Origin: Eledone cirrhosa
Taxonomy: Eukaryota
DNA: 64,000 nucleotides
Assembly: GCA_964016885.1 (NCBI GenBank)
Contig: OZ024742.1
Coordinates: 73,532,001-73,596,000, forward strand
Direction: 5' to 3'
Both the position numbers and the translations under genes were made by a program. Positions 1 to 64,000 of this stretch are shown in pieces. The notes beneath the pieces are model-generated. The model did not search any database. It was not told the origin of the DNA and worked only from the letters and a program-made list of their open reading frames with translations. Position 1 is the stretch's first letter; each line of letters begins with the position of its first letter.

Positions 1-1123
1 ATATACTACTATCTGGTAAATACACTGGATGGTGTGGTCCTATATTATATATATACTACTATCTGGTAAATACACTGGATGGTGTGGTCCTATATTATAT
101 ATATATATATATATACTATCTAGTAAATACACTGGGTGATGTGGTCCTATATTATATATATATATATATATACTATCTGGTAAATACACTGGATGGTGTG
201 GTCCTATATTATATATATACTACTATCTAGTAAATACACTGGGTGATGTGGTCCTATATTATATATATATACTACTATCTAGTAAATACACTGGATGGTG
301 TGGTCCTATATTATATATATACTACTATCTAGTAAATACACTGGGTGATGTGGTCCTATATTATATATATATATATATATACTATCTGGTAAATACACTG
401 GATGGTGTGGTCCTATATTATATATATACTACTATCTAGTAAATACACTGGGTGGTGTGGTCCTATATTATATATATATATATATATACTATCTAGTAAA
501 TACACTGGGTGATGTGGTCCTATATTATACATATATACTACTATCTAGTAAATACACTGGATGGTGTGGTCCTATATTATATCTAGTAAATACACTGGGT
601 GGTGTGGCCCCATATATATGAAAAAATATCGTTTTTACAAAAGAATATAAAAAAATTGGAAGGAGGTAGGTGGAGAAGTTTAAAACAGCTCAAAATACAG
701 TAATTTATTATAATAAACAGGACAATATATATACTATTATCTGGTAAACACACTGGATAATGTGGTTCTATATTATATATATATATATATATATACCATC
801 TGGTAAACACTGGATGATGTGGTCCTATATTATATATATATACTATCTGGTAAATAACTGGATGATGTGGTCCTATATTATATATATATATAGATATACT
901 ATCTGGTAAACACTGGATAATTGTTTCTAATTTTGGCACAAGGCCAGCAAATACGCAGTTCATTACTGGTACTTTATTTTATCGACCTGGTAAACACTGG
1001 GTAATGTGGTCCTATATTATATTAGTATATATATATATATACTATCTGGTAAACATACTGGAAAATGTGGTTCTATATTATATATATATATGTACTATCT
1101 GGTAAACACACTGGATAATGTGG

Positions 1124-1130
<7 letters not shown>
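1..1130. repeat. Minisatellite, about 50-62 bp unit with variable (TA)n
   Basis: Repeated tactactatct(g/a)gtaaatacactgg(atg/gtg)..tgtggtcctatat(ta)n: about 11 regular copies to ~600, degenerate copies to ~1130, one more at ~1480-1515. Confidence 0.95.
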
Positions 1131-1170
<40 letters not shown>

Positions 1171-1179
1171 TATATATAA

Positions 1180-1472
1180 AGTATTGAAGTTTCCGTTGAA
1201 AATTGAAAAAGTCATAGGAGTGAAGAGTGCTCTATGTAAGTACCAGAGCTAAATTTAATGTATAATAAATAATACAATATAATTACCTCATTACCAGAGG
1301 TTTCCCGAATAAGGCGAATACGAAAAACATCCTCATTCGTTCATCGGACAAGGCAATTTCCTTGAAAATTGCCTTGTCCGATGAACGAATGATGACGTTT
1401 TTCGTATTCGTCTTATTCGGGAAACCTTTGGTAATGAGGTAATTATATTGTATTGTTTATTGTACATTAAAT
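1180..1472. mobile_element. Penelope-pLTR-like fragment forming a ~220-bp fold-back with hammerhead-like motif on both arms
   Basis: 1253-1472 is a near-perfect inverted repeat centred at ~1362 and flanked by (TA)n. Each arm reads CCGAUGA-A-stemII-G-GAAA-CCUY..GAGG-UA. Confidence 0.6.
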
Positions 1473-3041
1473 ATATATATATCTGGTAAACACACTGGAT
1501 GATGTGGTCCTATATTTGCCATTATGATAGAACTCTTATGAGATGCAACTTCATAAGAGGCTGTTAAAACTTGTCCAGATTTGTATGCCATAAGAACAAC
1601 TTAACCCATTAAGGGAGTATTTACATGGATTCCCCACCCTATCTGCTAGAAATAGCAGTCAAATTACTGGCATCAAACTGGTATCTTTGAGATGGACATG
1701 GCTAGAATGACCTGCATCACACAACACCAGTTTCATCATCAACAAAACAAAAAACTATAAAGGTGATGTGACTGGTTGAGTGTGACTTGCTTTTATAGTA
1801 GCTAGTATAACTTACTGGTATGCTAACTAGTGGAGTGGAGTATGACTTGCCTGTATGGTAAGTAGCTGAGTGTGTAGTAACAGGTGTGGAATGTGACTGA
1901 ATTATGTATTGACTGCCATAGAGTAATGTGTTAACTAATGTGGCTGTGACCTAAGTATTCAGTCTTGTGTATGTTTGTGTGCCTGCAGTGTGTGTTTGTG
2001 TGCCCACAGTGTGACTATAATGTTAACTCATGTGGCCGTGACCTAGCTGTTCAAAGTCATGTGTGTGAGTGTGGTACAGTGTGTCTGTGTGTGTGTGTGT
2101 GAATGTGGTACTCACGTTATCTAATGTGGAGGGTGACTGGGAAGGTTGTAATAGTTGCACTGATGTTTGGAGGTAATCATGAGAATAATGTATATACACA
2201 AATCTAGTGTATGTGGCAACATTGTGCTTGGGTGGTTTGGATATGTAGACCTTTGTGATATAGGGATGGTCTAGAGAATGTAGGGTTTGTTGAATATATA
2301 ATCCCTGTTGGTGTAACTTCACAGATTGAGGTCTATGATGTTAACCCATAATAAAAGTGGTCTATGTAATGTTACCCTGTAGTAATTAACCCACAGTCTG
2401 TGTTGTTAACACAGTGTAGGTTTATGTGATGTTACACTTTAGTGTGGGTCTGTGTGATGGATTTTACCCCTATTCTATGATGTAACACCATAATGTAGTT
2501 CTGTGTGATGTTACCCTATTGTGTAGGTTTGTGATACAATCCTTGGGTATATGACCATGTGATGTAACACCAGGATGTGTATTTGTAATGTAACCCACGG
2601 TTGTGAGTCTGTGTTGTTACTCCAAATTGTGGGTCATTTTGTGTGATATTACGCTGTGATGTAGATTTCTTTGATGTTACTCCATAGTGTAATCTGTGTG
2701 ATGTAACTCCAGAGCTACACAGATATATGTGACATATATGGTTGATGATTTGTTTTGAATTGCTCTGGATCTACCGTGGTATTTCTGTTGTATGTCTGGG
2801 TTGTTACTTGGACCTAGGTGAGCCCTGATCGAACACGCAAGATCAAAAGCATTCCAGTTGTGACTAACTAATTTTTTATGTGAATGTAGTACTACATTCA
2901 TTATCTAACAATATTAGTCTGTAGTGTGTTGTGACTAACTAACACGTGTCTCCTCTCTATCCTTTTCCCCCGTTTTCCTTTTTACTCTAGCTTGTCTTCC
3001 TTTCCTTCTCTCGCTCAGATTTCCTCCCTTCTCTTTTTCTA

Positions 3042-3077
3042 TCTTCCAATGAAGGATTAGCATCTGAAACGTTAAGA
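3042..3077 (+). ncRNA. Decayed minimal hammerhead ribozyme motif (Penelope type)
   Basis: tctt-CCAAUGA-a-ggat(tagc)atct-GAA-ACGU-U-aaga. Stem I tctt/aaga and palindromic ACGU are present, but the core has two substitutions. Homologous to 53161-53196. Confidence 0.55.
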
Positions 3078-3706
3078 CTATTTTTCAACTGTATCAAACA
3101 CTAAACTCATATGCCATAATTTTGTTTTTCACTGCTAACTTTTCATGCACAAAAAACAGGCACACACGTGTTTTTGTGTGAATGGTAGTGTCTGGAGTGT
3201 ACATGTGTATACCACTGTTGTGTCTACATCAACACGTTCCCAAGCTGTTCTCTTGTTGTAATATATATATATATATATATATATACATACTGGCACTTCG
3301 TCGGTCACGACGAGTGCTCCAGTTGTTTTGATCAACAAAACAACTTTCTTGTTCGCCACTTATTACTGAGATGGTTTTGGGGGAAGAGTCCTCAAACACT
3401 CCTTCCAGCAGGTCCTATCAGAAGCAACCGTCTCCAACTGATCCGGCTGTATCCCAGAACAACTTGCAAGTGGCTGAGCATTCCACTGGCGCGTGTAACC
3501 ATAACGTAGTTTTCAGGAAGATTTAGAATTTATAGGTACAACTAATTTTTGCTAGCTGAGTGTGTTTGTGACCCGTTAGCTATTACCTCCATTTATTTCA
3601 TTTATGAAATAGGGGTTCCAGCTAGACACTTTTGTATTTACCCCATCACATTTCCACTCTTACTATGTCACTGTCTCTTCTCCCACCATCTGTATCATGT
3701 ATATAT

Positions 3707-3747
<41 letters not shown>

Positions 3748-5446
3748 CCTTATCGAGCCCTCTTCTGATTTTAGCCTTCACATTTATTATTATTACTATA
3801 TATATAAAATTTAATATAGAAATGACTTCTACAGGACTAGAACTGGTTCATTCAAGGAAAGAAGCAAATGGACAAATGACAAAATGATAGTCTTAACGAC
3901 TATTTACAAATAAGTCACAAGGGACAGTAACAAATGAACAAAAGACATGACGATAGTCCTAACGACTATTTACACACACACACACGTATATATATGTATA
4001 TATGTATACACACTCGCACCAGTTTGTTTAAGTTTGCTGTTAAACGTCCTAATTTGTTATATTTTTTCATTCATTTACTCTTATGCCTTCCCCTCTCTCT
4101 ATTTGTCTTTATTTCTTTAGTTCATCCCCTCTCTTCCTCTGTGTATCTACTCCTCAATCAACCTCTTTTATTTCCACCTCAATCTCTCTCCCTTTCTACC
4201 TTTGTCTCACTCTCTCTCCCCTACTGTATACCATCCTATTGTTCAACAAACGGTATACTAATTTTTTGTAAATCATTCATTAAATATTATCAAATAACCA
4301 ACAACATACCCCAATAATTAACGGTCAGAAAATAACCCATCCCTCTCGTCTCTATAATCCCCTGCATCCAACAATTATTAATAAAAACTCCCCTCTCAAT
4401 GTAACTCCAACAAAGCTTTCTTCGTTGCTATCTTTCAACCTCTGACCTCTTTTCTTTGTATCCGTTTTCTTGGACCCTTCCCACCCCCACCACTGGCCTA
4501 TGTTTTCCGCCGCAAAACTCCATTAAATACGATTTACTACTAACTCCTTGATGTGACCATTTTCTCCTGTTTATTATATCTATCATCTTTCTATCTCTTC
4601 ACATATCCCGCCATATTTCACCTTTCTTTCCTTCTAAATTTTCTATTACTTTATTATACCCACCGTGCTTTCGTTGTTTCTGCTAGAAATAATTGCCAGA
4701 TTATCCTCAAAATTACATTAAAATGGACGGTACAATGTAGTCCTAGATCGTATAAAAGAACGGGACTGTCATGGCCGGAACTCATTTGATCATAAGCCTG
4801 TCTGTTCGACCAGAGTAGTTGATCACAGGCAAACAATAACAGTTTCAGACTTTTCCCTGCTATTTCTATTATTTTCTCCTCTCCATCTTGCACCACCCGT
4901 TTACTGTATATTTTTCTGCACATGTTTATTGGTGAGGATCTATGTGGTCTAGACTCCATTAAATACAATGTGTGTGTGTATGTGTATTTAGTTTTAGATT
5001 ATGCTTATCAAACACGTTCTCTGTGTTAATACGTATTGTGTGTATAAATAAAATATATCCAGTGTATAATAACACTTAAAGATTATTGTATGTTATATCC
5101 ATGGTGTTCTTATTGTGTAATATAGTAAAGAGGATTTGTATATTCATTATTAAAACGATTGTTATATAGGTGGATGGATGTTATTTGTATCTACATGAAA
5201 AAGTATATTGTCTCTTACACAAGATGTTAGTATCTTATATATACACTGTTTATTTATTAGTGTATTTTAACAATTGTACACAGTTGCTTATTACATATTG
5301 AATCAATAGATGATCTTATTGGTGTGTAATGTACCACCATATACTCATCATCATTTTACGTGCGCTTTTCCCTGCTTGCAAGGGTGCAAGGGTGGGACAC
5401 TATATATATTATATATGGACATACAGGTGTGTGTGTATATATATAT

Positions 5447-5636
5447 AACGAAAGAGTTGTGGTAAGGAACCAGATGGACCATAGCGCACCAGAGTACTCA
5501 ATACTTAAAGTAGTAGAGTGGGTAATAGGAAAATATGTAAGACCTCGACGGCAGAGCTCAAGCTGTTTCGACGGCTATTTCAGTCGAGAAATAGCCGTCG
5601 AAACGGCTTGAGCTCTGCCGTCGGGGTCTTACATAT
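5447..5636. mobile_element. Hammerhead-family element, fold-back copy (family A)
   Basis: Leader aacgaaagagttgtggtaaggaaccagatggacc... then an inverted repeat at 5533-5636 carrying tagccgtc-GAAA-cggc..gccg-UC-gggg. Homologous to 8409-8627 and 32621-32811. Confidence 0.75.
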
Positions 5637-7013
5637 GTGTGTATGTATTTTTATTGTCATTTATGCGGCCATTCTCGGTACCGACCTTGATTTAGTCGAT
5701 AATATCAACCTAGTGTTTATTTTATCGATCTCTGTTTTGGCCGACCTACCTGAAAGTATAGATGACACCCAAGGTGCCGCACAGTAAGATTGAACCCAGA
5801 ATTACATGGTTGTGAAGCGAACCTTTTAACCACACAATCATGCCTACACATACACACATATATTATTGAGATTACTCTGTGTTGCTACTCTAAGTTTCAC
5901 GGGTTGCCATTCGTATTTAATTTATGTGTGTGTATATATATATAGCTATTATGTATAGTTATATATATGTAGCCATCTATCTATATGTATACACACAAAA
6001 GGCGGAGAATGGGGAGAGTTGTTAAGACGTCGGATAGAATGCTCTACGGTATTCGTCACACCTCATTGCACGCTCTGAGTTCAAATCTCGCCGGGGTAAA
6101 CTTTGCCTTTCATCCTTTCGAGGTGGATAAAAAAAGTTCAATCCAGTACTGGGGTCAATTCTTTCTCTATAAAAAAAAATCCGTTGTTGTTCTGACCTGG
6201 AGAGGGTTGGGCTCCACCAGGTTTGAAAATGCTCTAGACACGCCGTATGAAGGTGCCTCTACGACTCCACAAGGAGTTATGGGATCTTTATCCTTATAAA
6301 TACATGTTTGTGTGTGCGTGTATATAATATATATAGATATGTCTACATGTATGTATTTTGTTACATACAGTTATACAGTCCTTATTATATTGTTATAGCT
6401 ACATATACTCACTATACGATTTTTATCCCATTAGATATTTGTACAATATCTACCATGTGTCTATAAATTATATATACAATGAAACAATTCACAACTTCAC
6501 ACAATAGTATAACGGTGAGGTAATTAATGTTTTAAAACACTCTCCCTCACTAAACACTACTTTAATTTAATTTGGAGTGTGTTGGCCATGGGTTTTTCTT
6601 TTTATAATTAGTGGGAGGAAAATCCACAAAACAGACATCTGTCTTATGTAGAATTGTGTCTCATTTGTATGAATTCATTATATATATAGCTGGTGCATAT
6701 ATTAAATAATAAAGCTTATATTTCTCTACTTGTAAATAAGTAAAATACGTGGAATAAAATGTGACGTTATGTTTATGAAACGTTTTAAAGGACACCGTGT
6801 TTATGGTGTGATTGAAATATTTTATTTTAGCTTTGCAGCATCCTGTATACCATAGTTTAAACTTCAACACATACACGTGTGACTATAATAGAATAGATAT
6901 AAATATTTTTGATTTCTAATTTCTAAAGCAACGTTCGCCTCCTTACCATGTCTTGGGACATGTCGGTTACTTCGATACCTTTACTCATTTCTCCATTTTT
7001 TCTTTCTTTCCAG

Positions 7014-7098
7014 CGTATTTTGGGATTTATACTGTGCAGCACCAGAAAGGAGAGATACGTGTGATCATTCTAGTGAGGCTAAAGCTTTTCACGACTAT
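7014..7098 (+). CDS. Ssdp: Internal coding exon of Ssdp / SSBP2-3-4 family gene (C-terminal part of LUFS domain)
   Basis: Polypyrimidine acceptor ttttttctttctttcCAG (AG 7012-7013) and donor GTAAGT at 7099. After one split-codon base the frame reads [28 protein letters not shown], which I recognise as near-identical to the SSBP2/3/4 motif (C)[13 protein letters not shown](D/E)[14 protein letters not shown]. Absent from the ORF track because it has no start codon. Confidence 0.95.
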
Positions 7099-7271
7099 GT
7101 AAGTATGAGGAACTACTTCTCTTTCTCTCAACACACCACCATAAAAGTTGGTAGAGGCGACGATGGGGGTAACATCCTCCTCCTGCTCCTTCTTCCTTTA
7201 TGTTGCGGCCATTTTAGTGTGATGGCGCCTCTTCATCATCCAGCACAATAAAACTAACCAACATCTTACTG

Positions 7272-7319
<48 letters not shown>

Positions 7320-8234
7320 TGTTTGTGCGTGTGTATATATAATGTGAGAATATCAAAGGCAGAAAATAACAAACAACAGTCGATCGCTATAATGGCTTAG
7401 AAAATCGGGTAAAATACTCCTGGAGAAGGGGGAAAATGGCTTATGGCTGCTACGGAGAATCGAACTCCGTATCTCTTGAATACAATGTCATAATATAATT
7501 TACATACACACATATATATACGTATATAGATACATATATGAGTGTGTCTATATATGATTTTGTTTAAATAAAGATATGTGTAGATATAATGCATATACAT
7601 ATATGGCGAGTCAGGTTTTGTCGTTAATATTACTCTATTTACCAGTGCTAATTCTTATGGGAAAGGTACAAAATATGAACACACTTAATTTTATTTTTTT
7701 AGTATAGTTATAGTCATGATGGTTTTAATGTTCTAAGCAACTACAATGTATTTTTTAGTGTGTATGTATGTTTATCCACACACACATACTGCTGTTGATG
7801 TAGAGTGGTATAGTATGGTGCAGTCATTAGCCAAGCTATTATTATCCATCCAGCCACTACTCACCATCATCATTAAGTCTACATGTGTGTGTGTGTCACT
7901 CTCAATAGGGACACACTAACTAAAGCTGCACTAATCAGAGACTGACTAACCACGAGGACATTAGTACTTGGTATCTAAAATTAAAGAAAAATACAACTGT
8001 TCAGTTCACTGATGAACAGTTAGTTTAGTTTTAGAAAGAAAGCTTAGTAAATTATAGATTGACTCCATCTTAGATATATACAGACAGGGTGACAGAAGAT
8101 ACATCCACTCACTAAAATAGTCAGGCACATACATAATCATAAACACACGGAAATATATATATATATTCATATAGGTATGCATGTACACACATACACAATC
8201 ATAATCATAAACACATAGAAATATATATATATAT

Positions 8235-8368
8235 ATATATATAACATAATATAGAAATGGCTTCTACAGACTAAAACTTTCATTCGAAGGAAATCATCAG
8301 GAAAGCCCATTTATACTCTATGTATTGAGTACCTTACTACTGTGGTTACCCCCGAATGAACCCAGGAT

Positions 8369-8370
<2 letters not shown>
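8235..8370. mobile_element. Hammerhead-like/tail inverted fragment (family B)
   Basis: Minus strand cCUGAUGA-tttccttcgaat-GAAA-gttttaGUC-tgtagaagccatttctat joined to an oppositely oriented tail gtattgagtaccttactactgtggttaccc. Homologous pieces at ~3815-3865 and 29265-29360. Confidence 0.5.
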
Positions 8371-8407
<37 letters not shown>

Positions 8408-8419
8408 GGAACCAGTAAG

Positions 8420-8513
8420 ACCCCGACAGCTGAGCTCAAGCCGTTTCGACGGCTAATTCTGGACTAAATGAAAATTTATCCTGGTATTTAAATAGCCGAT
8501 CTTCTCAAGGGGT
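8420..8513 (-). ncRNA. Complete type I hammerhead ribozyme candidate, U3-A8 core variant
   Basis: Minus strand: acccc-UUGAGAA-ga(u)cggcua..long loop..uagccguc-GAAA-cggcu(ugagcuc)agcug-UC-ggggu. All three stems pair; GUC cleavage triplet at 8427-8425. Confidence 0.7.
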
Positions 8514-8768
8514 AATTCCATATATGGTCAAAGTGATTGTCAAAAATCAGTAGTAATTCTGTGGTTGCAAATTAGTAGGTTTTGGTGCGTTATGGTCCAC
8601 CTGGTTCCTTACCACATTTCCTTCGTTATATATATATATATATATATATATATTCATTTAGACACACAGAGACAGGTACACACACACATGTATGTAATGT
8701 TATATCCTGTGAAATTTTTAATCCATTACAGTGCTTTATCACGAAACTCTAGGTGTTTGAGTCATGTA

Positions 8769-8815
<47 letters not shown>

Positions 8816-9244
8816 CATATATAGGTAGTCATCTATGAAGACAAGTAGACACAACAATGCAGACAATCATACACATTCAGTCATCTACAACTATTTATAC
8901 ATACTCAAATACACTGACAACAATTTTCTTTTTATTTATCATATAGTCTGTATTGTTTCCATGTCTATAGCTTTCTAGTTAGTTTTATTGCTATTGTTTT
9001 TACATATTCTACACATAAGTGTTCTAAACATCTGACAAACTAAACTAAATTTGTAGATGACAAAGTACCTTGTCCTGTTCTTTGATTTCTGAGTTCAAAT
9101 CTTTCTGTTCTCTGTGGTCTACTTTGATGCAAAACATCTGGTTTCACCTTGTTCTTTGGTGCCTTTAATGGAGACCACCCTGTTGCAAGCATTCCAATCA
9201 GCTCTTTGGTTTGGGGATACTTCCCTCTCTGCTGCTTAACAATA

Positions 9245-9600
9245 TATCATCATCATCATTTAACGTCCAATTTCCACGCTAGCATGGGTTAGACAAGCTG
9301 TCCCATTGTGACACAAGCCATGTTTTATTCACACAGAATTGATTTTGGCTTTGTTTCTACAGCTGGATGCCCTTCCTAATGCCAACCACATTTACAGTGT
9401 ATTGGGTGCTTTTTGTTGTGACATCTACATGACCACTTTACAGTGTGGACTGAGAGCTTTTTGTTGTGATACTTACGCAACCACTTTACAGTGTGGACGG
9501 TGCTTTTTGTCATGAAACCTATACAACCACTTTATAGTGTGAACTGGGCACACGTCATGGCACCAAGATGACTACTATAATGTGGATTGGGGACTTGGTC
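9245..9600 (-). mobile_element. SINE/LINE-tail copy with tandem ~45-bp subrepeats
   Basis: (CAT)n + ttaacgtccaatttccacgctagcatgggtt and ggatgcccttcctaatgccaaccac match the RTE 3' tail; accactttacagtgtggac units follow in tandem. Confidence 0.7.
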
Positions 9601-12600
9601 TATCATGAAATATATTGGCTACTAAGTCCATTGTGGCCTTAGTTGGTCTGTTGTTGAAGGTGCTGTGGTCAGATGTGGTTTTAGCTGGTTTGTTATTGAT
9701 GTTTAGTCTCAGGTCAGTCCTAATCTAGCAAACCTATAATAAAAACTGTTCCAGCCATGAACATTCTGCCATTTCTTTTGCAGACATACTAAATTAAGGT
9801 CTACCTTATCCAATGTCTCATTCCTTTTCTAAAAACATATGGTGGAATTTGACTGATTTACTAGTTCAAGCAAGTTAAGCAACCATACAGAGGTGGACAT
9901 GCTTTGACGCTGTAAGTTGGTTGTTTTCAATGACCAGACAGTTGGCCTGTTGTAGTGGTCAAGACATGTGGGCACTGTATGGTTGGTGGTCAGGACATAT
10001 ATCTGGAGTATAGTTGCCATATGGCATAGTGTGATGTGGTCATGTGCTTTTTATGTCTCATTGTGGAGGTAAAATACAGTATCAAAATTATCAACTGAAA
10101 ATTTGCCAGTTAAAATGAGTTGTTGCAAATTTATTATGTTGTAGGACATTATTCCACGTCTTGTTTCATCAAGCTGTGTGGGAGTTAAATAAATACCATA
10201 TGATTTTAGTCATTGAGTGTAAATATTCTTCCTCATCTGCTTGATGCCATGAAACCAGTTAAACACTGGATCATAGAGAGTTCTCAGCAATTAAGACATA
10301 TTATTAATATATTTCTTGTGATTTCATGTCAACTATATACTTGTGTGTTACTAGATACCATATAGGCAAATTAGCAGTCATTTTTCCTCTGCTAATTTAC
10401 AGTCCTGCCGAGGTCAACTTTGCCTTTCATTCATTCTTTCAATAGAATATAGTACCATTCTAGCAGTGGAATAGTGGAATTGCTATTTGTGTTCTAAGCT
10501 CAAATCCCATTGTGACTTAATCCATTGCTCAGTTTAACATTACCACCAGGCCCTTGGATGCTTTTACTGGGGCCCACTCTATTGTTAGCATTTGGGTGAA
10601 GGCTCTGGTTTGAAGATACCTCCCTCTCTCCCTCCTTGATAGTCCTGAAAAGGGCCATAGACACTATCCTTATCTCCCTGACTAAACAAAATAAAAAATT
10701 GTAGTGATTTTGTCTACCTATGGTACTAGTTAAATTTTCCTGTGCACTAAACAGCTACTCTTCCCTGAAATCTTGTAGATATTGCATCTATAAAGTCACC
10801 AGTCCAACTGCAGTGGTTACTGATATAGAGATTTTAAGTAGACTTTATGACAAATCAAAAACATATAAGTTTCTCTATGATTTGTCAGTAAAATTCTTAT
10901 CTAAATTTACATTTGTCATACATACACAGCTAATATCGTGTTAGCTTGAGCCCACTATTTAACTTCTAGAGATTGAGATTTTTAGATAATTAGATTATAG
11001 ATATTCTATCGTCTTTGTAAAGCAGTTTTAGCAGTTAGGTCACATCCTCTCTTGTGGTTTTTGTAAGGATACATTTCTGTATTTCAGTCTAGGTTCAGTT
11101 TCAGGCTTTATTGTTTCTCAAACTATTTAATTTAGGCAAACAACAAACTGTTCATTACTTATTTTTTATTTTCATTTTTGTTAGAGTGAATGGAAAAACA
11201 GATTGTCAAATATTAATATTTACTGATATTTTTTGCTGTTTTAATGATAGGGGCACCAGCCATTGTTGGTGTCAAAAGGGTTAATATTGACATACTTCAG
11301 CCTTGAACAACATTCATCTATAAAATCATTTGCTTCAACAAAGTTTTAGTTATGGAACAGTGGATAGAAAAGTTAAATTTTACTGTATTGTCTTCAATTT
11401 ACAATTTGAAGGAAACGGGTTATTTATTTTTTTGTTAGTGGTTGTTATTTAGTAGTTCTGTAATTACTTTGGTTAGTTTACAGTTAACATTTCATGCAAT
11501 CATCATCAATTTTATGTCTCCTTTCCATTCTAGCATGGGTTGGATGGGTTGTCAGTATCTCATATATTCTCACACAGTTAAAAAAAACTGTTTTTCCTTC
11601 TCAACTCCGACTTCCACCAATTCACAGACAATATGGAGTGAGAAAAAGCAGTTAAACAAAAGAAAGGCTTGAATGGGGAAGGTGTGTGATTTAGTGGTTA
11701 GAGTTTTTGTCTCATGATCCTAAGGGCATGGATTTGAATCCTGAACCGGGCAGTGCATTGTATTCTTGAGCAAGACATTATTTTATGTTGCTTTTCATGA
11801 TAAAAGTGGGGTCTCCTATCATTAAAACAACTGAGAACCCTTATGAGATACATCCATGTAGGAGGTCAGCTAAACCTGCATAAGTGAGCTGTAAATTTTA
11901 TTTCATGTTATTTCTCAAGACTTGGGGAGCTTAATTGCTTGGAATTTGATATAAGTGAATTGAAAGAATATATTAAGTATATTTTGACACTGGCAATACC
12001 ACTTTACACAATGTAATAGGTACATTTTATCGTGGCACCAGCACTAACCACTTTATAGAATGTACTAGGTACATTTTTTCGTGCCACAAGAACTATTACT
12101 TTATAATGTACTGCATGCATTTTTGCATGTCACCAGCACTTGCCATTTTACAGTGTGTACAGGGTACACTTTATTGTAGCACCAGCACTACCACTTAACA
12201 GAGTGTACTGAGTGTATATTATTGTAATATCAGTATCAGAGAAGTGAACAAGTCCTTGACAGGGCCAAAGTGTTCTTGTGAAATCTGAAATAACTGTTAG
12301 ATTATGGGGTTTCACCTGTGTGGAATTATGTGATAAGGCTGATTGTTGTGCAAAACAGTTTTATAGGTGTATCATACTTGTACTTTCCTTAAATACAGAG
12401 CATGTCATGGTTTAACTATGGGAGATTGGTCTCCCTGATGGACACAATTACATGCCATTAATGTGTATGTGTATATAAGCAGGGGTTTCACTTCAGGGTG
12501 GTGGATTGGCAGAATTGTTAGTGTTGGACTAAACACCTTATTTAAATCATGCTGTGCCTTATTTGCTTGCTAGACTTAACCCATTACCATATTTTTCATG

Positions 12601-12792
12601 AAAGACTCTATGATTTTCAAATAATTTATAAAATAATCAAGCATTTGAAAGGATTTAGTCACATAGCTTTCTCATTATTATTTGGACCATAATTAAAAAT
12701 GTTTTTCTTACATAAAATTATGCAGGAAGATTTAAATTTAAATACATACACTTTAAAATAAAGTTTTGTATCATAAAACCTAGGGCTCTTTC

Positions 12793-13500
12793 AAACCAAT
12801 TCCTCCAATTGCAGCACCGATGTCATTTTTTGATGTTGATGCAGTAAACAGAGTGCTCTTGCCGATGTTATGGGTGATTATGTCTGGTTCATTCTCTTTG
12901 TGGATAAATCAATGTTCTTGAACACATACAATTGCAGTGTTATAGGTGTTGATATGCTTGTTGAGCTCCTCACGGGAAAAGTAAGATGTGAGTGAGCAGC
13001 AGTTTAGAGAGCTGAAGGTGTATCGTCTCTTTGCTCGAGAGTCCCTCCCTAGTCTTGACATCAGAGGATGCCCATCCAGTAGGGAGAAGTTAAACCTTCA
13101 GGACCTTGCCGGGACAAAAATAATCATGGGTTCTAACTGTGGAGCTGTTGTTTTTACCAGTCATGTTTTCTATTAGTTGAAATACTGTGATGACTTGCCA
13201 GGACTCCCACAGGTGCAGTGCCTTACTGATGGAGGTAGAGTTCCCTTACTGTTGACCTGATGATCGGTTCCTTCACTAAGCAAACAAGCATTAAAAACTG
13301 AGACAACTGTTTATCAGTGTTCACTTTTCAGCACAATCACCATTCATGCTTCTCAAATGGATCTTTATATAACCCTGCATGGGTGGTTTCCAGGTGCTAT
13401 GCCTTGCAAAAGGGAAACCTGGGATTTGGTCCAAACCGGAAACTATGGACTTAGAGATACCAAGCTGGGCATCTTTCTCAAATTGATTTTATCATTTACA
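12793..13500 (-). mobile_element. 5' fragment of an RTE/RTE-X-like LINE (APE endonuclease N-terminus plus putative 5'UTR), pseudogenised
   Basis: Minus-strand translation REELNKHINTYNTAIVCVQEH*FIHKENEPDIITHNIGKSTLFTASTSKNDIGAAIGGIG carries the APE-type CxQE and GGxG motifs. Confidence 0.65.
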
Positions 13501-13779
13501 GGAAACAATGTAGAAGCAGCATTCATTAATAGGATAGTGGGTGGCAGAATTAGTGAAATGGAAACCATTATTAGGGTAGCAGAATTGGTAGAATAGAAAC
13601 CATTATTAGGAAAGCGGATGGTAGAATTGGTGGAGCATTGGGAAAGTGTTGTAATATTTAGTTAGTCTTTGTCCTTCATTTTTCTGAGGGTTTGTAGAAT
13701 AAATACCAGTCAAATCCTAAGGGTTAATTATTTAGATTACAACCTTCCTTAATGGTTGGCATGTTTCATTATTATTATT

Positions 13780-14530
13780 GGTAGATTGGCAGTATCAGTA
13801 GAGGGTTGGATGCCATGCTTTGCAGCAAAGAGTTAGGGCCCTTTATGATCTGAAGTTAACTTTGCCTTTCATCCTTACGGGGTCGATAAAATAAAGTACC
13901 AGTAATACACTGGTATAATTGCTGGCCTTGTGCCAAAAGTAGAAACAATTATTATTATTATTAAGGTGGTGGTGGATTGGTAGAGTCGGGTACCATACCA
14001 TGCTTTGCAGCATAGAGTTACGGTTCTTTACGATTTGAGTTCAAATCCCGCCGAGGTTAACTTTGCTCTTCATCCTTACGGGGTCGATAAAATAAAGTAC
14101 CAGTAACGTACTGGAGTCGATTTAATCGACTTTTCTCTCCCCCCAAATTACTGGCCTTGTGCCTATAGTAGAAATCATTATTAAGGCGGTGGATTGGCAG
14201 AATCAGTAGAGTGTCGGACACCCTGCTTCACGATAGAGTTACGGCCCTTTACATTCTGAGTTTGAATCCTGCCGAGGTTAACTTTGCCATTTATCCTTAC
14301 GGGGTTGATATAATCAACTTCCCCCTCCTCTAAATTACTTGTGCCTATAATAGAAATTATTATTATTATTAAGACAGTGGAAAGGCAGAAATTTTCCCCC
14401 TGTATTCTGAATTCAAATCCTGACAGGGTTAACATTTCTTTTTACCCCACTCGGAAGGAGTCTATAAAAATAAAAGTCCTATAGTTGATTTGATTGACTG
14501 TATCATTGCCTCATAAACTTGTGGCTTAAA
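13780..14530 (+). mobile_element. Tandem cluster of about four tRNA-derived SINEs
   Basis: Repeated ggattggcagtatcggtagag..gagttcaaatcc(B-box)..gttaactttgcctttcatccttacggggtcgataaaataaagtaccag..agaaacaatt(att)n, with further decayed heads at 13535-13740. Confidence 0.85.
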
Positions 14531-14927
14531 AACAGATGATAATAATATAATAATAATAATAGTAACAGTGATATTATTGTTTTTACATCCATTTCCCCAT
14601 GTTTCTGTGGATGAATAGTGTTCTGTTTTCACAAGTGGGTAATGGTGATGTTCTTATATCCAAACCACAAATGTTTTCAAAAGTTTTTATGTTTGGACAC
14701 CTTGTAAAGTAGATATAATGAAAGGTTTAGTGATAGATGCTACACTGAAAGGTAAATAACTGTTAAAGAAACATGTTTCAGTTTAAATAGTGGATACTCC
14801 TCAATTTTGATGAGCATTCAACATGTGAAATAAATATGTAATCGCTTGAGTATTCAACACAGTTAATGTTTTCTAATTTTATTTTAGAAGCTTGAACTTT
14901 TAATTTGTATAGTTTAATGTGATGTTA

Positions 14928-15389
14928 TCTAACTATAATAAAGTAAGAAGTGCGGGACCGCGTACGGTTTATCATTTTTTATCCCCTTAGTAAAATAAGT
15001 TGGATTACTTTGAATAAATAATGAATGAATATTACATAATTTATCTACTAAATTTCATGGCTGTTCATTAAATATATTTTATTACTTATTTAAAGATTCA
15101 CTTCTTTAAAATTTTCAAATGTCAACAATTCCGGTTAGCGATCGTTTAAATAAATATTTATATATTTCTGTTACTCCTAGTGCAGTTTATATATAATATT
15201 GTCTTTTTTTAATGTATCATGCATGGATTACGTTACTGGTGTAACACAGTCTTCGTATAATTTCTGTGTATATTGTCAATTACGATTTTATTTGATCATA
15301 TCTACATGCATATATACTTGCGTATAATATTGATATACACACTACACATGCTAGCAGAAAAACCACCCGAAGGGTGATTTTTCTGCTAG
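14928..15389 (+). mobile_element. Non-autonomous Helitron (462 bp)
   Basis: A|TCTAACTATAATAAAG start, CTAG|T end, and subterminal hairpin ctagcagaaaaaccaccc-gaa-gggtgatttttctgctag. Second copy at 40913-41349. Confidence 0.8.
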
Positions 15390-15419
15390 TAGTATTAATG
15401 GCCTTCCAAATGATAGTCA

Positions 15420-16361
15420 TTCATCATTCATCATCATCATCATCATCAGGTTTAGCGTCCGTGTTCCACGCTTGCATGGGTTTGGACGGGGGTTTTCCCA
15501 CTTGAGGCAAGAGTGGTTGTCTTGCTCGCATAGGACTGTCTGGCGGGTTTTCTACAGTTGGATGCCCTTCCTAACACCAACCACATTTACAGTGTGGGGC
15601 TGGGAGGTTTTTACCGTGTTGCCTACACGGCCACATTACAGCGTGGACTGTCTGGCGGGTTTTCTACAGCTGGATGCCCTTCCTAACACCAACCACATTT
15701 ACAGTGTGGGGCTGGGAGGTTTTTACCGTGTTGCCTACACGGCCACATTTACAGCGTGGACTGTGTGTTTTTTTGTCGTGACACCTACACGATCTCATTT
15801 GTTTCGGCCTGGATGTTGTGGGACCAACATAACTGTACATTGAAAGGGGCGGTGTGGATGGGGTGGAGGTGGTGGGACGGGGGGGGTGTTTTGATAGAGA
15901 TGCCTACTGACTGTAGTAGGTTTTTACTTTGTATTTAGGTAAGGCGGGTCTTCTCTATTACTGAGTACCGCCAAAGGTCTCGGTCCAGTGACATTGTCTT
16001 GGAGAGGTGTAAGCGTGTGAGGTCGGAATTTATCAGCTCGTCCCATGTTTTTCTGGGTCTGCCTACTCCGTGGCTACCGTCTATCTTTATTGCCCTGCAC
16101 TTTGTTATACAGCTGTCGTCTTTCATGCGCATCACGTGACCGTACCAACGTAGCCTTCTCTCGAGTAAACAACATCTGATCCCTCTTATTTCTAATTTTT
16201 TCCTTAGTTCGTTTATGCTTTGCCGTTCACGTATATTACTATTGCACATCCAGCGGAGCATGCAAGCTTCGTTCCTCTCTAGTCTGCGTATACGTTCCTC
16301 TCTAGTCTGCGTATACGTTCCTCTCTAGTCTGCGTATACGTTCCTCTCTAGTCTGCGTATA
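15420..16361 (-). mobile_element. 5'-truncated copy of the RTE LINE at 56.5-60.3 kb
   Basis: ORF 15935-16261 (MLRWMCNSNIRERQ...GRPRKTW...EKTRLT) is almost identical to 59593-59964, followed by the same 3'UTR and a (GAT)n tail. Confidence 0.95.
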
Positions 16362-17334
16362 AATAAAGTCATTATGTAGGAAAAACAGTTGATACCAGAA
16401 ACCAAAAATTAACTATGGGAAAAGTTTTCTGAAGGGACACACCAAATTGTTTACCCTATCTTAGAAGTTTCTAAGGTTGCTTTTGACTGGTTATAAATGT
16501 TGATATATAGTTTATTAATTTATTTTATTTGATATTGGTGATCATCATTGTTTAATAAGAGCTGTACAGGTTGTCACAAACCAGCCAGTACTCAAGTGAG
16601 GCCACTGACCTCTCAGATGACCTGAGGGCATACATCTCAAATCCTTACATTCTATTGATTGCTCAGATGGACCAATGACTCACATTTTGCCTACATACAG
16701 AGTGCATTTTATTCTGGCACTAGCACTAGGGAGGTTATCATGTCTTTGACACAACTAAAGAGGCCTCCTGATGACTTTCCAACAAACCAATCACTGGTTC
16801 ACTGCATTAGTGACAAAAATGTGCCTGTAGTGGAAAAATATTGCAAAGGACTTTGTTTGGCAAACACTGTTTTTGCAGATTGTTACTGATGCTTATATCC
16901 ATTGCTATAAACAATTTTACATCCTTCTGGATAAATAATTGGTAGTTAATTCATTTATTGAAAAATAAATGTAATTCTTGTGGAATTTGAATTTAGAATG
17001 TAGTGATACTAAAAATACTGTAACCTACCAACATATCCTTATTACTTATATGATAATTTCTTAGACAACTGTAAAACATTAAGATCTGGAGTATTGTGGT
17101 ACTTACGCTTTTTCTGATGAATTTAGTAGTGTAAAATGAATAATTTCAACTAATATTTATAGTTGTCTAATAAATACACACCAGGTTTCTGTCGTGTTTG
17201 ACTTCGTATTTTGGCCACAGATATAGTAGTAACTTCATCATTTGTTTTTTACATTTTAATGTGACTACTGAATTCATTCTTAGTGGTATATTATGTGCCA
17301 AATATTAGGTGGACAGGGTTTGGCTATGTGTGTA

Positions 17335-17620
17335 TCATTATCATCATTATTTTACCTCCATTTATCCCTGTCTGCATAGGTTAGGTGTGTTCTTTCCAGT
17401 ATAGCTCCCCACCCTCTACTTGTAGCATTTCTTTTGACATTTCCTTTGTGAAAATCAGTGTTTTGAGATCAGCTCTAGCCACCTCTGTCCAAATTTTTCT
17501 TGGTCTTCTACTACAGCTTCCCTCTACTGGCACTTCTTCACCACATGTCCATACAATTATAGTCTTCTCTAAGGAGTTCCCTTGCCCTGCCACTGTCTGC
17601 CCTAATCTAGTAGATTTACT
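17335..17620 (-). mobile_element. Old RTE LINE 3' fragment
   Basis: Translation VEGSCSRRPRKIWTEVARADLKTL..TKEM matches the RTE C-terminal GRPRKTW region; a decayed tail follows. Confidence 0.65.
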
Positions 17621-18456
17621 ACCAAAGCTGTGAACATTTGGTCTTTAGAGAGTTATGTCTAAGATACATTATCTAATGTAATCTTTCTTATCATGATGGT
17701 GAGGAGGTGTAATTTGAGAGATGTTTGGGCTGTAGAGACTTTCATTCATATATATTATGTAAAATAGGCAGCAGTGTATATATGCATGTTTATATATATT
17801 TAAACTCCTTGTTAGCAGGGAAAATGAGTGTTAAATCAAGGTGATACTGGCTGTTTTCTTCAACTACTGAAGCATTGTGCATTATGAAAATGCACTAGGA
17901 CAAACAGTTATAACCAGGAAGTCTTCCATTGTTTTTGTGATGCAGTTTCACGCAAAACTGGCAACATGTTCAGTGATGGTTTATGTGAATATTAATAAAC
18001 AGATATTGACTACAGTTGGTATGTTATAACTGTTAATATAAACAAATGAAATATATGTTGGTGTGTTATGAGATAAGGCAGATAAGTAAAATTTCTAACG
18101 CACCTCTTTCTTGTAACATTAGTCAACTTTATCTTATAGCACGGATGTAGTGGTTAACTAATAACAATGACCTAGTATTTGACCTGCTTAAATTAGTGAT
18201 TACGAAAAGGATTTAACTAAATTTTCAAATCTGTTTTCCCTCAGATGGGACTTCATAATATGTTTGAAACACTTTCAGTTTTTCACAACTTATCAAATGT
18301 AAATGAAATAAATTATTGGTTGATTGTGATCATGTGTGTACGTTTTTGTTATCCTTTAATCTGGAGGAATGGCAGTACACCTCATGACCCTTTTCAGTGC
18401 CTCCATGACTAGTGGGGAGGAGTTAGATCTGCCCTCTCTCTTTCTCTGTATACATA

Positions 18457-18751
18457 CACTGGAACCTTGATTCACAAATGCTTCTCAATCAAATTGGATC
18501 ACAAACGATGTGTTGAGTAACGAACACGCAAACCATCGACAATGGTGGCAACATGCTGGGAGTATCAGCAAGAAAGTGTCACTTGCTGTGTAGTTAGTTA
18601 CTATAGTGATCTCTGTCTTTCACTCACAGTCTCTCTCTCACTATATTTTTCTCTCAATATTTCGTATCGGAAAAATAGTTTTAGTTTATGAACATTTCGA
18701 GTGATGAACGACCTTCAGGAACGAATTAAGTTCATAACGAAGACTCCACTG
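18457..18751. mobile_element. Tigger/pogo-like MITE
   Basis: Decayed terminal inverted repeats TA-cactggaaccttgattcac ... gttcataacgaagactccactg resemble the CAGTGGAACCTCG type. Confidence 0.6.
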
Positions 18752-21074
18752 TGTGTGTGTATATATATATAGTATTGGTGATCTACATGATAAACGCACT
18801 CAGTACATGTTGTAAAGTGGTTGGTGATAGGAAGCCATAGAAAACTCACCAAACAATGGGTTGTGTAAAAGATGTGGAACCCTCCTGTGCACTTGGTAGA
18901 ATGTGAGACCATACATAAGCAAGATTGTCTGGGAGATCATTAGCCACCGCTTCAGTACTAAATTGGTCTATGTAGATCTGTCCAATCCTTGCTAGCAAGG
19001 AAAACAGACATTAAAATGATGATATATATATATATATATATTACCATTAATTTACATTGGTTTTTCCATTCTTGCATTGGTTGGCAGGACTTTGTGAGGC
19101 AATGTTTAAAACCGGATGCCTTTCTTGACACTGACCCTTTTAATTGCTTCTTACAACATGCAAGGATTACTGTGTACCTATTCTAAACTGGATATATATT
19201 AGCTAACAAGCTACAATGATTCAAGAGCCTATACTTTTGTGGTAATGCACTTATCAAACATTAAGTGCTTAATAAGTACATTAGGACAAAACTTTACACC
19301 CATGAAACATTGTACCTCAGCTAACAACAATATAAATATCCTGCTTTAAATCTATTGAATTTCATTATTGACATTTGTAAACCCAAACTTATGTGTTTGT
19401 ATTTGGGTCTCTTAGTATTTGGGATATTTATTAGTTGGTCTTAGAAATGAAGATTGATACTAACTAATATCCACATTAGAAAGTGTATTGTATCTTTATG
19501 CTTATTCTTGTTAAAAAGTACCCAGATAACTACAAACTTTTGTTTTATATATCATCATCAATGTTTTCCTTACTAGAAAGGGTTAGACAGGTTGTCATGG
19601 ACCAAGCCAGAACTTAGCTGGAGCCACTGACTTCTCAAACAGTCGAGGAGCTGGTGGCAAAACAGGTTTTACATTTCACTTAAATATATTCACGTACCCT
19701 ACAGAATGTACTGGGTGCATTTTATCATGGCAGCAGTACTAAAAAGTTGTCATATCTTTGACACAACTGATGAGTCCTCTTTGCCCATTATCAAGTTTTC
19801 TATGGCTGGATGCATATTTTCTATAGCACTAGCTGCAGAAAGGTTGTCGTCCTTTGACGACTCTGTGAGTCTTCTTAGTATGCAGAGAGAAAGAAAAGTG
19901 TAAAAACAACTCAGTCCTTTCATGGACATTAAGACTGCTCAGGATAGAATACTGGTTTGTTGTGGATAACTTTCCCAGAAGCTTGCTTGTTGCTAACTAA
20001 TGTCCTACCAACTAAGGCATTGTAAAATTTATCCAAACTTGTCTATTAAACTCATCACCTATGAGATGTTAGTTGGTATAACTTATCCACTATTCTATAA
20101 AGCTTTAATGTCATCTGTAGAGAAAATGAAGTAAAAATTATCTTAAAAATTTAGAAATATTACTTTACAAATTAGTATTTTAATGTCACAGTTTAATACT
20201 ATTTTGTGTATTTTTGTTTTAGAAATATTTAAATATAGATTTGTTTGTTTCATTAACAATACCTCTATAGTTAATTATTGTATGCAGTAATTTGTCTTAG
20301 AGTTAAATCTATAATACATCTATTGTATATTGAAGTATTAATATCTATGGTTCATTAAAATATATTATAGATTTGTTGAGAAGTACGGTATAATAAAGTA
20401 CCTCTATGACATATATTAGAATATATATATTATTGTGGCAGTTAAAATGAAAACGTAAATGTTTAAAACTTTCTACTCCATATGTAATACATATCTGCCC
20501 CTCATCAAAGTCCCCTTTGTGCCTGTAATTTATATACTCCATCCAATCCCTGTAGCTAATAAACCTCGGAGAACAGAACCCTGTTTTCAGCAGACAGACA
20601 ATAGGTTCAAATGTACTTTTAGTTTTTAGTCTCAAACTGTTTACTATCTTAAAATTTTACAGCCGGATACTTAGCACTTTTTTCTCATCATAAAACTAAA
20701 ATGTATTTAGAGTTTCATAAACCTTTTTCAACTTTATTAATTTTTAGTATTTTTAGTATTTTATATAAATTTCTTTTTGCTAATTGAAAATAATTTTCTT
20801 TTTAACTTGATTTTTAAAATGATTCACACCGTATTTTGGAGAGTAAAAAACTTTTTTTTTAATAAAAAATTAAAACATTTTTTTCTACGATGTTGCTTTA
20901 ATTTTAACAGTGATCTGAAAAGTTAGGTGGATGTACACTTTGACGAAAACTTGCATTCAATAATTGCTTATATAATAAATTTTATTTTGTTATCACAAAG
21001 GCAACCGTTGAAATTGAATGAAGTAAAATAAAAATAAAAGATGGTATATACAGTATACAAAATATGTTATGTAT

Positions 21075-21540
21075 GGGTGCATGCTGACAGTTGGCCAATG
21101 CACTTTGGTTACATTTACTGGAGTGCAACATTTTCCTCTCTACCTTCACCTTGCTTTGCAAGTGGAACTGGGAAGAGTCAATGAAGAATTGAATGAAGAA
21201 CTTCACTCCTTTCAGTTGCATCCACCATACATCCTCTTTTGTGATAGAGTGGGGAAACTTCATGGTCATTAGCTGGATTTGTTGTACACCTTGCAACAGC
21301 TGTTTTACAAAACTACCATGAGTCACAATTGTATGCACTCATTCATTCTCCAAGCATCTCACACTGGCTCAGTCGATGGTTCTTCCATGTCTAGAGTTCA
21401 TTTCAAACCAGCAATACCTCCCCCCTCCATCCCAATAACACTGCAATATCAGGAATTTCTGGAAGTTTTTCCTGAGAACATTGTTGTTCTTCACCACAAG
21501 TAGTCGTCCTCAGTAGAAGTTAACTCTTTTGGTGCCAACT
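21075..21540 (-). mobile_element. Degenerate Tc1-like transposase fragment
   Basis: Frame-broken minus-strand peptides FFIDSSQFHLQSKVKVERK and PKCI..TV.H resemble the Tc1 pattern W..VLFSDESKF...P.C...TVKH. Confidence 0.45.
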
Positions 21541-24500
21541 TATGTGTAAGTGCCCCCTGATACTACTCTTTTACCTGTTCCAGCCATCCGGCTGAGGCCA
21601 TGCTGGGGCACCATGATACAAAGCTGTATTTTTTTTAATTCAAACCTTCTATCATAAGTTTATGTAAGAAATTTTTGTTGTGTTTCAATACCAGCACAGC
21701 CATGAAAAAGTTATATTACAAAATCCCTCTAAATTCTTGATTACTTTCAAAATTAATAGAAAATTACCTGGCAGTGTGTTAGATTAGAAATCTGGTCATG
21801 AATTGGTTAATGTGTAAGTTTTACTAGCCTCATTGCTTGACTGTTGTTGTGAGTGGCTGACATTCCAGATATCAAGTACTTAGTGTTGGACTGCATTTCT
21901 GTCTAAGAGATCAGCTGTAGGAAAACATCCATGACAAAGGGTAACCATATCTGCTTACTCACCTTCAGGAAGTTTATCTTCAGTACACTACAGTGGTTGG
22001 TGGCAGAACAGATATCCAGCCATAAAAAGAATCATAGAGACTCTGTGAGACCTGTCCAAATCATGCCAGATTTAAAAAATCTATGTATGATCTGCTTTAG
22101 TAATAGGTAATTCTTAATTATGATTTTTTTTTTCTTTCCAAAAATCAATAGTCACCCTACTTATTGCAAATATTTGGTTCAGAGGGATGTCAACCTTTTA
22201 CATTTATAAACATCATTTTCATAAAACTAATTAAATGTTATAGAGTTAATTATAAAAGTTCACATCTTACAGGGTTAGTCATCACATTTTTATTCTTAAT
22301 CTCACCACATATTTCTCATATTTCCATTAAGTGTCCCTTTGTGACCCCTATATTTTGTGTATGTACTTACCCTGTCCATATGTCTATTGTTGACTGACCT
22401 ATTTCTCTTGTGTCCAAGTATTTTTGCGGGTGGTAATGGTCATGAGGACTCATCTACACCTAGTTTTTTGTGTTAGTTGGGGACAATGTAGGTAAAAAAA
22501 AAAAAAAAAGAACTATAGCAGGGAGCAGTAGGATTTGTTAAAAATAATTTTTCGAAATATTTATTGTAATTATTAAATTATTAGTTTTTGTAGAAACTTT
22601 AATTGTAAATAAATCATATCTGTTAATCTTAAGAAATAATAACCTGATTATTTTCTGGTTTAATAAAGTTTTTAAAAAATCTGCTGAATGAATTCCTACA
22701 AAATATAAATATTTAAAAAAAAAAACTTTTTCTTTCTATATTTCAGTCACAGTTGAGTGACTGCATCAGTTAATAATCAACACCAACAGCCTAATATGAA
22801 TTCCAAAATTTTAACATTTTTTTTTCATTAAACATTGTTAATGATCTTAGCTAGGCATGAATATCATAACTCCCACATCACATATGTTAAAAATTTCAAA
22901 CTTCACTTTTACATGACAAAATATTGTTTCATTAAGTTAGGGGTTTAGCTAGGCTTATTGCTGTTTCATCTTTACATATTAACTAATTGATTGTCCTGAT
23001 CAGAATCCAGTCACAGTTATTCATCCTAATATGTGCCCCCTTAAACCCCAAACATTCCTTATCTCCCTCTCCAACCCACTTTCCCCTATGCATGTGTGTG
23101 TTTCTTCAGCAGACAAATATTTGTGAGATATCACATATATAGCAAGATAGCTTGGCTCCAACCTACACTATTGACTAGGTAGATAATTCTTATTTTTGTT
23201 GGGTAAAATGGCAAGCTGCTTCTATTGTGGTATGTGAAGGATGAGTCAAATAAAATCAATAGCAGGGAGGCTGGTAAATGGCATGAATCCATGTGGAGAG
23301 AAAGCAGGAGGGAGCTTAAGTATGAGTATGGATGAGGTGGTGTTGGTGATGGGGGGGGGGGGGGCTCGCCTGACGTCATTTTTGCTGCTGCTGTTGTTGT
23401 TGTTTTTCAATGTAAAACCTCTCTTGTCTTTCTTTCCATTCTCTACTTTTTTAAAATAATAATTTTGCTGCTTAAGGAATTTTCAGAGGTTGTATATGTG
23501 GAGAGGGGAGAAGGGTAAAACTACCCTTATTTTTTTTTTACCTCTCTTTTAAATCCACTTTGGTTGTACTGCTTCAACTATGGGTATTATTACTGCTTCT
23601 ACTACTACTAGATCTTCCAACACCACCACTACTACTACTAGATCTAATAAAACAATGACTGCTATTGAAAGCAGCAGTGATAATAGTTTTTCTCTGTGCC
23701 TCCTCCTACACTATCTCAGCTATTTTCAGACAACTCTTTCTCTATTGATTTTCTCATATCAGTTAAGGTCTCCCCTACCTCTCTCTCAACTGTTTAACCC
23801 TCCTCTTCCTCACAACTTGTCTTATCTGGCTTGGATCTTTATTTACTCATCTACCCCACAGAGGCCCCTTTCATTAACCTGAGAGGGGCTGCTCAGCAGG
23901 GGTTGGGTGTGACATATCAACAGTATTAAACATTGTTTTAAATAAAGTTTTATCATTTATTTTAAAAATAATTGTTCAACTTAAACCTCATTAATTATAC
24001 ACTTGTATTCCCCTCCACCACATGAATGGCCCTATTCAAAACATTAGAATTCACATCTCCATGGCATACAAACTTATTCATATTTGCAAATTTTATTCAG
24101 ATTGACACTAGATGCACTGATCACTAGGTTCCTCTGACTGTTTTTTTTCTTCCTTATTTTATTATTATATATCTTGTTTGCTGGTCACTTTCAGATCCAG
24201 TATTGATTTTGTTTCCTTTCCTTACTGATTACTGATAGATTATCCAAAAACTTTTTTGGTGTCAAATAGTTCACTAGGATTTTGGAGTTTAACCTTAAGT
24301 AAAATAGTCTTTCAGTGTTTCCACAGGCTGGCTTGTGATGTTACCATCGGCCACTACATACACACATTCATGCATATACACACACATAAATACAGACATA
24401 TTTTGGAATTTTGGACTAGTTTTATATAGAACAAAATTGATATTTCTAGGTTGGGATTTCAATTGTTGCCTGTGGACAAAATCTCACAATATATTGTGTA

Positions 24501-25015
24501 ATGCTTCTGCCCTTCCTCTCATTTTTATACAATTTTGTCGAACATGTCTCCAATTATACACTGAAAGTTTTATACATGAAGTTGGCTTCAGTTGTACAGA
24601 GGTATATATAAAATGCTAGCTGTAAATGTTTGAGCAGTAGTTCTTAGCTGTTTTTTTTTTTTGCTTCATGCCACATTATCACATATCAAAAAAATTGGTT
24701 CATACCCCCACCTCAATGTAAGAACATGTTTAGTGTTAAAAGATATAATGTAAAATTTAGAAAAATTCCTCAAAAATATTCAAATTGCCCCTTTATGAGC
24801 TGTGTGTCCCACATTTACAATCAGTGTTAGAGAGATTCAATTTGGCATTAGGGTATGGCACCTCAGCAATATTGAATATTCACAGAACTTCAAGATATTC
24901 TTTTATTCCATACAACAAAATCAAATATAGTTAAATCTGTTTTAATCAACTGAAAGTGAATATTGTATGTGTAGTTAGTGAGTCAGTTGTTCTGAGTTAG
25001 AATAGCTGAGTGTTC

Positions 25016-25118
25016 TAAGGTACGATAGAACTAGTGAGTCACTATTTTAAGGTACGATAGAACTAGTGAGTCACTATTTTAAGGTACGATGAACTAGTGA
25101 GTCACTGTTTTAAGGTAC
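25016..25118 (+). repeat. Three tandem copies of a ~32-bp unit containing TGAGTCA
   Basis: taaggtacgatagaactagtgagtcactattt x3. Confidence 0.9.
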
Positions 25119-25733
25119 CAATAGAACTGCCAGTGATCCAAAGTAGTAAAAATATTTTGGTAAATGTAGTTTCAAAACCTGATAAAAGAGTAGAACTTAG
25201 ACTGGGAAGATTGCAAGAATTATTCTATATGATAAACAGGAATGATTAACAAAATTATATTTATAAAATATTTTTGTTGTTTTTTGTTTCCCCTATGTAA
25301 ATTTTCTATTGAAGTCATGATTTTACAGTATACCTACTTGGTTGTTGTTGTTTAACCCTAGGTCTGTCTTGATCCAACGAATCTGATCGGGTGTTCCAGT
25401 TATGGCCTGTTCAGACATTATGTATTTAGGACTGTTATGTTATGTATACTATAGTAGTTAGAATTAGTAAATATAGTTGTTGTTTAGACCCAGGTCTGCC
25501 TGGATCTAATTCATTCATTATCAAATGTGCTTCAGCTACAACCATTCTATCTTTTATTTCAGACATTGTATATAGGACTAGATTATCTAATGCACAATAT
25601 AGTAGTTAGTACTAGTGACTATAGGTGTTTAATTCCAGATAAGTGTGCAGTTTGGGGACAATTTGCTTTCTGTATCTGGCAGGCCAAGTAATCACAACAC
25701 AGCTCTCATTGCTTTGACCATTTTCTTGTTTAA

Positions 25734-25947
25734 TCCTTTAGCATTTACATTAATCTATATATCATATTGTATTTTCACGGTAAAGGCTTTACCTCTTAAT
25801 TATCTTGCATAATATTGAATCTATGAGATTTTGATATTGTTTATTTTGAGAACAATACCGTAACATTAGTATCAGCAACTGGTTACAGCTGATTTGAAAG
25901 AGGTGAGATAATTCTGGCCTGATATGGCCAGTTTAAATGCTAAAGGG
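25734..25947. mobile_element. piggyBac-like MITE
   Basis: TTAA|tcctttagcattta ... taaatgctaaaggg|TTAA: terminal inverted repeats with TTAA on both sides. Confidence 0.7.
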
Positions 25948-26839
25948 TTAAACCAATCCTTTGTGACCACCCTCTTTTGATCACCATTTGATTATGACCA
26001 CTCATTTGGTGTGACCGCTCCTTTGTAACAACCCTTTGTTGTGACCACTCCCTTGTGACTATTCCCATCTAACTACTTTCCTTGTGATCAATCTAGTTGT
26101 GACCACCACTGATATATTGAATTGATTGAAACTGTCTATAACAATATTAATTAACCTATATAACAATGTTAATGATCACAATTGGGTAATGTGAAGGACA
26201 TCTTTAAAAACTTCCCATTAACATTGAAACAAGTTTGATAGATTTATAGAGATATAGTATTGTGGAATATATCTACCTTGATTTGAAGTCTCGCTGACCT
26301 CATATTAAGTAGGTTAACAACACCAGTCAGGTACCACTTGATTTATATATTGATCTTCTAGAAAGCATCTCAACTACCCATTGATTTTCTGTTTACCATT
26401 GACATTGTATCATGATAATTTGGATGATGTTGAATGTGTGTGTATCATCATATTTCTAATGCAATACATTCTATTTCAATTAATTAATGAAGTTTAAGGG
26501 ATTTACTTAAATTATCATTTCATTACTCAGATAGTAACTTAACATATGTTTTTTATACATTAAATATGTCAGAAGATTTAAAATCTAAATAGGAATCCTT
26601 TTAAATGGGTGTTTTCGATTCATAGAACCAGAGTCGGTTTTGATCATGCTGGTATCAAAGCAAGTGGCATCGATTTTCCCGTGCTGGCATGGATTAGATG
26701 GATCATCATGGACCACATCAATAGATAACATGGGTTTCGTAATTCAAATGTTTATGTGTGACAGCTCACACCTATGCAGGTTTAGCTGGCCTCCTCCAAG
26801 GTATATCTCGTTGGAGGTGTCTTGAGTGATTTAATGATA

Positions 26840-27003
26840 TGGGCCCCAGTCCTATCATCTCATGTCCACAGCTGAGTAAACTGGAGCAACGTGAAATAAA
26901 GTGTCTTGCTCAAGGAAACAACACATCACCCGGTCCGAGAATTGAACTCACAACCTTTCAATTGCAAGCCCAATGCTCTAACCAGTAAGCCATGTGCCTT
27001 CAC
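26840..27003 (-). mobile_element. tRNA-derived SINE with CORE-like segment
   Basis: Minus strand ggcacatggcttactggttagagc..gagttcaattctc..ccttgagcaagacac. Relatives at ~11680-11900, 43040-43230, 5760-5845 and 53300-53460. Confidence 0.7.
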
Positions 27004-27511
27004 TCAAATGTTTGCAGTAGACTAAAGACTTAAAATTTAAATGTGATGCAATTATAGTGCTGTTTTGTACTCAATGTTAAGATTTAATTGTAGTTTCTGT
27101 CATCTCACGTTTTGGTTTTGGCATGTGTCACTACAGCTGGATCCCCTGTCTAATGCCAACCACATTATGGAGTGTGCAGAGTGCATTTCCACATAGCACC
27201 AGAACTAAGGAGGTTGTCATGTTTTTGACACAGCTGGGTGTCCTTTCTATTAACAACCACTTTACAGAGTGTACTACTGGGTGCGTTTTATCATGTCCAC
27301 ACCAACACTAGAGAGGTTATGTCCTTGACACAACTGACGAGCCCTTAGATCCCCTTTTGGAATGATTTCTGCGGCTGGATGCTCTTCCTATCACCAACCA
27401 CTTTACAGAGTATACTGGACACATTTTTCATGGCATATATCATCATCATCATCGTTAAGAAAAACGATGAAGTTTCATTTACATGTATTTAGTTATTTTT
27501 TTATTGTTTAC

Positions 27512-27553
27512 TGACCTGTTACGCACATTTCGCAGAGGACTGCCTCAAGGTCA
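27512..27553 (-). ncRNA. Decayed hammerhead-like motif
   Basis: tgacct..tgag-gcag(tcct)ctgc-GAAA-tgtgcg-UA-acaggtca; the CUGA part of the core is missing. Confidence 0.35.
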
Positions 27554-27631
27554 TCTATAGGGGTTATGGACCTGACTCCATTATCGATCTGTTCTTCAGA
27601 TCCACACACAGACACATCGGCAGGATTTAAA

Positions 27632-27678
<47 letters not shown>

Positions 27679-27691
27679 TCATATATTTAAA

Positions 27692-27729
<38 letters not shown>

Positions 27730-28934
27730 GTGTGTGTATGTGTGTGAACTAAGCAAATGATGTGAATTTTCTTATTCCCACATTTGCACGTTGGCATGTA
27801 CCATGAATCTGGTAAAAATGATTCTCCTTAATTTTTTTGACACAATATTTAATATTGATGTCACTGAATCTTCCAGAAAGAACATTGCCTTTGTAGTTTC
27901 CCTTTTCACTTGTTTCTACAACTCTTTCAATGAACTTTGCTTTAATCTTTATTCATTAACATATTTCTACTTATCATTTGCAAATAATTTTGAAAGTAGT
28001 CATGAAGGAAAAATTTAGTAAATTTCTCATTCATTATTAAGCTGGTATTTAAAAAAAAAAAAAAAATTATACAAAATTATGATGGAAGGCTTTTAGGTAA
28101 ACACTTTAAAAGTTTTGTAACATAGAACCAAGGACTTTTTCATATGGTTTGGTTATGAAAGGATTAGTACATCTGAAGATATGATACTGAATCCATTGTA
28201 TATAATGATGATAACAATGATGATTTTTTAAATTCACATAAGACTGTACTCAATAGATCATGATATCTAGCATGAGCAGTCAGTGTTAAAGAGGAGCTTC
28301 CACACATAGAAACCATGCCAAAAATTTGGACAAAGAAGACATGGTTCCCCGGCCTGTCTAGGAGGGCAGTAGCTCCAAATACGACCGGCTTTGAATGGTA
28401 ACAATCTACAACTCATACCAGCATGTTGGTATGAGTTGTAGATTGTTACCATCATTTTTACATCCACGATTTTAAAATGATGATGTATCTAACAATAATA
28501 AAATATCTATAACTGTTTCATGAATGAAAAACAGATGGTTTGGAATAGTGTGGTGTATCTGAAAGTTTCTTAATCATGTATTATCAACCCATGCTAGCAG
28601 AAAGAAGGTGGGGACATTTTCTGGATGCTGGTATGGGCCAAGTGAAATTTACATCTCAATCAAGAGGTTCCAGTTTCAATTCCACATTGTGGCATATAGG
28701 GCGTTCTTAAGTCAATCCAAGCCATGTGAGTAAAACAGGTAAATATAAACTGTTTGGTGTCTAATCGAGTGGCTTGTACCTGTAATTCAAAGGGGGACAA
28801 CCTTATCACAGTGTAATGTTGAGTTTGCATGCGGGAACAAGTTATTTACTGTAAAATGTAATGCGAAGGTTCTCCATTGATGAAATAACTGAAATATTTT
28901 GTAGCAAAACAATAGCGATGTAGTGTACCATTAT

Positions 28935-29122
28935 TGTTGGATTGGCAGTATCGGTAGAGGGTCGGACGCCATGCTTTGACGCATAGAGTTACGGCCCTTG
29001 CCATTCTGAGTTCAAATCCCGCCGATGTTAACTTTGCCTTTCATCCTTACGGGTTCATAAAATAAAGTACCAGTAATGCACTGGGTAATTGCTGGCTTTG
29101 TGCCAAAAGTAGAAACAATTAT
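28935..29122 (+). mobile_element. tRNA-derived SINE (same family as 13.8-14.5 kb)
   Basis: Full head-to-tail match with B-box gagttcaaatcc. Confidence 0.9.
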
Positions 29123-29175
29123 TATATATATATGTGTTTGTGTAATATACATACACATATGCAAGCATGCACACG

Positions 29176-29255
<80 letters not shown>

Positions 29256-30353
29256 GTATATGTGAGTCCCTGGTTCAAACGTGGGTAACCACAGTAAGGT
29301 GCTCAATACATTAGTAGAGTGTAAACATCAAATTTTATATAGAAATGGCTCCTACAGGGCGCACGCACACGCACTGCGTGTTAGGTGTGTAACTACAGTT
29401 GTAGGCGGCGCGCTGTTCGAATCACTCAATGTTGTTACTGTGTGTGCTTCACTGGCTATTGTGCGGGGTGGAAGTATAATTGATACTCCTTTAGTTGACC
29501 CTCCCAGAAGTATTTAAGATAAAATCAGCTGTGTTGGGTTTCGAACTATCAACACTGAACTAACTAGTAATCCGCTATTCTATTGTTATAGGCTATCTAC
29601 ACCACACCATGGCAGTTAGTCTTATTAGAAGCTTAAATTAGATGACCTTTTACTAAATACTGTAATGTATATAAATCCGTTGTGCGCCCCCCCCCCCCCC
29701 CTCCCGCTTGCTAGAGAATGTTCACTTCATATTATATGTACCCTCCTCATACCCAATAATTTGACCCTCTCACATGTTAATTAGCAATGCAAATGATGGC
29801 TTTGATTGGCCAGTTTTTATTATTTAGGTCAGTTTAAAAAATATATATATATATTTTTTATTAACAATGGGTTGAAGGAAAGTACCTCTGTTAAACCTAA
29901 CACCGACAGTACTTACGTAGACACTCAAGCATAATTTTATAACTTTTCTTTCCACTCCCTTTGTTTAAAACTTTTACATACACACGCACGCGCGCCTGTA
30001 TTTGTTTTCTTTTTTCGTCATCTGTCGTTGGACTGCGGATATTCTGGGGCACATCGTAGATTTTATCCACTCCAGATATTTTGTCTGCTACATATTCCTC
30101 CTACACTTATTTTTTGGTTACGTTGAGCCGAGTTACATAAACTACATATATATGTAATGTACATGTGTATTTGTGTGTGTGTATATATATATATATATAC
30201 ATATACATACACACACACCCACACCCATCCATACTATGATACGTATATGTGCTGCATGTATGTATGTGGTTTGTTTCAGCCACCAGTTCTAAAGTAAGGC
30301 TGGAACACCGAGTGTGTTGTGCGTGTATATTTATGTATATATGAATATATACG

Positions 30354-30395
<42 letters not shown>

Positions 30396-30559
30396 CTCTG
30401 TGTGTGTGTGTGTCCGTATGTGGTTGATGGCTGAGAGACAGGAGTACTCAATACCGAATTAGAGTTTTAATATTCATTATTATTAAGGCTAAAAAGCGAG
30501 TCTTGTTACTCTGGAGATATAGATATAGATGCATACACACACATCTGTATAGATATAAA

Positions 30560-30740
30560 TAATTGTTTCTACTTTAGGCACAAGGCCAGCAATTACTCAG
30601 TTCATTACTGGTACTTTATTTTATCGACCCCGTAAGGATGAAAGGCAAAGTCAACCTCGGCGGGACTTGAACTCAGATCGTAAAGGGACGTAACTATGCT
30701 GGAAAGCATGGCGTCCGACCCTCTACCGATACTGCCAAAT
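30560..30740 (-). mobile_element. tRNA-derived SINE (same family)
   Basis: Reverse complement of the family consensus; nearly identical to 63335-63520. Confidence 0.9.
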
Positions 30741-31649
30741 AAATAATGTAAACATATATATATATATATATAAAATTCAATCAGAAGAGTTCTGTTAGTG
30801 TAACACTATGCACAGTTGTTGGAGTTGCTTGTTTATATCGGGTTTGGATTGATATGGAATGAAGTGTAGTGGGTTGTTGTACAGGAAGTGGGTGTGGTGG
30901 CGGTGGTGTAGTAATGGTGTTGTTGTTGTTGTGGTGGTGGTGGTGGTGGTGATGGTGCAGTAGTGGTAGCGTTGTGGTGGTGTAGTAGTGGTAGCAGTGT
31001 TGTTGATAGAGGCAGTAGTGGTGATGGTAAAGATATAGAGAGAGGAAGAACAGGATGAAGGTGGGGTGGTGGATAGTTGGTGACTGGTTGAGCAGCCTCT
31101 AGTCAGCTGAAAAGATTGCTAGCTTGCTACCTAGTCAGCAAGCTAACAATAGCTCCTGATCTCTTCTTGCTGGCAATTATTTTTAGCTGGGCACACACTC
31201 ACACACACATTTATATACATGTAATATTTCAATCTCTCTTTCTCCTACAAACACATACACACACACACGTACATATATATTGGATATACAAAATGAAGGC
31301 AAGCATACACAATATATGTAGTAGATTTTATTTATTAGTTAAAAACTGGTGATTCACTTTGTGTGACCCTTTATGTGACAAAAAGTCAATTGTGTATGTG
31401 AGAATGGCTTCATTATGGTGTGTGAATTACAAAGTGAAAAATATTCAAGAAGCCTTAGAGTAGAAATAATATTTATCAGAGCTGAGTGTGTTGCTACTCA
31501 GAGTTTAGAGAGTAATTAGGCTCTATTTACAAGAGAGGGCTCAATATAATAAAGGATATCTGACCTTAGATAAAGCCACTGGTCATTGTCATACACTGGA
31601 TCTTCCAAGCCCCACATGATGTTTGCGTGTATGTATGCACACATGTATC

Positions 31650-32370
31650 ATCAAGTTTTCGGAACTAGTGCAGCTCATTGTTGGGGTGCAACTCTTGATA
31701 CATTTACAGTCAGCACCCTCTACTGACCTTTATCCTCCGTCATTCACAAGGAGTTGCAGTGTTGTGATCTGTCCACTTCTTGGTGTTGTTTAGACCATGA
31801 TTTTCTTTGTCTGTCTCTTTATCCTCCTTCAACTATGCTCTGGAGAATAGTTTTGGATAGGGAGTTGCGGCAGAATATGTGGCCGTATCAGACAAGCTCC
31901 AATTATTTGACCGGTGGAATGGCAGTATCGGTAGAGGGTTGGACGTCATGCTTTGCAGCAAAGAGTTATGGCCCTTTATGGTCTGAGTTCAAATCCCACC
32001 GAGGTTAACTTTGCCTTTCATCCTTACGGGGTTGATAAAATAAAGCACCAGTAATACACTGGGATAATTGCTGGCCTTGTTGCAAATGTAGAAACAATTA
32101 TTTGACTCTGTTTTTATAGTGGTTCCTGCATATTTACTGTCTTGCTGTTTGACAAAACTGTCTTGTGCTGTGTATGGGATGCATAGCAACTTTCCGAAAC
32201 ACTTGTGCCTGGCTTCTATGTTCGATGTCGTAAAAGAAAGATCTAAAGTCATGAATGACTTGTACAGTTTGAGATTTGTTGGTAAACTGATGGAGTAGTT
32301 TTTCCATATGATGTTCAGCTTCCTTATAGCAGCAAAGTCCAGGCTGTCTTGTCAATATTTTCTTAAGTGA
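31650..32370 (-). mobile_element. Old RTE-type 3' fragment interrupted by a plus-strand SINE (31910-32102)
   Basis: Peptide EARHKCFGKLLCIPYTAQDSFVKQQ..AG resembles FE..C.RK.L.I.Y; decayed downstream RTE C-terminal sequence lies at 31650-31900. Confidence 0.55.
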
Positions 32371-32620
32371 GCTGCCTTCCTTGTGTATGTTAGGTGGCTA
32401 GCGATAGGAAGGGCATCCATCTGTAGAAACCATGCCAACAAAGGGACGAGAGGACTCTTCAGTTGTGTTAAGGGCATGATAACCTCACTGTGTTGGTGAC
32501 ACAATAAAACACAGCCAATATACTCAGTAAAGTTGGTGATAAAAAGGGCATCCGGCCTATATATATATATATGCATATATGCACACACACACACGTGTGT
32601 GTGGGTATATATATATATAT

Positions 32621-32811
32621 AACAAAGGAATTGTGGTAAGGAACCAGATGGGCCATAACGCACCAGAGTACTCAATACTTAGGGTAGTAGAGTGGGAAAA
32701 AGTATGACCCCGACGGCAGAGCTCAAGCCGTTTCGACTACTATTTCTGGAAATAGTCCAGAAATAGCCGCCGAAATGGTTTGAGCTCTGCCGTCGGGATC
32801 ATACTTTTTCC
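32621..32811. mobile_element. Hammerhead-family element, fold-back copy (family A)
   Basis: Same leader as 5447; inverted repeat 32695-32811; flanked by (TA)n. Confidence 0.75.
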
Positions 32812-32942
32812 TATATAAATATATATATATATATATATAGTCGCATATATATATATACTTTTTCCTATATATATATATATATAGTCGCATATATGTTATA
32901 GAATACTATTAGCTTCTCGCTAAAACAATCTCTATACCTCTC

Positions 32943-32979
<37 letters not shown>

Positions 32980-33124
32980 CAATATATTTCAACAATCTTT
33001 GCAGTTTCATATAACTTTTTTAATTATTCTTTTGAAATGTGGTAGAAGTAGAAAGTTTGTTTTTATGATAGTTCATATTTAATCAATACAACATTGCATC
33101 AGCCACTGACTTATGGATCACTTC

Positions 33125-36100
33125 CTCTCTCTTTCTCTAGCTACAACTCTCTCTCTCTTTCTCTCTAGCTACAGTTATCTCTCTATCTCTAGCTACAGCT
33201 CTGTCTCTATCTCTAGCTACAATTCTGTCTCTATCTCTAGCTACAATTCTGTCTCTATCTCTATCTCTAGCTACAGTTATCTCTCTCTATCTCTAGCTAC
33301 AGTTCTCTCTCTATCTCTAGCTACAGTTCTGTCTCTTATCTCTATCTACAGTTCTGTCTCTATCTCTAGCTACAATTCTGTCTCTATCTCTAGCTACAGT
33401 TCTATCTCTAGCTACAGCTCTGTCTCTATCTCTAGCTACAGTTCTGTCTCTATCTCTAGCTACAGTTCTGTCTCTATCTCTAGCTACAGTTCTGTCTCTA
33501 TCTCTAGCTACAGCTCTGTCTCTATCTCTAGCTACAGTTCTGTCTCTCTATCTCTAGCTACAGTTCTGTCTCTATCTCTAGCTACAGTTCTGTCTCTCTA
33601 TCTCTAGCTACAGTCCTGTCTCTATCTCTAGCTACAGTTCTGTCTCTATCTCTAGCTACAGTTCTATCTCTATCTCTAGCTACAGTTCTGTCTCTATCTC
33701 TAGCTACAGTTCTCTCTCTCTCTATCTCTAGCTACAGTTCTCTCTCTATCTCTAGCTACAATTCTGTCTCTATCTCTAGCTACAGCTCTGTCTCTATCTC
33801 TAGCTACAATTCTGTCTCTATCTCTAGCTACAATTCTGTCTCTATCTCTATCTCTAGCTACAGTTCTGTCTCTATCTCTAGCTACAATTCTGTCTCTATC
33901 TCTATCTACAGTTCTGTCTCTATCTCTAGCTACAGTTATCTCTCTCTATCTCTAGCTACAGTTCTGTCTCTTATCTCTAGCTACAGTTCTGTCTCTATCT
34001 CTAGCTACAGTTCTGTCTCTATCTCTATCTACAGTTCTGTCTCTATCTCTAGCTACAGTTCTGTCTCTCTATCTCTAGCTACAGTTCTGTCTCTTATCTC
34101 TAGCTACAGTTCTGTCTCTCTATCTCTAGCTACAGTTGTCTCTTATCTCTAGCTACAGTTCTGTCTCTTATCTCTATCTACAATTCTGTCTCTTATCTCT
34201 ATCTACAGTTCTGTCTCTATCTCTAGCTACAGTTCTGTCTCTCTTATCTCTAGCTACAGTTCTGTCTCTTATCTCTATCTACAATTCTGTCTCTTATCTC
34301 TATCTACAATTCTGTCTCTATCTCTAGCTACAGTTCTGTCTCTATCTCTAGCTACAGCTCTGTCTCTATCTCTAGCTACAATTCTGTCTCTATCTCTATC
34401 TCTAGCTACAGTTCTGTCTCTATCTCTAGCTACAATTCTGTCTCTATCTCTATCTACAGTTCTGTCTCTATCTCTAGCTACAGTTATCTCTCTCTATCTC
34501 TAGCTACAGTTCTGTCTCTTATCTCTAGCTACAGTTCTGTCTCTTATCTCTAGCTACAGTTCTGTCTCTATCTTTAGCTACAGTTCTGTCTCTATCTCTA
34601 GCTACAGTTCTGTCTCTATCTCTAGCTACAGCTCTGTCTCTATCTCTAGCTACAGTTCTGTCTCTATCTCTAGCTACAGTTCTGTCTCTATCTCTAGCTA
34701 CAGTTCTGTCTCTATCTCTAGCTACAGTTCTGTCTCTATTTCTAGCTACAATTCTGTCTCTATTTCTAGCTACAGTTCTCTCTCTTATCTCTATCTACAA
34801 TTCTATCTCTATCTCTAGCTACAGTTCTGTCTCTCTATCTCTAGCTACAGTTCTGTCTCTATCTCTAGCTACAGTTCTGTCTCTATCTTTAGCTACAGTT
34901 CTGTCTCTATCTCTAGCTACAGTTCTGTCTCTATCTTTAGCTACAATTCTGTTTCTATCTCTAGCTGCAGTTATGTCTCTATCTCTAGCTACAGTTATCT
35001 CTCTATCTCTAGCTACAGTTCTGTCTCTATCTCTAGCTACAGTTATCTCTCTATCTCTAGCTACAGTTCTGTCTCTATCTTTAGCTACAGTTCTGTCTCT
35101 CTATCTCTAGCTACAGTCCTGTCTCTATCTCTAGCTACAGTTCTGTCTCTATCTCTAGCTACAGTTCTGTCTCTATCTCTAGCTACAGCTCTGTCTCTAT
35201 CTCTAGCTACAGTTCTGTCTCTATCTCTAGCTACAGTTCTGTCTCTACAGTTCTGTCTCTCTATCTCTCGCTACAGTCCTGTCTCTATCTCTAGCTACAG
35301 TTCTGTCTCTATCTCTAGCTACAGTTCTGTCTCTATCTCTAGCTACAGCTCTGTCTCTATCTCTAGCTACAGTTCTGTCTCTATCTCTAGCTACAGTTCT
35401 GTCTCTATCTCTAGCTACAGTGCTCTCTCTATCTCTAGCTACAATTCTGTCTCTATCTCTAGCTACAGTCCTGTCTCTATCTCTAGCTACAGTTCTGTCT
35501 CTATCTCTAGCTACAGTTCTGTCTCTTATCTCTATCTACAGTTCTGTCTCTATCTCTAGCTACAATTCTGTCTCTATCTCTAGCTACAGTTCTATCTCTA
35601 GCTACAGCTCTGTCTCTATCTCTAGCTACAGTTCTGTCTCTATCTCTAGCTACAGTTCTGTCTCTATCTCTAGCTACAGTTCTGTCTCTATCTCTAGCTA
35701 CAGCTCTGTCTCTATCTCTAGCTACAGTTCTGTCTCTCTATCTCTAGCTACAGTTCTGTCTCTATCTCTAGCTACAGTTCTGTCTCTCTATCTCTAGCTA
35801 CAGTCCTGTCTCTATCTCTAGCTACAGTTCTGTCTCTATCTCTAGCTACAGTTCTATCTCTATCTCTAGCTACAGTTCTGTCTCTATCTCTAGCTACAGT
35901 TCTCTCTCTCTCTATCTCTAGCTACAGTTCTCTCTCTATCTCTAGCTACAATTCTGTCTCTATCTCTAGCTACAGCTCTGTCTCTATCTCTAGCTACAAT
36001 TCTGTCTCTATCTCTAGCTACAATTCTGTCTCTATCTCTATCTCTAGCTACAGTTCTGTCTCTATCTCTAGCTACAATTCTGTCTCTATCTCTATCTACA

Positions 36101-39100
36101 GTTCTGTCTCTATCTCTAGCTACAGTTATCTCTCTCTATCTCTAGCTACAGTTCTGTCTCTTATCTCTAGCTACAGTTCTGTCTCTATCTCTAGCTACAG
36201 TTCTGTCTCTATCTCTATCTACAGTTCTGTCTCTATCTCTAGCTACAGTTCTGTCTCTCTATCTCTAGCTACAGTTCTGTCTCTTATCTCTAGCTACAGT
36301 TCTGTCTCTCTATCTCTAGCTACAGTTGTCTCTTATCTCTAGCTACAGTTCTGTCTCTTATCTCTATCTACAATTCTGTCTCTTATCTCTATCTACAGTT
36401 CTGTCTCTATCTCTAGCTACAGTTCTGTCTCTCTTATCTCTAGCTACAGTTCTGTCTCTTATCTCTATCTACAATTCTGTCTCTTATCTCTATCTACAAT
36501 TCTGTCTCTATCTCTAGCTACAGTTCTGTCTCTATCTCTAGCTACAGCTCTGTCTCTATCTCTAGCTACAATTCTGTCTCTATCTCTATCTCTAGCTACA
36601 GTTCTGTCTCTATCTCTAGCTACAATTCTGTCTCTATCTCTATCTACAGTTCTGTCTCTATCTCTAGCTACAGTTATCTCTCTCTATCTCTAGCTACAGT
36701 TCTGTCTCTTATCTCTAGCTACAGTTCTGTCTCTTATCTCTAGCTACAGTTCTGTCTCTATCTTTAGCTACAGTTCTGTCTCTATCTCTAGCTACAGTTC
36801 TGTCTCTATCTCTAGCTACAGCTCTGTCTCTATCTCTAGCTACAGTTCTGTCTCTATCTCTAGCTACAGTTCTGTCTCTATCTCTAGCTACAGTTCTGTC
36901 TCTATCTCTAGCTACAGTTCTGTCTCTATTTCTAGCTACAATTCTGTCTCTATTTCTAGCTACAGTTCTCTCTCTTATCTCTATCTACAATTCTATCTCT
37001 ATCTCTAGCTACAGTTCTGTCTCTCTATCTCTAGCTACAGTTCTGTCTCTATCTCTAGCTACAGTTCTGTCTCTATCTTTAGCTACAGTTCTGTCTCTAT
37101 CTCTAGCTACAGTTCTGTCTCTATCTTTAGCTACAATTCTGTTTCTATCTCTAGCTGCAGTTATGTCTCTATCTCTAGCTACAGTTATCTCTCTATCTCT
37201 AGCTACAGTTCTGTCTCTATCTCTAGCTACAGTTATCTCTCTATCTCTAGCTACAGTTCTGTCTCTATCTTTAGCTACAGTTCTGTCTCTCTATCTCTAG
37301 CTACAGTCCTGTCTCTATCTCTAGCTACAGTTCTGTCTCTATCTCTAGCTACAGTTCTGTCTCTATCTCTAGCTACAGCTCTGTCTCTATCTCTAGCTAC
37401 AGTTCTGTCTCTATCTCTAGCTACAGTTCTGTCTCTACAGTTCTGTCTCTCTATCTCTCGCTACAGTCCTGTCTCTATCTCTAGCTACAGTTCTGTCTCT
37501 ATCTCTAGCTACAGTTCTGTCTCTATCTCTAGCTACAGCTCTGTCTCTATCTCTAGCTACAGTTCTGTCTCTATCTCTAGCTACAGTTCTGTCTCTATCT
37601 CTAGCTACAGTGCTCTCTCTATCTCTAGCTACAATTCTGTCTCTATCTCTAGCTACAGTCCTGTCTCTATCTCTAGCTACAGTTCTGTCTCTATCTCTAG
37701 CTACAGTTCTGTCTCTTATCTCTAGCTACAGTTCTCTCTCTTATCTCTATCTACAATTCTCTTTCTATCTCTAGCTACAATTCTATCTCTATCTCTAGCT
37801 ACAGTTCTGTCTCTATCTCTAGCTACAATTCTGTTTCTATCTCTAGCTACAGTTCTGTCTCTATCTCTAGCTACAATTCTATCTCTATCTACAGTTCTCT
37901 CTCTATCTCTAGCTACAGTTCTGTCTCTATCTCTAGCTACAATTCTGTTTCTATCTCTAGCTACAGTTCTGTCTCTATCTCTAGCTACAATTCTATCTCT
38001 ATCTCTAGCTACAGTTCTGTCTCTATCTCTAGCTACAATTCTGTTTCTATCTCTAGCTACAGTTCTGTCTCTATCTCTAGCTACAATTCTATCTCTATCT
38101 CTAGCTACAGTTCTGTCTCTATCTCTAGCTACAATTCTGTTTCTATCTCTAGCTACAGTCCTGCCTCTATCTCTAGCTACAGTTCTGTCTCTATCTCTAG
38201 CTACAGTTCTCTCTCTATCTCTAGCTACAGTTCTGTCTCTATCTCTAGCTACAATTCTATCTCTATCTCTAATTACAGCTCTGTCTCTATCTCTAGCTAC
38301 AGTTCTGTCTCTATCTCTAGCTACAGTTCTGTCTCTATCTCTAGCTACAATTCTATCTCTATCTCTAGCTACAGTTCTGTCCCTATCTCTAGCAACAGCT
38401 CTGTCTCTATCTCTAGCTACAGTTATGTCTCTAGCTACAGTTCTGTCTCTATCTCTAGCTACAATTCTATCTCTATCTCTAGCTACAGTTCTGTCTCTAT
38501 CTCTAGCTACAATTCTGTTTCTATCTCTAGCTACAGTCCTGTCTCTATCTCTAGCTACAGTTCTGTCTCTATCTCTAGCTACAATTCTATCTCTATCTCT
38601 AGCTACAGTTCTGTCTCTATCTCTAGCTACAATTCTGTTTCTATCTCTAGCTACAGTTCTGTCTCTATCTCTAGCTACAATTCTATCTCTATCTCTAGCT
38701 ACAATTCTATCTCTATCTCTAGCTACAGTTCTGTCTCTATCTCTAGCTACAATTCTATCTCTATCTACAGTTCTCTCTCTATCTCTAGCTACAGTTCTGT
38801 CTCTATCTCTAGCTACAATTCTGTTTCTATCTCTAGCTACAGTTCTGTCTCTATCTCTAGCTACAATTCTATCTCTATCTCTAGCTACAGTTCTGTCTCT
38901 ATCTCTAGCTACAATTCTGTTTCTATCTCTAGCTACAGTTCTGTCTCTATCTCTAGCTACAATTCTATCTCTATCTCTAGCTACAGTTCTGTCTCTATCT
39001 CTAGCTACAATTCTGTTTCTATCTCTAGCTACAGTTCTGTCTCTATCTCTAGCTACAATTCTGTTTCTATCTCTAACTACAGTCCTGTCTCTATCTCTAG

Positions 39101-39400
39101 CTACAGTTCTGTCTCTATCTCTAGCTACAGTTCTCTCTCTATCTCTAGCTACAGTTCTGTCTCTATCTCTAGCTACAGTTATGTCTCTAGCTACAGTTCT
39201 GTCTCTATCTCTAGCTACAGTTCTGTCTCTATCTCTAGCTACAGTTCTGTCTCTTATCTCTAGCTACAGTTATGTCTCTATCTCTAGCTACAGTTCTGTC
39301 TCTTATCTCTAGCTACAATTCTGTCTCTTGTCTCTAACTACAATTCCCTCACCATCTCTAGCTGCAGTGCTCTCTCTATCTCTAGCTACACTTCTCTCTG
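33125..39400. repeat. 24-bp satellite array (~6.3 kb) with higher-order structure
   Basis: Unit agctacagttctgtctctatctct; variant patterns recur at an offset of 2190 bp (33331 vs 35521; ORFs 34136 vs 36326). Confidence 0.98.
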
Positions 39401-40616
39401 TCTATTTGTTATATTGATTTCTTTTGATGAAATACACCATCAAATTTATTGGGGCCCTGTGGAAATATTGATGACGAAACTAACTGCAATACACACACAT
39501 ATAGGGAAAATAGGGTTTGAAAATGCAATGACTGACCTTTTGGTTATTTAGAAGGTTTCTGTATTAATGTGCCAAGTAATTTGATAATTACTTATATATT
39601 TTTGTTTACTTTTACCAGTTTCGGCTATGTTTACAGCCTTTCCCAAAAGATTTTTGTTAGTCTTTCTAAAATATTTTTTTTTGTTTATCTCACGTGGTTG
39701 GTCACTTGTGTTATTTCTGAGTACAAGGGATACAACTGGTTTTATCATTGTCGGAGAACATGATTCATTACAAGGCTTGATTATGTTTTTGTTTTTTTTT
39801 AATAAAAAAGTTTTATCGATGTTTGTAAAAAATTGAGTTTTGGTTTGAATTTACTTATGAAAAAATCTTCCCTTACTAAATCCATTTTTCCTGGGTGAAA
39901 TTTTTTACTACACTGCTATAATGGGAAGAGATAGAAATTTGGCAGAATTCATCCTTCACATTCCTCTATATGTTGGCTTAGAGGGATCTTTCTGGTGTGT
40001 ATGACCTTGATTGATTGACAATGAACTGTCGTTCGTCTTTAGAGGGAGGTGCCTGTTTGTCTAATATAATGTTTGTGGCAGCCTTTACACTTTGCAAGGA
40101 AGTCATTTTTAATTTTCTAGATAGGACTGTCTTTGAAATTTAATTCATTGCCCTTCAACTGATAATTGCATGCTCTGCAGTTGGGTTGATTGCACCTTTT
40201 TACTTCAAGTTCTGATAGTGGTAACTAGTGTCTGAACTGAAGGTACTATTGATAGTGTTAACTAATGTCTGAACAGTTTTATTCTTCATTTACAACATTA
40301 CAAAGTGAACATGTTTTTGTTTAGTCAATTCTGAATATTTGGTTGGATTTAACCTCTTTTATAGGCTGATTGTTGATACATTCATTTCAAAAAGAAATCT
40401 AAAATTTTGAAAGTTTATAGTTTGAAGATTTAGGGATATAACTTTATTTGAAGTTTCCTTTTTTCCACATTTGCTTTTGAGACAAGATTAGTGAGTTTAT
40501 TTCGCTGTTAAATACATTGTTTGTTTTCATATGTGGTCTATTTTCAGCAGTTTATTTATTCTTTAGGGATTTTATTCATATGAGCATATGAATGTGTATG
40601 TATATATATATCATAA

Positions 40617-40661
<45 letters not shown>

Positions 40662-40912
40662 ATATGTATATTGTTTTTACATGCTGGTATGGTTCAGCTG
40701 AGGCTTTTTTGAAGCAGATTTCTATGGTTGGGTGCTTTTATTAATGTATGTCCCTACTTCTCGTTTTTCTAAGCATACCAAGGATCTATATACCAGTGAG
40801 TCACGGGGCTTCTGTTTATGCGCGACACAAACAAATATTGGAACCTGTCACTATATCAACCATAGAGTTTAATATGCTTTAGCATTTTATCTGAGAGTAT
40901 ATTTATATCTTA

Positions 40913-41349
40913 TCTAAACTATAATAAAGTAAGGAGTGCAGGACTGCATACAGTTTATTTCTTTTAATCCAGTTAGTAAAATAAGTTGAATTACTTTGAA
41001 TAAATAATGAATGAATATTACATAATTTATCTACTAAATTTCGTAGCTGTTGATTAAATATATTTTATTGCTTATTTAAAGATTCACTTCTTTAAAATTT
41101 TCAAATGTCAACACTTCCAGTTAGCGATGGCTTAAATAGACATATATTTCCGTCACTAATTTTGTCCTAATGCAGTTTATATATAATATCGTCTTTTTTT
41201 TTTTATGTATCATGGATTACGTTACTGATTACATAAGAGAGTGTAACACAGTCTTTGTTCAATTTCTGTGCATATTGTCAATTACAATTTTATTTGATGT
41301 ATCATATCTACATGGATATATACTTTTTGAAGGGTGGTTTTTCTGTTAG
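40913..41349 (+). mobile_element. Non-autonomous Helitron, second copy
   Basis: Colinear with 14928-15389; the left arm of the 3' hairpin is deleted and the end reads TTAG|T. Confidence 0.75.
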
Positions 41350-41449
41350 TTTGTTTAATGATAGAAAAAACTGTAATTATAGAGCTTTATGGTTATTTAT
41401 ATTCTGTTTCAAGAAAAGCATCATCATCCAGTCTGCTCTGGTCAATATA

Positions 41450-41920
41450 GATGGTCAGCTTCAGCTTCTGTTGGATTAATGAGGCTGAAGATCTGATGAG
41501 TAAGAGTTTGGTGAAGTGTATAGTATAGGAAGGGGTTTTGTTAGGTGACACATGGAATTATTGAAAGCAAGAGGCGAGACAGATTCATTGTTTGGTATAC
41601 TGTTTTAACAGTGTAAAGGAGCAGAAACTGTTGTTGGTGTGAGGTTTATTAATCAGCTAAATATTTTTCTTTTTGTGAGTAATTAAGATATTTGTGTGTG
41701 TAGCAGCTGCTCCACCCCAAATGTGTGAGCAACACACTAATTTGGGTCATGCACTTGAAGTGTTTTCTCACTATAATGCGGAAGTCTTGTTCTGGAGGTG
41801 CAGTCTAGGCAATGTTACAGATACATGTTTCCTAGGAAAGGTCACCACAGCCTCGCATTTGTAAAGGTTTTTGACTGTTTTAGTTGGAAGTTGTCATGAG
41901 GAAGACAGGGTGTGGTATTG
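41450..41920 (-). mobile_element. Degenerate CR1/L2/Jockey-group LINE RT C-terminal fragment
   Basis: Minus-strand PKLVCCSHIWGGAAATHTNIL resembles the motif RP.LEYCSH.WGG. Confidence 0.55.
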
Positions 41921-42589
41921 ATATGTGTTAGTAAATTGTGTTTTGATACTGTTGAATGAAACTAGTTTCTCATGTACTTATTGGAGGATGTTTTCATTAA
42001 TATAATACATATCTTGGATGGATGTGTAAAATATGGTACCATCTGTATAAGAATCTGTCTGATTAGAAGTGACGAAGTCAAGGCTGTTTTTTTTTTTAGA
42101 AAAGGAAGAATGTATAGACATAACTAAACCCTGCCATACATCATACTTGATGGAATTTGTGATACAATAAACTGGTTTCTTAATATGTATCTTTAATATA
42201 GGGTAGTAGATTGGCAGAATTGTTAGAGCATTGGACAAATGCTTGCAGTATTTGTTCTTGTTCTTTATGTTCTGAGTTGAAATCCTGCCTAGGCTAGCTT
42301 TGCCTTTTATTCTTCATGAGTTAGTAAAATAAAGTATCAATGAAGTACTGGAGTTAATTTATTCAATTTCCCCTCTTAAAATTGCTGGCATTGTGCCTAA
42401 ATTAGAAGTACCTTTAATATAAAATTTTGGAGTGTACAGAAGAAAATGTAAGCACATCTGTAAATTGAAAATTGACATTAGTAATAGTTAACAAAAACAA
42501 CTGTTTTTACGCTGCAGCTAAACATTGTTCTTTCATTGGTTTCAGTTATTGGACTGCAGCTAGTCAAGAGTTGTAGTTGATTATATCAT

Positions 42590-42744
<155 letters not shown>

Positions 42745-43959
42745 AGCTGTACACACACAATCCATAAAAATTTGGCAAGGGAATCAAATATTACTTATTC
42801 CATCCATAAAACAATGAGTTATGTACTAGTTCCAATAATAATAATTGATAAATTTGTCCCAATGCAAGTAACTTTTCATGATTTTGTTTCTGCAATTTAA
42901 ATGGTTATTACTGTATGATATGTTATATTACTGGTTTGATGGTTATTACTCTGTGATATGTCATAGTACTGGTTTAAGATAATCTTTAGATTGATGTCTT
43001 TGACTACTCATATCATAATAGCATATTCCTTTTCACTGTGTGTAACTTAGCGGTGTTGGAACATGGTCGAAAGGTTGTGAGTTTGATTCTTGGATTAGGC
43101 AGCATGATGTGTTCTTGACCAAGATGCTTGGTTTAGGTGGCATGATGTCTTAAATACCTCTGGGAAACCTCTTATCAGATGAAACCCTGTATGATGAGGC
43201 CAGCTAAACATGTGTAACTGTGGTCTGTAAATTTGATTTCAGTTTTCACTTTCTATAGTATATTAAGGATTAGAGCACCGAGATGATGGATTTCACTTCT
43301 TTGACAAATACCTTGGCTAAGATTAGTATATGTGCAATTGAAATTAAAAGAAGTAAAAAATGGAAAAAGAAATTTCAAGCAAGTAATAATAATGTATTGT
43401 GTGATATTGGTCAGAAGATGGCTAATCTATATAGCATGTCTGACAGTATTACATCTTCTTAACATAAGCACATGTCCAAGTATAAAATAGAAATTGTTTT
43501 CCAGTCTAGTACTTATTTCGCTGTTTTTGGTAGTATTTCAACTCAAAGGAAATACTGGACTAGATACCATAAGGTATCTAGTTGTTTTTATATTGATGGC
43601 ACCACTTCCATTGAATTGTGAATATTTTAATTTTTGTTTTTGTAAATTGTAGCGTCATTGGTTGGTTTCTGATGATGAATGTCAAAGAGGCACCTGTTCT
43701 TGGTAGAATTCACTTGGCTTGGCTGCCCTTGGCACTAAACGCTTTTAGTCATGTTTTATGATACGTAGGGATATGGTGTGCATATTCTAAACCGGATACA
43801 CACAACAGATATAATTACACACACACACCTATATATATATGTGTGTGTGTGCGTTTATACACTCATTCTAAGCTAGCCAATAATGTTTACAAGAAGCAAA
43901 TGTGTGAGAAAAGTGATACAGTCGGTGAGTTGCTTAATATGTAGGCTAGACTGAGTTAG

Positions 43960-44540
43960 ATATAGAAGAAATGGACATCCTGCCAGAATGACAAAGGTGG
44001 GTGAGATATTGTGCCCAAAGAGATTTGCCGATTTGAAGTTAAGGAATGTGAAACTAAAGCAATATGGGTTAGGATACTGATGTGCATGGCTAGCAATTGA
44101 GCAAAATATTTCATATTGTTTTTATTCCACAATGATGGTAAGAACATGTTGCTAATGACAGGAAGTTGTAGGTGGATGTGAAAGAAATACTTGTTTCCAA
44201 ACCATTTTGCCATAAGGAAGCAATGCCATGACCTTCCGGCATAGTATGGCTTGATTAAAAAAAAAAAAAAAAAATGTTCAGTTATGCCTTAGGAAAAGAT
44301 TGTGGAGTGGGAGCATGCAAAGAAGGGTTTAAAATATGGATTGGGCAGTTGTATGTAGCATGTAGATGGCACTGTATGGTGTTTTCCAGCAAAGGTAGAA
44401 TATTAAGGTTTGAAGCTTGATCCACTGCGTCATACCTGGTTAATGTTAAACTTAAGAAGAATAACAGAGCAGTGATTTGTCAATAGTTGTAGAGGGAAAC
44501 AGAAAGTGCTTAAATCATGGATGAGAGAAAACCTAAACCC
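43960..44540 (-). mobile_element. Highly degenerate non-LTR RT remnant, possibly the upstream part of the 41.5-41.9 kb element
   Basis: Fragments LWNKNNMK, SANLFG..IS..LSFW and a GV.QGS-like stretch; weak. Confidence 0.35.
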
Positions 44541-45399
44541 GAGCATATTTTCATTAAGAAATAAAATCAAATAGTTACTTCATGGCTTGATTCGTTATAG
44601 CTACACACATTTTGAATATGTTGGCCAGTTACTGTTGACAAAGAGAGTGCCTTGCTGTCCAAGCTGTATCCACTAACAAAGTATCGGTGAACCCTGGACT
44701 GTATTAGAAGACACCAAAGGTGTTGTTCAGTGGCTGTGAGGCAAACTTCTTAACAACACTGCAACTATCTTCAAAGATATATTGTTAATCTCTTAAAGTG
44801 GTACAAATACTGTTATATTGACAGCTGCTGTCTACACTTATATTGACAGTGGCTCCGCTGTATAATGTCAGTTTGACGTATGATCAGTATTATATCCTGC
44901 TCAGTAGTTTGTAGCATCAGTCTTAAATGAAGGTCACTGACCATTCCTACCTAGCCAATTATAAATTATTCATAGACAATTCTTTTTTTGTTGTTGTTGT
45001 TTTCACTTTTTTTTCTTCAGAGACAGGTGGGAGAGTCATATGTCATGTGGTGGTTTTCATTAAATGAACAATGCATAAAACTCAACAGCATTTAGTTGAC
45101 ATGATCAATGGATTATGATGTATAACTTTGTTAAAATATTTTATAATCCCCTGTTTTTCTTTCTAGCATTTTATTTGGTTTAAAGTTTTCATTCTAGTCA
45201 TAAATTTTTTGTTGCTTTTGAGTTTGAAGAAAATAATGCCTATATAGTATTTTTATTATCCCCTTTCTAACACTACATGTCTAAATTCCTGTATATTATC
45301 TTCAAAATTATCAGCAATTAGTTTACCCTCCTCCCCAATGTGTTTATATGGTTACAGCTGAAGCCATAAATACTTGAACGGTTCCTGCACTTTTGGACC

Positions 45400-46790
45400 T
45401 GAGCTGGTGACCATCTCATTGGATGCCAGCATCCAGACACATTCGTTGACACCTGCCATAGTGCCTCAAACCTGTTCAACTTCCATAAATGCTCCCAACA
45501 GAGCAGTATCTCTCGAGCCTGAACTTACCACCCTTCGCTCTGTCTGAAGCTATGACGACATTGTCATCAAACTGGTAGACTAGTGGGTTGCCGTGGTTGT
45601 GTGGCGCGCCAACTTCTTCTACAAGTTGGCTCTACGACAGCTTCGTAATCCCCTCTTCTACTGTCTCCTGCCCTCTGATCCCATCCCCTCAATACCATCA
45701 ACAAATATCCTCCACTGTACATCATACACTGCCTGTACAACTACTACTTCCTGCCCAAAATTCACAAATCAGTTACCCCTGACTGCGCCATTGTCTCCAC
45801 TTGCAACTGCCCCACCGAATTCATTTCCCCCTATCTCAACTTCATCCTCACACCCCTAGTAGCTGTCCTCCTGTCCCATTTATCTGACACTAACCATGCC
45901 TTTTGCTTCTTCGATTCCTTTATCTTTCCACCTGTCCCCTTTCCTTTTCACCCTCATCTCCATCCACTTCCTGGACATCTGTCTCCATCGACCCCTCCCA
46001 TCATTCTCCCTCATCACCTCCACCTTCAAACCCACCAACTCCCATTCCTACCTCAATTCTACCTTATGCCACCTCACTCATATCAAACACTTCATCCCCT
46101 TTCTCCCAATTCTTCATTCTCCGCTGCCTATGTAGTCAAACCCATGACCTTCAGGTTCAGGCCTATTACATGGCTAGACTGATCACTCGGCAAGTTTACC
46201 TCCTTTCTGGACCAAGCTGCCTGTGCCCATGAAGTCAACCGCACCTCCACACTCACTCCATTCCCTGTTACCTACCACCTCTCCACCTTGCCCTTTCAAA
46301 AGACTATCCTCTGGCTGTTCTGCCACCTCCAGTCAGACCTCCACCATCTTACCTTCTAAGTGCTCACATAACCTCGTTCACAGTTCCCTTCCCCTCCTCC
46401 ACTCTTGCTCCTAACCTCACTTCCACACATACAACTTCATAACCAATGCCTCAACTCTCAGTGAGCCAATCCTTCCGAGTCAGGAATTCCTTCTGCTGCA
46501 CCTCCTCCAGTCTTGTCTATGGGCTCTGTTGTATGCTATGTGGTGCCATCTACATTGGACAAACTAGTCGTCAACTGGTGGACAGGTTTGACAAACATCT
46601 CCGTGACAGGCTCAACAACCTGTCTCCAGTTGTCCGTTCCACTGGACATTCTGCTCATCTCATTGTTTTCAGCTTCGTTGCTTGCTCTGGACCCCTGGGT
46701 TCACACTTGCGTAGAGAGCAGCAGATAATTTTTCCCTTTGAACCTGGAGTGCAAATTGCCTTAACTCCCCACTCCTCTTCCTCTAGCCGC
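45400..46790 (+). mobile_element. Penelope-like element remnant (RT fragments plus GIY-YIG endonuclease)
   Basis: Peptides DIVIKLVD..VAVVVW, PKIHK..PL, FLDI, FKPTNSHSYL..CH..H.K..IPF.QF..LRCLCS, and CTSSSLVYGLCCMLCGAIYIGQTSRQLVDRFDKH (GIY-YIG). Many frameshifts. Confidence 0.88.
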
Positions 46791-47426
46791 CTCCCCCACT
46801 CTCATACTAACACACTTACTTACACACATAGACATAGTAACACACAGTTACAAAAACAAAATGCACACACCGACACAACTAATTAATTACACCAACATAA
46901 CCATGATATACATATAATCCTACTAACATTACTAATTAACTAATCAATTATACTAACAGACCACTCTCATACCAACACGCATGCACTACCATCAACACCC
47001 ACCAAGACACCCTTCCACCCTTCCACACTCATAAATGGACACACCACTGTGATCATAGACAAATACATACATCACATTGTTCCTAATGCTACTAATTAAC
47101 TAACTAATTATACTAACTAATCATACTAACACACCTAACGTTACTACACACCCAACTCAAACAATCACACTACACTCCTTTTCTACCATTACATGTACAC
47201 ACTGCCACCATAGCTCCTATCCCATTTCTTCCCATTGCCATCTTCATCCCATGCTACTTCTGTTCTTCATGCACCACACAGCCACTCCTCTGGCCACTTC
47301 CTGAAATAGCCCAGCTTTGACCACAACCTGCTCACTGCTACGACTCCAAGACAAGGATCTTTATGAAACACCATTCACATACACAGACCAACATAAAAAA
47401 CTCATCAAAGCCTACACATGTATGTA

Positions 47427-47501
<75 letters not shown>

Positions 47502-48915
47502 ATGTGTGCATGTAGTTTATATAGGTCTGAAGAATCCAGACACATACACAAAAATAGCCTTAAAAAATTCAGACACGTATATATTCACATACATGCAAGC
47601 GTGGAAGATGGATGTTAAACGATGATGATGATGATGATGATGATGATGACATAGACATGTAGATATACTAATACATAAACATACACACACTTATATGTAC
47701 ACATGCACTAAAAAAACACACAAAAGAATTCAGACACACTCACACAGTTTTGGTGTAGATAACTGTATCTTTAGTAAATAGGTTGACCACAGTCTATGGT
47801 AAATGACTCTTGCCCAAGATGTCACACAGATTGTACCCAGAAATAACAAAGTTATATTATTTTCAAATCCCGCCGAGGTTAACTTTGCCTTTCATCCTTA
47901 CGGGGTCGATAAAATAAAGCACCAGTAATACACTGGAATAATTGGTGGTCTTGTGCCAATTATTTAATCCCTATAATTTCTTGATTATTTTCAAAAATAT
48001 TTGAAAATCATAGACAGTGTCCTTCAGTAGAAAAATGGTAATGAAAAGGTTAAAATTGCTGCAGTCACCCCAATAAATATGTAGCAAATTGTATTAAACC
48101 CTTTTGATAACAAACCACCTGAAATTGCCCTGGGTTCTAAAATACAAAGCTGTTTATTTTAAAGTATTTATATATATTTAAAAGCATTCATTCTATTATA
48201 ATTTTATCTAAGAACTTTTGCTAAGTTATGTTCCAAACACCATCTTAATGGTTTTTAATTCAGACCCAAGGCCATCAATTATGTGGTGGGAAAAGAGAAA
48301 GTTGGTTATGTTACTAAATCTCTCCAACTTCTTGATTATTGTCAAAAAGACCAGAAATTTTAACATGAACTGAAACTTGTGATATTTACAAATGTTAACC
48401 ATCAAATGAATAAGTTTGATTCATTGGAATTGCTTACTGGGCCTTAATTTCACTTGTATTTGTAATGATGATAATAAAAAGAATTTCTTTTAATTAGTTT
48501 TCTGTATTTGTTTAAACTGGATAATTAGTTTATCTAAAGATGCTACTGCTTGTAGCAGGATATGATTCCATATCATCATTATCATTTTATAAAGCATCTT
48601 CCATGCTGGCATCGGTTGGAAAGGTTGTTACTGTCTGAGACTAGTTAGGTTGGCGAGACCTTATCTTGCTCATACATTCCATATTTGGCATGGATTCTTT
48701 GGCTTGATGCTCTTCCTAACATCAACCACCTTACAAGGTGTGCTGGGGTAGGTTTTATCGTGGCACCAGCAGTCCAGTCCAATTAGGTTACTGGCAGCTT
48801 CTATTGTACAAAATATTTCTTGGTAAAAATATGAAAGTTGGCTTAGGAGAAAAGAATCATCACGATAATGATTGACTTTATTCAAATAAATTTTATTTGT
48901 GTCTGTAGCAAATCA

Positions 48916-49078
<163 letters not shown>

Positions 49079-52000
49079 TGTATGAGAGAGAGAGAGAATA
49101 ACTTGTATTTAGATATATCAAATTAATAAAGTAATCTTATAGGTGCAAGCATGTACTTAAATCCTTCACATCACAACTATATGGTCTGCATCCATATCTG
49201 TGTTTGTATTCCCAGTGTGTTGAGATGCATCCCTACATAACATTCAATAAATGAAGATTGATAAACTAAATACCAGACCAAAGTAACCTCTGGAGTTCTT
49301 ATTGATTAAAATCCCAACATGGCCACAGTCAAATGAATGAAATGAGTAAAAGAGTGTAATTTTTAACAAGCATAATTAATTTAGTTTCATAATTTTTTTA
49401 CATTTTAGCAGAGTGTTACCAGTTTGTGAGAGGAATAATTGTCAGTTAGACTGCAGTGTATATCTGATTGATAAGGGAGAAAATTGGCAGGGTTGTTAGA
49501 GTGTTGGACAATATGCTTTGTTTTTTACATTGTGAAGACGACATTCCTTTTCATTCTTCCAGTGTCAATAAATAGATATCTGTCCAGGGTGGTGGATTAG
49601 CAAAATTATTAGTGTTGGACAAAATATGTTGCAGTATTTCTTCTGGCCCTTTATATTGTGTGTGACGAGGCTGGTGTGCTGAACTTGTCTGTATCAAGCC
49701 AACATGATGATGTCTTGTAAAAGGTATCTGAAGCTACACAAAATTTCATAAAGACATAACGCTTGTGAAAGATGTCACCAGAATTTGTTTGATATCCTGA
49801 CAGTGCAAGGAAGGAACACTACTGATATTTATTTTATTAATAATGGTGATGTCAACAAGATTTGAACTCAGTTGATTTTAGCAGGATTTGGACTCAGAAC
49901 ATTGGGGTATGAAACTAAGTACAACAATGCATTTAGTCCTGTGCTTTACTGTTTTTGCAATCCTATTGCCTTGATGATGGTGATAGTTAATAGCCAATGA
50001 CTTCTTAGTTGGCACTAGGATGTATGTGTCTGGTGGTAGTTGATTTAATGAACACCAAAACTTGATTTGCACTAAGACATATCTGTGTGGTGATAATGGT
50101 GGTGGTGATTTCTAGTTGATTTAATCAACACCTTGACTAATGTTGATTTTATTGTCTAGTAGGGTTTGAACTCAGATTATAAACAACAAACATTTTAAAG
50201 CCTTGCAAGTCACATGATGGGCTTCATGCTCATTATTATGTCTTTTTTTGTTGCAATGCTTTATGGCTCAATGGCCTTCTTAGTACCAACCTTTTTAATT
50301 GTCTCTTACAGTGTATAGGGAAATTGTATATCTTAATACACATAATAATCAGATTTTAAAGAGATGTCATAATAAGAAAGAAAGAAGAAATGTTCCATAT
50401 TTAAATAAATTCCTCCTAAGTTTGAATTATATCTAAAGTTAATAGTGCATCTTATTAAATATATGGTAACAGAAGTGTTAAAATGTTTCTATAATTTTTT
50501 TTTTTTAATTTTTTTTTTTTTTTACTAACACTTACTATACTTAAGTATGTTGCTTTAAAACCCATTATTTTACTTCTTCCATGGGTGCCCAATAAAAATA
50601 AAGTTATCTCTTTCATGAAATTTTATCAAAATATAATTACAATAATTAAAAAATGAATTTTGTTTATTTTGATATTTAGAGTATTGAATATTCAAATTTT
50701 AGTTTTTAAGGATTTTTTTTTACCTTAGAGAGTTTTGTTTTTATTTGGGGTTCTTATGTCATATTTTTCTGTGAAACTCCATTGTGCCATATATCTTAAC
50801 CTTTGATGTATATCTGTTGTCCATAAATCATATCTGTATCTGGTACCCTACCATCCTATTTGTATATCTGAACCCATGTGGTAGCCTCAGTATGAATTCT
50901 TTTAGATATTGTGTTGATTTATATGAAATATATTTCAACATAACTGCTGTAAAGTAAAATATTGATTTTTGTGGTTCTAAATGCTCAATCATCATCTTTT
51001 GTGATAACTATTCTGATAAATATGGGTGGGCATGCCCCTTCCCAGTTTCACAATACTGCTGTATTTATTCAGGTTAAGTCCACTTTTATTCTGGTAGATC
51101 ACTGATGAAATCAGTTGAAATCATTTCTCAACATTACAGCTTTGGGTGGGTCTTAGGTTAACTGGAATTCAGCATTGCAGTGCCTTTTATGACTTTCAGT
51201 GTTATACCATATACCATGATCACTAAGGCTTACACCCTATTTCCCTTTTCTCTTGATAAAAATATGATAGTAGTTTGAAATGTGGTTTTTAAATTATTTA
51301 AGTTTTCTCATCAGCCAGTTTGCTCTATTTCACTATGAGTTATGAAATGGAGATTAATGTTGTAATTCTAGAAAATGTTAATCTATGTTTTAAGAATTGA
51401 TGTATTGTTTATTTAGAAATGAAGGCTAGACACTATATTTTAGAGGCTAGTTAATGATGCTCTGTGTAGGCAGGGTGGAAACAAAAACAAGGTGTCTATT
51501 GGAGTGACATTTTAGGCATCTTCTCACAGTATGTCAATGTTTTGTTTTTCTATCCATTGTTGTGTGAAATAACTGGTGTCAAATGATTTGATTATGATCC
51601 TTTATTAGAGAGGGTCTTCATAAACCTCTTTCTGTTAACATATTTCCAATGAAAAATACTGCCTGTGATTTTCAAGTAATTTTGAAAATAATCAGGAATT
51701 TGGAGGGATTTTGTAATATAAATAATTTGTTATTAGGCTGATGTTTAAAACATAAAATTATGGTGGAAAGTCTTTAGATAAACTGATTTGTATCATAGAA
51801 TTCAGAGCAGTTTCATGTGTTTAGTATCAAAATGGTTAAGTCTTTACTGACACCTGCTAATTCTGCATTCAAAGCATTTGCAGGATAGCCAATGAATAAT
51901 ATTCTAGTGTTTTTAAGAGAAAATGGGCTCAGACACTGAAAAATAATAATGCATTTGCTATAATAATGCAGTGTTCCCAAACCTTGTAGTGGTGAGCTTC

Positions 52001-53160
52001 TAGGTAAAATATTTCAGTGTTTATATTTCAAATGGGGAATTATTGTTGTCCCCTTTACCTACATACCAAGACAGCTGGGTAATACAGTATAGTATAGACC
52101 AGTATACATACACCAGTAGATGTAGTAGATGAACTGTAACACTGTCAAAGGAAGGTGTGTTTATATATTTTTCTAGCCGGTGATTGTGTATATGTAATAT
52201 TCACCATGGCAGTGGACCAATCAAGAGACTTGACTTATCTAAATACTGTCCAACCCCTGTTAGTAGGGAAAGTGGATGTTAAAATATCGATGACAGTCAT
52301 GATGTCTATTGTGTTGACAGTCAAAAGTCGTTTTTCCACAATGGTACGGGGCTAGCTACATTTGAACAACATCTTAGTTTAAGTTAACTATTGTCTTTCA
52401 AATCTTCCTTTATCTGAATATATGCTGTATACATGTACACATGACCTTTACATATAATCACCTGTATATCTAATAATCATTCATCTTCAGATGGGCATAT
52501 ACACTCTATACACTGCCTATACATATATCATCCATATACAATACTATCTTATTCAGTTACAATGCTTTCAATATTCTTTCTTTCATTGTCACTGATGTGT
52601 GTCATATTACTACACTATGTATGTATATAACTTATGCTATGTATGTGTTTAACTGGGCTTCGGGTTATCAAATGAATTAGAATTTAGCAGTTGAAGAAAA
52701 CACTTGTTTATGCTTTTATTCTTTTACAGGATTTAGTCATTAGTCTGTAGTCAAGCTCTGGCACTGTCTTGATTTTTATCAATCATATTCTTTTTCAAGT
52801 CTGATACTTATTTAATCTCTCTTTCTTGTTGAACTGATAAGTTACAGGACATAAATACTGACACTAATGTAAACATAGACTCAGACAAACACACACATAC
52901 ATACACCACACTTGTATGTTATATATTAGCTAGGAGGGAAAATGGAGAGTAAATAATGATAATAGCACAATAGAGACACCTTCGATCACTGCCTTTTAAA
53001 AATAAACTTCTTATACCAAAGCTGAACCTTCAGCAGTTTTCCAAGAGATGGTGACCTGAATAGACCTGTTTTTTATCTAAGAATTTTTTTTCATTTTTTT
53101 CATTTTTATCGCTGCTCACTCTCCTCTATCTTTCTATCTCTTCTTTAATTTCTCAATCTA

Positions 53161-53196
53161 TTTTCTGATGAAAGACTAGCGTCTGAAATGTTAAGA
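53161..53196 (+). ncRNA. Minimal hammerhead ribozyme motif (Penelope type)
   Basis: tttt-CUGAUGA-a-agac(tagc)gtct-GAA-AUGU-U-aaga. Intact core, 4-bp stem II, and an ACGU palindrome decayed to AUGU. Confidence 0.65.
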
Positions 53197-53672
53197 ATCT
53201 TTTCCTACTATATCAATCATAAAACTAATATATTTCTTCATTGTGCTGTCGTTTGTTTTGTTATTTATGTTTACCTTTTGCATATGTGTGTGTGTGTTGT
53301 ATGAACTTCTGCAGTTTCTACTACCAAATTCAACTTACAAGGCATTGGTCAATCTGGAGCAATAATAGAAGACACTTGCCCAAGGTGCCAACATTGGGGC
53401 TAACCCCCAAACCACGAGGTCGTGATGCGAATTTGTTAGCCACACAGCCATCTCTGCACCTAAAATATCTATTATATGTTTCCAAATACATTATTTTCTG
53501 AAATAAATTTGTAGTACATTAACGTTTTATTGACCTACATACATCTAACTCGAAAGGCAGTAGTCCTATAAATGCTGTGCTTCATTCCTCATTTAATGAC
53601 AGAGTTTGTTGTGGCTGTGTATTTCTTCTTATATTCACTATATATAGTTATTGTAAGCTGATTGCTTATGTT

Positions 53673-54250
53673 GGGGGTAAAGTTTGTGCTATGTCTACTA
53701 TATATCCAATCTTTGTTAAACTGGCCATATATGTCCCTGTTCATTTAAATTGCCATTGTCCAGCTTCTTCAGAAACACAGAACAGATCTTTTAATATTGA
53801 TAAATAGCACTTACTACTTGGTCCAAAAATAATCTGATGACTGGTTTATACTTTGAAATTATGTCCCATGGCAATTAAATTCAACATAATTATAACAGGT
53901 TAAATTAAGTCAAATTGTCTACAAATCTTTTGTGTTTAGCAACATTTACTAATAGATCCAACTTCACAGCTGTGTTAAAGTGCAGACATGGAGTAGTTGT
54001 AGAAGTAATAGCTGGCTTTATTATAGAACTAACAGTTCACTTCTTCAACTAACAGTTTGGTTGTCGGACTAATAAAATTTAGATGTCACTACATATATGA
54101 CTGGGGTAAAGTTTGTGCTCTGTTGTCTCCTATACGTTGTTAAACTGGCCATATGTTTGAGTTGCTTCTCCAGCTTCTACAGAAACACAAAACAGAACAG
54201 ATCTTTTAGATTAATCATTCATAATATTGATAAACAGAACTTACTACTTG
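53673..54250 (+). repeat. Local ~150-bp imperfect direct duplication (53673-53820 and 54103-54250)
   Basis: Shared ggggtaaagtttgtgct..gttaaactggccatat..gaacagatctttta..acttactacttg. Confidence 0.85.
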
Positions 54251-54679
54251 AGTTTTTTTCTTTCTGTCAGCACCTTGCAATATTTTCATGTGTTTTAAAA
54301 ACTGACTGACGACCGGCCATTTTTAGTCCAGTCAATCAACCAAACATTCCAGGTCTGTACATAACTGTTTTGAATTTTAAGATTATTAAAGTAAATAATA
54401 ATGGGGTTTGCTCAATGGCCTAGAGCGAAGTTTGAAACTATTGACTACAGGCTTCCAGTTATCATACTTTGTGTTGATTTATTTATATAAACAGTGATAA
54501 GTTGGTGGAAATAATAATGATGTGGTGGTTGCTGGTGTGCTTTTTTCAGCTAGCAAAGGTAATATATCATCAAGGCCATATAGTAGATTTGTCTTTATAC
54601 CAGTTGGATCTGGTAGCGTTGGATATGGATGTGTTTAATACACACATTCTATTTATGTTGTTTATATAGTCTAGGAGAC

Positions 54680-54862
54680 ATGGTAAAAAGGCTCTCAGTC
54701 CACACTGTAAATGTGGCTGGTGTTTGGAAGGGCATCCGGCCATAGAAAACCTGCCAGAAACAGTTTCGAGCGAGACACAGTCTCCCAACCAATCTCGCCT
54801 CAAGTGGGATCAAACCGTCCAACCCATGCTAGCGTGGAAGATGGAAGTTAAACGATGATGAT
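54680..54862 (+). mobile_element. SINE/LINE-tail copy sharing the RTE 3' end
   Basis: Colinear with 60160-60343 and ending ...gttaaacgatgatgat. Confidence 0.8.
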
Positions 54863-56499
54863 AGATAATTGTGTATGTGTGTGTTTTTCTGACAGTTTTG
54901 GTTGGCAATGAGCCTTCCTGTGATATGTTGTGTGGTATGGTTTGATGTTTTAATATATTTTTGATGCTTCTGAATAAGATCTGGATAGTGTTTTTTCACT
55001 TGTCATTACAACCAAAATATTTCATGATGCAGAGGGCGGAGTTTTCTGTATAGAGGACAGCATTGTGTCATTTAGAAAATATGATTTAGGATCAGTTTAA
55101 GTCATTTTGTTATTGTTTATCAAAATGTATTTGAAAAATATAAAAAAAAAGAAAAGAAAAGAAGAATTTAAAGCATATAATTAAGTATCCATTTCTTCTA
55201 TAACTCTGCTGAATGGTTTTGCAATAGATATTTGTAATAATTGTTACATTTGGTGTACTACATACCTTTCATCCCTTTGATACCAAACTACCCCTGGTTC
55301 TATGATACAAGGCTGATTATTTTAAAGAGTTTATATTTATCAAAAATCCTCCCAGTATTTTATGTCACAAAACGCTTATAAAGTTAGGTTCCAAACACCA
55401 ACTTAATAATGAGAAATTTATTAAATCCCTCCAAATTCTTGATTAATTACAATATTATTTGAAAATCATATGACAGTGTCTTTCGTTAAAAATACAGAAA
55501 AGTTTATGTAAACCTGGTGTACCTTTACCATCATTATCATCTTTGAAATGTAATCTGTTCCTCTTGTCACTTAGGTTGACAAAAATCACATTCATTGGCC
55601 CCCAAACATAACACTGATTAATTGAAAAAGGAATAAGTTATTTTACTAAATCCCTCCAAATTCGTGTATATTTTCAAAATTAATGGAAACCCATATGCAG
55701 TGTATTTTATCAGTGATTGTGTAGATTAATGAAACAACTTAAATATACTGCGATATAAAAATTATATTCTAATTTAATAATTACAGTTATTGGAAATGGA
55801 GATCCAATATATCTGTGTTGATGTTCTTTTTTAAAAAAATGTTTTTGTATATAAACATTGTTTTAGATATTGCTTTCTTGTGTGTTCTTGAGATAAATAG
55901 TGGATGACATCAAATGAAATGAAATGACTTGAGGAGAACCATCTTTAATATTAGTTCTAAACTAAATAGCCTGATTAAAAAAATGAACCATTTTTTTTTT
56001 GTTTATCTTAACTAACCAAAATGACAAATTTATTCATCAAAGGAAAATGAAATGAAACATTAACTAGATAGAAGTAGTAATTCAGTAAAAAAAAATCATC
56101 TAAATAGGCTGCAGTATTAACTATGTTACTGAATTTTATATATATATACTAGCAGAATGGCCCGGCGTTGCTCAGGATTTGCTCTAGGTTTCGTAGATTA
56201 CCAGGGTTTATTTTCCGTGTGAAGAAAATCAATACTTTATCGCGAAATAAATACTTTTGTTTATATTTTGTTATTGTGTATGCAAAAATGATATATATTT
56301 ATCCTTATCGAGCCTCGTGAAATAAATAGGTTTGTTTATATTTTGTTATTCTGTATGCAAAAATATCTGTACACGAATATATAATTAATGTATATATAAA
56401 TATAAATAAACCTGTTACGAGGTACGAATCTCAGAATTTGTCAACTCTTATTAATAGTCAGTCCACTTCTACGAAATGTAATGTGAAAATAACATTTTC

Positions 56500-59400
56500 T
56501 TCTTGTCTCCCCATCCTTCGGTTCATTCATCCATATATCTATAATCGCCCAGAATCCAAATCCTACTTCTTAATTGCTATTCTATAATTCTGTCTGACTG
56601 TTCTAAATAATCTTCTCCTCGCTAACTACCCCATACCCTTCCCGCCGCCCCCACTGTCCGCCTTTATTATTTGGACCAATCACAAGTCAACGGCCTATGC
56701 TATCACTTCTCCTGGTTGCTTTTCGATATGATGGATGGACTAAGGAATTTCTGGAGAGTGAAGAATCTGGAGACTCGAATACAATGCCAAAGATAACGAC
56801 AAATTCACCTCATGCTGCCGGACGAAAGGGCAAGGACTCCTCCTCTTTGTTTCAGCCGCGGATGGCCAACATAACCCCAATCCCACCCCCTCACCCCTCC
56901 CTGCGCCCCACCCACCAAACGCAATCCAAAACTTCAGAGTTGGTACCATGAATGTAGGCACTTTAAAAGGCCGCTCTAACGAGGTTGTAGAAATGCTTCA
57001 ACGTAAGGAGGTTGATGTTTGCTGTATCCAAGAGACCAGGTGGAGAGGCGGGTCTGCTAGATTCCTTGTGGGTAAAAAACGATGCTATAAGCTTTTCTGG
57101 GTGGGAAATGACAATGGGCTGGGTGGGGTAGGAATCATGTTAGCAGAAAAATGGGTGGATAAGATAATAGATGTAAATAGAGTGAATGACAGAATAATTA
57201 AAATAAGACTTGTTCTAAATAGAACTACTGTGACAGTAATATCTGCGTACGCACCCCAATCTGGACTGCCTGGCGCTATAAAAGACAGATTCTATGAGAC
57301 ACTGATGCTCACTACCTCCCAAATAACCGACAGTGACTATATAATTATTGCTGGCGACCTAAATGGTCACGTTGGACAACATTGTGACGTCTATGACGGA
57401 ATCCACGGAGGCTATGGGTTTGGTACTAGAAATGAGGAAGGCTCCAGAATCCTGGAATTCTGTGACGCAAATAACCTAACTATCTGTAACACTAACTTCA
57501 AAAAACGAGACAATCACTTGGTCACCTACAGACCAGGGGAACATACCAGCCAGGTAGATTATATCCTTACCAGAAGACGTGACAGAGTGTCTGTTGTAAA
57601 CATTAAATCCCTCCCCCATGAAGAATGCACCTCCCAACATAGACTGATAATTAGCGACCTCATAATCAGGATGAGACGTACTCGACAACAGAAGAGGACT
57701 ATCCTCAGGAGAAAAATATGGAAGCTAAAGGACCCCACAGCCAGAAATAAATTTAAAAGCATATTACTTGATGCTTTCGACAGTAAGGAAGAGCATTTAG
57801 AGTCGTACAATATAGAGGAACAATGGGAATTCCTGAAAGCAAACCTGCTGATGGCGGCAGACGAAGTCTGTGGCTGGAGCAGACCTCTAGGCAGGAGGAG
57901 AGTAACATGGTGATGGAACAGTAAGGTGGAGGAGTCAATTAAGGCCAAAAAGCAGGCTTGGAAAGTATGGGGGAAGTAGAGAAGACTATCAAGAGGCCAG
58001 GAGGGAAGCTAGGAGACAAGTGTACTTCGCAAGAAGGGAAGCAGAGGAAAGAAAGTTAAAGCATGTTCTACAACGCGAGGACCAAAAACGTGAGGTGTTC
58101 AGGATTGCTAGGCAATGTGTCAAGGAAAACCGTGATATTGTCGGGGAGAAGTGTGTCCTTAATGATGATGGTGTACTTGCCACCACAGACGCTGATAAGA
58201 AGGTAGCTTGGAAGTGTCACTACGAAAGGCTACTAAACGAGAAGAATAAATGGGAGAAAGACAGTCTCCCCCACATCGACCCAATAGAGGGACCAACAGT
58301 GTTAGTCGAAGGTAGTATAATAAGTAAGGCAATCAAAGATATGAAGACGGGTAAGGCGGCTGGGCCTTCGGAAATAGTTGGAAATGCTGAAAGATTCTGG
58401 AACGGTGGGACACACCATGGTCACCCGGATAGTAAACCAAGTCATACAGAATGGGGTTGTTCCGAAGGACTGGCGTAGCAGCATCATCATTAAGTGCTAC
58501 AAGGGTAAAGGAGATGCCCTAGATAGGAGTAACTATAGAGGCATTAAATTAATCGACCAGGTCATGAAGGTCACAGAAAAAGTAATAGCGCAACTAATCA
58601 GAGAGAGAATTGATCTAGATGAAATGCAGTTTGGGTTTGTGTCAGGTAAAAGTACCACAGACGCTATTTTCATTGTACGACAACTACAGGAGAAGTAACT
58701 ACCTAAAAGTAAACCCCTATACTTAGCTTTTGTCGACTTGGAGAAAGCCTTCGACAGAGTCCCCCGTTCCATTATCTGGTGGGCTCTTAGAAAACTAGGT
58801 GTTGATGAATGGTTTGTGAGAGCTATACAAGCCATGTATAAAGAAACAGTCAGCAAGGTTAGAATTAACAACGAATATAGTGAAGAGTTTAGCGTAAAAG
58901 TTGGTGTTCATCAGGGCTCCGTTCTTAGCCCCCTACTATTTATTATTGCCCTTCAGGCTATAACGGTGGAGTTCAAGACCGGCTGCCCATGGGAACTCCT
59001 ATACGCAGATGATATAACGCTCATAGCTGAATCAATGGCCGAACTAGAGAGGAAATTCCAAACATGGACATGGAAGCATGGCCTAGAATCAAAAGGCCTT
59101 AAAATTAACCTGTCTAAGACTAAAGTTCTAGTTTGTAGGAAGGAAAATAGGGCACCGGTCCCATCCGGGAAATGGCCATGCTCAGTGTGTAAGAAAGGAG
59201 TAGCTAGAAACTCCATTTTATGTCCCAAATGCAAAGTATGGGTGCATAAAAGATGTGGTGGGATCACAGGTAAGCTAACTAAGAACATAGATTTTATATG
59301 TGGCCGGTGCTCTGGTGCAATAAGTAGCAGCAAGTGCCCACAGAATACTAGCTCATTTCATTGCACAGATGGTTCTATAGAAATAGTGGACAACTTACGT

Positions 59401-60343
59401 TACCTAGGTGACAAAATCAGCAGTGGGGGAGGGTGCTCTGAAAGTACAGTAGCTAGAGTCAGAACTGGATGGAAAAAGTTCAGAGAGCTTATACCACTAT
59501 TAGCCGCTAAAGGGTTCTCCCTAAAAATGAAAGGCAGTCTGCATGATGCCTGCATACGAACAGCAATGTTACATGGCAGTGAGACCTGAGCATTGTGTGC
59601 AGAGGATATACGCAGACTGGAGAGGAACGAAGCTTGCATGCTCCGCTGGATGTGTAATAGTAATATGCGTGAACGGCAAAGCATAAACGAACTAAGGGAA
59701 AAATTAGAAATAAGAGGGATCAGATGTTGTTTACTCGAGAGAAGACTACGTTGGTATGGTCACGTGATGCGCATGAAAGACGATAGCTGTATAAAAAAGT
59801 GCAGGGCAATAAAAATAGACGGTAGCCACAGTGTAGGCAGACCCAGAAAAACCTGGGATGACTTGATAAATTCCGACCTCACACACTTACACCTCTCCAA
59901 GACAATGTCACTGGACCGAGATCTTTGGCGCTACACAGTAATAGAGAAGACCCGCCTTACCTAAGTACAAAGTGAAACCTACTACAGTCAGTAGGCACCT
60001 CTAACAAAATACACCCCCGTCCCACTACCCCAACCCCACCACACCACCCCTTTCAATGTAAAGTTATGTTGATACCACAACATCCAGCCCGAAACAAATG
60101 AGGTCGTGTAGGTGTCACGACAAAAAAAACACACAGTCCACGCTGTAATGTGGCCGTGTAGGTAACACGGTAATAACCTCCCAGTTCCACACTGTAAACG
60201 TGGTTGGTGTTAGGAAGGGCACCCAGCTGTAGAAAACCCACCAGACAGTCCTATGCGAGCAAGACAACCACTCTTGCCTCAAGTGGGAAAACTCCCGTCC
60301 AAACCCATGCAAGCGTGGAATATGGACGTTAAATGATGATGAT
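56500..60343 (+). mobile_element. Near full-length RTE-clade LINE, disabled (5' boundary approximate)
   Basis: APE endonuclease (NVGTL, CIQETRW, SAYAPQ, GDLNGHVG, SQVDY, SQH), RT (QFGF, DLEKAFD, GVHQGS, YADD, YLG), GRPRKTW, 3'UTR and (GAT)n tail. Confidence 0.97.
56780..59964 (+). pseudogene. RTE ORF: APE endonuclease-RT with embedded PHD-like finger
   Basis: Joined from ORFs 56948-57913, 58020-58478, 58378-58698, 58738-59589 and 59593-59964. Stops at 57911, 58696 and 59587; frameshifts near 56930, 57970 and 58375. Confidence 0.93.
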
Positions 60344-61589
60344 ATATATATATATATATAAACGGAAAAAATGAAACGAAATTTCATTTCCCACTCTTTG
60401 TACGGCTCTTACTTAAATATAAGTATGTACACGTACATACATATATGTATACAGACGTACAGTAGTATGTATATATATATACATACATGAACACATATAT
60501 ATATGTACATATGGATTCGCCGAACATTTATTATAATGCTCGGTGTATTTGTAAACAAACATCCCGTATTAAGCCGTAGTGTCCAGCAACCATCGTTGCT
60601 CGTTTGTTCAACACTGACAAAGGAACGCTGTACTAGTTTCAAGCTTATTAGCTATCGTCAGCAACGTATATACTTACCTTATGCATATTAACGGCTATAT
60701 ATATAACAGTACAGAGAAGTACGGAATACCTCAGCCTCGGGATGGTGTCTACATTTTGGGCTTATAAAAAAGATTTGTCGTAGATTACCAGGTTTTTTTT
60801 CCGTGCGAAGAAAATCAATACTTTATCGCGAAATAAATACTTTTGTTTATATTTTGTTATTGTGTATGCAAAAATATCTGTACACGAATATATAATTATA
60901 TATATTAAAATAACATTAAAGTTTAAGCAAAGAATCGCCGCTTTCACCCTTAACGGGATCTTCTGAAACTAAAATAAAAAAAATCAATCTGTGAACGCAG
61001 AAGTAAATATTTCGAAAAACGTTACACACTATATATATATACACAGACTACGCGCACACACACGCGCGCGCGCACAGCTACGTCATAATGTCGTAATGCA
61101 GACAGCCAGGCATACATATAGATATTATAAGGGTGCAACGTTATATCTATGTATCTATCTAAAAAGAGAAAGATTAAGAGTTATAGAGAGAGATCACTAA
61201 ATCACCTAATGCGGCCCGTAGGGCATTGAAAATTTGACATCTTTTTTTTGCTCAAAACACTCACAGGACCATAAGTATTACATGTGTAAAGTTTGAAAAC
61301 AATTTGGTTGGGTGGTTGTCGAGTTTTAGTGATTGGACAGACAGACATTCTCTGTTTTAGATATATAGATATAAATGTTTTTCAGAAAATAATAGAGGAA
61401 GTATTGTTCATAATATTTTTTATTATGTCATCTTATAAGAATAACATCGAAATCAAAATGGCAATTATCACTTGAAGTAATTAACCCTTTCATGATAATA
61501 TTTTTAATATTCCATTTGAAAGAGGTTTCATAACTTTATTGGTTACTGTTGTTTAGCCATTGGTCAGTGCTGATCTAGCAACTCTATGC

Positions 61590-61619
<30 letters not shown>

Positions 61620-61620
<1 letters not shown>

Positions 61621-61980
61621 AATTGTGGTAGTCAAAGTGAGAATGGGTTGGAGGAGGTTTAGGGTGCTAGTACCTCTATTGGCAATGAGAGTGAGGTGTA
61701 GACTGTGTGATGCTTGTGTGCGAGTGTCGATGCTGCATATTAATGGGACATTGGTCTTGACTGCAGAGGATCTGCAAGTGCTGTAGGGAGGTGGGGTGAA
61801 TATGCTCCAGTGGATGTGTTGTTTTGATATACATGGCATGGGTGAACTGAGAGAAGGTCTCTGTGAGGAATCCAATGTAATAGAGGAAGGAGTGTGATGG
61901 TATGGGCATGTAATGCATGTAGAGGATTATAGCTGTATAAGTAGGTGTAGAGAAATTTCAGTGGGTGGAATTCATGGAGT
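61620..61980 (+). mobile_element. Old RTE RT C-terminal fragment
   Basis: VVVKVRMGWRRFRVLVPLLA..RLCDACVRVSMLH aligns with VARVRTGWKKFRELIPLLA..LHDACIRTAMLH of the young copy. Confidence 0.85.
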
Positions 61981-63334
61981 TGTCATTTCTCACTTCTTCC
62001 TCTCTGCTCCATCATCCCTTTGACACCCACCCACTACACATGACATCATACTTATCATCTTTTCTACCTGAGAGATCAATGACTCTGATCAATACTAGCT
62101 TTGCCTGTGATGACCTGTCCAACTCTTGCTAGCAGAGAAAAGTGTTTATATTTATCTACAAACATTTGCTCATAATTTTATGTAAGAACCTTTAAAGTTA
62201 TGTTTTAAAAATGATTCCAAAATTATTGTATCTTTCATTAAAAATATGGTAATGAAAGGGTTAAACAATGTTGGGGATTTATATGTATAACTAAAAAGAT
62301 AGTTTAGTAATAACTAGATCTTATTGTTTTTTTTCCTGCAACAATGAAATCTCCCTTAGATGATCTGTTAACTTGGCTTCTTTCTTTCTTTCTTCCTTCA
62401 CATCTGCTTTTCCTTGCCAGCATGGATTGGATGGGCTTTTTTGAAGCATTCTTATACAGTTGGGTACTCTTCCTGATGTTGACCTTTTTAATTTCCTCTT
62501 TAATTTTTATAATTCACTCCTGTTTGCAGTCTTTAAGATAAACTAGCTTGCTCTATAAATATGGTTTCAGAAAATTGTATGAACACACATTCTATTTACA
62601 TTAATTTGTACTCGGTAAGAGAAATGCTTGACAAATTCCTTATATTGTCTGAGTGGGACTGAATTATTTATTAACAGAAACCTTTAAAATTATTTCTCTT
62701 ATATTTTTTGTATTCACCAACATTAATAATTTGCTGTTTAAATCTTGTTATTTCATCAAGATGGTCACATCTCTTTAAAGTTACATAAATGAACATTATA
62801 TTAAAATATAATGTATTATAAATATAAAATAGTTTCACAAAATACTGAACTCCAAATTCCTGTGTGAAGTGGTATGGAAATAATGTTTTAGCCATATGTT
62901 TAATGAACTGAAATCAATTTATTACGCCAATCAATTCATTTTTTATTGTCATTCTGTGTCTTATTTTAAACACTGGTTAATTTTTATTGTTTCATTAGAA
63001 ATCGTTTGGTTTCAAATAATCAGTTTTCAAGAGAATTTAATAGACATTGTATGGAAGTTTTGGTTTAAAATTCCACTTCATGCATGTTGATCTTGACTAT
63101 TTTAGTGAAGCTAATTTACTCGTGTTTTTTTTGGTTATATTGTTTCAACAATCTTTTATGAATGGACATAACACAGAAGCCATGCTTCACAATGTGTTGT
63201 TTAAAAATAATAATTTGTGATTAATAGTAATTGTCATTGTAGGAATAAATGTTTGTTAACATCAGTCAGAAATAAAGATTATAAAACAGTTAGTTTATAT
63301 TCCATGAATGTTTCATATCGATATGTTTATCAAT

Positions 63335-63520
63335 TAATTGTTTCTACTTTTTGGCACAAGGCTAGCAATAACCCAGTGCATTACTGGTACTTTATTTTAT
63401 CGACCCCGTAAGGATGGAAGGCAAAGTCAACCTCAGCGGGATTTGAACTCAGATCGTTAAGGGACGTAACTATGCTGGAAAGCATGGCATCCGACCCTCT
63501 ACCGATACTGCCAATCCACC
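63335..63520 (-). mobile_element. tRNA-derived SINE
   Basis: Reverse complement of the 28935-29122 family. Confidence 0.9.
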
Positions 63521-63789
63521 AGACAAGTAGTATATAATAGTTAGATATAGATATGTAGCATATGGTGTCTCACTGGCTGAGGTACATTGTTTTCCACACT
63601 TCTGACAGGAAGAAATACCAAAGAGATCATAATCGGCAACATTTTATACACAGCTTCTAGGATGACTTCTAAGACCAGTTTTGCTGAGGCAAATTTAGCC
63701 ACACTCACTGCACATAAAGTCATTTTGAGCATCTGAAAATCTAGGTAAAGTAATATTATGTAGACCCTTACACAGACCCTGTTTTCATG

Positions 63790-64000
63790 ACACAGCAAAA
63801 GCACCCAGACAACACTGTAAAGTGGTCATTTTGGGGCCATGACAAGAAGTGCCCAGTTCATATTGTAAAGTGGTCATGTTAGTATCATGACAAAAAGTGC
63901 ACAGTCCACACTGTGAATTGGTCTTTTTGGTGCTACAATAAAAAGCACCCGGCCCACACAGTAAATGTGGTTGGTGTTAGGAAGGGCACTCAGCCGTAGA
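63790..64000 (+). mobile_element. LINE-tail-related element with tandem ~45-bp subrepeats (runs off the window)
   Basis: Repeated aaaagcaccc..cacactgtaaagtggtc units leading into gtggttggtgttaggaagggca. Confidence 0.7.

Follow-up and report, generated by a model that had tools for sequence, protein, structure and literature searches.

Our results indicate that short mirror-image inserts in (TA)n tracts of the Eledone cirrhosa genome are the cut-short ends of protein-coding Penelope-like elements (PLEs), and not a separate non-coding RNA system. Five such loci lie in the window, the 64,000-nt stretch of contig OZ024742.1 that was analysed, and they are probably two-armed insertions of Hydra-type PLEs; each flank of a (TA)n cut likely primed one arm, and copying likely ended by run-off at the RNA cap. 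An earlier note on this DNA had described a pair of outward-facing, oppositely oriented pieces of one element at each locus, and this arrangement was present at 5/5 loci. The claim of at least three sequence families also held: family C occupies 1180-1472, family B the loci at 5447, 8409 and 32621, and family A the locus at 8235 (Table 1). The outer ends run into (TA)n or (CA)n as described, with the exception of the right end of 5447-5636, which is a GT/AT-mixed tract. The tail motif GTATTGAGTAC has exact copies at 5494, 8322, 30444 and 32668; two more, at 29299 and 28246, carry a single mismatch, making six occurrences at ≤1 mismatch in the window against 2.1 expected.

Table 1 Features of the PLE-related loci in the window (positions counted from its first letter)
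Position	Strand	Feature	Remarks
1180..1362	-	Family C long arm	Outer end S2; complete type I hammerhead, predicted cut 1292, 11-bp stem I, U4C core
1363..1472	+	Family C short arm	Outer end S1; second complete hammerhead, core 1378-1384, predicted cut 1433
3810..3854	-	Further family A fragment	
5447..5581	-	Family B (older subfamily) long arm	Unit 3531 to 3399; hammerhead 3' half and tail
5582..5636	+	Family B short arm	Starts exactly at predicted +1 (unit 3393); hammerhead 3' half only
8243..8308	-	Family A S1 arm	Decayed hammerhead; inner end at predicted +1, extra G before it
8309..8369	+	Family A S2 arm	Tail only; runs into (CA)n
8405..8579	-	Young family B S1 arm	Unit 3453 to 3279, 99% identical; complete U3:A8 hammerhead, core 8508-8502, predicted cut 8425
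8581..8627	+	Young family B S2 arm	Unit 3485-3531, 100% identical
29269..29357	-	Family A piece, non-inverted	Cleavage-site region through tail
30425..30510	-	Fourth family (D) tail	Common tail motif; two-armed sister copy known (L194)
32621..32750	-	Family B (older) long arm	Unit 3531 to 3395
32753..32814	+	Family B short arm	Unit 3392-3453
45360..46780	+	Broken PLE remnant	GIY-YIG of the CCHH type; ruled out as partner of A, B and C

The suggested PLE origin was confirmed, since each family proved to be the pLTR end of an ORF-bearing PLE; the same result rules against the proposed non-coding mobile RNA system. Copies joined to an RT and GIY-YIG ORF, a check that the note had put forward, were found for families B and C, and family A is linked through the RT N-terminus. 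The family B unit measures 3,531 bp with an open frame of 747 aa, is repeated head to tail as tandem pLTR units, and is young: locus 8409-8627 is 99-100% identical to it, and all 150 scored matches to its endonuclease were 100% identical, so that at least 150 identical copies exist. The older B subfamily is tied to an ORF 83-88% identical (L218, L220). Family C is joined to RT and endonuclease in L150-L153 with tandem periods of about 3.6 kb (3,614 and 3,662 bp), and the S2 end of family A reads straight into the N-terminus of a Hydra ORF in L202, with a similar read-through in L265. Inner junctions vary from copy to copy, as expected of independent insertion events and not of a short master element. 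Two further sets of family A candidates were set aside: the ORFs lying 2.4-2.7 kb upstream in L374 and L375 were rejected as neighbours with no common UTR, and in L362 and L363, where an inverted ORF adjoins an A arm, the far end of the arm was not found and the copies were left uncounted. The remnant at 45.4-46.8 kb, which had been given as an example of the proposed mobiliser, is a different type of PLE with a two-cysteine (CCHH-type) endonuclease; a tblastn comparison with the family B protein gave nothing at E≤1, and nothing detectable is held in common with families A, B and C.

By their motifs, families A, B and C are Hydra-type PLEs. PMC8557442 characterizes this clade by RW[K/R], DKT, a CxCx5C linker, absence of CCHH, CxxC..E..N..CxH, a pLTR hammerhead and (TA)n targets. 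The B protein carries RWR at 67, DKT at 147, CNCPDRSIC at 602, CNLCSEE at 700 and CKH at 728, and its GIY-YIG core lacks CCHH, with a single cysteine between the YQ and YIG motifs; the C protein shows RWK, DKT and CSCRVKSEC. No Pfam model matched the B and C proteins, and the assignment to EN+ PLEs is by motifs. The EN+ PLE features of an inverted 5'-truncated copy with a tail at one end (here 70-78 nt) and of a pLTR hammerhead motif, predicted to adopt a three-way fold, were also found. A length below 3 kb, which the same source gives as a general and descriptive trait of Hydra elements but not a diagnostic one, does not apply, the units of B and C being 3.5-3.7 kb. The supplement of that work (Craig et al. 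2021, PMC8557442) lists a Hydra family from octopus that prefers (TA)n and has a hammerhead similar to those of the present families. Hydra-1_Obim, a Hydra-clade C-terminal EN+ PLE, is annotated as 'no pLTR', whereas family B spans 3.53 kb with clear tandem pLTRs. By eye, family C looks closer to Hydra-1_Obim than family B does.

The outer ends of the insertions fall at two fixed sites, one per arm, with S2 lying 70-78 nt further out than S1. One S1 and one S2 end were combined in 15/16 two-armed ORF-bearing insertions, 21/25 unselected two-armed insertions, 34/39 pattern-sampled two-armed B insertions and all 17 head-to-head pairs. No S2+S2 combination was seen among the two-armed insertions scored, and S1+S1 occurred in 2/39 two-armed B insertions. 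TA targeting, as had been proposed, is evident in family B, where (TA)≥3 follows 66 of 77 S1/S2 ends; family A S2 ends (n=87) run into CA in 46 cases and into TA in 30. Loose ends reaching into (TA)n at S1 and S2 were also present in independent sequencing runs. Minimum-energy folding supported a tail hairpin only in family C (z -2.2) and gave no support for one in A, B and D.

For short arms the inner boundary is fixed, lying 25-31 nt below a TATA-like box, and an extra G is frequent there. Among unselected family B arms, 58/88 end at unit 3389-3403, with an edge at 3393/3394, 29 nt below the box. Genome-wide, family A matches at +1 comprised 234 with a non-natural -1 base and 48 with the natural C, 27/30 of the natural-C matches continuing for at least 10 nt; G stood at -1 in 61 of the first 100 among the matches listed. 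In the short arms that were read, G at -1 was found in 18/26, over a background of 0.20, and in 10/18 once cases of microhomology with the partner had been removed (p=8e-4). Where both arms of a B insertion reach +1, the junction contains CG, CAG, CCAG or one C. In family B, the natural T at -1 was retained in 10,278 matches and was missing from 5,799; about half of this T class consists of long arms and about half of arms stopping 1-4 nt further, and the B stop is therefore spread over 3389-3393. At the same position C was counted in 48/100 and G in 44/100, the C being partly a subfamily variant and partly derived from the partner arm. In family C a clear TATA box is missing, and in a query-selected set the inner ends are spread across ~15-40 nt. 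The one RNA run, X1, which contributes a small share, covers 80 nt of the UTR. From these sequence patterns we infer a putative transcription start site and cap run-off at the inner ends; in L1, an extra G is a mark of cap copying (PMC11702581).

As to how the arms might arise, we lean towards a model in which each strand of the (TA)n break is assigned its own RT start site around a putative conserved tail hairpin, and priming in the 5' pLTR leads to a 'strong-stop'-like run-off at the cap. The PLE protein would cut both strands inside (TA)n, and one DNA 3' end would prime at S1 and the other at S2 through a 2-3 nt AT/TAT match. Where the sites of the upstream pLTR are used, which lie shortly after the start of transcription, the cDNAs would reach the cap and run off, in family B after ~60 and ~140 nt, and would be linked head to head by end-joining into a ~200-bp palindrome; use of a downstream pLTR would give tandems and long arms that carry the ORF. 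RNA that has not been cleaved would serve as template; because the two arms have sequence in common, the model calls for either two RNA molecules or more than one round of copying of the same RNA. If true, a single process would account for the inverted repeats of PLEs, their one-sided tail and the ~10^5 stubs per family, and the young intact B element would allow reconstitution and yield a (TA)n-targeting RT-endonuclease.

Given the same PLE origin, the palindromes could instead stem from snap-back self-priming of a single cDNA or from stalling of the RT at hammerhead helices, which we regard as unlikely. Self-priming has been proposed for junction palindromes of rotifer PLEs (PMC3846280), and the inner ends do lie near hammerhead helices, at the foot of stem I in A and C and in loop II in B. 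However, the B stop sits in a loop and not a helix, and snap-back leaves unexplained the fixed second outer end at S1, the non-overlapping arms at 8235 and 8409, the ORF-bearing arms with unrelated inner ends and the extra G on both arms.

The hammerhead ancestry proposed for the elements was upheld, and the further claim of a hammerhead at each locus stood in part. Complete type I motifs are present in both arms of 1180-1472 and at 8409-8627; the motif at 8235 is decayed, with intact sister copies, and the loci at 5447 and 32621 keep the 3' half and lack the 5' core box. An Rfam scan for hammerheads returned none at E≤1. The descriptor used admits published core variants, as one allowing a single core mismatch missed real motifs, and it found three complete type I hammerheads in the window and 0-2 per shuffled window (n=20). 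The family B core reads TTGA-N-AA in 27/29 distinct variants, N being any of the four bases, and stem I of family A varies in sequence by subfamily with its pairing kept. A scrambled-hammerhead reading of family C was rejected, since it folds as a standard type I with an 11-bp stem I. The half ribozyme of B stubs would be due to the position of the predicted start within hammerhead loop II.

The idea that the elements are ribozyme-processed was not supported, as arms cross the predicted cleavage site without a pile-up there: 3/88 unselected B arms end at 3432-3435, and no pile-up was seen in a second set, which is biased towards arms reaching +1. This bears on the quite improbable alternative in which a PLE mobilises in trans an independent, non-autonomous short RNA that is processed by its ribozyme, resembles a retrozyme or SINE and may be circular. 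Short copies do greatly outnumber ORF-bearing ones, 1/17 random B clusters extending by >120 nt into UTR sequence; retrozymes are regarded as derived from PLEs (bioRxiv 10.64898/2026.07.22.740005 and PMC7229834); and templates could be supplied by short RNAs transcribed from solo pLTRs or by reading through stubs. Against this, no short tandem units were among the copies read, the junctions are heterogeneous, neither the promoter-like box nor the 5' core is present in B stubs, and stubs are up to 100% identical to ORF-bearing pLTRs. In those same sources, metazoan non-LTR retrozymes share the type I hammerhead, PLE ancestry and non-coding short copies, but form head-to-tail arrays of 150-450-bp repeats with a whole type I hammerhead each, whereas the present copies are head to head, often with half a ribozyme, and continuous with autonomous ORFs (compare PMC7229834). 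MITE-like DNA transposons or assembly fold-back artefacts are extremely improbable: ~200-bp palindromes in a TA context do look MITE-like, but their two ends are different sites (S1, S2) and not terminal inverted repeats, their centres vary without a uniform internal sequence and the elements are continuous with RT ORFs, while the arms of three window palindromes differ at 6/104, 2/48 and 6/51 sites (4-12%), making them aged genomic copies and not artefacts, and the same ends recur in independent runs.

Parts of this picture have precedents. PLEs have already been described as targeting (TA)n and as having inverted copies, a tail on one side and pairs of hammerheads on opposite strands, and the origin of inverted and tandem PLE structures is stated as unresolved in PMC8557442 and PMC11167929. 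Canonical PLE insertions (PMC8557442, PMC3846280, PMC2377424) resemble ours in the inverted copy, one-sided tail, variable 5' truncation and tandem arrays, but have a 30-40-bp tail at one end, against 70-78 nt here, and most of our copies are ORF-less stubs with a fixed inner end. Poseidon PAc of Anolis (Frangieh et al. 2024, PMC11167929) is similar in that RT begins internally at two sites bounding the tail, both strands are cleaved at AT-rich sequence, the main template is uncleaved RNA and a dimer is predicted; in vitro, however, the strands showed no difference in start site, and the accessible part of the paper contains no account of cap run-off or inverted-arm formation. Published PLE hammerheads (Cervera and de la Peña 2014, PMC4209133) share the type I topology, an extra nucleotide at the base of stem II, the U3-A8 core and opposite-strand pairs 100-700 bp apart, ascribed to truncated PLEs; their stems III are minimal, whereas those of A and B have 3-5 bp, and the predicted B transcription start splits the ribozyme. 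L1 twin priming (PMC11702581) also involves RT from both DNA ends, inner-junction microhomology and an extra G at full-length 5' ends, but there the second primer lands beside the stop of the first cDNA and the arms barely overlap, whereas both start sites here are fixed and the arms usually overlap fully. The rule of one S1 and one S2, quantified here, was not found in the literature searched; nor did the open-access literature searched report PLE cap run-off or use of one site per arm.

The high abundance predicted for the elements was borne out, at ~9x10^4 copies for B (range 5-15x10^4) and ~8x10^4 for A, extrapolated from 17 and 14 clusters, respectively, in 549,600 random bases. A 121-nt UTR query gave 4 matches in a search that skips common words. 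Thousands of young stubs provide a base-level read-out of where copying starts and stops, and the intact, very recently spread B element is a reagent for testing the mechanism. For annotation, the ~10^5 short palindromes per family are to be treated as PLE debris and not as MITEs, miRNA hairpins or retrozymes.

The long dsRNA hairpins that had been envisaged in introns were recovered in part. As DNA structure, long hairpins are present at 1180, 5447 and 32621 and not at 8235 and 8409, where the arms do not overlap and the longest stack is 8-12 bp; for the intron setting, the single indication is a weak match to an SSDP exon (E=0.051), under the cut-off. A-to-I editing is extensive in cephalopods. 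In the three window hairpins, the 14 mismatches between arms were mixed, with no ADAR-type A>G polarity. Many stubs, if transcribed, would fold as hairpins of 50-110 bp, which is relevant to such editing.

At all five loci in the window, as the earlier note had described, two opposed, outward-pointing pieces of one element (arms) run into dinucleotide tracts, and the loci fall into three sequence families. The arms of three palindromes differ from each other at 6/104, 2/48 and 6/51 sites, which argues against fold-back artefacts. Long hairpins, claimed for these loci in general, can form at 1180, 5447 and 32621 only. The elements fail the test for MITE identity. Copies of different families also lie nested side by side within the same TA tracts, at 8235/8409 and in the sampled loci L003, L010, L096, L101, L132, L187 and L207.

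Features of the window (contig interval G000:C3:73,532,001-73,596,000; genome size 3.0 Gb)
Position	Feature	Details
1-1150	tandem ~50-bp units	TA runs lie between the units; relative of a dispersed repeat of high abundance
1180-1472	family C locus	
5447	family B locus	83-91% match to B unit; older subfamily
7014-7097 (+)	exon-like stretch	AG/GT ends
8235	family A locus	
8409-8627	family B locus	99.4% match to unit 3279-3450 on one strand; 100% match to 3485-3531 on the opposite strand
27480-27600 (-)	hammerhead-like repeat behind TA tract	failed hammerhead descriptor; diverged relatives in L277, L371
30425-30510	family D	shares tail motif
32621	family B locus	83-91% match to B unit; older subfamily
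33128-39399	6.3-kb minisatellite	24-bp unit, ~259 copies
45.4-46.8 kb	PLE remnant	two-cysteine endonuclease type

The new non-coding system that had been proposed gave way to a different identity: the families are continuous with ORFs and, on sequence grounds, two-armed loci are a real and abundant feature representing new members of Hydra, a known clade within the Penelope-like elements (PLEs). The sequence lying 5' of the 8409 hammerhead, used as a query, picked out L035, a genomic locus in which it runs without a break into a GIY-YIG ORF, and the family B endonuclease occurs in at least 150 identical copies (150/150 scored). A tandem array yielded the family B unit, of 3,531 bp with a 747-aa open frame, while long copies of the older subfamily bear an 83-88% identical ORF. 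Family C is joined to a UTR and to RT+EN ORFs at periods of 3.6 kb; the suggested check for copies joined to RT and GIY-YIG ORFs succeeded for B and C; the outer end of family A leads straight into an ORF N-terminus (L202). The B and C proteins carry the Hydra-defining motifs given in PMC8557442, in whose supplement Hydra-1_Obim is listed with a (TA)n preference. The remnant at 45.4-46.8 kb, earlier taken as the mobiliser, is not the partner of A, B or C, since its endonuclease is of the two-cysteine type, tblastn finds no match at E<=1 between it and the B protein, and it does not match the A, B or C ends.

At G000:C1:437198587-437213178 (L070, L071), on another contig, five head-to-tail 3,531-bp B units, 99.9-100% identical, are framed by an inverted arm. 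Given these near-identical units and 784-aa open frames in many copies genome-wide, family B is very young and may be active. Hydra-like PLE ORF pieces with 32-55% identity to the B protein were present in 9/55 random 10-kb regions (L155-L209); this clade is diverse and abundant in this genome. Extrapolation from 549,600 random bases gives ~9x10^4 clusters of B and ~8x10^4 of A.

Outer ends of family B lie at unit position 3453 (S1) or 3531 (S2), both at AT/TAT matching the target; the same pair of sites, ~70-75 nt apart, occurs in families A and C. Among 20 young ORF-bearing B insertions, 16 were two-armed, 15 of these with S1+S2, and 4 were one-armed. An unselected set of 62 clusters (random regions and bystanders) contained 25 outward two-armed clusters, of which 21 were S1+S2 and 4 had an end that fell outside both sites; no S1+S1 or S2+S2 pair occurred among these 25. 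A pattern-sampled set of 52 distinct, position-ordered hits comprised 39 two-armed (34 S1+S2, 2 S1+S1, 3 other), 9 one-armed and 4 running off the locus. The expected TA flanks were borne out, (TA)>=3 following 66/77 S1/S2 ends of family B, and loose ends into (TA)n were found at both sites in independent runs. The S1-S2 interval is the one-sided PLE 'tail' described in PMC8557442; in Poseidon PAc, an element that cuts both strands, two internal sites of RT initiation flank the tail (PMC11167929).

The tails of all four families (e.g. 5480-5515, 1225-1250, 30440-30470) share the bipartite motif RCTCT...GAGYAC, with an outer A-T pair in A (71/76), B (117/119) and D (3/3) and G-C in C (19/21). 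The G-C form also ends the entry before Hydra-1_Obim in the supplement of PMC8557442. The motif is possibly a clade-wide positioning hairpin, for which folding gave weak support.

Inner ends of family B were concentrated at unit 3389-3403 (58/88 unselected arms), with a step at A3393/G3394, 29 nt below TATTTAAA, on the hexamer TTAGTC (TCAGTC in one subfamily), which was compared with the initiator consensus. In three subfamilies of A, the inner end falls on a purine 29-31 nt below TATAAAT; family C has no clear TATA box. Exact family A matches reaching the predicted start (+1) genome-wide numbered 234 with a non-natural base at -1 vs 48 with the natural C. Thirty of each were examined: 27 natural-C matches continue for at least 10 nt and 3 are chance, and the non-natural ones were 26 short arms and 4 long arms with C>T decay. 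The -1 base was G in 61 among the first 100 matches listed and in 18/26 short arms; partner microhomology accounts for up to 8 of the G cases, and G stands in 10/18 of the remaining short arms vs a background of 0.20 (p=8e-4). Adjacent head-to-head B pairs had G in 6/7 (among the first 100 non-T matches listed), their two complete arms being separated by CG, CAG, CCAG, CAAAAATG, C or C. In L1, an extra G marks cap copying (PMC11702581). Counting against a single clean stop in family B, the natural T at -1 was kept in 10,278 matches vs 5,799 without it, and C was as common as G. Roughly half of the natural-T class extend another 1-4 nt before stopping, which fits a second start at A3389 or the addition of A's. 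Long runs of A or T at B inner junctions (L287, L359, L392, L390) suggest RT terminal-transferase activity or tailing before joining.

Rfam detected no hammerhead in the window at E<=1. With a descriptor that admits published variants and gives 0-2 hits in each shuffled window, complete type I ribozymes were identified in the two arms of locus 1180 and in locus 8409; of the hammerheads claimed for all five loci, that at 8235 is decayed and those at 5447 and 32621 are a 3' half only. Arm ends show no pile-up where the ribozyme is predicted to cut, contrary to the suggested ribozyme processing. Retrozyme identity also fails: among the copies read there are no short tandem units, often only half a ribozyme, and continuity with ORFs.

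The sequences show the PLE identity and the end statistics, and the most economical reading of these patterns is two-ended priming at S1 and S2 with cap run-off, in which priming on both strands, the start site and the role of the cap are inferred. The PLE protein would cut both strands in (TA)n, and each DNA end would prime one cDNA, one at S1 and the other at S2. Because initiation would be internal, sites in the upstream terminal repeat (pLTR) could be used; in B their distances to the cap would be 60 and 140 nt. Both cDNAs would run off the RNA 5' end, often copying the cap, and their joining would involve short microhomologies, insertions or trimming; if a downstream pLTR were used instead, long arms and tandems would arise. 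Since the predicted B start lies within hammerhead loop II, short ORF-less insertions would be left with half a ribozyme.

Earlier papers describe inverted copies, tails and a bias towards (TA)n (PMC8557442), hammerhead pairs on opposite strands that derive from truncated PLEs as well as the U3-A8 core (PMC4209133), and TATA/Inr-like motifs within pLTRs (PMC3846280). The one-site-per-arm rule and cap run-off in PLEs were not found in the literature searched, older subscription papers lying outside its coverage. A young, intact element opens the PLE insertion mechanism to direct testing.

Translation of the exon-like stretch weakly matches SSDP (PF04503, E=0.051), and the window may lie inside an SSBP/SSDP gene.
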